In this document: one piece after another, positions 1-64,000 of the stretch
Numbering within the stretch: position 1 is the stretch's first letter
Layout: each line of letters begins with the position of its first letter
DNA from: Malacoraja senta
Taxonomy: Eukaryota
Reading direction: 5' to 3'
Assembly: GCA_038087875.1 (NCBI GenBank)
Contig: CM075989.1
Coordinates: 6,076,001-6,140,000 of the forward strand
Length of the DNA: 64,000 bases
The notes under the pieces: generated by a model
Told to the model about the DNA's origin: nothing
Database searches by the model: none
Seen by the model: the letters and a program-made list of their open reading frames with translations, nothing else
Program-made: the position numbers and the translations under genes

Positions 1-443
1 GAAAAATAGATCGAAGGGTAGAGCAGACTCAATGGGCCAAATGGCCGATTTCTGTTCACATGTCTTACGATCCTATAATCTTCCAGTACTATTCTGTTCC
101 ATGTTCTGTGTTCTATGGATGGTAGGTAACAAAGTTGCGTGTGATTGTCGGAGCATGCCTCAGTATAATAGGGTTAATATTGACTATGTGCAAAGGTGTA
201 AAATGGCTGCTAATAAGTTGTCAACCCATTTTCCAAACACCCTGATTTTTATTCTTGAGGCAGCCAATAAGTTGATTGTATCTCTATGCATTATTACATG
301 CTGACATGTCCATTCAGAATGGGCTCATCATTTCTATTTTCTCCATAATCTTTCTGTGGAGATGTGAAGTAGAAAGGTGTGGGAGGATGACTGATTGAAA
401 TAGTTTACTCTGTGCAGAAACACAGCCCGGGACTTATATCTCA

Positions 444-755
444 GTGTGAGCACCACCGGAAATTGGAGGAGCAGCCCCTCATATTCCGCTTGGGCAGTCT
501 GCACCCTAGCGGCATAAACATTGACTTCTCCAATTTCCGGTAGCCCTTGCTGTCTCCACCACTTCTCAGCTCTCCCTCAGCCCTCGGGCTCCTCCTCTTC
601 CTTTCTCCTTTCGGGACAAAACCCTTCTTAAAGGGTTTTGGCCCGAAACGTTGCCTATTTCCTTCGCTCCATAGATGCTGCTGCACCCGCTTAGTTTCTC
701 CAGCGCTTTTGTCTACCTTCGATTTTCCAGCATCTGCAGTCCCTTCTTAAACATA
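444..755 (+). mobile_element. Penelope-like element 3' fragment: GIY-YIG endonuclease C-terminus plus rearranged pseudo-LTR
   Basis: 442-543 translates QCEHHRKLEEQPLIFRLGSLHPSGINIDFSNFR*. It is followed by the pLTR unit ending ...ccttcttaaaca. Direct repeat tatatctca at 435-443 and 756-764. Confidence 0.85.
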
Positions 756-968
756 TATATCTCACCGATCCATTGTACGGTACAAATTAATAACGAAATG
801 CACGGTTCATGATTACCCAACAGAGCCAAATAATTACCCTGCCTTGTGTTTTAACTGCAGCTCAATAAATAATGAGTCTGCCTTGTGATGCCAGGACATT
901 GAACTGTGTTGGATCACTACAGTCAGGCATGGTACTGACACTGCACCAGAATGAACACTTGAATCACT

Positions 969-1861
969 GAACACCTCCGCTCAGTCCGCCTAGGCCTAGG
1001 ATTACGCGATCTCCCATTTGCTAAACATTTTAACTCCCCTTCCCATTCCCACACCCACCTTTCCGTCCTGGGCCTCCTCCATTGTCAGAGTGATGCCCAA
1101 TGCAAATTGGAGGAACAGCACCTCATATTTCGCTTGGGCAGCTTACACCCCGGCGGTATGAACATTGACTTCTCTAACTCTTAGTAACACTTGCTTTCCC
1201 TCTCTCTCTGTTGCTCCCCCACCCTAGTTCTCTGACAGGTTCCACTGATTAATTTTACTGATGCTACACCTCATTGTTGCCGTCCCCTCAGCCAACAATG
1301 AACCTTTCTACATTCTCCTTGAGCATCATCTGCTTTATGACAATGGACAATAGGTGCAGGAGTAGGCCATTCGGCCCTTCGAGCCTGCACCGCCATTCAA
1401 TGTGATCATGGCTGATCATCCCCAATCAGTACCCTGTTCCTGCCTTCTCCCCATATACTCTGACTCCGCTATCTTTAAGAGCCCTATCTAACTCTCTCTT
1501 GAAAGTATCAGAGAACCGGCCTCCACCGCCCTCTGAGCCAGAGAATTCCACAGACTCACAACTCTCTGTGAGAAAAAGTGTTTCCTCGTCCCCGTTCTAA
1601 ATGGCTTACCCCTTATTCTTGACCTGTGGCCCCTGGTTCTGGACTCCCCGAACATCGGGAACATGTTTCCTGCCTCTAGCGTGCCCAAACCCGTAACAAT
1701 CTTGTATGTTTCAATAAGATTCCCTCTCATCCTTCTAAACCCCAGAGTGTACAAGCCCAGCCGCTCCATTCTCTCAGCATATGACAGCATTTGATTTGTC
1801 CTTTTCACTCCTTACCCTTCCATATCTCTAGTCTCCCTCTAACCCTGACTCTCATTCTGAA
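969..1861 (+). mobile_element. Penelope-like element fragment (GIY-YIG C-terminal half and 3' region), interrupted by a CR1 tail at ~1339-1786
   Basis: 969-1184 reads EHLRSVRL...PFAKHFNSPSHSH...KLEEQHLIFRLGSLHPGGMNIDFSNS*, typical of PLE endonuclease ends. The pyrimidine-rich 3' region resumes after the CR1 insert. Confidence 0.8.
1339..1786 (-). mobile_element. CR1/HER1-type LINE 3' fragment
   Basis: ORF 1488..1808(-) ERLGLYTL.FRRMRGNLIETYKI...FFSQRVVSLWNSL, then 3' UTR and a (CTATTGT)-type tail. Confidence 0.9.
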
Positions 1862-1989
1862 TCCCTCTCTTCCTTGAAGCCACAATTATGCGGCAGACCT
1901 GCATGTGGACAGCGCATGGCTGCCTCTGGTCTGAACAGTGGCTGTACGGATTGCTTATCTGTAAATGATCAAGGTCCTCTGTAAGCAGA

Positions 1990-2145
1990 TGAAATACACA
2001 AAAAGGTGGAGTAATTCAGCGGGACAGGCAGCATCTCCGGAGAGAAGGAATGGGTGGTGTTTCAGTCTCGACCCAAAACGTCACCCATTCCTTCTCTCCA
2101 GAGATGCTGCCTCTCCCGCTGAGTTACTCCATCGTTTTGTGTCTA
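1990..2145. mobile_element. Fold-back Penelope-derived pLTR unit
   Basis: Two inverted arms of the pLTR unit. 15-bp direct repeat tcctctgtaagcaga at 1975-1989 and 2146-2160. Confidence 0.8.
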
Positions 2146-2409
2146 TCCTCTGTAAGCAGACCGGCCTATCATGGGCTTCAAAGCTTGGAACAGGTAATGA
2201 GGGCTCTTTCTTCAAATCAGTGCAATGTTTCTTCTGTGTCTGTCCTCCTGACACTCGCCGACCCAAAGAGAAGGCAGAGTCACCAGTGGATCACAAATGC
2301 ATGACTGACAAAGGCCTTGTCAACATATGATGACAAACCCTCGCTGCTGATAATGCTGATTTGGTTCAGTTTCTAGTTGAGCGATGCTGCGGGGAAAACG
2401 CACACCTCC

Positions 2410-2678
2410 AGATTCAGAGACAGTTTCTTCCCAGCTTTTATCAGGCAGCTGAACCATCCTACCACAAATAGAGAGAAGTCCTGGCTTACTACCTACTTCA
2501 TTGGTGAGCCTCGGACCATCCTTGATCGGACTTTGCACTAAACGTTATTCCCTTATCATGTGTCTATACACCGTAAATGGCTCGATTGTAATCACGTATT
2601 GTCTTACCGCTGACTGGATAGCATGCAACCAAAGCCTTTCACTGTACCTCGCTACACGCGACCATAAACTAAACTGAA
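2410..2678 (+). mobile_element. Rex1/Babar-type LINE 3' end
   Basis: RFRDSFFPAFIRQLN-like end of ORF, then 3' UTR ending in ...accataaactaaact. Same family lies on the minus strand at ~48935-49190. Confidence 0.7.
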
Positions 2679-2992
2679 ACAGGCCCTTCAGCCCACCGAT
2701 CCAATGGCAGCCAACAATCCCACCACACTAGCATTATCCTACAAACACACTCGGGACCATTTACAATTTTACCAAAACTCCATGACCACATGGGTTTTCT
2801 CCGGGTGCTCTGGTTTCCGCCCACACTCCAAAGACATGCAGGTTTGTAGGTTAATTGGCTTCTGTAAAAATTGTAAAACTGTCCCCAGTGTGTAGGATAG
2901 CGCTGGTGTATAGGGATCGCTGGTCGGTGCAGACTAGGTGGCCGGAAGGGACAGTTTCCGCGACTGTATCTCTAAACTAAATTAACCTAAAC
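2676..2992. mobile_element. Two V-SINE (HE1-like) 3' fragments in opposite orientation
   Basis: V-domain gggttttctccgggtgctc and tail ending ...gtatctctaaactaaa. Confidence 0.75.
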
Positions 2993-3360
2993 CTGTTACA
3001 CTTGAGGGTCCCCTGCTTCTTCCTGCATCAGATTGGCAGCTTCAGACTGAACGATATCTCCGGTGGAACCCCGGGAGGGATGCTTGGTCTCTTGCGAGAG
3101 TTGCCTTAGAAACTGAGAAGCAATCACTTGTATTGATATTTGTACAACGATACTCTATTAATATAACAGCCATCAGTTCTTCCAAAGCCTATCGAGACCA
3201 GCCATTGAGCATAGGACATTGTGATTCCGTATCAGTGTAGCCAGGCGGGCAAAGACAGTAAATAAATTCCATGTTAATTGATCATCATCAACACCATTCA
3301 TTACAATATTGTGGAGTGATGGTTTTACCATAGCAAGCGATTTTGTGTATTTTCTGACAG

Positions 3361-3678
3361 AGTCATAGAGTCATACAGCGTGGAAACAGCCCATCCGGCC
3401 CACACTGACCAATATGTCCCATCTACACTAATCCCACCTGCCTGCGTTTAGTCCATATCCCTCTAAACCTGTCCTATGCATATACCTGTCCAATTGTTTC
3501 TTAACTGTTGCGATAGTCCCTGACTCAACTACCTCCTCCGGCAGTTCGTTCCATACACCCACCACCCTTTGTGTTAAAAAGTTACCCTTCAGTTTCCTAT
3601 TAAATCTTTCCCCCTTAATCTTAAACCTATGTCCTCTAGATCTCGATTCCCCTACTCTGGACAAGAGACTCTGTTTGT
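3361..3678 (-). mobile_element. CR1/HER1 LINE 3' fragment
   Basis: ORF 3428..3664(-) SRGHRFKIKGERF...TQRVVGVWNELPEEVV, with a (CTATGACT) tail. Confidence 0.9.
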
Positions 3679-3983
3679 CTTCCTTATGAATGAAATCAAT
3701 TGTAGAACAGAAACCTGTTCATACAAGGAATGCCTAGTGTCTGTTTCGGGAGAAACAATTGAAAGATGGATGTTGCTCAACGTACGAGGTATATCTGCCC
3801 CACTCCTCATCAAAATAGCTCATGGAATATCCTGTTATAAACAGCTATCCGGACAGAATTATCTGCAGGTCGGGACTACTAACTGTAGTACACTCCTTCA
3901 GTGATGCAGTGGAGCTCCAGTGTGGAATTTGTAGTGACAGGTCTGGATGTGAACTGTGTACAAGAACAGAAATGCCATGGTAA

Positions 3984-4221
3984 AGGGCCTGTCCCACTTT
4001 CACGACCTAATTCACGACCTCTGCCGAGTTTGCCCTTGACTCATACTCGCAGCATGGTCGTCACAAGGTCGTAGGAGGTCGTAGGTAGGTCGTAGGAGGT
4101 CGTGATGCTAGTCGTAGGTACTCGTGGCATCAAGTAGGTCGGGGCGTTTTTTCTAGCCTGATGAAAAATGTCCACGAGTAAAAAAGGTCGTGAATTAGGT
4201 CATGAAAGTGGGACAGGCCCT
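3984..4221. mobile_element. PIF/Harbinger-type MITE
   Basis: TIR AGGGCCTGTCCCACTTTCA(C/T)GACCTAATTCACGACC at both ends. TAA TSD at 3981-3983 and 4222-4224. Confidence 0.85.
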
Positions 4222-4292
4222 TAAATCAAGGAATGGCTAAGACAGAGGAGGAAGGGCTGATGGACAGGATGGATGAAACCAACAGATTTTAA

Positions 4293-4388
4293 AAAAGACA
4301 CAAAGTGTTCGATTAACTCAGCAGGTCAGGCAGCATCTCTGGAGAACAAGGACAGGTAACATCTCGGGTCAGGAACCTTCTTCAGACT
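4293..4388 (-). mobile_element. Penelope-derived pLTR unit (degenerate)
   Basis: Reverse complement of the ctgaagaagg...gatgctgcctgacctgctgagtt unit. Confidence 0.75.
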
Positions 4389-4393
4389 AGATA

Positions 4394-5264
4394 AAGGACA
4401 AAGGACAAAGGAACATTTATTGTCACATACACCAATTTGTGTAGTGACATTTGTCTCGCCATGCAGCACACAGATAAAGATAAGACACAACATTAAAGAA
4501 TTTAACAATAAACATAAAAACATCCCCCCATAATGGTCCCCACTGTGGGGGAAGGCACAAAGTCCAGTCCCATCCCCATGTCCACCCATAGTCGGGCCTA
4601 TTCAGGCCTCCGCAGTCGCCGCTACGGGGCCCGATGTTTCAGGCCCTTCTTCGCCGGGTGATGGTGCTCCGGCGTCGGGAGAACCCTCTCAGTGGCTTTG
4701 GATGCCTGGAACGGGCCGCCTCCTTACCGGAGACCGCGGCTTCTGAAGCCAACAGGCCGCGCTGGATGGAGCTCCACCACTGGCGATCTCGACGAGAGAT
4801 CCCAGGCTCCGGATGTTAACGTCAGCGCCGCAGCTGGCCGCTCCACAGACCGCAGCTCCGCGATGTTCCAATCGCCGGTCCTCAGCTCACCGGAGCTCCA
4901 GCGCAGCGACCCGGGCAAGGCATCGCCCGCTCCTCTCCGCGATAGCGCTCCAGCGCTGCGCCACCGCCGAAGCCGAGGTTCTGGGCGGTCCCCTCAGGAA
5001 ACGCCGCTCCAGGCCCGCTGGTAGGCCGCGAGGACGGGTCGACGGTGCAGCCCGGAGAAAAGCCGCCTCTACGACCAGGTAGGGACCTTGAAAAGCAGTT
5101 TCCCCCTCCCCCCCCCTCACCCACCCACCCACCCACCCCCCCCCCCACATAAAAAAGGCTAGAACTCCAAAAAACAAAAACTCAACTAACTAAAAATTTA
5201 AAAAAGAGAGAAAAAACAGACAGCTGCAGGCTGGGCAGCCATACCATACAGGACGGCGCCCCCT
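4394..5264 (-). mobile_element. GC-rich non-autonomous non-LTR element with Rex1-like tail
   Basis: On the minus strand it starts ggggcgccgtcc...atggctgcc and ends ...gtgacaataaa plus (CCTTTGT)n. CpG-rich interior with no credible protein. Confidence 0.55.
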
Positions 5265-5274
5265 GATAAAAAGG

Positions 5275-5400
5275 GGAAGAAGGGTCTCGACCCGAAACGT
5301 CACCTATCCGTTTTCTCCAGAGATGCTGTCTGACCCGCTGAGTTACTCCAGCATTTTGTGCCTATCTTCTGTTTAAACCAGCATCTGCAGTTCCTTCCTC
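5275..5400 (+). mobile_element. Penelope-derived pLTR monomer
   Basis: gaagaagggtctcgacccgaaacgtcacc...cagttccttcctc. TSD gataaaaagg at 5265-5274 and 5401-5410. Confidence 0.85.
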
Positions 5401-6524
5401 GATAAAAAGGTGTCTTCACCCAAATATATTTCCATAAACTTGGCAGAGATTTTTTCTCTTCATTTTCCAGTACTTCTTTCCTTGGGCCCCTCCAAATGAA
5501 GGTAGAAACTCCTGCCGGACCTAAAACATCTTAGAAAATGAACATTCAACCAGGATTTAAATGGTAGAAAATAGTTTCATGTGTCTGCCACATTCATTAG
5601 CCACTCAACAGATGCCGATAGATATTGGCTCCAAACCAATCCATGCAGGAAAACTACAGTATATTCTCTGTGGTTGAAGTGTTATCCAATAAAATTGCTA
5701 ATATTTAAGACTTAAATTTTGTTTTGGTTTCATCCAATAAAAAACTGAAGAAACACCAAAGAACTACCTGGAAAATCGGTTATTCTTTTCACCAATAAAT
5801 CTTCCTGTTGGCACGAAGTGTCAAGGCCGTAGAATTTTTTTCGCCCTTTCTTTCATTTGCTTCAGGAATGTCTCAGGCAGTTTTCAAAGTGTTCCTCCAG
5901 ACTCCCGGATAATCCCACGGGATTGTGCGATGAACCGACCAGTTGGGACGAAGGAGGAGAAATAGCACAAGAAGATGTCGGAGAGATGCGGGAGAAATTA
6001 GTTCAGTGGGAAGCGGTTCACACTTACGTGAAAGAAAATGACAATTTTGGCCAAGGACTTGATTAAGGTTAAAAACAAAAGAAACGGCCCTTACTTCGTT
6101 TTTTGCCAGTTTCAATTAAGTTGAATGAAGTTTGCTAATAAGAAATGAAAAAAAAATCTCGCCTTGCCAAATACTAATGAAAACTGACCCAACCCTAAAC
6201 AAATATAAAAACCCTAAAAATTTACAGTCTACTAATATTTAATGCTGTGAGTAAGCAGGGATGCAGGAGTTGAGCCGTGGGGAGAGATTAGAGAAACAAT
6301 AGTAGCTTTCTATACAGTCGGGGAGGTTGGGAAGAAGCCAAAGGGAAGTTTTAAGCGCTGTTAATTGTGTGAACAGAGGGAACATTTCTACCATCAGGAG
6401 AGTCATAACCAGAGAGTCATAACGGATAATAAAGGAGCTACCAAGTTTATTGTACGCAGCAAGTTGCTACCACGTTATGGTGGTCGGGGCAATCACTTCC
6501 AATTAGATAGTCAACATCTTTTAT

Positions 6525-7190
6525 TTCCAGAGGGCTAGAATACAAAAAACAGGGATGCAATACTGAGGCTCCATAAGGCACTGGTCAGACCGCAGTTGGG
6601 GTCGTGTGAGCCCCATATCTGAGGAAGGATGTGCTGGCTTTGGAGAGGGTCCAGAGGAGGTTTACGAGAATGATCCCAAGAATGAGTGGGTTAACAGGGT
6701 TAACATATGATGAGCGTTTGACGGCACTGGGCCCGTACCCACTAGAGTTTAGAAGGATGAGGGTGGGGGGGGGGGGGAGGGGGGAGAGTGGGGGGGGGGG
6801 GGGGCGAACCACATTGAAACTTACCGAATAGTGAAAGGTCTGAATAGGGTGGATGTGGAGAGGATGTTTCCACTAGTGGGAGAGTCCAGGACGAGAGGCT
6901 ATAGCCTCAGAATTAAAGGACGTACCTTTAGAAAGATGAGGAGGAATTTCTTCAATCGGGGGTGGTGAATCTGTGGAATTATTTGCTACAGACGGCCGTG
7001 CAGGCCAAGTCAATAGATATTTTTAAGGTGGAGATTGAGAGATTCTTGATTAGCAAGGGTGTCAAAGGTGATGGGGCGAAGGCAGGAGAATGGGGTTGAG
7101 AGGGAAAGATCAGCCAGACACAGACAGAGCAAAGGTGAATAATGAATGGATAGCAGGGGCATGAGGGGATGAATGGCCTCCATTGTTGTA
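6525..7190 (+). mobile_element. CR1/HER1 LINE 3' fragment (decayed)
   Basis: LRKDVLALERVQRRFTRMIP...YDERLTALG motif, followed by 3' UTR. Confidence 0.9.
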
Positions 7191-7619
7191 TGATCCAGTG
7201 ACAATAATTACACCGAAGGGCTTTGATGTAAGTATATTGGTGTGTGTTTATCTGCATGATATGACTTTACCTTGATAAGTATCTCCTCAGCTGAATGCAC
7301 TGATTCCTCTGCTCTGCAGTTAAACCCCACCCTGCTCCAAAACAAATACAGAATAAGTTTGATATTCTATTCCATGCACACCCTGGCACCATGCCTTGCA
7401 ATGAAATTGTGATATTACTGCTGGCTGGTGCAAGGCCAGGAGCATGATTTGAGTTTTATAATTTCAGCAACACATGGGGAGGAATTGAACCTGCAAAATA
7501 CTCATTTCACTTGCAACCTTCATGAGACCTTGCTTGGTGCCTCTGCCTGAGCTGAATGCAAAGCTGCAAAGAATGAGTCTCACCATGGAAAAAAATATTT
7601 TTTTAAATATCTACTAGAA

Positions 7620-9029
<1,410 letters not shown>

Positions 9030-9423
9030 TGAGCATGTTCCCAGGGTTATGCCAGTGTGCGTTCTGCCTCCTCTCTCTGCCCTGTTGCACGGACCCAGTG
9101 AGTCTGGTGTGACAGTGAGCGAGAGCAAAAGCAGAACGAGTTTCAATTATGGAGAACACTTGCGTGGCAAAACAAACCGACAGTGACTGATAGATTTAAT
9201 GACACTGACGAGGTGAGAGGGTTGTGAATGACAGCGAGGGAAGCGATTCCTCTCCCTGCCGTAAGAGCTGCAGCTGTAATTGCCTTTGTGAGGATTAAAC
9301 CAGAATGCATTATAATTAGGAGGAGAAGTGTATCGGGGAGGTGTGAGAACGAGGAGATGGGGCTGCGGGATTAGCAGAGTAACCCAGCCCGTAACCCCAG
9401 CAACCTGCAGCCTCTGCTCTTGA

Positions 9424-9652
9424 GGCCAGCACAGTGGTGCAGCCGGTAGAGCTGCTGCCTCACAGCACCAGAAAGCCGGGTTCGATCCTGACTTTGGCTT
9501 CTGTTGGTGTGGAGTTTGCACGTTCTCCCTACGACCATATGGGTTTCCTCCAGGTACACCGGTTTCCTCCTACACCCCAGGTTTGCAGGTGACTTGGCCT
9601 CTGTAAATATCGTCCCTAGTGTGTAGGGAGTGGATGAAAAAGTGGAATAACA
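9424..9652 (+). mobile_element. V-SINE (HE1-like), 3' end lost at a PLE insertion
   Basis: A box tggtgcagccgg, B box ggttcgatcc, V-domain ggagtttgcacgttctccc. Confidence 0.85.
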
Positions 9653-9654
9653 TG

Positions 9655-9916
9655 GAAGATAGACCCAAATGCTGGAGTAACTCAGCGGGTCAGGCAGCAT
9701 CCCTGGAGAACATGGATAGGTTCCCATTCGGGTCACGATCCTTCTTCAGACTGATTGTAAGGGGACGGAAGGAGGGACGGGACGGGACATAGCCCGCAGG
9801 TAATAGGTGGACACAGGTGAAGGGGGGTTTTGATCGGCAGACGGTTGGACAAAGTGCAGAGATGAAAGAAAGGATGTGAGTAAAGAGGATTGGGAATTGT
9901 GAAGCCAGAGGAAGAA
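9655..9916 (-). mobile_element. Penelope-derived pLTR with upstream 3' region
   Basis: Reverse complement of the pLTR unit plus a purine-rich extension like that at 1190-1340. Confidence 0.7.
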
Positions 9917-9918
9917 AT

Positions 9919-10420
9919 TTAGTTTAGTTAAGTTAAGTTAAGTTAAGTTAAGTTAAGTTAAGTTAAGTTAAGTTAAGTTAAGTTAAGTTAAGTTAAGTTA
10001 AGTTAAGTTAAGTTAAGTTAAGTTAAGTTTAGTTTAGTTTAGTTAAGTTTAGTTAAGTTTAGTTAAGTTTAGTTAAGTTAAGTTTAGTTTAGTTTAGCGT
10101 AGTTTAGTTTAGGTTAGTTTAGCTTAGTTTATAGATACAGTGTGGAATCAGGCCCTTCAGCCTACCGAGTCCACGTCGACCACCAATCGCCCACACACTA
10201 GTTCAATCCACACACTGTACACACACTTGTACAGAGGCCAATCAACCTACAAACCTGTGCGTCCTTGGAGTGTGGGAGGAACCTGGAGCACCCGGAGAAA
10301 ACCCCCGCATCGCAGGGAAAACGTACAAACTCCGTACAGACAGCACCCATAGTTAGGATCAAACTTGGGTCGCTGGTGTTGCTGTACGCAGCAACTCTAC
10401 CGCTGCGCCAACGTGCCACC
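9919..10420 (-). mobile_element. V-SINE with expanded pentamer tail (AAGTT/TAGTT)n at 9919-10130
   Basis: SINE body at 10130-10420. The tail has expanded and mutated from CTAAA to CTTAA units. Confidence 0.9.
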
Positions 10421-10509
10421 CATAGCTCCTCCAGCAATTTGTTTTCTGTTTACCTCAAGATTCCAGCAACAGCAGTCTCACTTGGTGTCTTCAACAGTAC
10501 TTCATCGGA

Positions 10510-10666
10510 GAGAAGGAATGGGTAACATTTCGGGTCGAGACCCTTCTTCAGTCTGACCGGAAACGTCACCCATTCCTTCTCTCCAGAGATGCCGCCTGTC
10601 CCGCTGAGTTACTCCAGCGTTTTGTGTCTATCTTCGGTGTAAACCAGCACCTTCTGTTCCTTCCTG
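10510..10666. mobile_element. Fold-back Penelope-derived pLTR unit
   Basis: Short inverted arm plus forward arm. 18-bp TSD caacagtacttcatcgga at 10492-10509 and 10667-10684. Confidence 0.85.
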
Positions 10667-11064
10667 CAACAGTACTTCATCGGATGTGTCCAGCTCAAGG
10701 TCATTCACACGCTGTGAAAGTTGAAATCTAAATGCAAGCTCTTCCTCGCTGAGAACCACAGACAGAGCCACTGACCTCATCCTGCGCCCGTCCTGACCTT
10801 GATGAGCCCAAACATCCCGCATCCAAGATGAGAAATGATCCGCCAGGTTGCAGCAAACCTGGACTGAAGCTGCACAGCCCAGTTATGAATGGAGAGTGTG
10901 TAGGTGAATTTGGATTCATCTCCACTGGCTCACAAAGGCACGGGTGGCTTTAATTCTCTCAGCTGAACTTTTCTCACGTAAACTCAGAATGCCTTGGTTA
11001 TGTCTCCATTTCCAGGTTATTATTTAAATTCAGATTCAGAAACAGCTTCTTCCCCGCTGGTTTC

Positions 11065-11373
11065 GATTGAATTGATTGAAATATGCAGCGTGGAACCAAG
11101 CCCTTCGGCCCATCGAATCCACACCATGACCCGTTCACACTAGTTCTATGCTATCTCCCTTCTCATATACACTCCCTGCAAACTAGGGGCAATTTACAGA
11201 GGCCAGGTCACCTACAAACTTGTACATCTTTGGGATGTGGGAGGAAACCGGAGCACCCGGCAGAAACCCATGGGAGAACGTGCAAACCCCACAGCGACAG
11301 CACCAGAGGTCAGGATCGAACCGGGGTCTCTGGCGCTGTGAGGTGGCAGCTCTATCAGCTGCATCACCGTGCC
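11065..11373 (-). mobile_element. V-SINE inserted in a Rex1-type 3' end (11030-11660)
   Basis: B-box complement ggatcgaacc and a (GATT)n tail. It is flanked by agattcagaaacagcttcttccc and the continuing Rex1-like UTR. Confidence 0.8.
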
Positions 11374-12277
11374 TTCCTAATCTGTTCTCATTCGATTGTA
11401 CAGACCTCTTGTAAGCTAAGGTCCCAATCTCCCAACCTACCTCATTGCAGCCCTGCACTTTTTTTTATAAAATCTACACTTTCCCTGTAACGGTAACATT
11501 ATATTCTGCACTCTGTTTATGGTCCTCTTTGCACTACCTGTTGTTCTTGTGAAGAGCTCGATTGTACTCATGTACCAATGTGATTTGCCTGGACAGCAAA
11601 TGAAACACAAAATTTCCCACTGTATATTGGTACATCTGACAGCAATACTAACAACAGCAATAACATTGCGAGCTATATTTATATTGATTTCCTTGACTCC
11701 TGTGTTCCAGAGATATTCTCGCCAGCAAGAATGAGTCACGTTGGTAATTTGCGGTGATAATGAAACAATACTGGAAACAAATGTGCTGGTACCATGGTTC
11801 ATTACAGGTGTGTCAAAGGCCAAGGTGAGATGGATATATTGGAATTGAGTGAAGCCACAATCTCGGCTGAAAGTCAGTCGAGGGAAGTGGGATGTGTTGA
11901 CGCGTGATTCCCGATGCCTCAACTCTATTGCCTGCCCTCAACAGTTTCATGGAGCTGGAGCCCGGTTCAATACATGTTAAAGTGGCTGTTGTGCTCCCAT
12001 CGACTGACACGGGTGTTAAACTGCCAGGAGTCTGATTGCTCCTAATTTAGAATGCAACCTGCCTGGTTCTGCTAAGTGTGAAAGATAAGCTAATCGCTGT
12101 CCTTGACAGCTGCTCTGCTCTGAGGGTCACCAGAACTCATCTGTACATCTCCTCTTTCCCTGAGTCTGATGCACTGTAACAGTAGATTCCAACTGTTCGA
12201 TCTAAGTTAGCCTCCGCTGCTGCGTGAGTGATGCCCTTTGGAGTGGGTGTGCTTCACTACTCTCTGCCTCGGCTCCA

Positions 12278-12377
12278 GACACAAAGTGCTGGAGTAACTC
12301 AGCGGGACGGGCAGCATCTCTGGAGAGAAGGAATGGGTGACGTTTCGGGTCGAGACGCTTCTTCGGACTTCTTCAGG
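12278..12377 (-). mobile_element. Penelope-derived pLTR monomer
   Basis: gacacaaagtgctggagtaactcagcggg...gtgacgtttcgggtcgagac. Confidence 0.8.
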
Positions 12378-12490
12378 CAATAGTTTTTTTTATCAGTTTT
12401 AGATGAACGGGGAAAGGAGGGGTCTGAGATGCTCCCACGATGCTGGGATAATCATTCAAAGCAGGAAAAAAGTGCAAGGCACAACGTGCA

Positions 12491-13128
12491 AGGTGGCGCA
12501 ACGGTAGAGTTGCTGCCTTAAAGCCCTGTCCCACGGTACGAGTTCATTCCAAGAGCTATCCCGAGTTAAAAAAAAAATTAAACTCGTGGTAAGCATGGAG
12601 AATGAACGTAGCGGGTACATCGGAGCTCGGGGACGTCTCTTAGCGCTAACGGCAGGTACTCGGGAAGACTCGCTAACAGCAGGTAAGCACGGGAAGACTC
12701 GTGAAGATTTTTCAACATGATGAAAAATATCCACGAGAGCCCCAAGTACCGACGAGTGGCCATTACCGTAAATCTCCGAGTTCGAATCAGGGCAAACTCG
12801 GGAAAGCTCTTGGAATGAACTCGTACCGTGGGACAGGGCTTTTACACCACCAGAGACCCAGGTTTGATCCTGACGATGGATGCTGTCTGTACGGAGTTTG
12901 TACGTTATCCCCGTGATCTGGGTGGTTTTTCTACAGAAGCTCCGTTCTCCTCCCACACTCCCAAGATGAGCAGGTTTTTTAGGTTAGTTGGTTTGTTAAA
13001 ATTGTAAATTGTCCCTGGTGTGTGTAGGATAGTGTTCGTGTGCGGGGATCGCTGGTCGGCGTGGACTCGGTGGGGCCTGAAGGACCTGTTTTCCACGCTG
13101 TCTCTCTAAACCAAACTAAACTAAACCA
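12491..13128 (+). mobile_element. V-SINE split by a Harbinger MITE
   Basis: Head ggtggcgcaacggtagagttgctgcctta resumes at 12842 and ends in (CTAAA)n. Confidence 0.85.
12521..12841. mobile_element. PIF/Harbinger-type MITE (second subfamily)
   Basis: TIR AAGCCCTGTCCCACGGTACGAGTTCATTCCAAGAGCT. TTA TSD at 12518-12520 and 12842-12844. Confidence 0.9.
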
Positions 13129-13204
13129 AAATCTAGACTGCTCAAGCCTAACCTGCCGTTCATTTGGAGCGTGACTAATCTGATCTTGGCCTTAAGGACA
13201 TAGT

Positions 13205-13815
13205 TATGGACGTAGCATCATGGCCTACTACGGCAACCCGAACGCACAGCGACAAAAGGGATAACAGAAAATGCCCAGTCCACCATTACTGATCTCCGCC
13301 ATTTAAAGAGATCCATAGAAGGTGTTGCCCCAAACAGGGCAACTAATATCATCAAAGACCCACACTTTAATTTTGCACGTACCACTGGGAAGAATGTACA
13401 GGAGCCTGAAAGCATGACCACCAGGTTGGAGAAAGCTTATTTCCTGCAACCATCAGGCACTGTAACACGACACACCTCCCAACAACTATCATTTTCTATT
13501 GACTGCCTTTGGTTGCACTAAGGACTTCCGTTTTTGCACCAGAAATACGGTTATTAATTTATTGAAATTTAGTCTTATATATGGATAGGAAAGGTTTAGA
13601 GGGATGTGGACCAAACACGGGCATGTGGGAATAGTGTAGAAGGGGCATCTTGGTCAGTACGGGCAAGTGGGCCGAAGGGCCTGTTTCCATGCTGGATGGC
13701 TATATGACTCCACATTAACTATGTGCATTGTGTTTACAGGCCTGCTAAACTGCTGCAACAAGAGTCTCATTGTTCCTTTGACAGTATATATGGCAATTTA
13801 ACAATCTTGACTCGT
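13205..13815 (+). mobile_element. Rex1/Babar LINE 3' fragment with nested CR1 tail (~13578-13710)
   Basis: Decayed AYYGN...IIKDPH...GRMYRSLK..TTR homology to the 34755-35255 copy. Confidence 0.7.
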
Positions 13816-14149
13816 GACTCAGTGTTAGTGGCAGAGCAGCGTTGTTAACAGAGCTGTTTCCTCTTAGCTCCAGCAACTGGGATTCGACCCTGACCTTGGC
13901 TGCTGTCTGTGTGGAGTTTGCACAGTCTTTTCAGTGACCATGTGTGGGTTTCCCCAACTGACTCTGGGAGTGGGCACAGACTCGTGACGATGCAGGACAG
14001 GTCCGATGTTCTGGCAGCTGGTGGTCTGGCACTTCCTTTAATCCAGACAAAATTCCAAGAACGCACTTGAAATGGAACCCCCCCCCCCCTCCCGGAAGTC
14101 CCCCCGAAATGTAACGACAAGGCCAGGTCCATGCTGGTCACCAAGTACC

Positions 14150-14412
14150 AATCTACACTAATCCTACACAAATCCCATTCTATTCTCATATCTCAGCAAC
14201 TCCATCCAGATTCTACAACTCACCTATGCATTCGAGGCAATTTACCATGGGCCAATTGACTTACCAACCCACATGTCTTTGTGATGTGGGAGCAAGATAG
14301 AGTTTTCTTCATGTGGTTGTACAGAGAGAACTTGCAAACTCCACACGGACAGTACCCAAGGTCAGGATTAAACCTGGGTCGCTGAAATGGTGAGGCAGTA
14401 ACTCTGCCTCGT
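14150..14412 (-). mobile_element. Old V-SINE
   Basis: cttgcaaactccacacggacagtacccaaggtcaggattaaacctgggtc. Confidence 0.7.
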
Positions 14413-14587
14413 CACTCATCAGGTAAGTACAAAATTTGTTCACAGCCGCAAACAGCTTTAGGGTACTGAGGCATCAAGGTTATATTAGCAGCCTAGCTTA
14501 GATTTATGACCCAGAGACACAAGTTCGAATCCTACCACACCCACTGGAGAATCTGAATCCAATGAAGTAAATAAATCTGAAGTTATT

Positions 14588-14925
14588 GAAGACCCGGGTT
14601 TGATCCTGACTACGGGTGCTGTCTGTACGGAGGTTGTACATTCTCCCCGTGACCTGCCTAGGTTTTCCCTGAGATCTTCGGATTCCTCCCATACTCCAAA
14701 GACGCGCAGGTTTGTAGGTTAATTGGCTTGGTAAATATACAAATGTAAAATTGTCCCTTATTGTCCGCGCCGACCAGCGATCCCCGTACACTAGCACCAT
14801 CCTACACGCTGGGGACAATTTACACAAGTCAAATTAACCTACCAACTGTACGTCCTTGGAGTGTGGGAAGGAATCGGAGCACCCGGAAGAAACCCACGCG
14901 GTCACGGGGAGAACGGACAAACTCT
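14588..14925. mobile_element. Two V-SINE fragments, inverted
   Basis: Plus-strand V-domain at 14590-14760 abuts a minus-strand copy at 14762-14925. Confidence 0.8.
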
Positions 14926-15084
14926 GAACAATTAAGCGTAATTTTTCGCTATGGAACAAATTTCCCAATAATATGTCCGTATGGTATGCTTCATATCTGA
15001 GTTAAAGCCTGCAACACATCCCAAATCCAATTTATACCTTGGGAATAGTGGCTCGCAGCAATACTAAAAGCACTTGTAAAAGGA

Positions 15085-15362
15085 GAAATGACCTTTGTTT
15101 AAATAGAACCATACATGATTTAATGATGTCCCAAAACACTTAACAATCAAGGACAGACTTTCTGACGGTGTGCCAATGTTATAACATAGGAAATGTGACT
15201 GCCAATTTACACATAGCAAAGCCATGAGAAGAAGACAGTTTGGTGTTTGTGACCAGAAAGCCTCTGCTCTTCTTAGGATAGTTCGCTGGGAACTTTACCA
15301 TCCACCGGAGCAGTAACCAGGATCTCAGGTGAACACCTCACCTGAAAGGTGGTGCCTGTGAT
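15085..15362 (-). mobile_element. Deu-domain SINE relic (SacSINE1/AmnSINE1-like)
   Basis: cccaaaacacttaaca...taggaaatgtgactgccaatttacacatagcaa...ctgctcttctt...tgaaaggtggtgcc resembles the Deu-SINE consensus as I recall it; not aligned. Confidence 0.55.
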
Positions 15363-15400
15363 CAGGGTGGCACAGTGGCGCAGTGGTACAGTTGCTGCCT

Positions 15401-15715
15401 GACTGACTGTCCTGGGCCTCCTCCATTGTCAGAGTGAGGCCCAGCGCGAATTGGAGGAACAGCACCTCATATTTAGCTTGGGTAGTTTACACCCCAGCGG
15501 TATGAACATTGACTTCTCTAACTTCAAGTAGCCCTTGCTTTCCCTCTCTCTCCATCCCCTCTCCCTTCCAAGTTCTCCCACCAGTCTTACATTTTATCTC
15601 TGTACCACCCACTCCCCTGACATCAGTCTGAAGAAGGGTCTCGATCCGAAACGTCACCCATTCCTTCTCTCCAGAGATGCTGCCTGATCTGCTGAGTTAC
15701 TCCAGCATTTTGTGC
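15401..15715 (+). mobile_element. Penelope-like 3' fragment linking the GIY-YIG end to the hammerhead-bearing pLTR
   Basis: VLGLLHCQSEAQRELEEQHLIFSLGSLHPSGMNIDFSNFK*, then a pyrimidine tract, then ctgaagaagggtctcgatccgaaacgtc. Confidence 0.88.
15628..15655 (+). ncRNA. Minimal type I hammerhead ribozyme core (PLE-type)
   Basis: CUGAAGA-A-GGGU CUCG AUCC-GAAAC-GUC. Activity untested. Confidence 0.6.
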
Positions 15716-16091
15716 CTGCCTTACAGCGCCAGAGACCCGGGTTCGATCCTGACTATGGGTGCCGTCTGTACGGAGTTTGTACGTTCTCCCCGTGATCTGC
15801 GTGGGTTTTCTCCGGGAAGCTCCTGTTTCCTCCCGCACTCCAGAGGTGTACAGGTTTGTAGGCTAATTGGCTTGGAATAAATGTCAAATGCTTCGCTAGC
15901 GTGAGGCCGGGTTTGGTTCATAGCTCACACTCTACGGGAAGGTCCATGGTCCACATTGATAGAGTGGTCAAAGTTCAGACTCCAATGGAGTTAGCTGCTG
16001 CTAACTTGGGCTTTCAAGGTCAGTCTGGGGCCGAAGAGCTGAAGGCTTAAGAAAATGAAGAGTTGCTTCTGAAGAAGGGTATGAGGTGATA

Positions 16092-16575
16092 GGTTAGTTT
16101 AGAGATACCGATACAGCATGGAAACATCCCTTCGGCCCACAGAGTCCACGCCAACCACTGATCACCCGTACACTAGGTCTATGTTAGTCCACTTTTCCAT
16201 TCTATACACTAGGGGCAATGTACAGAAGCCAATTAACCTACAAACCAGCATGTCTTTGGAATAGACAATAGATGCAGGAGTAGGCCATTCAGCCCTTCGT
16301 GCCAGCACCGCCATTCAATTTGATCATGGCTGATCACCCCCAATCAGTACCCCGTTCCTGCCCTCTCCCCATATCCCCTGACTCCTCTATCTTTAAGAGC
16401 CCTATCTAGCTCTCTCTTGAAGAATGTGAGAGGAAACCGGAGCACCTGGAGAACACCCACGCGGTCACAGCGAGAACGCGTAAACTCCGCTCGGACAGCA
16501 TCCGTCGCCAGGATCGAACCTGGGAACCTGGCGCTGTGAGGCAGCAACTCTGCCTGCTGCGCCACCGTGCCGCCC
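16092..16575 (-). mobile_element. V-SINE with nested CR1 tail (16262-16421)
   Basis: SINE is interrupted at ...tctttgga by atagacaatagatgcagg...ctctcttgaa and resumes gaatgtgagaggaaacc. Confidence 0.85.
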
Positions 16576-17122
16576 CACTTGCCGGTTATGCCGGTTGGGG
16601 TGAGGATGAGGGGGGGGGAGAAGAACCGAGACCTGAGGTAGTTTGGAGGAGCATGAGATGGACAAGTTAGAGGGCATTGACCACACAATGGTTCACAATA
16701 AGTGCAACGTTGACATGCTATCTTTGGAGGGTAGAAGTGAGCGGAGGATCATGTTCTCAGTGTGATATCATTTGATCTTTTGATACATCTCGGACCTGCA
16801 TTCACATTTCCCTGCACCAGCGTTCTCCCGTCACATTGTGCGGTTTTGCTGCTGCTCTTGTGTATGTATGATGCATTTGGCAGTCACAGGGAAGGATCAT
16901 AGAATTACTCCATCTCAGCGACTCAGCATAATCCGACCGTCATCGGAAAACTGCTGAGGAACAGCTGCAGAGCGACAGAAATACAAAAGTCGCACGGCCC
17001 CGCGATGGAGTTTTCATTGTCATTTTCTTTATTGCCCTCGATGATCACCCGGTGATGAAAGCCCAGGGCGATTTATGAGGCATCGGTCTCAGTAACGGTT
17101 AGCTGCGGACTCTAATTGTGCC

Positions 17123-17390
17123 GGAAGGAACCGCAGATTCTGGCTTATTATGAGGATGGACACAAAGTGCTGGAGTAACTCAATGGGTCAGGCATGTTGG
17201 TACACGATAGGAGCAGAATTAGGTCATTCGGCCCGTCGTGTCTGCTCCGCCATTCAATCATGGCAGCATGTCTGATGAAAAAGGTTGGCTGAAGCTTCGG
17301 GTTGGAACCCTTCTTCAGACTGAAAGTAGAGTGGGGGGGGGGGGGGGGGAGGGGTGGAACTAGAGGTAGGAAATGGCAGGGCTTCAGTTG
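17123..17390 (-). mobile_element. Penelope-derived unit with nested CR1 tail piece (~17196-17262)
   Basis: ggaaggaaccgcagat...ctggagtaactcaatgggtcaggca ... cccttcttcagactga. Confidence 0.7.
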
Positions 17391-17825
17391 AGTTCCATCC
17401 TTTAGTACCATCGTACATCACTGTACCTCCATCACAAGCTTGTTTCAGAGAAGCACAGCATCGCTACAGGTTTAGAGGGATATGGGCCAAGCGCAGGCAG
17501 GTGGGACCAGTGTAGCTGGGACGTTGGCCGGTGTGGGCAAGTTGGGCTGAAGGGCCTGTTTCCACACTGTATGACTCTATGACTCTTAAGGCTGAGCTGT
17601 AGCCAGTAACTGATCCCGAAAAGGCAACGGGGAGACATGAGCAAATAGGTCCGAGGTTAACAAATAAATATAGTTCTATAGACATGACTGCAACTGCACA
17701 CTCTTGCAACTGTGATCCCGTATAGGGAGGAGTCAACTCGCAAATAAACATGGCACTGTAGACCTAACTGCAACTCCACTCTCTTCTGACAGAGACCTCC
17801 TCAAGGAAGAAGTCAACTTGCAGCA

Positions 17826-18152
17826 GTTTAGTTTAGTTTAGTTTAGAGATACGGCGCGGAAACAGACCCTTCGTCTCATCAAGTCCGCGCCGACAAGCGA
17901 TGCCCGCACACTTACACTATCCTACACATACCAGGGACAATTTTACATTTACACCAAGCCAATTAACCTACTAACCTGTACGTCTTTGGAGTGTGGGAGG
18001 AAACCGAAGATCTCGGAGAAAACCCACGCAGGTCACAGGGAGGACGTACAAACTCCGTACAGACATAACCCATAGTGGGGATCGAACCCGGGTCTCTGGC
18101 GCTGCAAACGCTGTAAGGCGGCAACTCTACCACTGCGCCACCGTGCCGCCCT
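17826..18152 (-). mobile_element. Full-length V-SINE (HE1-like)
   Basis: Minus strand gggcggcacggtggcgcagtgg A box, ggttcgatcc B box, V-domain and (CTAAA)n tail. Confidence 0.93.
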
Positions 18153-18920
18153 AAAATTGTATTTAATTGTATTTATTTTATTTTAGATCCAGATTGTTCT
18201 AATCTTCCTGATGATCCCATGTCATTCTGCAAAGGGTGCTGCATCATTCACTCCCCAAGTTCAAGTGCTGAAGAAGCCTGGCTCTGGCGGGGGAGGGGCA
18301 GGGGAGGGGCTGGGGAGGGGGGTGTTGTCCTTGGACTGCACAGGGTTACAGAAGCAATCTCCAGTGACCCTGACAGTGACAGACCAGATTATAGAGTCAT
18401 AGAGGCACACAGCATTGAAACAGGCCCTTCGTCCCAACTTGCCCATACTGACCAACATGCCCCATCTACAATAGTCCCACTTGCCCACGTTTGGGCCATA
18501 TCCCTCTAAACCTTTCCTGTCCTTGTAGCTGCCCAAATGTCTTTTAAATGTTGTTATAATACCTCCTCTGGCAGCTCGTTTCATCCACCCACCGCCCTCT
18601 GTGTAAATAATCGAGGTGAGGACACAATTTTCCTTTAAAACTGACACGGTAGTATTGGCATCAATTTTATCCTTGGTAGAAAACTTTGGGGGAAAGAATG
18701 CATATCCTATGGTGTAAAAGAGTCAATGGCGTAAAATACCTGTGCACTGCTCTGGAAACATATTGTTGTGTAGCTGGAAATCTACTCACAACTTACCCTC
18801 AGGCAGAGTCATATCAAGTCCCAAGAGGGAAATTCAATCTCTTATGTTCTAATTAGGTTTTCATTTTAATTAGAAAATGTTCTCAGGCGTTAACTCTCTC
18901 CTCCAAGATTATGTTAACAT

Positions 18921-20201
18921 TAGAGTCATAGAGTGATACAGCGTGGAAACAGGCTCTTCGGCCCAACTTGCCCACACCGACCAACCTATCCCAGCTACAC
19001 TAGTGTTAAAGAAGGAACTGCAGATGCTGGAAAATCGAAGGTACACAAAAATGCTGGAGAAACTCAGCGGGTGCAGCAGCATCTATGGAGCGAAGGAAAT
19101 AGGTAACGTTTCGGGCCGAAACCCTTATGAAGAAGGGTTTCGGCCCGAAACGTTACCTATTTCCTTCGCTCCATAGATGCTGCTGCACCCGCTGAGTTTC
19201 TCCAGCATTTTTGTGTACCAGCTACACTAGTCCCATTTGGTCCACATTCCTCCAAACCTGTCCTATCCATGTACCTGTCAAACAGTTTCTTAAACCTTGG
19301 GAAAGTCCCTGCCTCAATTATCTCCTCTGGCAGCTTGTTCTATGCATCCACCACCCTTTGTGTGAAAAGGTTACCCCTCAGATTCCTATTCAATCTTTTC
19401 CCCTTCACCTTAAACCTATGCCTTCCGGTCCTTGATTCACCTACTCTTTGCATCTACCCGATTTATTCCTCTCAGGATTTTATACACCTCAATAAGATCG
19501 CCCCTCATCCTCCTGCGCTCCAAGGAATAGACTTCCAGCCCATCCAACCTCTCCCTATTGCTCACACCCTCTAGACCTGGCAACATCCTCATAAATCTTC
19601 TCTGTACCCTTTCCAGCTTGACAACATCTTTCCTATAACATGGTGCCCAGAACTGAGCACATTACTCTAAATGCAGTTTCATCAACATCTTATACAACTG
19701 CAACATGGCCTCCCAACTTCTATACTCATTATTCTGACCGATGAAGGCCAAAGTGCCCAAGGTATTTTCTACCTGCGACTCCACCTTCAAGGAACCATGC
19801 ACCTGTACTCCTAGATCCCTATGCTCTACAACACTACCCAGAGCCCTACCATTCACTGTGTAGGTCCTGCCCATGTTAGATTTCCCAAAATGCAACAGCT
19901 CACATTTCCCCGTATTTAATTCCATCAACCATTCCTCCGCCCACCTGACCAATCGATCAAGATCCTGCTGCAATCTTTCACAACCATCTTCACTATCTGC
20001 AAAACCACCCACTTTTGTATCATCAGCAAACTTGGTAATATTGCCCTGTATGTTCTCATCCAAATCATTGATGTAGATGACAAACAGTAACGGGCCCAGC
20101 ACCGAACCCTGAGGCACACCACTAGTCACAGGCCTCCAGTCCGTGAAAAAACTTCCACCATCACCCTCAGCTTCCTTCCATGAAACCGATTTTCTATCCA
20201 A
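18921..20201 (-). pseudogene. CR1/HER1 LINE 5'-truncated copy with RT C-terminal half
   Basis: ORF 19662..20201(-) SGVPQGSVLGPLLFVIYINDL...KFADDTK. Decayed downstream, with a (CTATGACT) tail. Confidence 0.93.
19005..19217. mobile_element. Near-perfect fold-back Penelope-derived hammerhead unit nested in a CR1 tail
   Basis: ~86-bp inverted arms around a ~6-nt spacer. 14-bp TSD ccagctacactagt at 18991-19004 and 19218-19231. Confidence 0.92.
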
Positions 20202-20216
20202 TGGTACAACAGCATA

Positions 20217-20928
20217 GGTTCAGTCTAGTTTAGTTTAGAGATATAGCGTGGAAACATAAAAACATATAAACATAGAAAATAGGTGCAGGAGTAGGCCATT
20301 CGGCCCTTCGAGCCTGCACCGCCATTCAATATGATCACGACTGATCATCCAACTCAGTATCCTGTACCTGCCTTCTCTCCATACCCCCTGATCCCTTTAG
20401 CCACAAGGGCCACATCTAACTCTGTCTTAAATATAGCCAATGAACTGGCCTCAACTACCTTCTGTGGCAGAGAATTCCAGAGATTCACCACTCTCTGTGT
20501 AAAAAATGTTTTTCTCATCTCGGACCTAAAAGATTTCCCCTTATCCTTAAACTGTGAGCCCTTGTTCTGGACTTTCCCAACATCGGGAACAATCTTCCTG
20601 CATCTAGCCTGTCCAACCCCTTAAGAATTTTGTAAGTAAAACAGGCCCTTCGACCCACCGAGTCCGTGCCAACCAGCAATCACCGTGTACACTAGCACTA
20701 TCCTATACACCAGGGACAAGTTACAATTTTTAACCTGCAATTAAGCCAATTAACCTACAAACCTGTATGTCTTTAGGGTGTGGGAGGAAACCTGAGCACC
20801 CAGAGAAAACCCACACGGTCAAGGGAAGAACGTACTAACTCTGTATGGATGGCACCCGTAGTCAACATTGAACCCAGGTCTCTGACACTGAAAGGCAGCA
20901 ACTCTACTGCTGTGAGACTGTGCCACCC
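20217..20928 (-). mobile_element. V-SINE with nested CR1 3' end (~20256-20637)
   Basis: SINE tail gtggaaaca is interrupted by a (CTATGTTT)-type tailed CR1 and resumes aaacaggccc. Confidence 0.85.
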
Positions 20929-21305
20929 AGTTCCGACATGATTTTCACCCTCCCTGGTCTAAAAAATGATGGACCTTATTATCTCACAGAACAACTAGAT
21001 TTTGCCAACCTTATTTCCCCAAAGACAGTAAAAATGCTGGAGGAACTCAACGGGTCGGGCAGCATCTGTGCAAGAATGTGTAGAGTCTGTGTTTTGGATT
21101 CAGACCTTTTCGGACGAACTGGTTCAGTCTGAAGGGTTCCAACCTGAAACATCGTCTGTCTATTCCCTCCATGGATGCTGCCTGACTCACACAGAGTTTC
21201 TCCAGCACTTTGTGTTTTTGTTGCTCAGGATTCCAGCATCTGGATTTATTTTTGTCTTCATTTCCACAGAGGCTATGCTATTGAATAGCCTGACGCACAA
21301 GCACG

Positions 21306-21778
21306 TTAGACTTTATAGATTTTTAGACTTTTGAGATACAGCGCGGAAACAGGCCCATCGGCCCACCGGGTCCACGTCAACCAGCAACATCCCCATACAC
21401 TAGCACTATCCTACACACACGAGGGCAATTTACAATTTTACCGAAGCCAATTCACCTACAAACCTGCACACCTTCGGAATGTGGGAGGAAACTGGAGCAC
21501 CCGGAGAAAACCCAGGTGGTCACAGGGAGAATGAATGAATGAATGAAGTTTATTGGCCAAGTATTCACATACAAGGAATTTGCCTTGGTGCTCCGCCCGC
21601 ACGTGGCAACGTGACATACAGTGACAGTTAGGAATGACGCATAAAACATTAAAATTTAATAATAAAACATTATCGGTTAAACGTACAAAATCCGTACAGA
21701 CAGCATCCGTAGTCAGAATTGAACCTGGGTCTCTGGCACTGTAAGGCAGCAACTCATTTGCTGTGCCACCATGCCACC
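21306..21778 (-). mobile_element. V-SINE with nested Rex1-type tail (~21532-21679)
   Basis: SINE is broken at cacagggagaa by (TGAA)n gtttattggcc... and resumes acgtacaaaatccgtac. Confidence 0.85.
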
Positions 21779-22075
21779 ACAAGTCTTGATCTTCACTGAG
21801 TTTGCTGATCTCCAGTGGACCTAAATACAAGCTCTCGTGTATTCCAGGAAGCATTGCCTATGAAGGTCATGTTCCTACACACTCTCAGCTACTCAATCTC
21901 CGGGCCTGTCCAAGCTGTAGTTGCTCATCTCTGGTACATCTTGCATCTTGCTGCTTGCTGCTGTATCAAGGAGGTCACCAGACCAATTCCTGGAGAAGGG
22001 AAGGCTTTATCTATTTTTCTTTCAGCCCTCGGAGCAGGTCGTGTAAGAATTTGCATATTTAAACTGCAAGCTTTA

Positions 22076-22406
22076 TGAGCCTGTCCCACTTACACGACTT
22101 TTTCGGTGACTGCCGGCACCTTTCATAGGTTGTTACAGGTTGCCGAAAATTTTCAACATGTTGAAAATCCAGCGGCGATCAGAACAAGGTACGTCTCTTT
22201 GGGCGACAACTCACGACTATACAGGCTTCAACCTGTGACATGTCGCCAGGGTGTAGCCTGTATGGTCGTGAGTCGTCTCCTCAGTCACCCAAAGAGTCGT
22301 AGCATCTTTCTGGTTGCCGCTGAATTTTCAACATGTTGAACATTTTCGGAGACCTATGACGGGTGCCGGCAGTCGCCGAAAAAGTCGCGTAAGTGGGACA
22401 GGCCCT
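22076..22406. mobile_element. PIF/Harbinger-type MITE (third subfamily)
   Basis: TIR ..GCCTGTCCCACTTACRCGACTTTTTCGGYGACTGCCGGCACC. TTA at 22073-22075 and 22407-22409. Confidence 0.88.
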
Positions 22407-22639
22407 TTAGTGGGTTGCATTAATCTAGTATTGTTCCACAAGGCAACCTTCACCAGAAGGTGCTGGCTACAAACGTAAAGGTTTGCTGCGGCCCCCTTTG
22501 CACAATGAAAATACGTCATGTCCTTCCCGGTCTTCGCCAGCCTATCAATATCCCTTTGAACCCAGGGGAGCGCTCAATTCTCTAAGTAGCAACACTCTCC
22601 TGTAACTGGAAGAGTGCTGCTTCGATTGACTCCATCCTC

Positions 22640-22925
22640 AATGGTTCAACGATCCAATGGTTCTTTATAGTCACATATGCACTGCACGGTGAAATTATTG
22701 TTTTGCGTAGCTGTCACATGCACAGTCAGCATATTTTGATGCCATTTACAAAATTCCAAAGTCCACTGTCCAGTCCACATGCTGGAAGTACTGGAGCGCC
22801 CACAGCCCAGGTAAGCCCAGGTAAGCCCCAGCCCGTTGCAGGGCCTCCTCCGTCACCCTTGACCAGCTCGGCCAACATCCCTCTCCTCGCCCGACCACCT
22901 CTGTGTCCCAGAGCCCTCCTTCAAG
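22640..22925 (-). mobile_element. Dispersed repeat, probable non-LTR 3' fragment; second copy at ~42232-42490
   Basis: The two copies share ggtgaaattatt...tgcacagtca...tccaaagtcca...ggaagtactggagc...ccaggtaagcccaggtaagcccc. Confidence 0.65.
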
Positions 22926-23651
22926 GGCTGGCTGCCAATGTTGTAGCTCCAAGGTTAAGTACTGCACGATCGTACAATTGATCAATAGAATACACTGTCA
23001 TACATCTTTGCAGAAGGAAACTTGGCAAAGCTGTTTTGGAAATGTTGTCATTAAAGATCACGTTGTTTACGGGACTTTCATAAACGGTTCTCTGCTGATA
23101 CGCCATGCTGCTTTAATGTAGTTAAACTATTCCTTGGCTAAGCCCTTCTGCCAGGATGCTGCCTGAAAGATATAATGGAAGAGAAAGTAGACTGTGAAAT
23201 GGGCTCACAACAGATCCTCACCCACTTCGTTCTCCAAGTGACTCTGGCAAGGTAGATGACACTTAAGTCCCATCGAGAATAGCCTACAAAGCCCATTCGA
23301 TGTTTTAAACTGTGGACACTTGTTCAAAAAGATGGCTCGCCAACTCCTTCTTGGAGTAAGCAGGGAGAGTTGAGCAATAACTGCTGTCTAGCCAATGATG
23401 CAGAGAATAATTTCTATAAAGAAGACTTTTGGCTATTCCGCAGAATTTAATCAGAAGCAGACCCGATCCTTGTGATCGTACTGCAGATTAAAACAGTAAC
23501 CAGAGGCCCTCAATGGTTCTCCACTCTCTATCTTGCACTGGGGGTGAGAGTGCGCTACTGGGCTGGTGTGATTTGGGTGTGAATGTTTCATTGTTAGATG
23601 AGTGTACGCTGTGGTTTGACCTCGATACACAGTCTCCGCTGTCAGATGTGA

Positions 23652-24200
23652 GTTTAGTTTTGTTTAGAGATACAGCGCAAACAGGCACTTCAGCCAACCA
23701 GCGATCCCCACACACTAACACCATCCTACACACTAGGGGACAATTTACCATTTTTTATCAAAGCCAATTAAGCTGCAAACCTGTACCTCTTTGGAATGTG
23801 GGAGGAAACGGGAGATCCTGGAGAAAACCCACGCAGGTCACGGGTAGAACGTACAAACTCCGTACAGACAGTTCACCCGTAGTCAGGATCAAACCCGGGT
23901 CTCTGGCGCTGTAAGGCAGCAACTCTACCACTGTGCCACCGTGCCGCCCTATTGCCGAGTTGATTCGTTTTTATCTAGTTGTAGAGATACAGCGCAAAAA
24001 CAGACCCTTCAGCCCACCGAGTCCACGCCGATCAGAGATCCCCACACACTATCACCATCCTACACACACTCGGGGCAATTTGCAAAGTTACCAAAGCCAA
24101 TAAGCCTACAAACCTGTTCGGCTTTGGAGTGTGGGAGGAAACCGGAGATCCTGGGGAAAACCCACACAGGTTATAGGAAGAAAGTACAAACTCCGTGCAG
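23652..24200 (-). mobile_element. Two tandem V-SINEs (one full, one 5'-truncated)
   Basis: 23652-23950 has a complete head. 23975-24200 is truncated. Confidence 0.88.
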
Positions 24201-25060
24201 ACTGGCCCTCAATAAAGGATGTTGTGTTGGTAGTTCTCCCTCTGTGGTTTGCCTAATGAGTAGCAGTATTTAAAGCGTCTAAAGGCACGATTGCCGTCCT
24301 GTTCATTGAGGCAGGTTGACAAGCTCCACTGCGTTCAAAACACAGCTAGAACATAATAATAATAATACATTTTATTTATATAGCGCTTTTCAGGACTCAA
24401 AGTTATCTTCACTGCTCCAAGTTATGCTCCTATAAACTCGGTGTCTTCCTGTGGTTTATCCCTAACCAGGACTTGTTGTGCTGAAAGATTATCAATGCTC
24501 TGTCAGGGCAGAATAACCTATTGTGAAACCACTAAAGGCAACAATGGAATTTAAAGTCAGCTTGAACTAATGCTGGGGAAAAGCAACTCCAATAGAGGCA
24601 ATCTCCCCACAAGATAAGCCGAGAACATACGTCACTTTCCGCATTGATTTCCTCACTGTCATCACCTCCTCTCCAGCAGCAGGTCATAGAGACATCGAGT
24701 CATAGTGGAAACAGGCCCTTCGGCCCAACTTGCCCACACCGGCCAACATGTCCCAGCTACACTAGTCCCAGCTGCCCGCATTTGGCCCATATCCCTCCAA
24801 ACCTGTCCTATCATGTCCCTGTCTATTTCTTAAACGTTGGGATGGCCCCTGCCTCAACTACCTCCTCTGGCAGCTTGTTCCATACACCCACCAGATTCCT
24901 ATTAAATCTTTTTCCCCTTCACCTTAAACCTATGTCCTCTGGTCCTCAATTCCCCTACTCTGGGCAAGAGACTCTGTGCGTCTACGCCATATATTCCTCT
25001 CATGATGTTGTGCACCTCTATAAGATCACCCCTAATCCTCCTGCGCTCCAAGGAATAGAG
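23995..25060 (+). repeat. Local segmental duplication, copy A (copy B at 30172-31377)
   Basis: Collinear near-identity including ~480 bp of non-repeat DNA (gactggccctcaataaaggatg...cactgtcatcacctcctct). Confidence 0.95.
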
Positions 25061-25623
25061 TCCCAGCCAATTGACTAGCGATCCTTTACAATTCTACGAG
25101 TCAATCCTCCCCTGGCTGGTTCGTAGTTGAACATCTCAGCGGGGAGGGTCTCTGCAAAGATAGGACACACTGTTCACAATCTCATGCTCTCCTTCAACAC
25201 CTCTGAAATGTGGCCACTGTTGTAACACAGGAGCCAATGCAGCCAATCTTTGCACAGCAAGCTCTCATCAGCAGCATCACAGTAATGTCCAGACAGCATG
25301 TTGTCCTGACTTGGGTTGTGGGGATGCATGTTGGCCACCAATAGTAGATAGTGAACCTTGTCCATGGAAAGGTGTCATGGCAAGACCAGCAGATATTGCT
25401 CAACTCTCCCTAGTTATTCAACTCTACACAACTCTTCACTATTAAACACCACAACCTTCAAATGGGCTCCAAACTATATAGACTTGGGGACACTATCTTT
25501 GCACTACTATTGACTATATATTTTGTTTCTTTAACTGGTTGGCGTGGACTTAGTGCAAAGAGCCTGTTTCTGCACTGTATCTCTAAACTAAACCCTCTCT
25601 CCCTAAACTAAACCCTCTTTCTC

Positions 25624-25865
<242 letters not shown>

Positions 25866-26149
25866 GAATTATTTTGTGTTTATTATGGGTTTTACAGTGT
25901 ACTTTGTTTACATATTCTGTTGTGATGCTGCAAGTAAAAATTTCCAGGACATGTGACAGTAAAACACTCTCTCTTCTCTTCTCTCGAACAGATGGAAGCT
26001 GAGTTGAACTTCTCCAATAATCCTCTGGCTCAGAGATGTAAATAATAATAATTCAGTCGCAGCTGGCAGTAAACCAGCAGAAAGATGGATTCTGCTGGTA
26101 TTCTCTTATTGTGATTTGCATTCGCAACTCGGGCGGCACGGTGGTGCAG

Positions 26150-26437
26150 TGGTAGAGTTGCCGCTTTACAGCGCCAGAGACCCGGGTTCGATCCTGACTA
26201 CGGGTGCTGTCTGTACGGAGTTTGTACATTATCCCTGTGACCGCATGGGTTTTCTCCGGGATCTTCGGTTTCCTCACACTCCAAAGTCATACAGGCTTGT
26301 AGGTTAATTGGCTTGATATAAATGTAATTTGTCCCTAGTGTGTGTAGGATAGTGTAAGTGTGCGGGGATCGCTGGTCGGTGCAGACTCTGTGGTCCAAAG
26401 GGCCTATTTCGTGCTGTATTTCTAAATTAAACCAAAC
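26150..26437 (+). mobile_element. Full-length V-SINE (head begins ~26130)
   Basis: gggcggcacggtggtgcagtgg...gggttcgatcc...ctaaattaaaccaaact. Confidence 0.9.
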
Positions 26438-26951
26438 TCCACGATATCCCAGACTACTGTACAATCAATGTTTGATATGTAGACTCCACAGTCTAATACA
26501 ACCATTGTATTTGCGCCTTGTTTGGGGGTGGCTGAGGGAGAACGCACACTCACGAGATGAGGGACAACACTGAAGACTCAGGAAGTCCTCCCACCCGATT
26601 CAATATCTTCATCAGGAAGTTTGAAGGAACAAGGTTTTCAGGAAACAAATGTATGATATTTGATCTCTACCTGAGGCCTGACTCAATGTTTCTTTCCCTC
26701 ATGATAGATTGCCAGTCATTTGTTGCTTATTCACACATTCTTGCCAAATGTCATCGGTACACGCAAGAATGTAACAGAATACCCGGAAAGATGTCAACAA
26801 TTTTTTCTGAAAATCCATGGATGATTCAGTCTAAATGTTTGAGTGGCTTCGGTCTGAATGACAATAAAGGGCTATCTAATCTATCTAATCTAATCTAATA
26901 TAAAAATGGTTCAACTTGTTATTGATCAATTTAAACTCTCATACTTTTCTA

Positions 26952-27255
26952 TAGACTTCAGACTTTAGAAATACAGCACGGAAACAAGCCATTCGGCCCA
27001 CCGAGTCCGCACCGACCAGCGATCACCCCGTACACTAGTTCTATCCTACAATCACTCGGGAGAACTTACAGAGGCTAATTAACCTGCAAACCCGCATGTC
27101 TTTGGAGTGCGGGAGGAAACCGGAGCACCCGGAGGAAACTCACATGGTCACTGGGAAAACGTGTAAACTACAAACAGACAGTTCCCGAAGTCAGGATCGA
27201 ACCGGGGTCTCTGGCGCTATGAGGCAGCAACTCTACCGCTGTGCCACTGTACCCT
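26952..27255 (-). mobile_element. Full-length V-SINE
   Basis: A/B boxes, V-domain and tail. Confidence 0.9.
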
Positions 27256-27707
27256 CCGCATTGTCCACCATAAATTGCCTTTAGGGTGAGGTGAGGAGTA
27301 GAATCTGGGGGAATTGATGAGAACATGAGGGTTTGTATTGAACTCAAGTAAGTGGGTGCTTGGTGGGTCATTGTGCCCTCTGTGGGCTGCAGGGTCCATC
27401 TGAAAGTAGCAGTGGGAAGACCATTACTGCTGGCTGGTATTGATCAATGTCCTGCAACATATGACACATTCTACATGTTGGTATAGGCAGGGAAATACTT
27501 GCTTCGTGATCTTAAAAAATGGAAAGATTTATTGACATCAATTATACAAAATGCTCATATTCATACATCACATCTTAGTTTATAAGGGACAATTATTTTA
27601 GTGCTAAAGTTGCTGATCCAGTAATCTAGAGACTTGGATTAATGATCTGGAGAAATACAATGGTTCAGATTCTCCCACAGCAGTTTAGTTGAGGTTAGAT
27701 TTGGAAT

Positions 27708-28322
27708 TTTAGTTTAGTTTAGTTCAGTGTGGAAACAGGCCCTTCGGCCCATCGAGTCCCTGCCCGGACAGTGATCACACCGTACATGAGCACCATCCTT
27801 CACACTAGGGACAACTTACAATTTTTACCAAAGACAATTACCCTACAAACCTGTACGTCTTTGGAGTAAACCGGAGCACCCGGAGAAAACCCACGCGGTC
27901 ACAGGGAGAAAGAACAAACCCCATACACACAGCACCCGTAATCAGGATCGAACCTGTGTCTCTGGTGCTGTGAGGCAGCAACTCTACTGCAGTGCACTGT
28001 GCCGCCCTTTCGAGACTCAGCATGAAAACAGGCCCTTCTGCCCACCGACCCCACACTGATTATCAGTCACTCATTCACACTGGTTGTATGTTATCCCTTT
28101 TCCTCATCCGCTCCCTAAACACTTGTGGCAATTTTACAGAGGGCCAATTAACCTACAAACCCGCACATCTTTGGGATGTGGGAGGAAGCCGGAGCACCCG
28201 GAGGAAACCCACCGCGGTCAGAGGGAGAGCGTTTAAACTCCACACAGACAGCACCCGAGGACGGGATCGATATCTGGTGATGTGAGGCAGCAGCTCTACC
28301 TGCTGCGTCACTGTGCCGCCCT
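27708..28322 (-). mobile_element. Two tandem V-SINEs
   Basis: Copies at 27708-28008 and 28015-28322. Confidence 0.88.
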
Positions 28323-28738
28323 TTATTGTTGCCATCATTCGGAGTTTCATAATTCAGTGGCCAGGTTGTTAATAATCAAAAAGGCGCAAGGGTACTAAAG
28401 TGATGGGGAACAGCGGTCGGCATGGACTCGATGGGCCGAACGGCCTGTTTCCACACTGTATCACCGAAGTCTAAACTAATGGCTGCTGCGCGTGCCATAG
28501 CCGGGAATAAAGCAGAGAGGGGGCAACAATGCCCATTGGCTTATGGAGATATTCTGGGATTCCACAGGAGCTGCATGCATCTTGGACAACAATAATGGTG
28601 TTTTAATTTGAAAATATAATAAATATTGTAATTATATCAATCAGGCATTCAATAAAAGATATTGCTCTTGTATTGGTCATAAGAAGCAGAGATCTATTAA
28701 ACTTGGCTCAATTGCTGAGCTATGTTTGTTAATGCACT

Positions 28739-29178
28739 GACTTTAGACTTTTACTTTAGAGATACAGGGTGGAAACAGACCCTTATAGACAATAGACAAT
28801 AGACAATAGTGCAGGAGGAGGCCATTCGGCCCTTCAAGCCAGCATCGCCATTCAATGTGATCATGGCTTCTCCCCATATCCCCTGACTCCGCTATCTTCA
28901 AGAGCCCTACAGCCCCTCGAGTCCACGCCAGCCGGCGATCGACCCGTACACTAGAACTGTCCTACATACCACGGACAATTTACAACTTTACCAAAGCCAA
29001 TTAACCTACATACCTGTACGTCTTTGGAGTGTGGGAGGAAACCGGAGCACCTGGAGAAAACCCACGCAGGTCACGGGGAGAACGTACAAACTACGTGCAG
29101 AGAGCACCCGAAGTCAGGATCGAACCTGGGTCTCTGGCACTGTAAGGCAGCAACTCAACCGCTGCGCCAGCATGCCGC
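28739..29178 (-). mobile_element. V-SINE with nested CR1 tail (~28786-28908)
   Basis: (AGACAAT)n-led CR1 end inside the SINE tail. Confidence 0.85.
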
Positions 29179-29689
29179 TCTAAGTTGTGAAGGTGAAAGT
29201 TTGGGAGATGCAAGGAAATGCAGGTGCTGGTTCACAAAGAAAAGATACAAATCGCTGGAGTAACAACGAGCCAGGCAGCATCTCCGGACAACATGAATAG
29301 GCAACGTTTCGGGTCGGGACCCTTCTTCCGACTTTTGCTGGGGAGGCAAAAGCTGGAAGTGGGGTGGGGGCAGGTAAGTGATAGGTGGATACAGGTGAGA
29401 GGGGGGCGGGGGGGGGGGGTGGGGGTTATGTAGGTGTTGATCTATCCATCTGTGGCTGACTAGAACACAGACCAACCTGTTTCTATTGTTTACAAAGGGT
29501 TTTAAGGCTTCATGAAGAATATTATAGCAATCACATCTGCAGTTCTGAGCCAAAGCACCTAATTAATTTCTTCTGTTTAGGATTTAGTCCTTCTAAGTAT
29601 TGATGTTTCAGCTGTCTGGTCTGGTTCAGAGTCATTCCAGCGGGGACACTCTCAGTACCCACTTAGCTGATCTCAGGAAGTGTGTCCGA

Positions 29690-29789
29690 TCAGTCTGAAG
29701 AAGGGTTTCGGCCCGAAACGTTGCCTATTTCCTTTGCTCCATAGATGCTGCTGCACCCGCTGAGTTTCTCCAGCATTTTTGTCTACCTC
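29690..29789 (+). mobile_element. Penelope-derived monomer with hammerhead core at 29695-29722
   Basis: ctgaagaagggtttcggcccgaaacgtt. Confidence 0.85.
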
Positions 29790-30171
29790 CAATTGGGCTT
29801 GTTGCCTTTGGTGCTGTTTCTCTATGATTCCTGTTCCTCTCCTACATCTATCGCAAAACTACTAGTCTGGGCTCATACAAGGATAGGTGATACGTTGGTG
29901 AGAGGAAACAACAGTTTCTGAACCTCAGTAAGAAGAGGAGAAGGATGATAACAGGAACTAGATTTAGAGTCATAGAGTCATACAACGTGTAAGCAGGCCC
30001 TTCGGCCCAACTTGTCCACACCCACCAACATCTCCCACCTACGCTAGTCCCACCTGCCTGCGTTTGGTCCATGTCTCTCTAAACCTGTCCTATCCATGTA
30101 CCTGTCTTATTATTTCCTAAACGTTGCACTAGTCCCTGCCTCAACTACCTCCTCTGGCAGCTTATATCATA

Positions 30172-31377
30172 CAAAAAACCGGCCCTTCAGCCCAGCGAGT
30201 CCACGCCGATCAGAGATCCCCACATACGATCACCATCCTACACACACTCGGGGCAATTTGCAAAGTTACCAAAGCCAATTAGCCTACAAACCTGTTGTGT
30301 TAAAGAAGGAACTGCAGATGCTGGAAAATCGAAGGTACACAAAAATGCTGGAGAAACTCAGCGGGTGCAGCAGCATCTATGGAACGAAGGAAGTAGGTAA
30401 CGTTTCGGGCCGAAACCCTTCTTCAGACTTCTACAAACCTGTTCGGCTTTGGAGTGTGGGAGGAAACCGGAGATCCCGGGGAAATCCCACAGAGGCCATG
30501 GGAAGAAAGTACAAACTCCGTGCAGACTGGCCCTCAATAAAGGATGTTGTGTTGGTAGTTCTCCCTCTGTGGTTTGCCTAATGAGTAGCAGTATTTAAAG
30601 CGTCTAAAGGCACGATTGCTGTCCTGTTCCATTGAGGCAGGTTGACAAACTCCACTGCGTTCAAAACACAGCTAGGACAAGATTTATCTTCACTGCCGTT
30701 ATGCTTCTATAAACTCGGTGTCTTCCTGTGGTTTATCCCTAACCAGGACTTGTTGTGCTGAAAGATTATCAATGCTCTGTCAGGGCAGAATAACCTATTG
30801 TGAAACCACTAAAGGCATCAATGGAATTTAAAGTCATCTTGAACTAATGCTGGGGAAAAGCAACTCCAATAGAGGCAATCTCCCCACAAGATAAGCCGAG
30901 AACATATGTATTTTTCTGCATTGATTTCCTCACTGTCATCACCTCCTCTTCTGTAGCAGGTCATAGAGACATCGAGTCATAGAATGATACAGAACAGGCC
31001 CTTCGGCCCAACTTGCCCAAACCGGCCAACATGTCACAGCTACACTAGTCCCAGCTGCCTGCATTTGGCCCATATCCCTCCAAACCTGTCCTATCATGTC
31101 CCCGTCTGTTTCTTAAACGTTGGGATAGCCCCTGCCTCAACTACCACTACCTCCTCTGGCAGCTTGTTCCATACACCCACCACCCTTTGTGTGAAAAAAT
31201 TATCCCTCAGATTCCAATTCAATCTTTTTTCCCTTCACATTAAACCTATTTCCTCTGGTTCTCGATTCCCCTACTCTGGGCAAGAGACTCTGTGCGTCTG
31301 CCCGGTCGATTCATCTCACGGTTTTATACACATCTGTAAGATCACCCCTCATCCTCCTGCGCTCCAGGGAGTAGAGA
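30172..31377 (+). repeat. Local segmental duplication, copy B
   Basis: Paralog of 23995-25060; carries an extra PLE unit. Confidence 0.95.
30297..30430 (-). mobile_element. Complete 134-bp Penelope-derived hammerhead monomer
   Basis: TSD ctacaaacctgtt at 30284-30296 and 30431-30443. Empty site at 24106-24118. Core at 30399-30426(-). Confidence 0.93.
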
Positions 31378-32051
31378 ATTGAGGCCATTCAGCACGTCCA
31401 ATTAATTCTATCATTCAGCCAGTGATTTGCTCACATGTACCTTAACCTTATCGATTTGATTGAGCTCCATATCCTTCAATAACCTAACTGAACAACGAAT
31501 TTAGCAATCTCTGTTGCGAGACCCCCAATTGTGTCATTTTAAATATCTTTTGGCAAATGAATACTTCAGTTATAGATAAAAAGAAAGTGAAATTTATAGA
31601 TTGGTTTAAACCAGACTGTAACTGATGAATGAGACGTCAATGGGCTCTGGTGTAAGGGGCCGTTAAGGGATTAGTTGTATTCCCATTGCAGGATTGTCTT
31701 GGCATGACATCTTCCCTTATGTGATGGATGACTCCAGCTTAATACTGCTGCTCTCTGCTCGAGATTACGTGTTTTCGCTGCTGCAGAGACTAAAGTCAGC
31801 AAAAGAGATTTCACATTTTTCCTTGTACCTTAAAAATATTTAGTAACAATAGGCCCAGTAAAACTATTCGCTTTCCAAATATTTCAGTCACCTGGCACCA
31901 TACTGTTCAATCCCTCCTCTCTCGGGAAACACGTTCAATTACCTCGTGAACACATTTGTGCACTACTTTCCTTTGTTTCGATCCATATTCTTACTGAATC
32001 ACCTGAGATGTCGTTTTCCCTGATCTCCTTACGTATTCTGAAATTCCTTAT

Positions 32052-32283
32052 GTGTAAGAAAGAACTGCAGATGCTGGATTAAATCTAACGTAGACGCACA
32101 ATGCTGGAGTAACTCAGCGGGTGAGGTAGATTCTCTGGAGAGAAGGAATGGGCGACGTTTCTGGTCGAGACCCTTCTTCAGACTCTGCACAAAAAATGCT
32201 GGAGTAACTCAGCGGGTGAGGCAGCATCTCTGGAGAGAAGGAATGGGCGACGTTTCGGGTCGAGACCCTTCTTCAGTCTGAAG
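32052..32283 (-). mobile_element. Head-to-tail dimer of the Penelope-derived hammerhead unit
   Basis: Cores at 32154-32181 and 32249-32276, period 95 nt. Confidence 0.88.
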
Positions 32284-32973
32284 GGGAACCCGCGACCGCC
32301 TGCACCAACACCACCACCCACGTCCACCGCAAACCTCCGGCAGCCACCCCTCCGCATCCGTGCACCGGGATGACCAAGTCCCTGCTTCCCGAGTCAACCA
32401 CGGAACATTATAAATTCTAGAGGGAAACATTTACACCGTGTAGCTCTCCGCTTCATTTTTAATAAAATCCAATTATTAGAGAGTCACAAAGTCATACAGC
32501 AAGGAAGCAGGCTCTTCGGCCCAACTTGCCCATGCTGACCAACATGCCCAATCTACCCCATCTATTTAATGCAGTTCGATCTTGATAATGGGCTAGGAAT
32601 ACCCAGTCATATATTGGACCCTCTGCCACCATGAGAAGGATTCACAGCAGAGGAATAAAGATGTGGTTAGTTGGCACTCATGCCTGTTCTGTTATTCAAG
32701 AAGGTCATGGCTGATCTCTATTCCCAGTGTCCCAGTTAATCTTCATTGGTATCATTTGATTCCCTTAGCATTTAAAAACCCACCTTAAATACATTCATCC
32801 ATTAGGTTTCACAGGGCACAGAATGACAATGATTCACCACTCTCTGGATAGTTAAATATTTTTTCACTTCAGAGATATATGTGCTTCTTTCCAGCCCCCA
32901 AAACAATCACCCCAACAAGCCCTCAATCTCCACATCCATCAACTCTGGATTTCCTCCCAAACCATTTACCTCT

Positions 32974-33246
32974 TAGTTTAGATTAGTTTAGAGTTACAGC
33001 CCGGAAACAGACCCTTCGGCCGACCGAGTCCGCGCTGACCAGCGATCCCCGCACACTCACAGTATCCTGCACACACCTGGGATCATTTACAATTTTACCA
33101 AGCCAATTCACCTACAAACCTGCACGTCTTTGGTGTGTGGGAGGAAACCAGGGAACCCGGAGAAAACCCGTGACCGCCGGTCACGGGAAGAACGTACAAA
33201 CTCCGTACAGACAGCAACCCTTGTCTCTGGCGCTGAAAGGTAACTC
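32974..33246 (-). mobile_element. V-SINE
   Basis: Tail and V-domain present; internal deletion in the head. Confidence 0.85.
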
Positions 33247-33282
33247 TCTTAACCTCTCTTTCTCTTCCTCAAGCCCTGCAGT

Positions 33283-33576
33283 TGGGCCTGTCCCACTTAC
33301 GCGATTTTTTCGGCGAAAATTGTCAGCATGTTGAAAATCCAGTGGCGACCAGAACAAGGTACGAATCTTTGGGCGACTTCTCACGACCATTCAGGCTTCA
33401 CCCCGCGACATGTCACCAGGGTGTCGCCTGTATGGTCGTGAGTCGTCTCCTTGTCACCCAAAGAGTCGTAGCGTCTTTCTGGTCACCGCTGGATTTTCAA
33501 CATGTTCGGCGACCTGCAACGACCTATGACGGGTGCCGGCAGTCGCCGAAAAAGTCGCGTAAGTGGGACAGGCCCA
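33283..33576. mobile_element. PIF/Harbinger MITE, same subfamily as 22076-22406
   Basis: TIR TGGGCCTGTCCCACTTACGCGA and collinear interior. TTA on the right side only. Confidence 0.88.
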
Positions 33577-33736
33577 TTAGACTTTCCTCGCCTACCCAAT
33601 ATGTCCGCCCAAGGTGAGGCATCAAGATGTTTGACGATGGTATCCTTTGTTTTAGCTGCATTATCGATGTCAGACAAATGGAAACTGTAGCTGTTATTAT
33701 TGAGGTTAAGAAGAATAGTGTTTGGGAGCGTTCTGC

Positions 33737-34050
33737 TTAGTTTAGTTTACAGATATAGCATGGAAACAGGCCCATTGGCCCACTGAGTCCATGCCGACCA
33801 TCGATTCCACATCAACCTGGTCACACTAGTTCTATGTTATCCCACTATCTCATCCACTCCCTACACACTAGGGGTTATTTGCAGAGACCAACTAACCTAC
33901 AAACTCACGCGTCTTTAGAACATGGGAGGAAACACGAAGGAATCCTATGCGATCACAGGGAAAATGTGTAAACTCTAGAGACAGATAGCACCGGATATCA
34001 GGATTGAACCCCGGTCTCTGGAACAGTGGGGAAAGCAAAACTCAGTGGCA
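33737..34050 (-). mobile_element. V-SINE (diverged)
   Basis: Tail, V-domain and B-box complement ggattgaacc. Confidence 0.8.
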
Positions 34051-34129
34051 AATAATTTTATAAAATTCAATGGGATCCAGAAGTTACATTCAATAGCTGA
34101 AGCTTTTGTGAAGTTTTCACAGTGCTTAA

Positions 34130-34631
34130 AAGGCCTGTCCCACTTGGGCGACCTAATCCGCGAGTTCTGGCGAGTTTGCCCTCGTCTCATACTCGCAGCA
34201 TGGTCGACACGAGGTCGTAGGAGGTCTTTGTAACTCTACTTCATGCTCGAGAGTGGTCTCCGCGTACTCGAGGCCTCAGCTGGGTCGCGACGTTTTATTC
34301 AATAAGTTAAAAATGCCCGCGAGTAAAAAAAGATCGCCATGGAAAAAATCAATACATTTTCTACTCATAGGTTTGGTCGTAGTAGGTCGTAGTAGGTTGG
34401 CATTTTAGTCATAGGTAATCGAGGGTAGTCGAAGGGAGGTCGAAGGAGATCGAAGGAGGTCGTCTTCACTCTCCACTATTCGGTGTCCAATTTTCCCGAA
34501 GCTAATCGAAGCTAGTTGAAGCTAGTCTTCAACATAGTCAAAGGAGGTCGAAGGAGGTCTTCAACATGTCATTTAACTCTCCTAAACTCTTCTAAACTCG
34601 CCAATTAGGTCGCCCAAGTGGGACAGCCCCT
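34130..34631. mobile_element. PIF/Harbinger MITE, longer relative of 3984-4221
   Basis: TIR A(A/G)GG(C/G)CTGTCCCACTTGGGCGACCTAAT. TAA TSD at 34127-34129 and 34632-34634. Internal gtcgaaggag/gtcgtag repeats. Confidence 0.88.
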
Positions 34632-34754
34632 TAAGACCTGTCATTTATGGTCATGGGAAGTGTTATGCTGCTGACTTAGAGCGATGCAGGTTCCATCCAT
34701 TGACAGGTCAATTCATTTCCCACTGCACCCTTGCAGTTCTGAGCCTGTCTGTGA

Positions 34755-35258
34755 GTCGGGGTAGAGAGGACATTGACTGGTTGCATCACGGCTTGTTTCG
34801 GCAACTCGAACGCCCGGAAATGAAGGCGATTCTAGAAAGTGGTGAACATTTCCCGGTCCATCACGGATATTGATCTCCCCACCATCGAAGGGATCTACAG
34901 GAGGCGCTGCCTCAAAAAGGCAGCCAGCATCATCAGAGACCCGCACCACCCTGATCATGCTCTCATTTCACTCCTGCCATCGGGAAGAAGGTACAGGAGC
35001 CTGAAAACTGTGACGCCCAGGTTCAGGAACAGCTTCTTCCCAACAACCATCAGGCTATTGAATGCCGTGAACTCCAACTAAACTCCAAACTACGAACTAC
35101 CTTGGTTACACAAGGGACTTGGGGCTTTGTTGTATGTTTGCACTATATTTGGGTTTTCAAATTAATTGAACATTTTTTGTTTGATTATTATATTATCTAT
35201 TCAGTATTGCGTTTAGAAACCTGTTGTGCTGTTGCTGCAAGTAAAGAATTTCATTGTT
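34755..35258 (+). pseudogene. Rex1/Babar-type LINE RT C-terminal fragment
   Basis: LTGCITACFGN...ITDIDLPTIEGIYRRRCLKKAASIIRDPHHP.HALISLLPSGRRYRSLK..T.RFRNSFFP..IRLLN (ORF 34839..35081). Confidence 0.88.
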
Positions 35259-35260
35259 TG

Positions 35261-35512
35261 AGGTGGCACAGTGGAGCAGCAGTAGAGCTGCTGCCTTAGA
35301 GCACCAGAGACCCGGGTTCAATCCCGACCTCAGGTGCTGTCTGTACAGAGTTTGTACGTTCTCCCCGTGACCGCGTGGGATTTCTCCGGGTTCTCCGGTT
35401 CCCTCCAACGCTCCAAAGACATACGGGTGTATGGGTTTTAATTGGCTTGGGCAGGATAGTGTTAGTGACAGGGGTGATACTTGGTGGGCTGAAGGGCCTG
35501 TTTCCACGCTAT
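35261..35512 (+). mobile_element. V-SINE inserted in the Rex1 tail
   Basis: A/B boxes and V-domain. The Rex1 tail resumes ctggtgcatatgacaacaaaa. Confidence 0.85.
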
Positions 35513-36619
35513 GACTGGTGCATATGACAACAAAATACACTCTTGATCCTTGAGTCCGGCCTCGTTCAGCCCTCACAAGCTGCATCTTCACACCTCCTGA
35601 AGCCTGCAGTTCGATTCCCCGACAATTACTCAAGGGGTGGTCTCCCATTGAGACATGAATGAGATCTTGGCTGTGCAATTAGCCAGGTTGTATTTGGAAA
35701 CAGGGGCATGGTTGAGAGGGGCCTCATACATAGAAATAAAACAATACATGTTCATGCGTTCCGTGGCTGGGAAACTGCATTTCGTGGCGTTTTGTTTGAA
35801 TTCAGGATGCCTCATTCTTTCAGGGTTCTGTGGAAGCCTCTATGAGGCCATTGTCGGACTCACACAAGGCCCCACTCCAGTAAGCCCTGAAATAATTGCT
35901 GTCATTTCACCTCAAAGAAGGAAAGTGAAGCCCCATTTACACCCAGGTCTGTCTGTTACCTTTGCTCTTTCATCCCAGTGCTTTGTTCTTTTCCTTTGCT
36001 CTCCACCATGCAAGTCCTGCCATGCATCTACAACACATTCAGAGGGACCAACGCACAATATCTTGCCGGAAGCTCATTAAAATCGTCCGACAAAGCGCAG
36101 AAATGAGCACCGCATCCACTGACCCATTCTCTGTTTCAGTTAAACTGGCACCGCGGAAAGATTTGACAAACACCACTCTCCTTTCATACAGACTCAGAAA
36201 TCCATTCTGCCTTTCTGATACCTTAAAGATGCCATAAAAATAGGAGATGCTGGACACAAAATGCTGGAGTGACTCAGCAGGTCGGGCAGCATCTCTGGAG
36301 CTCATGATTTTTCTCCAGAGGTGCTGCCTGACCCATTGAGTTACACCAGCATTTTGTGCCTATCTTTTTTCTCCATAAAATTGGAAGTCATTGTTAGTAT
36401 CGGTAGCAACCTTCCTGAGAATGCCCAACGTCACGGCAAACTATTTCAGCTGTTTCCACCACCCGTGTTTCTGTTCCCATATAAGTTTTGCAATTACCAG
36501 GGAGAGCAGATCCTTCAACTTTTGGGATTTAAGGGATTTGAGATCCCGACGGAGCAGGGAACGCAACGATTGTTTTCCATCTTCAACAAGAAAGACAATA
36601 AAGCTATTTGCTTTGTGCT

Positions 36620-37160
36620 CAGGCACGGAAATCGCTATCAAAATATGGAGGGGACAGGGGGGACACAATTTCTTGGCGGCCGCGCGCGCATGCGCACACT
36701 AACACACGCGCGATGCTTCGAGGCTCAATCCGCACTCGGGTGGGGACAGGGATGGTCCAGTGGCGGTTCGGCAGTGATTGGAGAGCTGGGATCGATCCTG
36801 GCTGCGGATGAGGAGCAGGTCTGTGTCCAGGGCTGCCAAGAGTGTTTTGGCACGTCTCCCTCCTCCAATCACCGCGCTCTATTCTCAGTCCCACCCCCCT
36901 ACCTCCACCTCTGACCGACACTTCCCTCCTCCAATGATCGCGCTGAATCATCATGTCCCGCCCCCATTGCCTGCTGATCGACGTCTCTCTCGTCCAATCA
37001 GCGCCCTCGATCAGCAGTCCCACCCTCACTGTCTCGCGGAAAGCGGAGATTTCACCGGGTTTTAAAATCCGGATTACAAAAAATGGGGGGGGGACTGTCC
37101 CCCACCTCTCAAAACAAGCGTGTGTCCCCTGCCCCCCTCCCCCCGGGAGTTCCGCCCCTG
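36620..37160. mobile_element. Non-autonomous hAT DNA transposon
   Basis: 8-bp TSD tttgtgct at 36612-36619 and 37161-37168. Imperfect TIR CAGGCACGGAAATC / CAGGGGCGGAACTC, with subterminal ggggaca/tgtcccc motifs. Confidence 0.85.
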
Positions 37161-37274
37161 TTTGTGCTTGATATCTAATCATGCTTCATTGGACAATAAT
37201 GGACTTCAACGTGTTGTTATTCATTGGGGCTTTACAGTGGGGGGGATTAACTTTTGGTAATTCATCCTCGTGAA

Positions 37275-37695
37275 TGAGTGGGTTTTCTCCGCGATCTTCG
37301 GTTTCCTCCCACAGACGCGCAGGTTTTGTAGGTTAAATGTGTCGGAAGGAACTGCCGAAGCTGGTCAAAGATAAACACAAAGAGCTGGAGTAACTCAGCA
37401 GGTCAGACAACATCTCTGGAGAAAAGGAATAGGTGATGTTTCGGGTCAGGTCTGAAGAAGGGCCTGGACCCGAATCATCACCCATTCCTTTTCTCCAGTG
37501 ATGATGTCTTTTGACCCGCTGAGTTACTCCAGCTGTATGTGTCTATCCCAGGTTGGTAGGTGAATTAACTTGGTATAAATGTAAAATTGTCCCTGGTGTC
37601 TGTAGGGTAGTGTTAATGTGCGGGGATCACTGGCCGGTGCGGACTCGGTGGGCCGAAGGGCCTGTTTCTGCGCTGTATCTCTAAACTAAACTAAA
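37275..37695 (+). mobile_element. V-SINE 3' part with nested fold-back PLE unit (~37338-37548)
   Basis: Imperfect duplication caggtt(t/g)(t)gtaggt(t/g)aa flanks the inverted pLTR arms. Confidence 0.8.
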
Positions 37696-37962
37696 GTCAT
37701 AGTGCAGTACAGCAAGGAAACAGGCCCTTCAGCCGACCTTGTCTATGTCAACCAAGGTGCCACAATGGGCTGGTCTCAATTACCAGCATTTGGCCCATAG
37801 CCCTCTAATCCTTCCTATCCATACAGCAGACGAGACGGAACATTGCAGCATAAGAACAGGCCCTTCGGCCCACAATGTCTGTGCCTTCATTTATCTGCCT
37901 CCACATAACCCATGTCCCTACAGTCCCTGTATTTCCAATTGCCTACCCAAAAGTATTTTTAA

Positions 37963-38273
37963 TTTTACCTTTTACTTTACTTTGGAGATACAGCATGGAA
38001 GTAGGCCCTTTGGCCCACTGAGTCCATGCCGACCAGCAATCACCCGTACACTAGCATTATCCTACACACTCAGGAAAAATTTCAATTCTTCCCACAGCTA
38101 ATTAACCTACAAACCTGTACATCTTTGGAGCGGGGGAGGAAACCAGAGCTCCCGGAGAAAACCCACGTGGTTACAGGGAGAACATACAAACTCCGTACTG
38201 ACAGTGCCCGTGGTCAGGATCGTACCCAGGTTTCTGGCGCTGTAAGGCAGCAACTCTACCGCTGTGCCACCGT
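37963..38273 (-). mobile_element. V-SINE
   Basis: Complete body and (GTAAAA)-type tail. Confidence 0.88.
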
Positions 38274-38389
38274 GTAATGCCACTAATGAATCTGCTTCAA
38301 CCACCACTTTTGGCAGCACATTCCAGGTACTCACCACCCTCTGTGTAAAAATACGTGCCCCACTCATCTCCTTTAAACATTGCCCCAGT

Positions 38390-38765
38390 TTTTTTTACAC
38401 TTTCACTATTTTCCCTCACTTTCTCTTCTTTCTTAATTTCAACCTTCTCTCTTTGTTAGTTTTTTTAAATGATGGAGTATATTAATTGTAATAAGATATA
38501 CGTGATGAGTACTAATGAGTACTTATTTTCTTTTGGTGCTCTTGAAATTGAATTCTGTCCTTGATTTGTGTACTGTGGTGTTTTTATATTTGGTTTATTC
38601 CGATTATGTGTTTTGTATTTTTTTGTGATTCTATGCATTGTAAGGTGTCCTTGGGTTTTAGAAAGGCGCCAGTAAATAAAATGATTATTATTATTATTAT
38701 TATAATGTAATTTGTTGTAATGGAATGTACTTCTAATAAATAAAATTTAAAAAATTAAAAATAAA
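38390..38765 (+). mobile_element. L1-like 3' UTR with A-rich tail, containing an L2-type tail (~38525-38703)
   Basis: 15-bp TSD aaacattgccccagt at 38375-38389 and 38766-38780 in a TTT/AAA context. aataaa plus A-rich end; nested gtaaggtgtccttggg...aaaggcgcc...(TTA)n. Confidence 0.7.
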
Positions 38766-38947
38766 AAACATTGCCCCAGTCACCTTAAAGTGATGCCCTC
38801 TAGTCTTTGATTTTGTCCACAATCATTTCCCATAGACCACCAACCACCATGGATCCACATTTACTTCATTACTTTAACGTCAAGAGTCAAGCGGATTTTC
38901 TTATCATATCTTCTTCTTATCGAGTCCACACACAAGATTGGAAGTTG

Positions 38948-39303
38948 GAACCTTCTTCAGACCGATGTGAGGGTGGAGGGGGGGGGGGGGGGGGTAGGGG
39001 GCTGGAAGAAGGAAGGAAGAGGAGGAGCCAGTGGGCTGAGGGAGAGCTGAGAGCGGTATGGACATTGACTTCTCTAATTTCAGGTAGTCCTTACTTTCTC
39101 CTCCCCTTCTCAGCTCTCCCTCAGCCCATTGGCTCATCCTCTTCCTTTCTTCTTCCCGCCCCCACCCTCACATCAGTCTGAAGAAGGGTTTCGGCCCGAA
39201 ACGTTGCCTATTTCCTTCGCTCCATAGATGCTGCCTCGCCCGCTGAGTTTCTCCAGCATTTTTGTCTACCTTCGATTTTCCAGCATCTGCAGTTCCTTCT
39301 TAA
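38948..39303 (+). mobile_element. Penelope-like 3' end with inverted 5' arm; hammerhead core at 39178-39205
   Basis: GMDIDFSNFR* remnant, pyrimidine tract and full pLTR unit. Left arm is an inverted copy. Imperfect TSD acaagatt(g/a)ga(a/t)gttg. Confidence 0.87.
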
Positions 39304-40142
39304 ACAAGATTAGATGTTGTTCAGCCAGAGCTGAACACACTTCTCGGCATCTACACACAATGGTGTCTGTCTTGTCCTTCTTGTGCTTCTTGTGCGTGGT
39401 GGTGGAAAGATTGGTGGAAACAGGGCCGCGACGTGAACGCTTCTTGTCATATGTCCCAGATGGAACAAAGAAGTCTATATTATACTCTACACTGATAAGG
39501 GGCAGGGTGAAATCCCATCACTGATCAGTGGCTGTGATCATTTTATCATTTTTATTTGGAACAAATCACAAAGTGCAGGAGGAATGTAATGGGTCAAGCA
39601 GCATCTGTAGAGGGAATGTACAGGCGATGTTTTAGGTCGAGACCCTTCTTCAGGCTGGTTTAATACCTTGGCTGAGTTATTTATCCAATCTTGGCATGTA
39701 ATCTCAACCTGAAGGTGCCCAGTTACAGAGTTTTTCCTACCTAACTTTGCCTTTGTCCTTTATACTTTTCTCAACGCTTTATTTTCACGCTGGAGGAAGG
39801 CCATGGGGTGTGAGCTGGAACGGACGCTAATGGGAGCAAGATGTGCCCTGCGCTTAATGGCTTTCTGTCGGACTATTTCCACTTCTTTGTTTGGATTTCT
39901 AGTCCAGATATAAAGAGAGAGACATTTATTTGGTTCCAGTAAACCGGCTGTGCACCTCCAAGCGGAAACTCAAGCCAGAATCTTGCCCTCTACTACATGC
40001 AGCCGTTCTTCTAAAGTCGTGTCGGATGCACAAAAGTGAGCATGTTGTGCCTTTAACACACACAGCACAGGGTAAACCACCTTATCCCCGGTCACCACCA
40101 CCATGTCTCGGGCACCAGTGGGTGAATCTTCAGGATTGTGTA

Positions 40143-40605
40143 AGGGTGGCACAGTGGCACAGCGGTAGAGTTGCTACAGCGCCAGAGACCCAGGTTCGAT
40201 CCCGACTATGGGTGCTGTCTGTGCGGAGTTTGTACATTCTCCCCGTGACCTGCGTGGCAGTGGCTGACATTGACAATCACCGTGCTCCACCTCTAACCAT
40301 TTAACTGTCACATCTCCAGGCAGTGATGGGCGGCACGGTGGCGCAGCAGTAGAGTTGCTACCTTACAGTGCGTACAGCGCCAGAGACCCGGTTCGATCCC
40401 GACTTCGGGTGCTATCTGTAGGAGTTTGTTCGTTCTCCCCGTGACCTGCGTGGGTTTTCGCCGAGCTCTTCGGTTTCCTCCCACATTCCAAAGACGTACA
40501 GGTTTGTAGGTTATTTGGCTTGGTATAAATGTAGATTGTCCCCTAGTGCGTGTAGAATAATGCGGGGATCGCTTGTCGGTGCAGACTCGGTGAGCCAAAC
40601 TAAAC
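40143..40605 (+). mobile_element. Two V-SINEs (partial 40143-40257; near-full 40327-40605)
   Basis: A/B boxes and V-domain. Confidence 0.88.
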
Positions 40606-40943
40606 CTGTTGAGAGGTTTTTTCACCTGAGTCAGTGAATAACTTACTGACCCACTTAAACCATGACTTTTCTCCGTTAATTCCGTGAGCTGTTTTCACAG
40701 TGAGTGGCCAGAGTGCTGGTGACAGTCAGACAACAACATTGAAATGCATTCACCAACAATTGGCCGAGGATAGAAAGATGAGAGCAGCGTTAAGTAGCTG
40801 TGCTAATAATTGGAAGGAAATGGTTTGCACAGTGCTATTCCCAAAGCATCAATTCTCTACCCTTGCTCTTTCTTGATTATAAACAGTCTGGGCAGTTGGG
40901 TTCACAGAGTGCTGTTCCAAACACGGAAGTATGGCAACAATAA

Positions 40944-41748
40944 AGGGCGGCACAGTGGCGCAGCGGGTAGAGCTGCTGCATCGCAGCACCACATACCGAG
41001 GTTCGATCCTGCCCTCGTCTGCTGTCTCTGTTGAGTTTGCACACTCCCCCCGTGACCGTGCATCCCAAAGATGTGCGGGTTTCAACGTTAAGTAGCCACT
41101 GTAAAATTGTTCCTCGTGTGTAAGAAACGGATGTGTAAATGGAATAATATAGACCTAGTATGAACAGGTGATCGATGGCCAGAGTGTAGCTGGTGGGCCA
41201 CAGGGCTAGTTTGAATGCTGAATCTCTGAAACTGAACTAAACTGAACTAAACTGAACTTAAAATAAAGAGGATAATAAAAGGCTGCGGCAGTGCATTGAT
41301 GGTTGAAATGGCTGGAAACATGGTACTTTACTTTCAACTTTAGAGATACAGAACGGAAACAGGCCCTTCAGCCCACCTAGTCCACGCAGTACAGCATTCA
41401 CCCATTGCATTAATTCTACCCTACACACACAAGGGACAATTTAAAATTTTTGCCGTAGCCATTTAACCTACAAACCCGAACGTCTTTACAATATGGGAGG
41501 AAATTGGATCAGCTGGAGAAAACTCACGCGTTCACAGGGAGAACATACAAACTCCATACAGAAAGCACCCGTAGTCAGGATCAAAGCCGGGTCTCTGTAC
41601 TGTGAGGTGGCAACTCTACCACTGCTCCACTGTGCCGCCCCTGGGAACAGGTGATCGATGGTCAGCGTGGACTTGGTAGGCTGAAGGACCTGTATCTTGA
41701 AACTAAACTGAACCAAACCAAGCCAAACCAAACTAAACTAAACTAAAG
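40944..41748. mobile_element. V-SINE cluster: plus 40944-41260, minus 41325-41641, plus tail 41644-41748
   Basis: Heads, V-domains and pentamer tails. Confidence 0.85.
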
Positions 41749-41884
41749 TATAAGTAAGGAGATTAGTTACAGACTGCAGGAGTACTTGGATGGTGGAAAT
41801 GGCTGGAGACATCGCAGGTGAAATTCAAGGCAGATTACCAAGATGGCATATTTCCGTAGATGAAAATACTTTTTCGATTCATTA

Positions 41885-42235
41885 ACCGGATGTGGACATC
41901 ACCAGCATGACCAGAATTTATTGCCCATCTCTAATCGTTTCTTGAGCGGCTTTGCAGGCAACCTCAGAGGCCTGTTAATGGACAACAGCGTTGCTTTGAG
42001 TCTGAGTTCAGTCATAAGCCACGCTGGGGAAGGATGGCTAATTAGTTTCGCTAAAGAACATTAATGAACCAGATGGATTTTTGTCAGCATCTGGACTTCC
42101 ATGGCCACGATTATATAATACTGATGTTTTGTTCCAACTATATTTCTTTATCTACATTTGAATTTGTAAGCCACCATGGTGACACAAACTCCTATCATCA
42201 GTTCCTCCAAATTATTAGCCCAGTGGATCACTGGC
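41885..42235 (-). mobile_element. Old chondrichthyan tRNA-type SINE (family unnamed); related 5' pieces at ~14470-14590 and ~27600-27710
   Basis: ggatgtggacatc...atttattgcccatctctaat...ctaaagaacattaatgaaccagatgg pattern, recognised from memory. Confidence 0.5.
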
Positions 42236-42771
42236 TCTTTATCATCATGTATGCGCAGCATGGTGAAATTATTTTTGCACAACCCACAAATGCACAGTCA
42301 CCATATTTTGCCACCGTTTTCAAAGAAAAAATCCAAAGTCCAAAGTTCGGTCCACACGTTGGAAGTACTGGAGCTACCCCCGATCCAGGTAAGCCCAGGT
42401 AAGCCCCAGGCTTACCTGCAGGCCCACGGCCCAACATCTCTCTCCTCGCCCCACCGCCGCTGTGTCCCGGGGGCGCTTCCTGCAGCCGACCTTGAGGCTA
42501 CACTCTCCTAAGGTACCCAATAATCCAACCAAAGTCTTTTGGCGGATGTAAAGAAGGCAACCATGTTTTGCGAACTTATTTATTCAGAAAATAGCTCCTT
42601 GGCTTACAGGTCTTCACAAACACGTCTGACCACAACGGGGGTGGGTCAGCAACACAACTGTGGCGCGAAAACAAAACCACGTGAAAACAGCTGCCCCTCC
42701 CGAGTCACGTGACCGCGGCTTCCGAACGCCGGGTTCGATACCTGCGTGCGCCAGTAGGCGCCGCTACAGTC

Positions 42772-43076
42772 TAACCATTTCCCGCTACACAGCACTGTGG
42801 CGCAGCGGTAGAATTGCTGCCTTACAGCGCCAGATACCCGGGTTCGATCCTGACTAGTGGTGCTGCCTGTATGGAGTTTGTACGTTCTCCCCGTGACCTG
42901 CGTGGGTTTTCTCCGAGATTTGATCCTGGGAGAAACCCGAAGATCTCGGAGAAAACCCACGCAGGTACAAACTCCATACAGGCAGCACCCGTAGTCAGGA
43001 TCGAACCCGGGTATCTGGCGCTGTAAGGCGGCAACTCTACCGCTGCGCCACTGTGCCGTGTAGCGGGAAATGGTTA
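42772..43076. repeat. Inverted duplication of a V-SINE 5' half plus its unique flank
   Basis: Arms begin taaccatttcccgctacac and end gtgtagcgggaaatggtta. Confidence 0.92.
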
Positions 43077-44139
43077 CATGCCCCTCTCACCATAAAACTT
43101 TGTCCTCTAGCATTTGATATTTCCATTCTGGGAAATAGGTTCTGCCTGTTCACTCTATCAATACCAATAACCATGCCTATCCTAATACATGCACGTTATC
43201 TAATGGGAGAATAACCCAGCTAATCTGAAGTTTTAACAGAAGACTAAATGAAATGGAATTGATGTTCAAGCCATTAACTGCACGTTCGGTGAGGAAGATG
43301 CCAAACAGGTTTTTGAAATCACAGAAGGAGTTACTGAGATGCAAGTTGGAACAAAGGATGAGGGACTTCAATATAACCGTCATTAGCCTGAAAAAAATGG
43401 CTTGAGATTAAAAAGAAACCTTTATTTCCTCACAGAATGGAAGGTTATTGATTTTGGGTCAATTGGTATTTTTAAAAAGGAACTGGATCAATATCCATTT
43501 AATAGCAGGTTGATGGCGATACAGTTATTTAATGCTGCTTGTTTTTATTCTGCGGAAGCTCAGGGGAGAGGTTTGGGTGTGAAGTACTGATAATAGCAGG
43601 TCAGGCAGCAACTGCAGAATGGACTATTGTTTCAGTTCAGATAAAAGATCATCAAAGTGAAACCTTCACTGTTTTTCATTCAACAGATGCTGCTTGACTC
43701 AGTGAGTATTTCCAGCTCTCTGTGTATTTACCCTGGGCTTAGGGGAAACTCAGGGTGTGAATTGGCACTTCACAGAGCAAGTCTGGCCTCTCCAGTGAGC
43801 AATCGGTGCAAATTTAGTAAATCCCTTCTATGTGTCTCAGTATTCATTCTCATTGCACTGTCCAGAATGGAATGCAGCATTTCACTTTAAAAAAAAGCAC
43901 AAAGTGCTGGAGTAGCTCAGCAGGTCAGGTGGCATATGTCTTTTTTTGCATCATCAGCAATTCCTTGTTTCTCCACAATATTTCACTGGAGGTCCAACAA
44001 GATTCAACATAAGACAGACAAAAAATGCTGGAGTAACTCAGCGGGTCGGGCAGCATCTCCAGAGATAAATAATACATTACGTTTCGGGTCAAGATCTTTC
44101 TTCAGACTTTTTGTGTCTATCTTCCGGTTAAATCAGCAT

Positions 44140-44352
44140 CAGGTGGTGGGTGTCAGCTGCCAGAGGAGGTAGTTGAGGCTGGGTCTATCCCAACGTTTAA
44201 GAAACAGTTAGCCAGGTACATGGACATGACAAGTTTGAAGGGATATGGGCCAAATGCAGGCAGGTGGGACTAGTGTAGCTGGGACATGTTGGACGGTGTG
44301 GGCAAGTTGGGCCAAAGGGCCTGTTTCCACACTGTATCACTCTATGACTCTA
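44140..44352 (+). mobile_element. CR1 3' end
   Basis: ctgccagaggaggtagttgaggc...ctctatgactcta. Confidence 0.85.
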
Positions 44353-44504
44353 TCTGCAGTTAATTCCTGCACAAGGTTCAACATAATGTACAGGGCACCC
44401 CAGGTTACAAATTATCTGACTTATGAAAATACATTTTAATGCATAGTCCCCTGTACATTTTCAAAGCAATTTTCCTGATAATAATAAATTGCTTCATGGT
44501 ATTC

Positions 44505-47500
44505 AGGGTGGCAGTGTGAACTGCGAGGAGGATGCTATGAGGCTGCAGGGTGACTTGGATAGGTTGGGTGAGTGGGCAGATGCATGGCAGATGCAGTATA
44601 ATGTGGATAAATGTGAGGTTATCCACTTTGGTGGCAAGAACAGGAAGGCAGATTATCATCTGAATGGTGTCAGATAAAGAAAAGGGGAGGTGCAACGAGA
44701 CCTGGGTGTACTTGTACATCAGTCACTGAAAGTAAGCATGCAGGTACAGCAGGCAGTGAAGAAAGCTAATGGCATGTTGGCCTTCATTGCAAGAGGATTT
44801 GAGTTTAGGAGCAAGGAGGTCCTACTGCAGTTGTACAGGACCCTGGTGAGACCGCACCTGGAGTATTGTGTGCAATTTGGGTCTCCTAATTTGAGGAAGG
44901 ACATTCTTGCTATTGAGGGAGTGCAGCGTAGGTTCACCAGGTTAATTCCCGGGATGGCGGGACTGACATATGATGAAATAATGGGTCGACTGGGCTTGTA
45001 TTCACTGGAATTTAGAAGGATGAGAGGGCATCTTATAAAAACATATAACATTCTTAAAGGATTGGACAGACTAGGTGCAGGAAAAATTTTCCCGATGTTG
45101 GGGGAGTCCAGAACCAGGGATCACAGTTTAAAAATAAGGGGTAGGCCATTTAGGACTGAGATGAGGAAAATCTTCTTCACCCAGAGAGTTGTGAATCTGT
45201 GAAATTCTCTGCCACAGAAGGCAGTGGAGGCCAATTCACTGGATGTTTTCAAGAGCGAGTTAGATTTAGCTCTGAAGGCTAAAGGAATCAAGGGGTTTCC
45301 CAGTCTATGTTTTTCCACACATAGACTGGGAAACACATTCTGTAAATGGGCTGGATGGGTTGGAGTTTGTAAAATGTGTGCAGGATAGTTTTTTGCAGCA
45401 ATACATAGAAGTACCTACTAGAGAAGGGGCGGTGCTGGACCTCCTGTTAGGAAATGAGACGGGTCAGGTGGCAGAGGTATGCGTTGGGGAACAGTTCGGG
45501 ACCAGTGATCACAATACCATTAGTTTCAATATAATTATGGAGAGGGTCAGAACTGGACCTAGGGTTGAGATTTTTGATTGGAGAAAGGCTAACTTTGAAG
45601 AGATGCGAAAGGATTTAAAAGGAGTAAATTGGGACACTTTGTTTTATGGGAAAGATGTGGAAGAGAAATGGAGGACATTTAAAGGTGAAATTTTAAGAGT
45701 ACAGAATCGTTATGTCCCTGTTCGGTTGAAAGGAAATAGTAAAAATTGGAAAGAGCCATGGTTTTCAAGGGAAATTGGACACTTAGTTCGGAAAAAGAGA
45801 GAGATCTACAATAATTATAGGCAGCATGGAGTAAATGAGGTGCTTGAGGAGTATAAAGAATGTAAAAAGAGTCTTAAGAAAGAAATTAGAAAAGCTAAAA
45901 GAAGATATGAGGTTGCTTTGGCAAGTAAGGTGAAAGTAAATCCAAAGGGTTTCTACAGCTATATTAATAGCAAAAGGAAAACGAGGGATAAAATTGGTCC
46001 ATTAGAGAGTCAGAGTGGACAGCTACCTGCAGAGCCAAAAGAGATGGGGGAGATATTGAACAATTTCTTTTCTTCGGTATTCACCAAGGAGAAGGATATT
46101 GAATTATGTGAGGTAAGGGAAACAAGCAGAGTAGCAATGGAAACAATGAGATTCAAAGAAGAGGAAGTACTGACACTGTTGAGAAATATAAAAGTGGATA
46201 AGTCTCCAGGTCCGGACAGGATATTCCCTAGGACATTGAGGGAAGTTAGTGTAGAAATAGCAGGGGCTATGACAGAAATATTTCAAATGTCATTAGAAAC
46301 GGCAATAGTGCCAGAGGATTGGCGTACTGCGCATGTTGTTCCATTGTTTAAAAAGGGGTCTAAGAGTAAACCTAGCAATTATAGACCTGTTAGTTTGACG
46401 TCAGTGGTGGGCAATTTTTTGAAGAGGTTACTCGGGAAATTGATGAGGGTAAAGCTGTGGATGTTGTATATATGGACTTCAGTAAGGCCTTTGACAAGGT
46501 TCCTCACGGAAGGTTGGTTAAGAAGGTTCAATGGTTGGGTATTAATGGTGGAGTAGCAAGATGGATTCAACAGTGGCTGAATGGGAGATGCCAGAGAGTA
46601 ATGGTGGATGGTTGTTTGTCAGGTTGGAGGCCAGTGACTAGTGGGGTGCCACAGGGATCTGTGTTGGGTCCACTGTTGTTTGTCATGTACATCAATGATC
46701 TGGATGATGGTGTGGTAAATTGGATTAGTAAGTATGCAGATGATACTAAGATAAGTGGGGCTGTGGATAATGAAGTAGATTTTCAAAGTCTACAGAGAGA
46801 TTTATGCCGGTTGGAAGAGTGGGCTGAAAGATGGCAGATGGAGTTTAATGCTGATAAGTGTGAGGTGCTACATCTTGGCAGGACAAATCAAAATAGGACG
46901 TACATGGTAAATGGTAGGGAATTGAAGAATGCAGGTGAACAGAGGGATCTTGGAATAACTGTGCACAGTTCCCTGAAAGTGGAATCTCATGTAGATAGGG
47001 TGGTAAAGAAAGCTTTTGGTGTGCTGGCTTTTATAAATCAGAGCATTGAGTATAGAAGTTGGGATGTAATGTTAAAATTGTACAAGGCATTGGTGAGGCC
47101 AATTCTGGAGTATGGTGTCCAATTTTGATCGCCTAATTATAGGAAGGATGTCAACAAAATAGAGAGAGTACAGAGGAGATTTACTAGAATGTTGCCTGAG
47201 TTTCAGCAACTAAGTTACAGAGAAAGGTTGAACAAGTTAGGGCTTTATTCTTTGGAGCACAGAAGGTTAAGGGGGGACTTGATAGAGGTCTTTAAAATGA
47301 TGAGAGGGATAGACAGAGTTGACGTGGATAAGCTTTTCCCACTGAGAGTAGGGAAGATTCAAACAAGGGGACATGACTTGATAATTAAGGGACAGAAGTT
47401 TAGGGGTAACATGAGGGGCAACTTCTTTACTCAGAGAGTGGTGGCTGTGTGGAATGAGCTTCCAGTGAAGGTGGTGGAGGCAGGTTCGTTTTTATCATTT

Positions 47501-47782
47501 AAAAATAAATTGGATAGTTATATGGACGGGAAAGGAATGGAGGGTTATGGTCTGAGTGCAGGTATATGGGACTAGGGGAGAATACGTGTTTGGCACGGAC
47601 TAGAAGGGTCGAGATGGCCTGTTTCCGTGCTGTAATTGTTATATGGTTATATTATATGGTTATATGGGGAGAAAGCAGAACGGGGTACTGATTTTAGATG
47701 ATCAGCCATGATCATACTGAATGGCGGTGCTGGCTCGAAGGGCTGAATGACCTACTCCTGCACCTATTTTTCTATGTTTTTC
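44505..47782 (+). pseudogene. CR1/HER1 LINE 3' fragment (outer element: 44505-45294 and ~47662-47782)
   Basis: ORFs 44489..44677 and 44690..45202 (LQGDLDRL..WA..WQMQYNVDKC; RDLGV; VRPHLEYCVQ). Its UTR is split by the inner LINE. Confidence 0.92.
45295..47665 (+). pseudogene. CR1 LINE ORF2, 5'-truncated in the APE endonuclease, with an RT deletion and a stop
   Basis: FPHIDW...LDLLL...SDH (EN), KSPGPD, NYRPVSLTS, DFSKAFDKV, GVPQGSVLGP, YADD. ORFs 45360..46556, 46457..47128, 47189..47575. (TATATGGT)n tail. Confidence 0.96.
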
Positions 47783-48199
47783 TGAAACAGGCCCTTTATT
47801 CCACTGAGTTCACGCCAACCACCGATCAGGCATTCGCACAAGTTCTATGTTATCCCACTTTCTCAACCACTCCCTATATACAAGGGGCAATAAACGGAGG
47901 CTGATTAACCGACAAACCCGCAAGTCTTTGGGATGTGGGAGGAAACCAAAGACAGGAGTGCATTGCATAGAATATCATAGAAAGTAGGGCATTGTTTAGA
48001 AATTAGAATGGAGGGTAAGACATTGTGCAGAGCTTAGCTCTCTGCATTACAAAGCACTTAGATGATAAGAAGGGATCAAATGCCCAACTTGTTCATTATA
48101 GTGTTTATACTCCATCTGTGGCATACATTCAATACACCCTATTATGGTGAGTATCATATCCATCCGATTATTTTACTGGATTTGCTTATTGGATTTAAC

Positions 48200-48798
48200 G
48201 GTTTAGGTTAGCTCAGGGATACAGCAGGGAAACAGGCCCTTCGGCCCACTGAGTCCACACCGACCTGCAATCCCCACACATTAACACCAGGGACAATTTT
48301 TATATTTACACCAAGCCAATTAACCTACAAACCTGTACTCCTTTGGAGTGTGGGAGGAAACCAAAATTCTCGGAGAAAACCTACGTAGGTCACGGGGAGA
48401 TACGTACAAACTCCATACAGGCAAGCACCCTAGCCAGGATTGAATCCGGGTCTCTGGCACTGTGAGCGCTATAAAGGGCCTGTCCCACTTACGCAACCTT
48501 TACAGGCGACTGCCGGCACCCGTCATAGGTCGCCAAACTGTTCAACGTTGAAAATTCAGCGGTGCCCAGAAAGACGCAACGACTTTCTGGAGACCTCCCA
48601 CGACCATAGGAGACCTCCCACGACCATAGGAGACCTCTCAAGACCATACAGTCTATGGTTGTGAGAGGTCTCCAGAGAGTCGTAGCGTCTTTCTGGTCAC
48701 CGCTGAATTTTCAACATGTTGGAAATTTCGGCGACCTATGACGTGCGCCGGCAGTCGCCTGTAAAGGTCACGTAAGTGGGACAGGCCCTTAAGGCAGC
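48200..48798 (-). mobile_element. V-SINE split by a Harbinger MITE
   Basis: ...gcgctataa [MITE] taaggcagc. Confidence 0.85.
48475..48789. mobile_element. PIF/Harbinger MITE
   Basis: TIR AGGGCCTGTCCCACTTACGYRACCTTTACAGGCGACTGCCGGC. TAA TSD at 48472-48474 and 48790-48792. Confidence 0.9.
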
Positions 48799-48934
48799 CC
48801 CTGGTTACTAAGTTTACTTTTATGCCCCTGAATCAGGTCTTATAGCCCAGGCAGTAACATCTTCACGTGACCTACCCTTCAAACCTGTTCATATTTCAGT
48901 ATGTCAGAACACACCTCAGCCAGCCCTTTCTAGA

Positions 48935-49190
48935 GTTTGAGTTTGAGTTTGACTTTGAGTTTAGTTTATTGTCACGTGTACTGAGGTACGGTGAAAAGCA
49001 TTTTGTTGCGTGCTAACCAGCCAGCGGAAAGACAAGGCATGAATACAATCGAGCCGTATACAGTGTGCAAATACACGATGAAGAGAATAACGTAAATAAC
49101 CTTCAGTGCAAGGTAATGCCAGGAAAGTCCGATCAACGATAGTCCGAGGGTCTCCAGTGAGGTAGATAGTAGCTCAGGACTGCTCTCGGT
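48935..49190 (-). mobile_element. Rex1-type 3' end; further pieces at ~51620-51850 and ~58840-59095
   Basis: (GAGTTT)n tail then ttattgtcacgtgtac...; same family as 2410-2678. Confidence 0.75.
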
Positions 49191-49214
49191 CCTGAGAAAC
49201 ATACAGTCAATGAT

Positions 49215-49307
49215 CAGTCTGAAGAAGGGTTTCGACCCGAAACGTTGCCTATTTCCTTCGCTCCATAGATGCTGCCTCACCCGCTGAGTTTCTCCAGCAT
49301 TTTTGTC
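49215..49307 (+). mobile_element. Penelope-derived monomer, hammerhead core at 49219-49246
   Basis: ctgaagaagggtttcgacccgaaacgtt. TSD tacagtcaat(g/a)at at 49202-49214 and 49308-49320. Confidence 0.88.
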
Positions 49308-49864
49308 TACAGTCAATAATATATTCTGTTGTTCCCTCTGTTCCCTTATTTCCCGACCACTTTCTTCCCCTATGGTGACATCAATCTACCTCCGTCATGG
49401 TCATTCGAATTTCACTCTACCTTAATTGGTGCAAGTGACAAGAAAGTGACCTTGAAACTGACCTTCATTCTGACAGGCTGCCTCTCGCCCACAAGCTTTC
49501 TCCTCAGTGTTTTAACAACGCAACAAGCTCCACTGGCTTGGTACCAGCCGGGCACAGGTTTCACAGCTTGCACACAGCGGTGACGCTCCATTTGATTTCA
49601 TTTCCCACGTGAGGCAGCAGAACACCTCGTCGCAACTCGTTCAGTGATCAATAAAGTACTGAACACAAATGAGATCTGTGTGTGTGTGTGTGTGAACAAC
49701 ACTGATTCCGAAATAGGCAATCAGAAAGCTAATCCCTCAGCCTTTACGTCAATCACAGACTTCCAACGGTTACACAGTGCCACAAATCCGCCATAAATCG
49801 TCACACTTTGCACTTGCACTCAAACCTCCTCTCTTCAATGTTTATTGTGGATTTATATGAACGA

Positions 49865-50038
49865 GAAGGTCGACACAAAATGCTGGAGTAACTCAGCGGG
49901 ACAGGCAGCATCTCTGGAGAGTAGGAACGGGTGACGTTTCGGGTCGAGACCCTTCTTCAGATCCGAAACGTCACCCATTCCTTCACTCCAGAGATGCTGC
50001 GTGTCCCGCTGAGTTGCTCCAGCATTTTGTGTCGGTCC
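49865..50038. mobile_element. Fold-back Penelope-derived unit; intact core at 49933-49960(-)
   Basis: Inverted arms meet at cttcttcaga|tccgaaacgtc. Confidence 0.85.
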
Positions 50039-50105
50039 TCATCTTGGATGCTGTATGTGTGGGGTTTGCACATTCTCCCTGTGACCGCGTGGGTTTCCTC
50101 TGGGT

Positions 50106-50400
50106 ACACACTGAAGCTCGGTGCAGCCAACGCCAAGGCTCTGTGGGGGAGGGCCACAGTCTAGGGTCCCTCGCTGCTGGATATTGGGGGGCAGGGTGTG
50201 GTGGAGACCCCCCTCAAACAAGGCAAGGGATATCACCCCACGGGGCTACATGAGTGGCAAGGGTGCTGGGTATAATAATGTTTTTGCGAACACTGCCAAA
50301 TATGACACTAATAGCCACTGAGAATGTTGGCCGAGTTTTTGCACAGTACTTGATTTGTATATGTTTATTATTCTGAACAAAGTTTATTTTGATTTTTTTT
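50106..50400 (+). mobile_element. Tx1/L1-clade LINE 3' end
   Basis: ORF end LKLGAANAKALWGRATV*, followed by an AT-rich UTR ending ...ctgaacaaagtttattttga. Confidence 0.6.
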
Positions 50401-50715
50401 AGTGTCTTTTAAATGATGTTATAGTTATCTGCCTCAACTACCTCCTCTGGCAGCTCATTCCTTAAACCCACTACCCTCTGACTGATAAAGTTACCCCTCG
50501 GGTTTCTATTAAACATCGCCCCTCTCATCTTAAACCTATGCATGGATAGGACAGGTTTAGAGGGATATGGGCCAGACGCGAGCAGGTGGGACTAGTGTAG
50601 CTGGGACATGTTGGCCGGTGTGGGCAGGTTGGGTCGAGGGGCCTGTTTCCTTCTGAACCTTCTGAACCTTCTGAATGTTGTAGTCGGCAGGGCAGTACTC
50701 TGCATATCGACAACT

Positions 50716-50938
50716 TGGACAATTTTTACATTTTTATCAAGCCAATTAACCTACAAACCTGTACGTCTTTGGAGTGTGGGAGGAAACCGAAGATCTCGGA
50801 GAAAACCCACACAGATCACGGGGAGATACGTACAAACTCCATACAGACAGCACCCATAGTCGGGATCGAACCAGGGTCTCTGGCGCTGCATTTTGCTGCA
50901 AGGCAGCAACTCTACCGCTGTGCCACCATGACTGCCCT
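50716..50938 (-). mobile_element. V-SINE within a mosaic of CR1 tail pieces (50415-51175)
   Basis: Head and V-domain; flanking CR1 pieces lie in both orientations. Confidence 0.82.
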
Positions 50939-52554
50939 ACAGTGTTTCCACACTGTATCACCATATGGCTCTATGCCTTCTAGTTCTTGATTATCCTATC
51001 CTGGGTGAAATACTCTCTGCATCTACCCAAATCTATTCCCCTCATGATTTTATACACCTCTATAAGATCGCCCCTCAGCCTCCTGCTCTCCAAGAAATAA
51101 AGTCTGACGTTTCCTTATCGCCCAGGCCCTCAAGTCTTGGCAACATCCTCGTAAATCCCTGCACTCATTCCAGCTTAATTCCAGAGTATGCCAATGGAGA
51201 AATGCCATATGGCTGCACTAAACATTAATTGGTACACTTCACTGGTAAACAGACTGTTTGTAGCTTACAATGTGTTTGGGGAAGTGTTTTCCCTTGTGTG
51301 TCCCAGCATTACACAGCCATGGATGCCAGCCCAGGTTCACTCCTGCAGTCAAAATACAGGGAACACATCCAATTAATCCCTTTATAATTGCAAGATCTAC
51401 CATCTAAACTCCTCTTATCAGAACTCTAATTGCACAAAACTATTCCCAGCAACTGCATACCACTTTGGCTGTAATTATTTTCCATTTTCTCTTTTTCCCA
51501 TGTGAAGTGAGCAATTCAAGTCTGTAGGAGTTTCATAGACTTAAGTAGCAAGCCCAGGTTGTAGCTATCCATAATTGCTCTCCTTGCAAAGCTGTGCTGG
51601 CTCCTGGTTTACAAGCTCTCAGTTCAGTTCAGTTTAGTTTATTGTCACATGTACCAAGGTACAGTTAAAACCTTTTTTGTTGCTTGCTATCCAGTCCGCA
51701 GAAAGACAATACATGATTATAATCGAGCCATGTATAGTACACAGATACATGATAAGGGAATAACGTTTACTGCAAGGTAAAGCCAGCAAAGTCTGATCAA
51801 GGATAGTCGAAGGGTCACCAAAGAGGTAGAAAGTAGTTCAGTGCCTATTCACGTTGTCAAGACACACTGCCTGACCTGCTTCGTTACTTCAGCACTTTAT
51901 GTCCTTTTGTGTAAACCAACACTTGCAGTTCCTTGTTTCCACAAGTTCAGTTTGTAAGTTAATTGGCCTCCATAACATTTCCCTCAGTGTATAGGGTGCG
52001 GATGAGAAAGTGGGACAACATAGAACAGGTCATCGATGGGGTCAGTGGGCCAAAGGGCCCAGGTCCAGTCAGTATCTCTAAACTAAACTAAAGAGTGCGC
52101 CCAACAACATACAGGACTCTGCTATTTATTCTGTTTCCCTTTAATTGGGAACCGTGGCAGTCAAAGGTTTCCAGGGAGTTATGAATCTGTGGAATTTTCT
52201 GCCACAGAAGGCAGTGGAGGCCAATTCACTGGATATTTTCAATGGAGAGTTAGATATAGCTCTCAGGGCTAACGGAATCAAGGGATATGGGGAGAAAGCA
52301 GAAACGGGGTACTGATTCTGGATGTCATGGTCGAATTGAATGGCGGTGCTGACTCGAAGGGCCAAATGGCCTAATCCTGCACCTATTTTCTATGTTTTAC
52401 ACCACCTTGGCAGGGTTATCTGTGCAAGAACATGAGCAATTTGTACTGTGAGTGATGAGTCTGCTGCAGTAAACCATCCAGGGTCAGCTGGGTGTGTGCC
52501 CAAGGGGAGGGGAATGTCACAGTGTGATGTATCTGAGCACCTTGTGGCTGCGAA

Positions 52555-53172
52555 GTCTAGGAAAGGCGCTGAATCAAGCCTAAAAAGGGCATCCACCATT
52601 ATCCAAACCTTCCCACAACAGAGCATCACTATTGATCCCACACCACCCTGGCCACCTTCTAATGTCACTCCCACCAGCGTAATGAAGGTACAGGAGTCTG
52701 AAAAACTGTGTAGTCAAGTCAAGTCAACTTTATTTGTCACATCCACATACAAGATATGCAGTGAAATGAAAGTGGCGATGCCTGCGGATTGTGCAAAAAC
52801 TACAGAACAGAATAGAACAGAATCAGTATTTACAGAATAGAAAAAAAACATTTTAATTTAAAAAAGACCCAACACAACAGTAAATTAGTACAGTAGTCCC
52901 TGGTGAGATAAGAGGTTAAAGTCCTGTAAACCCCTGTGACAACCAGCTTCAAGAACAGCTTCTAACCCACAACCGTCAGGGTCTTCAACGCTACACATCA
53001 CTCACCTCAACTGTGAACTGTGGACTGTCTTTGGTTGCACTAAGGACTCCGGGCATTTTAGGGGTTATTAATTTATTGAATTTCTGTTTATTATATATTC
53101 TCTTGTGTCTGCAGGACTGTAATGTTGCTGCAAGTAAGGATTTTGTTGTTCCATTGTACATATGACATTTGA
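52555..53172 (+). mobile_element. Rex1-type 3' fragment interrupted by a minus-strand (TTGAC)n-tailed piece (~52713-52925)
   Basis: LKRASTIIQ...HHPGH...RYRSLK, resuming accagcttcaagaacagcttc. Confidence 0.65.
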
Positions 53173-53174
53173 CT

Positions 53175-53272
53175 GAAGATGGACACAAAATGCTGGAGTA
53201 ACTCAGCGGGTCAGGCAGCATCTCTGGGGAAAAGGAATAGGTGACGTTTCGGGCCAAGACCCTTCTTCAGAC
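53175..53272 (-). mobile_element. Penelope-derived monomer, core at 53243-53270(-)
   Basis: gtgacgtttcgggccaagacccttcttcag. Confidence 0.82.
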
Positions 53273-53387
53273 GGTTGATTTTGAAAGTGATCAGAAGCAA
53301 TAAACTTGCAGCTCTCTAACCCAGGGGGGAGATTTAAGTTGATCTGGGAGTTGGCCTGACACCCTTTACAAGAACCAGAGGGGTGTA

Positions 53388-53830
53388 GACATATGATGAA
53401 AGAATGGATCAACTGGGCTTGTATTCACTGGAATATAGAAGGATGAGAGGGAATCTTATAGAAACAATTCTTAAGGGATTGGACAGGTTAGATGCAGGAA
53501 ATTTTTTTCCAATGTTGCGGGAGTCCAGAACCAGGGGTCACAGTTGAAGAATAAGGGGTACGTCATTTAGGACTGAGATGAGGAAAACTTTTTCGCCCAG
53601 GGAGTTGTGAATCTGTGGAATTCTCTGCCACAGAAGGCGGTGGAGGCCAATTCACTGGATGTTTTCAAGAGAGATTTAGATTTAGCTCTTAGGGCTAACG
53701 GAATCAAGGGATATGGGGAAAAAGCAGGAACGGGGTACTGATTTTGGATGATCAGCCGTGATCATATTGAATGGCCCGAAGGGCCGAATGGCCTACTCCT
53801 GCACCTAATTTCTATGTTTCTATGTTTCTA
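53388..53830 (+). mobile_element. CR1/HER1 3' fragment; shorter copy at 52170-52398
   Basis: YDERMDQLGLYSLE.RRMRGNLIE, then UTR and (CTATGTTT)n. Confidence 0.9.
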
Positions 53831-54359
53831 CGTGGAGACAGCATTGACTGATATCTTCCAGCTTCCCCTCATTCTTTCCAGCACACTGATGTTTATGTCC
53901 TTTGCTGCCAAGTTCGCTGACTAACTAGAGGCCCCAAACTGTGGACCTGTGTGAGAAGAATCAGCCACGGTCTAAACATATTCCTGGGTGTTTATAAAAC
54001 ATTAGGGGATGTTTAATGGTTGGATTAATGCCTGAGCACCTAATATAGTCTTCTCAGTGAGCATAACACAAACACTGTAAATTATAGTCATCTTTAGACA
54101 TTTTTATGGCGAATGATATAAAGTTCATTTATCAGTTTTTGAAAAGCCCCACACCGTTCCCTTGTAACTATAACATTACCAAGCAGATTGTTGATGCAGT
54201 GAAGATCTATGTAAGTAGACATTTATTTAACTTGGTTTATCTGAGAATTTTCTATTTGTTTTAAAATTGGAGTGAAGAAATGGAACAGCTTATTGTTCTG
54301 ATGGGATGACATTGGAAAAACAACACTCAATGTTCACACGAGGGATGCCTGGATACCAA

Positions 54360-55062
54360 GATGGATCTATGTCATGCTTGCCTTGGGAATGTTTAATAGG
54401 ACCAGTGGTGGGGTATATGGAATGAAACTACCAGGAGAGCTGGTTCAGGCAGTATAGGCAGGTAGTTTAACAGGCTCTGGGCAGGTACATGGATAGAGTC
54501 ATACAGCAGTGAAACAGGCCCTTCGGCCCAACTTGCCCACGCTAACCAACATGTCCCATCTACACTAGTCCAACTTGCCTGCGTTTGGCCGATTACTCGC
54601 TAAACCTGTCCTATCCATGTACCTGTCTAATTGTTTCTAAAACACTGTAATGGTCCCTGCCTCAACTACCACACCCACCACCCTTTGCATGAAAATGTTA
54701 CCCCTCAGATCCATGTAAAATCCTTCCCCCTTCACCTTAATCCGATATCCTCAGGTTCTTGATTCCCCTACTCTGGACAAGAGACTCTGTGTATCCACCC
54801 GATCTATTCCTCTATGATTTTGTACACCTCTAGAAATCGCCCCTCATCCTCCTACGCTCGAAGGAATAGTCCCAGCCTGTTCAACCTCTCCCTTTAGCTC
54901 AGGCCCTCAAGTCCTGGCAACATCCTCATAAAGTGAAAAGGTTTCGAGGGTTATGGTCCAAATCCATGCAAATGGGACTTGCTTAGATGAGGCATCTTGG
55001 TCGACATGGGCAAAATTGGGCAAAATCTCCTGTTTCTACGTTGTATGACATTATGATTCTAC
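54360..55062. mobile_element. Old plus-strand CR1 end with nested minus-strand CR1 end (~54495-54931)
   Basis: ggtacatggatag | agtcatac...cctcataaa | gaaaaggtttcgagggttatgg. Confidence 0.8.
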
Positions 55063-55244
55063 GCCGGTATTGAGAGTTTAACTAAAATAGCCAAAGTACT
55101 GGAGTAACGCAACAGGTCAGAGAGCATCTCTGGAAGACATGGATGGATGACATTTCAGGCTTCATACGGCAAATAATTAGAGCAATACAGACCTGTTTCT
55201 AGGTTCATACAGTATATATTTGTAGAAGTATTTGATAGTAGTGT

Positions 55245-55916
55245 GGCAGCACCGTGGCACTGTTGCAAGGGCTGCGGCCTCACAGATTCAGAGACCCAGG
55301 TTCAATCGCAACCACCCTGTGACTGTGTGGCTTTCCTCTGCATGCTCCTGTTTTCTCCCACACCCCAAAGACGTGTGGGTTTGTAGGTTAATTAGCCCTC
55401 TGTAAATTGCCCCTAGTGTGGAGTGGATGAGAAAGTGGGATAACATAGATCTAGTGTAAACCGGCACCGCCATTCAATATGATCACGGCTGATCATCCAA
55501 AATCAGTACCCCGTTTGTGCTTTTTCCCCATATCCCTTGATTCCGTTAGCCCTAAGAGCTAAATCTAACTCTCTCTTGAAAACATCCAGTGAATTGTCCT
55601 CCACTGCCTTCTGTGGCAGGGAATTCCACAGATTCACAACTCCCTGGGTGAAAAAGTGTTCCTCATCTCAGTCCTAAATGACCTACCCCCTTATTCTTAA
55701 ACTGTAACCCCTGGTTCTGGAATCCCACAACATCGGGACCATTTTTCCTGCATCTAGCCTGTCCAATCTCTTAAGAATTTTATATGTGTAACTCTGAACC
55801 TGTGGCGACTAGGTCTGGTAAGGCGACCGATCTCATGGTCGGTGTGGACCCGGGTGGTCAATGGGCCGAAGTGCCTGTTTCCATGCTCTATCTCCAAATT
55901 AGCCAAACTAAACCAA
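55245..55916 (+). mobile_element. V-SINE with nested minus-strand CR1 piece (~55461-55787)
   Basis: SINE head and V-domain, then the CR1 UTR complement, then the SINE tail resumes. Confidence 0.8.
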
Positions 55917-56350
55917 AAAGTAGAGGGAATTTAAATCTCCATTTATATATTTTATGTGACCAAAGTCTAAGTATAACTTTTGAGGCCTAAAATCACAGAT
56001 GTTCCTTCAGCGTAAACTATGAGTCCACTTCATGACTGGTAATAAACTCATAGAAGAAGGGGTATGATCAGTCCAATTGTGCTTGGGCTAAGTTCTCATT
56101 TCAAGCCAGACAATTAATCAGACTCCCCACTTTTTCCCCACAATTATATTATCTCAACAACCATTATTTGCTCTGGTGACAATGACATCAACAACAATTT
56201 CTCACCTGTGAGGCATGACCAGGAGAATTGAAGAGACAATGGCTCATATTTCTTATATTTGTTTGTTTTTTTTGTTTAAATAATGTCTTCAATATGTGGT
56301 ATGTCAAAGGGAGCATCAAATTATATTCAAGATTGATATCGGATGTCCTA

Positions 56351-56749
56351 CAGGTTTTTGGTCCACCGCCGATTTTCCAGTAACTGGTGGTCATGCACCT
56401 CCTTTGATCCGGACAAAATTATGAGAGTGCACTCGAAATCCCCCTCGGAAATGCCCCAGTAAATGTGGTGACGAGGCCAGGTAAGGCGACCGATCTCAAC
56501 CTCATCGGGACTTCCGCGCCAATTGGCGGGTTGAATTTGCCCCCTGCGGCCGGGGCTCTGGAATTCCAGCCCGGCCGGAGCCGGCAGATCCGTTCCCATA
56601 GCCGGTATCTCAGCCCCTCTGCGGCCTAGGCGGACCATTCCAGTACCGTTGGACTCCTCTCAGTGCTCGCGACCTCCGTTGGTCTGGCAAAACGGATAAC
56701 CCAGAAAGCCTCTGGAACTAAGGGTACCGTAAAATCAGTGGTGAACCTG
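56351..56749. mobile_element. Tc1/mariner (Tigger-like) non-autonomous element
   Basis: TA at both ends (56349-56350, 56750-56751). Imperfect TIR CAGGT..CCACCGCCGATTTTCC versus CAGGTTCACCACTGATTTTACG. Confidence 0.65.
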
Positions 56750-57152
56750 TACTTGAGCTAAAGCTTCTCCAAAAAGGCAGATTCTACGGTTTTGAAAGGT
56801 GAGAAGGTGGAGAGTTTGAGTGAGGAGCTTTGGGACCCTCCCATTGACAGAGATGATGTGATTAAAATTGGACCCGTGCAAGAGACAGAATGGGAAGAGT
56901 GCAAAAGTGAAGGAAGATAGCGGGAAAAGGAGAGGTGGTCTTAAAAAGATTTGGAAATTAAGTTAAGAATTGATCAGCCAAGAGCTAATGCAGGTCAATG
57001 AGGGTTAACAGAATCTGATGCAAGTTAGACATGGGCAGAATGTTGCATAGCTCTAATCTACGGAAGGCAGAAATGTATTGGAACAAGTATGTCTAGAGTC
57101 ACAAATGAGGACTTCAGTAGCTGAAGAAATGAAGCAGGTTATTAGTCAACTC

Positions 57153-57582
57153 ATGTAAGAAGGAACTGCAGATGCTGGTTTACACCAAAGATAGTCACAA
57201 AATGTTGGAGTAACTCAACGGGTCAGGTAGCATCTCTGGAGAAAAGGAATATGTGATGTTTCAGGTCGATAGTTGTCAATTTAATTTAATTTAGTTTGAG
57301 AAACAGAGTGGAAACAGGTCCTTCAGCCCACTGAGTCCACACCGACCCTGTACACTAGCACTATCCTACTCATTAGGGACAATTTATAATTTACAGAAGC
57401 CAATTAACCTGCAAACCTGCACGTCTTTGGAATGTGAGAGGAAACCAGAACATCCGGAGAAAACCCAATCAGTTGCAGGGCTAAAGTATAAACTCTGTAC
57501 AGACAGCACCATAGTCAGGATCGAACCTATGTCTTTAACACTGTAGGGTAGCAACTATACCTCTGCGCCACTGTGCCGCCCA
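57153..57582 (-). mobile_element. Penelope-derived unit (57153-57270) followed by a full V-SINE (57280-57582)
   Basis: tgtaagaaggaactgcagatgctgg...; SINE head complement ccactgtgccgccc. Confidence 0.85.
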
Positions 57583-57660
57583 CTGATGTGCTCTTTGAAG
57601 TTAGATAGAGTTGATATCATGGAAATTTAGGCTCAGGATCAAAAATGGAACTAACTTTTC

Positions 57661-57865
57661 TTTTTTTTTTTTTTTGAAAATATTTTTTATTGGAGATAAG
57701 TACATAACCTATTAACATCATTACAGTCTTACATTTTTAAATTGATAATATTATCAATTATTATTACATTGTCTCCAATACCTTTTGCCTTTTTTTTTAT
57801 TTTAAACTAGATAGAACTAAAAAGATAGATGAAGTAAAGAAAGAAAAGAGAGAGAAGAAAAAGAG

Positions 57866-57899
<34 letters not shown>

Positions 57900-58289
57900 A
57901 TAGTTAAAGAAGAGTGGAAAAATTTATTAAAATAAAAAACTTCATTCGAGATATATTCGTACATTTCAGAATATAGCATTTCATCAATTTTTTAGCCCGA
58001 GCATTAGTCAGGTTCCCGTGCTGAACCATTCTGACCCTTTAAATAATCAATAAAGGGAGACCATATTCCAACGAATAATTCCTGTTTGTCCAACAGGGAA
58101 AATCTGATTCTTTCCACGTTTAAGGTCTCCGTCATTTCTATAATCCACATTTTGATTGTGGGGGCCGTAGGGCCTTTCCAAAATTTTAGAATTAAATTTT
58201 TTTCCTGTTATTATACTATAATCAATAAAGTTTCTTTGTGTTGTTGTAAATGTTTGATTTAATTCTGATGTTCCGAGTATTATAAATTT
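57661..58289 (-). mobile_element. L1 LINE 3' fragment with poly(A)
   Basis: Minus strand LILKFWKGPTAPTIKMWIIEMTETLNVERIRFSL...IWSPFIDYL, a fish-type L1 ORF2 end. Poly(T) at 57661. 15-bp TSD tggaactaacttttc at 57646-57660 and 58290-58304. Confidence 0.88.
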
Positions 58290-59554
58290 TGGAACTAACT
58301 TTTCAAATAATTTTCAGCCATAGTTTTACTGTCAAAGAAGATGGGGAATATTATTAATTTTGTCTCCAGCTTAATCCAATCATTGTTGTTTCATTTGGCG
58401 AGCTTCCCAAATCTTCCTGTTGTGTAGGGCACAGACAATACAGGGCCAAAATGGAGAACATATGCTCGACTTCTTTTAAAGAGCAGAATAGGTATGTGGC
58501 AGACACTCAGGAAGCAAAGCTTGGAAGGCTCAAAGATCTATGGACAGAGTGAAGATATTGACCTCTTGTGCGGTTTCCTCACAGCCTGTGCTGTCCAAGG
58601 ATCCCCAACCATTTTTAGTTCCATCTTCCTCTGATGTACCCCATCTGCCTTACATACCAGAGTATGCAAACTTCCTCTCCCTGTGGCTGTGATTCCTCAA
58701 GATCCACCACAAGTGTCGTAGAGTCCCAAAAGAGCACATAAAACAGTCTGAGCAAGGGTCTCGACCCGAAACCTCACCCATTCCTTCTCTCCAGTGACGC
58801 TGCCTGTCCCGCTGCATAACTCCAGCATTTTGATGACTTTTAGTGCCAGCAAAGTCTGATGAAGAATTGTCCGATGGTCACCAGTTAGGTGAATAGTAGT
58901 TCAGCACTGCTCTCCGGTTGTGGTGGGATGGTTCTGTTGCCTGATAGCAGCTGGGACGAAACCGTCCCTGAATCTGGAGGTGTGCATTTTCACACTTCTG
59001 TACCTTTTGCCTGATGGGAGAGGGGAGAAGAGGGAGTGGACAGGGTGAGACTCGTCCTTGATTATGCTGCTGGCTTTGCCCAGTCAGCGTGAGTCACCAA
59101 TCCCCTCCTGCTAGATTTTATACAACTTGTTTTTTAAATTGGTAAACGCGGACAAAAAGATTGGCATGGACATGGTGGGCTGAAGGGCCTGTTCTGACCT
59201 ACACAGCTCTGTGGTTCTATGAGCTTGATGCTAGTTATTGATGGAATAACTACCTTTGAGAAATCTAAATGCTGACAGCCCTGAGTGAAAATAATCCTCA
59301 CGATTCTCCTCGACATCTTTTATTAATTTTTTTTTAACCTTGACTCGCAATGATTGATCCACTTGCCAGAGGGGACAGATTCCCTCCCTCTGCACCATAT
59401 AAACCTCTCATCATCTCGATGTCATCTGCCAGGTCACAGCTTGACCTTCACTGAGTACAATCAATCAGAAATACACCCGTTTCCAAGGCAGTTAGATAAC
59501 GGGAGAGATCCACCAAGCTGCATCCCCTTCGATCTCTCGTTTTCACACCTTACC

Positions 59555-59754
59555 NNNNNNNNNNNNNNNNNNNNNNNNNNNNNNNNNNNNNNNNNNNNNN
59601 NNNNNNNNNNNNNNNNNNNNNNNNNNNNNNNNNNNNNNNNNNNNNNNNNNNNNNNNNNNNNNNNNNNNNNNNNNNNNNNNNNNNNNNNNNNNNNNNNNNN
59701 NNNNNNNNNNNNNNNNNNNNNNNNNNNNNNNNNNNNNNNNNNNNNNNNNNNNNN
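59555..59754. other. Assembly gap (200 N)
   Basis: Run of N. Confidence 1.
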
Positions 59755-59940
59755 TAGCAGGGGATCGATGTGAAAATTAAGAGACATTGGAATTGTGGAG
59801 CAATAAGAAGGGGATGCATTTAGCAGAGATCTGGAAAAAGCTGATACACAAACTGGCTGAAAACCTCGATACAAGCTATGAAAATGAAACAGAAAATGCC
59901 GGAGCTGTCCCGCTGAGTTACTCCAGCATTTTGTCTATCT

Positions 59941-60815
59941 AAGGCATATGATATGCTCGCCTTCAGTGATCAGGGCATTGAATATAAGGATCGGGAATTC
60001 TTTATAAGAATTTGTTGAGGCTGTGTTTGGAGTATTGGGTGTAGTTCCCCATACAGGAAGGATGCGGAGGCTTTGGGCTGGGTGCGGAAGAGGTTTACCA
60101 GAATGCTGCCCGGATTAGATGGCATGAACTGTAAAGAGAAGTTGGACAAACTTGGATTGGTTTTTACGGAGTGTCAGAGGTTGAGGGGAGACCTGGTAGA
60201 AATTTGTAACATTATGAGAGGCACAGATAGGGTAGAAAAGTCCGTACCATTTCCCCAGGATGGAGGAAATGTTGAAGACTAGAATGCATAGCTTGAAAGT
60301 GAGAGGAGCAAAGTTTAAAGGAAGATAGACACAACATGCTAGAGTAACTCAGCGGGACAGGCAGCATCTGTGGAGAGAAGGAATGGGCCGAGACCCTTCT
60401 TCAGACTGGAGATGTTTCAAGGAGATGTGTGGGGCATGTTTTCTACACAGAGAGTGGTGGGTGCCTGGAATGCACTGCCAGGGGTGATGGTGGAGGCAGA
60501 TACGATAGTGGCCTTTAAGGGGCTATTCGATAGGCACATGGATATGCAGTGAATGGAAGGGATATGGATCACATGCAGACAGAGATCAGTTTAACTTGGC
60601 AGTCTGAAGAAGGGTTTCGGCCCGAAACGTTGCCTATTTCCTTCGCTCCATAGATGCTGCCTCACCCGCTGAGTTTCTCCAGCACTTTTGTCTACCTTCG
60701 ATTTTCCAGCATCTGCAGTTCCTTCTTAAACAGTTTAACTTGGCATCCTGTTTGGCATGGACATTGTGGGCCGAAGGGCCTGTTCCTGTGCTGTACTGTC
60801 GGATGTTCTATGACT
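59941..60815 (+). mobile_element. Decayed CR1 3' fragment with two nested PLE units (60322-60408 minus; 60602-60730 plus)
   Basis: VRKRFTRMLPGL...RLRGDLVE; TQRVVGAWNALP. Confidence 0.88.
60602..60730 (+). mobile_element. Complete 129-bp Penelope-derived hammerhead monomer, core at 60604-60631
   Basis: 15-bp TSD cagtttaacttggca at 60587-60601 and 60731-60745. Confidence 0.92.
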
Positions 60816-61419
60816 CACCAGTATATACATTGGTGTCCACCGGCCCACGGTGGGTGCCGGAGATCGGTCGAGGACTCGCTGCCGAAAAAACGAACAGGGA
60901 CCTGGCGTGAAGGGGCCACCGAGACCAAAGAAGGAGGACCACTGGGACAACATTGAACACTTTGTATCTTAGACAGCACCCTATACTCTTTGCATTCTTT
61001 GTATATGGTACAGAAGACAAATAATTTCACTGTGATGTCACATGATAATGAAGCATCATCCATTCATGTGTTAAAGAAGGAACTGCAGATGCTGGAAAAT
61101 CGAAGGTACACAAAAATGCTGGAGAAACTCAGCGGGTGCAGCAGCCATTATGTGTCACAAACAGCACTGCTGGTATAATTTGAATAACAAATATTGCAAA
61201 GACACTGGGATTAAGTCGCCTGATCCACTTTTGATATTATGCCAAGGAGTTCAATGAGACGTTTACTCTTTCTCTTTCCACAGTTGCTGACTGACCTGCT
61301 GAGCGTTTCCACCAGCATCCGCTTTTATTTCAGGTTTCTGGCATCTGCCAGTTTTAGATTTTCAGTCTTTCAGGTGTGAGCTGAGAGGTGAATGGTGGTG
61401 AGGACTCTGCAAAGACTCT

Positions 61420-62326
61420 GAGAGAATGGAGCGGCTGGGCTTGTACACTCTGGAGTTGAGAAGGATGAGAGGGCATCTTATTGAAACACATAAGATTGTT
61501 AAGGGTTTGGACACGCTAGAGGCAGGAAACATGTTCCCGATGTTGGGGGAGTCCAGAACCAGGGGCCACAGTTTAAGAATAAGGAGTAAGCCATTTAGAA
61601 CAGAGACGAGGAAACACTTTTTTTCACAGAGAGTTGTGAGGCTGTGGAATTCTCTGCCTCAGAGGGCGGTGGAGGCCGGTTCTCTGGATACTTTCAAGAG
61701 AGACCTAGATAGGGCTCTTAAAGATAGCGGAGTCAGGGGATATGGGGGGAGAAGGCAGGAATGGGGTACTGATTGGGGATGATCAGCCATGATCACATTG
61801 AATGGCGGTGCTGGCCCGAAGGGCCGAATGGCCTACTGCACCTTTTGTCTATTGTCTATTGTCTATAAGAATTCCTCAAATGTTGCAGAAGGTTCAGCAC
61901 TTTTGGCTTATACTCGCTAGAATTTAGGAGATTGAGAGGGGATCTTATAGAAACGTACAAAATTCTTATGGGGTTGGACAGGCTAGATGCAGGAAGATTG
62001 TTCCCGATGTTGGGGAAGTCCAGGACAAGGGGTCACAGCTTAAGGATAAGGGGGAAATCCTTTAAGACCGAGATGAGGAAAAACTTTTTCACACAGAGAG
62101 TGGTGAATCTCTGGAACTCTCTGCCACAGAGGGTAGTTGAGGCCAGTTCATAAGAGGGAGTTAGATGTGGCCCTTGTGGCTAAAGGGATCAGGGGGTATG
62201 GAGAGAAGGCAGGTACGGGATACTGAGTTGGATGATCAGCCATGATCATATTGAATGGCGGTGCAGGCTCGAAGGGCCGAATGGCCTACTCCACACCTAT
62301 TTTCTATGTATCTATGTATCTATGTA
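61420..62326 (+). mobile_element. Two tandem CR1/HER1 3' fragments (61420-61866; 61904-62326)
   Basis: ORFs 61426..61782 and 61932..62153. Tails (CTATTGT)n and (CTATGTAT)n. Confidence 0.92.
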
Positions 62327-63029
62327 ACATCCATCCAAGTGGGCAGAAGTGCTCTCGATCCAATGCCAGCCAAGAATCTGCCCGTATGTTTTGTGAATCA
62401 GTGCAGTAAGTGCTACTACGGAGCATTGGTTAAAATGCCATCGGGGCAAGTGGGGGGGGGGGGTGGGGGTCATAGACTTGGTGTTTGGATGGCATCACTC
62501 CGTAATTGATGGATAGGTTGGTGGACTCGACCCAAAGCATCACCCGATCCTTCTCCCCAGAGATGCTGCCCGTCCCGCTGAGTTACTCCAGCATTTTGTG
62601 TCTCTCCCCCAAATAACTCGTTCCTGTGGCTCGTTGCCACCGGAATGATGTCTTCTCCTGCCTCCCACCCGTGTCAGACTCTTGCTGGGGCCAGAATCAT
62701 CCCCGCGCTCCAGACGCTCTGCCATCTAAATGCACACAGTGCAACCCATCTCCTGGCAAGTGCGCCCGCTGTAATGAGGTGCAGCGATATGAAAGCACAA
62801 CCTCGGGTGAAAACTGCTTCACCTTCTGCATCCTGATGAAGAATTTATATGGAGGACGTGACCTTGTTCCACACAGAAACCTTGATCTCAGAACTCGTCC
62901 CCTGTGCCGGCTTTTTAACTCTCGTTTCAGCTTGATTTTCAAAGTTGGTTTCGTTATCCGAGGCATGGTGTGCGGACTGGGTATTCTCACAAAGACCACC
63001 ATAAAGCTGCCGCAGCAAACTACCACTGT

Positions 63030-63555
63030 TTGTTCACATATGTGTACATATACACACTCACACTCACTCACAGGCACTGGTGCACACGTACACTGGCATG
63101 GGCACGCATGCACACACCAAGACACACACGCAGATACCTACAGGGGCAAACACACACATAGGCAGGCAGACATGCATAAACACACACATACACATGCACG
63201 CATGCACACAGCCACAAAAACGGTACCTATAGAGGCAAACACACACACACAGGCAGAAAGACAGACATAAATACACATACACACACTCTCCCACACATAT
63301 ACATTCACACACACATAGATAGGCAAACGCACACAAAGGCAGACACAAAATGCTGGAGTGTGTGCTTCTTCAGACTGAAGGGTCGCGACCCAAAACGGCA
63401 CCCACTCCTCTCCAGAGATGCTGCCTGTCCCGCTGAGTTACTCCAGCATTTTGTCTCTACCTTCGATTTAAACCAGCATCTGCGGTTCTTTCCCACACAC
63501 AGGCAGACAGACAGACAGATACAAACACACTGATGCACACACTCTCACACACCTG
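63030..63555. repeat. Degenerate (CA)n tract containing a fold-back PLE unit (~63341-63493)
   Basis: CA-rich simple sequence; gacacaaaatgctggagt...cttcttcagactgaaggg...ccagcatctgcggttc. Confidence 0.8.
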
Positions 63556-64000
63556 CTTACTGCCCGTTTACTGCACAACCGCCAACGGCCGGGCTATCCC
63601 GTGCAGGTGACGCTCGCATGGGCACTGGTTGCAAAAGGGTTGTTTCGATTTTTACGTGGGCAAGTTTGGTGAGATGATCCATGTCCAAGTTGTCGAGCTG
63701 TGACTTGAAGAGTGACAAGGTTGGCTCACACCTGGTGGTGTCAGGAAGGGTGTTCCACTGGCATAGTCCATGGATATAATGACTGTAGATAGCTATTTAT
63801 GTTTGCTCTAATTCTAGTATAAATAAAGTGGCCTGAGGACTGTCTTGTAGATTGCTGGGTAATGCATTGAATGAGGTGAGATTTGTTACTGGGGATGATG
63901 CCACGAGTCTCCTTGTAGACAGTACATAAGCGGGCTTTGGTGCGTCTTATGCACACACACACACACAGACAGAGATACATACATAGGAAGATAGACACAA

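What the first reader, a model, noticed from the sequence alone, without database searches (positions are those of the whole stretch)
444..63493. Very abundant ~130-nt hammerhead-headed mini-retroelement derived from a Penelope-like pLTR
Seen: about 35 copies or fragments (by eye, roughly one per 2 kb) of one short unit. Complete copies such as 30297-30430 and 60602-60730 begin 2-4 nt before CTGAAGA-A-GGGT-YTCG-RCCC-GAAAC-GTY and carry their own 9-18 bp TSDs. At 15401-15715 and 38948-39303 the same unit lies just downstream of a GIY-YIG C-terminus, which ties it to a Penelope-like element. Established: PLE pLTRs carry minimal type I hammerheads (CUGAnGA...GAAA...NUH), some of which cleave as dimers. 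Inference: the ribozyme-bearing unit is mobilised as a SINE- or retrozyme-like non-autonomous element at a density similar to the V-SINEs, scattering potential self-cleavage sites on both strands of any transcript crossing the region. Caveat: stem I is only about 2 bp (GU/AC or GU/GC), and there is an extra A or an A.C pair at the base of stem II.
Basis: partly seen in the sequence, partly recalled or inferred. Interest (0 to 1): 0.75.

Follow-up and report, generated by a model that had tools for sequence, protein, structure and literature searches.

The report
Stub copies of Penelope retroelement end
The repeat is real and very dense, but it is the short end-piece of a Penelope-like jumping gene carrying a minimal hammerhead motif already known from such elements; its copies start at one sharp point that is not the ribozyme's cut site, so they are likely copies that ran off the start of the element's RNA, not a separate ribozyme-driven element.

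Summary
Observation confirmed: 47 profile hits at 37 places (0 in 5 control sequences), about one per 1.7 kb. They are the hammerhead-bearing end (pLTR plus optional ~35-nt 'tail') of a Neptune/Nematis-type Penelope-like element (PLE) of a cartilaginous fish. Three copies follow a GIY-YIG C-terminus; 3' ends are bimodal (~+97, ~+130); 9 places are head-to-head inverted pairs. These are published PLE hallmarks. The 5' end is discrete: 17 of 41 unlinked hits start at +1..+3, and summed contig depth steps 9-35-fold there in 4 runs. So this is not random truncation. The retrozyme/SINE reading is not supported: ends are ~30 nt from the cleavage site, tandem arrays are nearly absent, there are no A/B boxes, and ORF-linked copies nest among solo copies. 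Only 7 of 47 hits keep an intact minimal hammerhead, predicted to misfold as monomers. Best model (inferred): run-off 'strong-stop'-like cDNAs from two internal RT start sites to the RNA 5' end. This scan noted the same kind of unit in several other cartilaginous-fish windows. Known kind; the sharp 5' boundary is the one modestly new point.

The parts
444..755 (+). ORF-linked PLE 3' stub: last 33 codons of GIY-YIG EN, pyrimidine-rich UTR, small local inversion (609-630), unit +10..+132 (631-753); TSD 435-443/756-764
15401..15717 (+). ORF-linked PLE 3' stub: GIY-YIG C-terminus 15409-15528, UTR, unit +1..+93 (15625-15717, no tail, intact min-HHR); inserted inside a tRNA-type SINE
38943..39306 (+). 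ORF-linked stub with inverted 5' arm (about 38946-39050), last ~11 codons, UTR, full unit 39175-39306 (reference copy); TSD 38932-38942/39304-39314, 1 mismatch
39175..39207 (+). Minimal type I hammerhead in the reference copy: stem I 5' (39176-39177), CUGAAGA, extra A, stem II with 4-nt loop, GAAA, palindromic ACGU, predicted cut after 39205, stem I 3' (39206-39207)
60601..60730 (+). Solo long unit (+1..~+130), intact min-HHR, 15-bp exact TSD, 98.5% identical to the ORF-linked 39175 copy
30297..30430 (-). Solo long unit, intact min-HHR, 13-bp TSD, one extra A at the 5' junction
49216..49310 (+). Solo short unit (+1..+95, no tail), intact min-HHR, TSD 49202-49214/49308-49320 (1 mismatch)
29692..29790 (+). 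Solo short unit, intact min-HHR
53172..53273 (-). Solo short unit, intact min-HHR (starts +2)
5276..5399 (+). Solo long unit from +6, 10-bp TSD
32054..32279 (-). Only head-to-tail pair: short copy (+1..~+93) then long copy (+1..+131); each head has one defect
1982..2153 (.). Head-to-head inverted pair, 12-bp TSD
10507..10665 (.). Head-to-head inverted pair (- arm reaches +1, + arm from ~+19 with tail), ~19-bp TSD
19004..19219 (.). Young inverted pair: - arm +10..+132 with tail, + arm +5..+96 without; 14-bp TSD
21030..21242 (.). Old inverted pair
36238..36366 (.). Inverted pair centred at ~+43, headless
37344..37547 (.). Inverted pair: + arm from +2 without tail, - arm from ~+17 with tail
44003..44140 (.). 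- arm from +1 joined to an inverted piece of the tail region (~+85..+115)
49860..50031 (.). Inverted pair: - arm from +3, + arm from ~+19
63336..63493 (.). Long + arm with small inverted head and inverted +77..+98 piece
9649..9860 (-). Older copy with upstream pyrimidine-rich UTR, decayed hammerhead
29212..29430 (-). Older copy with upstream UTR similar to that of 9752, with tail
17123..17365 (-). Older copy, probably UTR-linked, split by a ~70-nt insertion
4296..4388 (-). Solo short unit from +1, decayed
12277..12369 (-). Solo short unit from +1, decayed
39567..39656 (-). Solo short unit from +1, decayed
58745..58832 (+). Solo short unit from +1, decayed
60313..60407 (-). Solo short unit from +1 with 13-nt internal deletion
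51843..51934 (+). Old copy starting at +32, the predicted cleavage site, with 8-bp TSD (single case)
55076..55159 (-). 5'-truncated fragment
57157..57269 (-). Fragment from ~+17 with tail
59905..59940 (+). Fragment +60..+97
61069..61146 (-). Young fragment ~+55..+132
61273..61348 (+). Old weak fragment
62523..62606 (+). Fragment from ~+13, no tail
43679..43727 (+). Old weak fragment
43870..43935 (-). Old fragment

Best explanation
The unit is the hammerhead-bearing pLTR end of a Penelope-like retrotransposon with a C-terminal GIY-YIG endonuclease (likely Neptune/Nematis type), and its ~97- and ~130-nt copies are likely run-off cDNAs that the element's own enzyme starts at two internal sites and that stop at the RNA's 5' end, probably a transcription start at +1. 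Steps: (1) shown: same sequence follows the EN stop and a pyrimidine-rich UTR in ORF-linked copies; (2) shown here as two 3' ends ~35 nt apart, and established for the Anolis element as two internal RT start sites; (3) shown: sharp 5' end at +1..+3, 30 nt upstream of the cleavage site, so the copied RNA was uncleaved; (4) inferred: +1 is the physical 5' end of the transcript (Inr-like TCA+1GTCT in 4 of 5 linked heads), so priming in the 5' pLTR gives a 'strong-stop'-like cDNA, while priming in the 3' pLTR gives the rarer longer copies; (5) inferred: the short cDNA is either joined to the target (solo copy with TSD), folds back on itself (head-to-head pair) or jumps to another RNA (tandem pair); (6) inferred: the hammerhead rides along, is kept under selection only in source elements, and is inert in nearly all dispersed copies.
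For: ORF link and clade: (CX4CxxC linker in P0002, P0006, P0007; a zebra-shark read-through protein ends in the same head-encoding frame, SLMKGLRPKR against SLKKGLDPKR). Two 3' ends: 27 of 47 hits end at +84..+108, 15 at +124..+132, 2 between; loose ends at 39271-39273 in 3 of 4 runs and at 39306 in 4 of 4. Inverted pairs at 9 of 37 places, plus inversions in 2 linked copies; tail on one arm only at 19004, 10507, 37344, as described in PMC3846280 and PMC8557442. Sharp 5' end: 17 of 41 unlinked hits, binomial P 4e-7 to 2e-13 for a window chosen after looking; depth step of 9-35x across +1 and unit/ORF-end ratio 7-12x in 4 runs. Shared subfamilies: solo 60601 is 98.5% identical to linked 39175; linked 631 groups with solo 29692/30429/19126; linked 15625 lies among old solos. 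Uncleaved RNA is the main substrate in vitro for the Anolis element (PMC11167929). Internal TATA-less promoter shown for D. virilis Penelope (PMC2377424). In three old inverted pairs one arm reaches +1..+3 and the other starts at +17..+21, as fold-back of a cDNA ending at +1 would give.
Against: No RNA 5' end was measured; all runs were contigs, which cannot show starts. No full-length element or 5' pLTR is in the window and no genome was held, so the promoter position is unseen. The Inr consensus is short, recalled, and the same CAG also fits a splice acceptor after a pyrimidine tract; in D. virilis the start lies 46 bp upstream of an intron whose end meets helix I, not at the head. The DPE-like match is poor (3 of 8 mismatches). 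9 of 14 unlinked AG-heads have C at -1 and two have ATC, so some ends lie upstream of +1. Summed contig depth is not a copy number, and the UTR is variable, which lowers its cover at 85% likeness. The tree rests on ~100 columns with weak support among old copies; one young group (30429, 19126, 19128, 61152; bootstrap 99) has no linked member in the window.
Confidence: 0.6

Rival explanations
1. Self-propagating non-autonomous family: solo copies carry their own internal Pol II promoter and RT-loading site, are transcribed in place and are re-mobilised in trans by the PLE protein.
For: Discrete 5' end, own TSDs, 7-12x excess over the ORF end; one young subfamily seen only as solo/inverted copies in the window; pLTR sequences sufficient in cis for trans-mobilisation in a rotifer (PMC3846280) and short RNAs are active templates in vitro (PMC11167929).
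Against: ORF-linked copies nest among solos in young and old subfamilies; with ~1 in 6 places linked, a 3-insertion group without a linked member is expected by chance; no A/B boxes; no host 5' flank seen inside TSDs.
Confidence: 0.2
2. Truncation hot spot: RT starts in the 3' pLTR of a long RNA and mostly falls off where the pyrimidine tract/3'-splice-site-like CAG begins (sequence, structure or bound protein), so +1 is a stall site and not an RNA end.
For: PLEs are heavily 5'-truncated (PMC8557442); the stop sits at the edge of a C/T-rich tract ending in CAG; in D. virilis an intron ends at helix I; ends spread over -3..+6.
Against: No copy in the window joins ORF-end exon sequence to the head; beyond the step the depth stays roughly level across UTR and ORF end instead of decaying; boundary is kept across subfamilies with different UTRs.
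Confidence: 0.17
3. Non-LTR retrozyme: tandem units are cut by the hammerhead into monomers, circularised and reverse-transcribed.
For: Type I hammerhead with palindromic ACGU; subfamily differences fall at tolerated positions (loop II, U-G/U-A swaps, H17); tandem retrozymes were reported from one chondrichthyan genome (bioRxiv 2026.07.22.740005).
Against: One tandem pair among 37 places, both heads defective, first copy lacks the tail; head-to-tail joints in 12 contigs over 4 runs; ends are not at +31/+32 (1 of 41 hits; none of the 24 loose-end rows shown); helix I is 2 bp, not the canonical 6.
Confidence: 0.03

Closest known systems
Minimal hammerheads (min-HHR) in pLTRs of metazoan PLEs (Cervera & de la Pena 2014, PMC4209133)
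   Same: Type I core, extra base between 9 and 10.1, G10.1-C11.1, palindromic 15.2-16.2, no helix III; mostly dispersed single motifs tied to truncated PLEs; Neptune elements of fish named
   Different: Helix I only 2 bp and helix II 4 bp; density of 37 places in 64 kb; cartilaginous fish not named in the main text read
Poseidon element of Anolis (PAc; Frangieh et al. 2024, PMC11167929)
   Same: Hammerhead followed ~80-120 nt downstream by two insertion ends 30-40 nt apart; hammerhead intact in inserted copies
   Different: Different clade (linker motif points to Neptune/Nematis); here most copies also share one sharp 5' end just before the hammerhead, which the passages read do not report
PLE insertions with inverted pLTR and optional tail (Arkhipova et al. 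2013, PMC3846280; Craig et al. 2021, PMC8557442)
   Same: Head-to-head inverted arms, tail on one arm, 8-19-bp TSDs, heavy 5' loss
   Different: Insertions here are usually nothing but the ~100-130-nt end
Non-LTR retrozymes (Cervera & de la Pena 2020, PMC7229834; Li et al. 2026 preprint)
   Same: Non-coding, type I hammerhead, related to PLE pLTRs, dispersed monomers occur
   Different: No tandem arrays, minimal not canonical ribozyme, ends not set by cleavage
Retroviral minus-strand strong-stop DNA (recalled; analogy only)
   Same: Short cDNA from an internal priming site to the RNA 5' end
   Different: Here primed on target DNA and integrated as such; no tRNA primer; mechanism inferred

Membership tests
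EN+ Penelope-like element (Neptune/Nematis type) | C-terminal GIY-YIG endonuclease | tested here: met
   Window peptide 74-77% identical to C-termini of P0001/P0002, E 3e-9 and 2e-8; those carry GIY-YIG at Pfam E 0.001-0.008, below the curated cut-off; the 33-40-aa window peptides alone hit no Pfam family
EN+ Penelope-like element (Neptune/Nematis type) | CX2-5CxxC linker between RT and EN | tested here: inconclusive
   Present in homologues P0002, P0006, P0007, degenerate in P0005; that part is not in the window; no RT tree made
EN+ Penelope-like element (Neptune/Nematis type) | PLE-type RT in the same ORF | tested here: inconclusive
   Absent from the window; weak RVT_1 matches upstream of the EN in homologues P0006, P0007
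EN+ Penelope-like element (Neptune/Nematis type) | pLTR with min-HHR downstream of the ORF, sense strand | tested here: met
EN+ Penelope-like element (Neptune/Nematis type) | Optional 30-40-bp tail; inverted 5' arm; TSDs | tested here: met
min-HHR (PLE type) | CUGAnGA / extra base / stem II / GAAA / palindrome / UH / stem I | tested here: met
   7 of 47 hits; 0 in 99 of 100 shuffles. Covariation not above shuffles, 185/500
min-HHR (PLE type) | Self-cleavage as dimer or with protein | not testable with these tools
   Active monomer fold 7.7-12 kcal/mol above MFE; bare core of the natural tandem +2.3 against MFE -66.8, not a like-for-like comparison
Non-LTR retrozyme | At least two consecutive units, each with a complete hammerhead | tested here: not met
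   One tandem pair, both defective; rare head-to-tail joints in contigs. Whole genome not held
Non-LTR retrozyme | Canonical type I hammerhead (6-bp helix I, loop contacts) | tested here: not met
   2-bp helix I; no Rfam hammerhead hit
Non-LTR retrozyme | Monomeric circular RNA | not testable with these tools
   Only contigs were available
SINE | Pol III head with A and B boxes | tested here: not met
   Best B-box match has 3 mismatches in all 5 unit copies; control SINEs show A box (1 mismatch) and B box (0 and 2) in register (consensus recalled)
SINE | Independent non-autonomous lineage | tested here: inconclusive
   Linked and solo copies intermixed in a 33-copy tree; window only

The most novel reading that the evidence does not exclude
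The dispersed units are integrated strong-stop cDNAs that map the PLE promoter and show that PLE reverse transcription, like that of retroviruses, starts near the RNA's 5' end and needs a strand transfer to the 3' pLTR; the ~130-nt piece (promoter, hammerhead and both RT start sites) is then also a minimal self-propagating Pol II 'mini-PLE' as abundant as the host's main SINE.
Probability: 0.2. Interest if true: 0.65.

Novelty: new member of a known kind. Interest (0 to 1): 0.28.

Why it matters
As a catalogue item it is modest: PLE ends with minimal hammerheads scattered through metazoan genomes were described in 2014, and this scan has met them in several other cartilaginous-fish windows. 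The useful point is mechanistic. How PLEs make their pLTRs, tails and inverted arms, and what the hammerhead does, is still open. A family with one sharp 5' end, two sharp 3' ends and very many copies gives a direct test (CAGE/5' RACE plus end mapping) of whether RT runs off the RNA start and must switch templates. It also argues that these genomes are not seeded with active cleavage sites, since the copied RNA was uncleaved and most copies have decayed.

Tried and rejected
Rfam at E<=1: no hammerhead family; the miRNA hits at 38956-39181, 19061-19198 and similar are long inverted repeats, all below gathering scores. Whole-genome end mapping: no genome held; replaced by laying contigs of 4 of 24 listed runs on 39045-39344. 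RNA: no RNA holder listed; X18 is only guessed to be RNA, so nothing on expression, starts or splicing is claimed. Cleavage-defined 5' ends: one copy (51843) starts at +32; about what chance gives among the non-head hits, and no +32 row is among the 24 loose-end rows shown (1438 not shown). Splicing as cause of the 5' end: pyrimidine tract plus CAG fits an acceptor, but solos keep the AG and no copy in the window joins ORF-end sequence to the head; one DNA contig in one run skips 41 nt with GT..AG ends, at a different AG; kept only as part of a rival. Cleavage just before +1 by a type III or trans topology: no stem I can form (inspection). Covariation of stems I/II: not above shuffles. Intermolecular dimer folding: script crashed; only the natural tandem was evaluated. 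Host gene context: 150 of 189 open frames of >=48 aa in mostly unique sequence gave no Pfam hit, so intronic or intergenic position is unknown. Literature: no paper on this family in cartilaginous fish in searches; 'strong-stop' did not co-occur with Penelope in the 10 of 16 papers listed. Repbase and Dfam could not be searched and may well hold it. Luense et al. 2017 was not held.

Full report
Setting. The window is repeat-rich animal DNA (46% GC, one 200-N gap) with CR1-like RT frames (the label CR1 is recalled) and a tRNA-type SINE at 31 places (the names V-SINE/HE1 are recalled, only A/B boxes were checked). The nearest named proteins to the element's ORF end are from Leucoraja, Stegostoma and Chiloscyllium, so the host is most likely a cartilaginous fish. 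No whole genome was held.

The observation. A profile from 10 copies finds 47 hits and none in 5 control sequences. They fall into 37 places, 36 insertions once one split copy is merged. With +1 set at the A of AGT before CTGAAGA, 30297-30430 and 60601-60730 are full-length with 13- and 15-bp TSDs; 8 of 37 places have a TSD score of 10 or more against 8 of 300 random positions, and a wider search adds 9-11-bp TSDs for two ORF-linked insertions.

What it derives from. Six insertions continue upstream into a pyrimidine-rich stretch, and three of them into an ORF end (444-755, 15401-15717, 38943-39306). The 40-aa peptide at 15409-15528 is 77% and 74% identical to the C-termini of P0001 and P0002, which carry a GIY-YIG motif (Pfam E 0.008 and 0.0013, under the curated cut-off). 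Longer homologues have RT upstream and a CX4CxxC linker, the mark of Neptune and Nematis PLEs (PMC8557442, passages). A zebra-shark read-through protein ends in the same head-encoding frame, so the layout ORF - pyrimidine tract - hammerhead is shared with sharks. No PLE RT is in the window.

Anatomy of the ends. 3' ends are bimodal: 27 of 47 hits end at +84..+108, 15 at +124..+132, 2 in between, 3 earlier (ends of old copies are blurred by local alignment). Contigs of four runs laid on 39045-39344 show loose ends at 39306 (+132) in all four and at +97..+99 in three, with AT-rich low-agreement flanks (top rows only). This is the optional 30-40-bp PLE tail, which in the Anolis element is the distance between two internal RT start sites (PMC11167929, parts 1-2 of 4 and passages). 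Nine places are head-to-head inverted pairs, often with the tail on one arm only, and one is a tandem pair, as in PMC3846280 and PMC8557442 (passages). The 5' end is sharp: 17 of the 41 hits not attached to upstream PLE sequence start at +1..+3 (binomial P 4e-7 to 2e-13, window chosen after looking); many of the others are second arms of inverted pairs. Summed contig depth rises 9- to 35-fold across +1 and the unit exceeds the conserved ORF end 7- to 12-fold in the four runs; loose ends before +1/+2 are among the top rows in 2 of 4 runs. The tool warns that this depth is no copy number, and the UTR is variable, so I read it only as a step.

The hammerhead. The head fits the PLE min-HHR: CUGAAGA, one extra A, 4-bp stem II, GAAA, palindromic ACGU, UH, 2-bp stem I. 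The extra base and the palindrome are listed as conserved features, and D. virilis has a 2-bp helix I (PMC4209133, parts 1-2 of 4). Common variants in the runs fall in loop II, U-G/U-A swaps, H17 or CpG sites (18 rows not shown), which suggests selection in source elements, but covariation among 19 heads is not above shuffles. Seven of 47 hits are intact, five on + about 10-14 kb apart and two on -. The active monomer fold is 7.7-12 kcal/mol above the MFE in five contexts. Published single min-HHRs did not cleave, dimers did so weakly, the Anolis ribozyme needed protein and uncleaved RNA was the main template, and 8 of 9 Xenopus dimers were inactive (bioRxiv 10.64898/2026.07.22.740005, parts 1-3 of 5). 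The copies here include the whole core, so they were copied from uncleaved RNA. One old copy starts exactly at +32 with an 8-bp TSD; a single case proves nothing.

Separate family or by-product? In a tree of 33 of the 47 hits (the shortest and weakest left out), linked copies sit among solos: 39175 with 60601 (98.5%) and 49216; 631 with 29692, 30429, 19126; 15625, 9752 and 29333 among the old copies. There are no A/B boxes. Head-to-tail joints are rare (1, 3, 8, 0 contigs). So neither SINE nor retrozyme membership is met. One young group of three insertions has no linked member here, which leaves self-propagation open.

Mechanism. I commit to this: the PLE protein nicks the target and starts RT at +97 or +130 on an RNA whose 5' end is at about +1; the cDNA runs off after ~97 or ~130 nt and is joined (solo), folds back (inverted pair) or jumps (tandem). 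Shown: PLE origin, both 3' ends, sharp 5' end, uncleaved template, mixed subfamilies. Established elsewhere: internal RT starts (PMC11167929) and an internal TATA-less promoter in D. virilis Penelope (PMC2377424, passages). Inferred: that +1 is a transcription start (TCAGTCT fits the recalled Inr consensus in 4 of 5 linked heads; the DPE-like match is poor) and that long copies need priming in the 3' pLTR or a strand transfer. Against: no RNA end measured; the same CAG fits a splice acceptor; in D. virilis the start is well upstream of the hammerhead; 9 of 14 unlinked heads have C at -1. Odds: run-off from source-element RNA 0.6, self-propagating solos 0.2, stall hot spot 0.17, retrozyme 0.03.

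Novelty. Dispersed single min-HHRs from truncated PLEs are described (about 4,000 in coelacanth and 9,000 in Xenopus), and retrozymes as pLTR derivatives, with one chondrichthyan genome sampled. I found no paper on this family in cartilaginous fish, but Repbase, Dfam, Luense et al. 2017 (not held, seen only through PMC6765202 passages) and the supplements of PMC4209133, PMC11167929 and the preprint were not seen and may cover it. PMC7229834, PMC6155905 and PMC8969392 were read as passages. Earlier notes of this scan report the same kind of unit in other cartilaginous-fish windows; these are unchecked AI notes. Verdict: real, a new member of a known kind; interest 0.28, resting on the sharp 5' boundary.

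Noticed in passing
window 51843-51934 (+): Old copy whose 5' end, bounded by an 8-bp TSD, falls exactly at the predicted hammerhead cleavage site (+32); a head-like stretch lies ~50 nt upstream at 51790
   Followed up: partly
window 29688-29692 and 49212-49216: Two young solos of different subfamilies both have G-ATC before +1, i.e. three bases of the PLE UTR preceded by a G; two contig joints also show G just before +1. Possibly a cap signature, too few to tell
   Followed up: partly
window 39084-39176: The UTR between the EN stop and the head looks intron-like (weak GTAG donor, pyrimidine tract, CAG at helix I), echoing the D. virilis Penelope intron; no spliced form seen
   Followed up: partly
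unit +50..+120 (e.g. window 39224-39294): Predicted helix pairing GAUGCUG with the tail's CAGCAUC, enclosing a GCUG..CAGC hairpin, seen in young and old copies; the short end lies inside it and the long end just past it. Candidate RT-loading structure
   Followed up: partly
joint 39218>39185: 34-nt tandem duplication of the hammerhead hairpin region in 8, 5, 14 and 1 contigs of the four runs
   Followed up: no
window 15340-15903; 30176-30527: PLE stubs inserted inside tRNA-type SINE copies, so these insertions are younger than those SINEs
   Followed up: no
window 44678-47575; 19662-20219; 61402-61782: CR1-like LINE fragments with RT and endonuclease frames
   Followed up: no
window 7580-9195; 25587-26052: Long (CA)n/(CACG)n microsatellite blocks
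   Followed up: no
P0001, P0002: Two annotated Leucoraja 'uncharacterized proteins' are chimeras ending in this PLE's endonuclease C-terminus (one after a LINE-type RT piece, one after DUF4518); likely annotation artefacts or exonised TE
   Followed up: no
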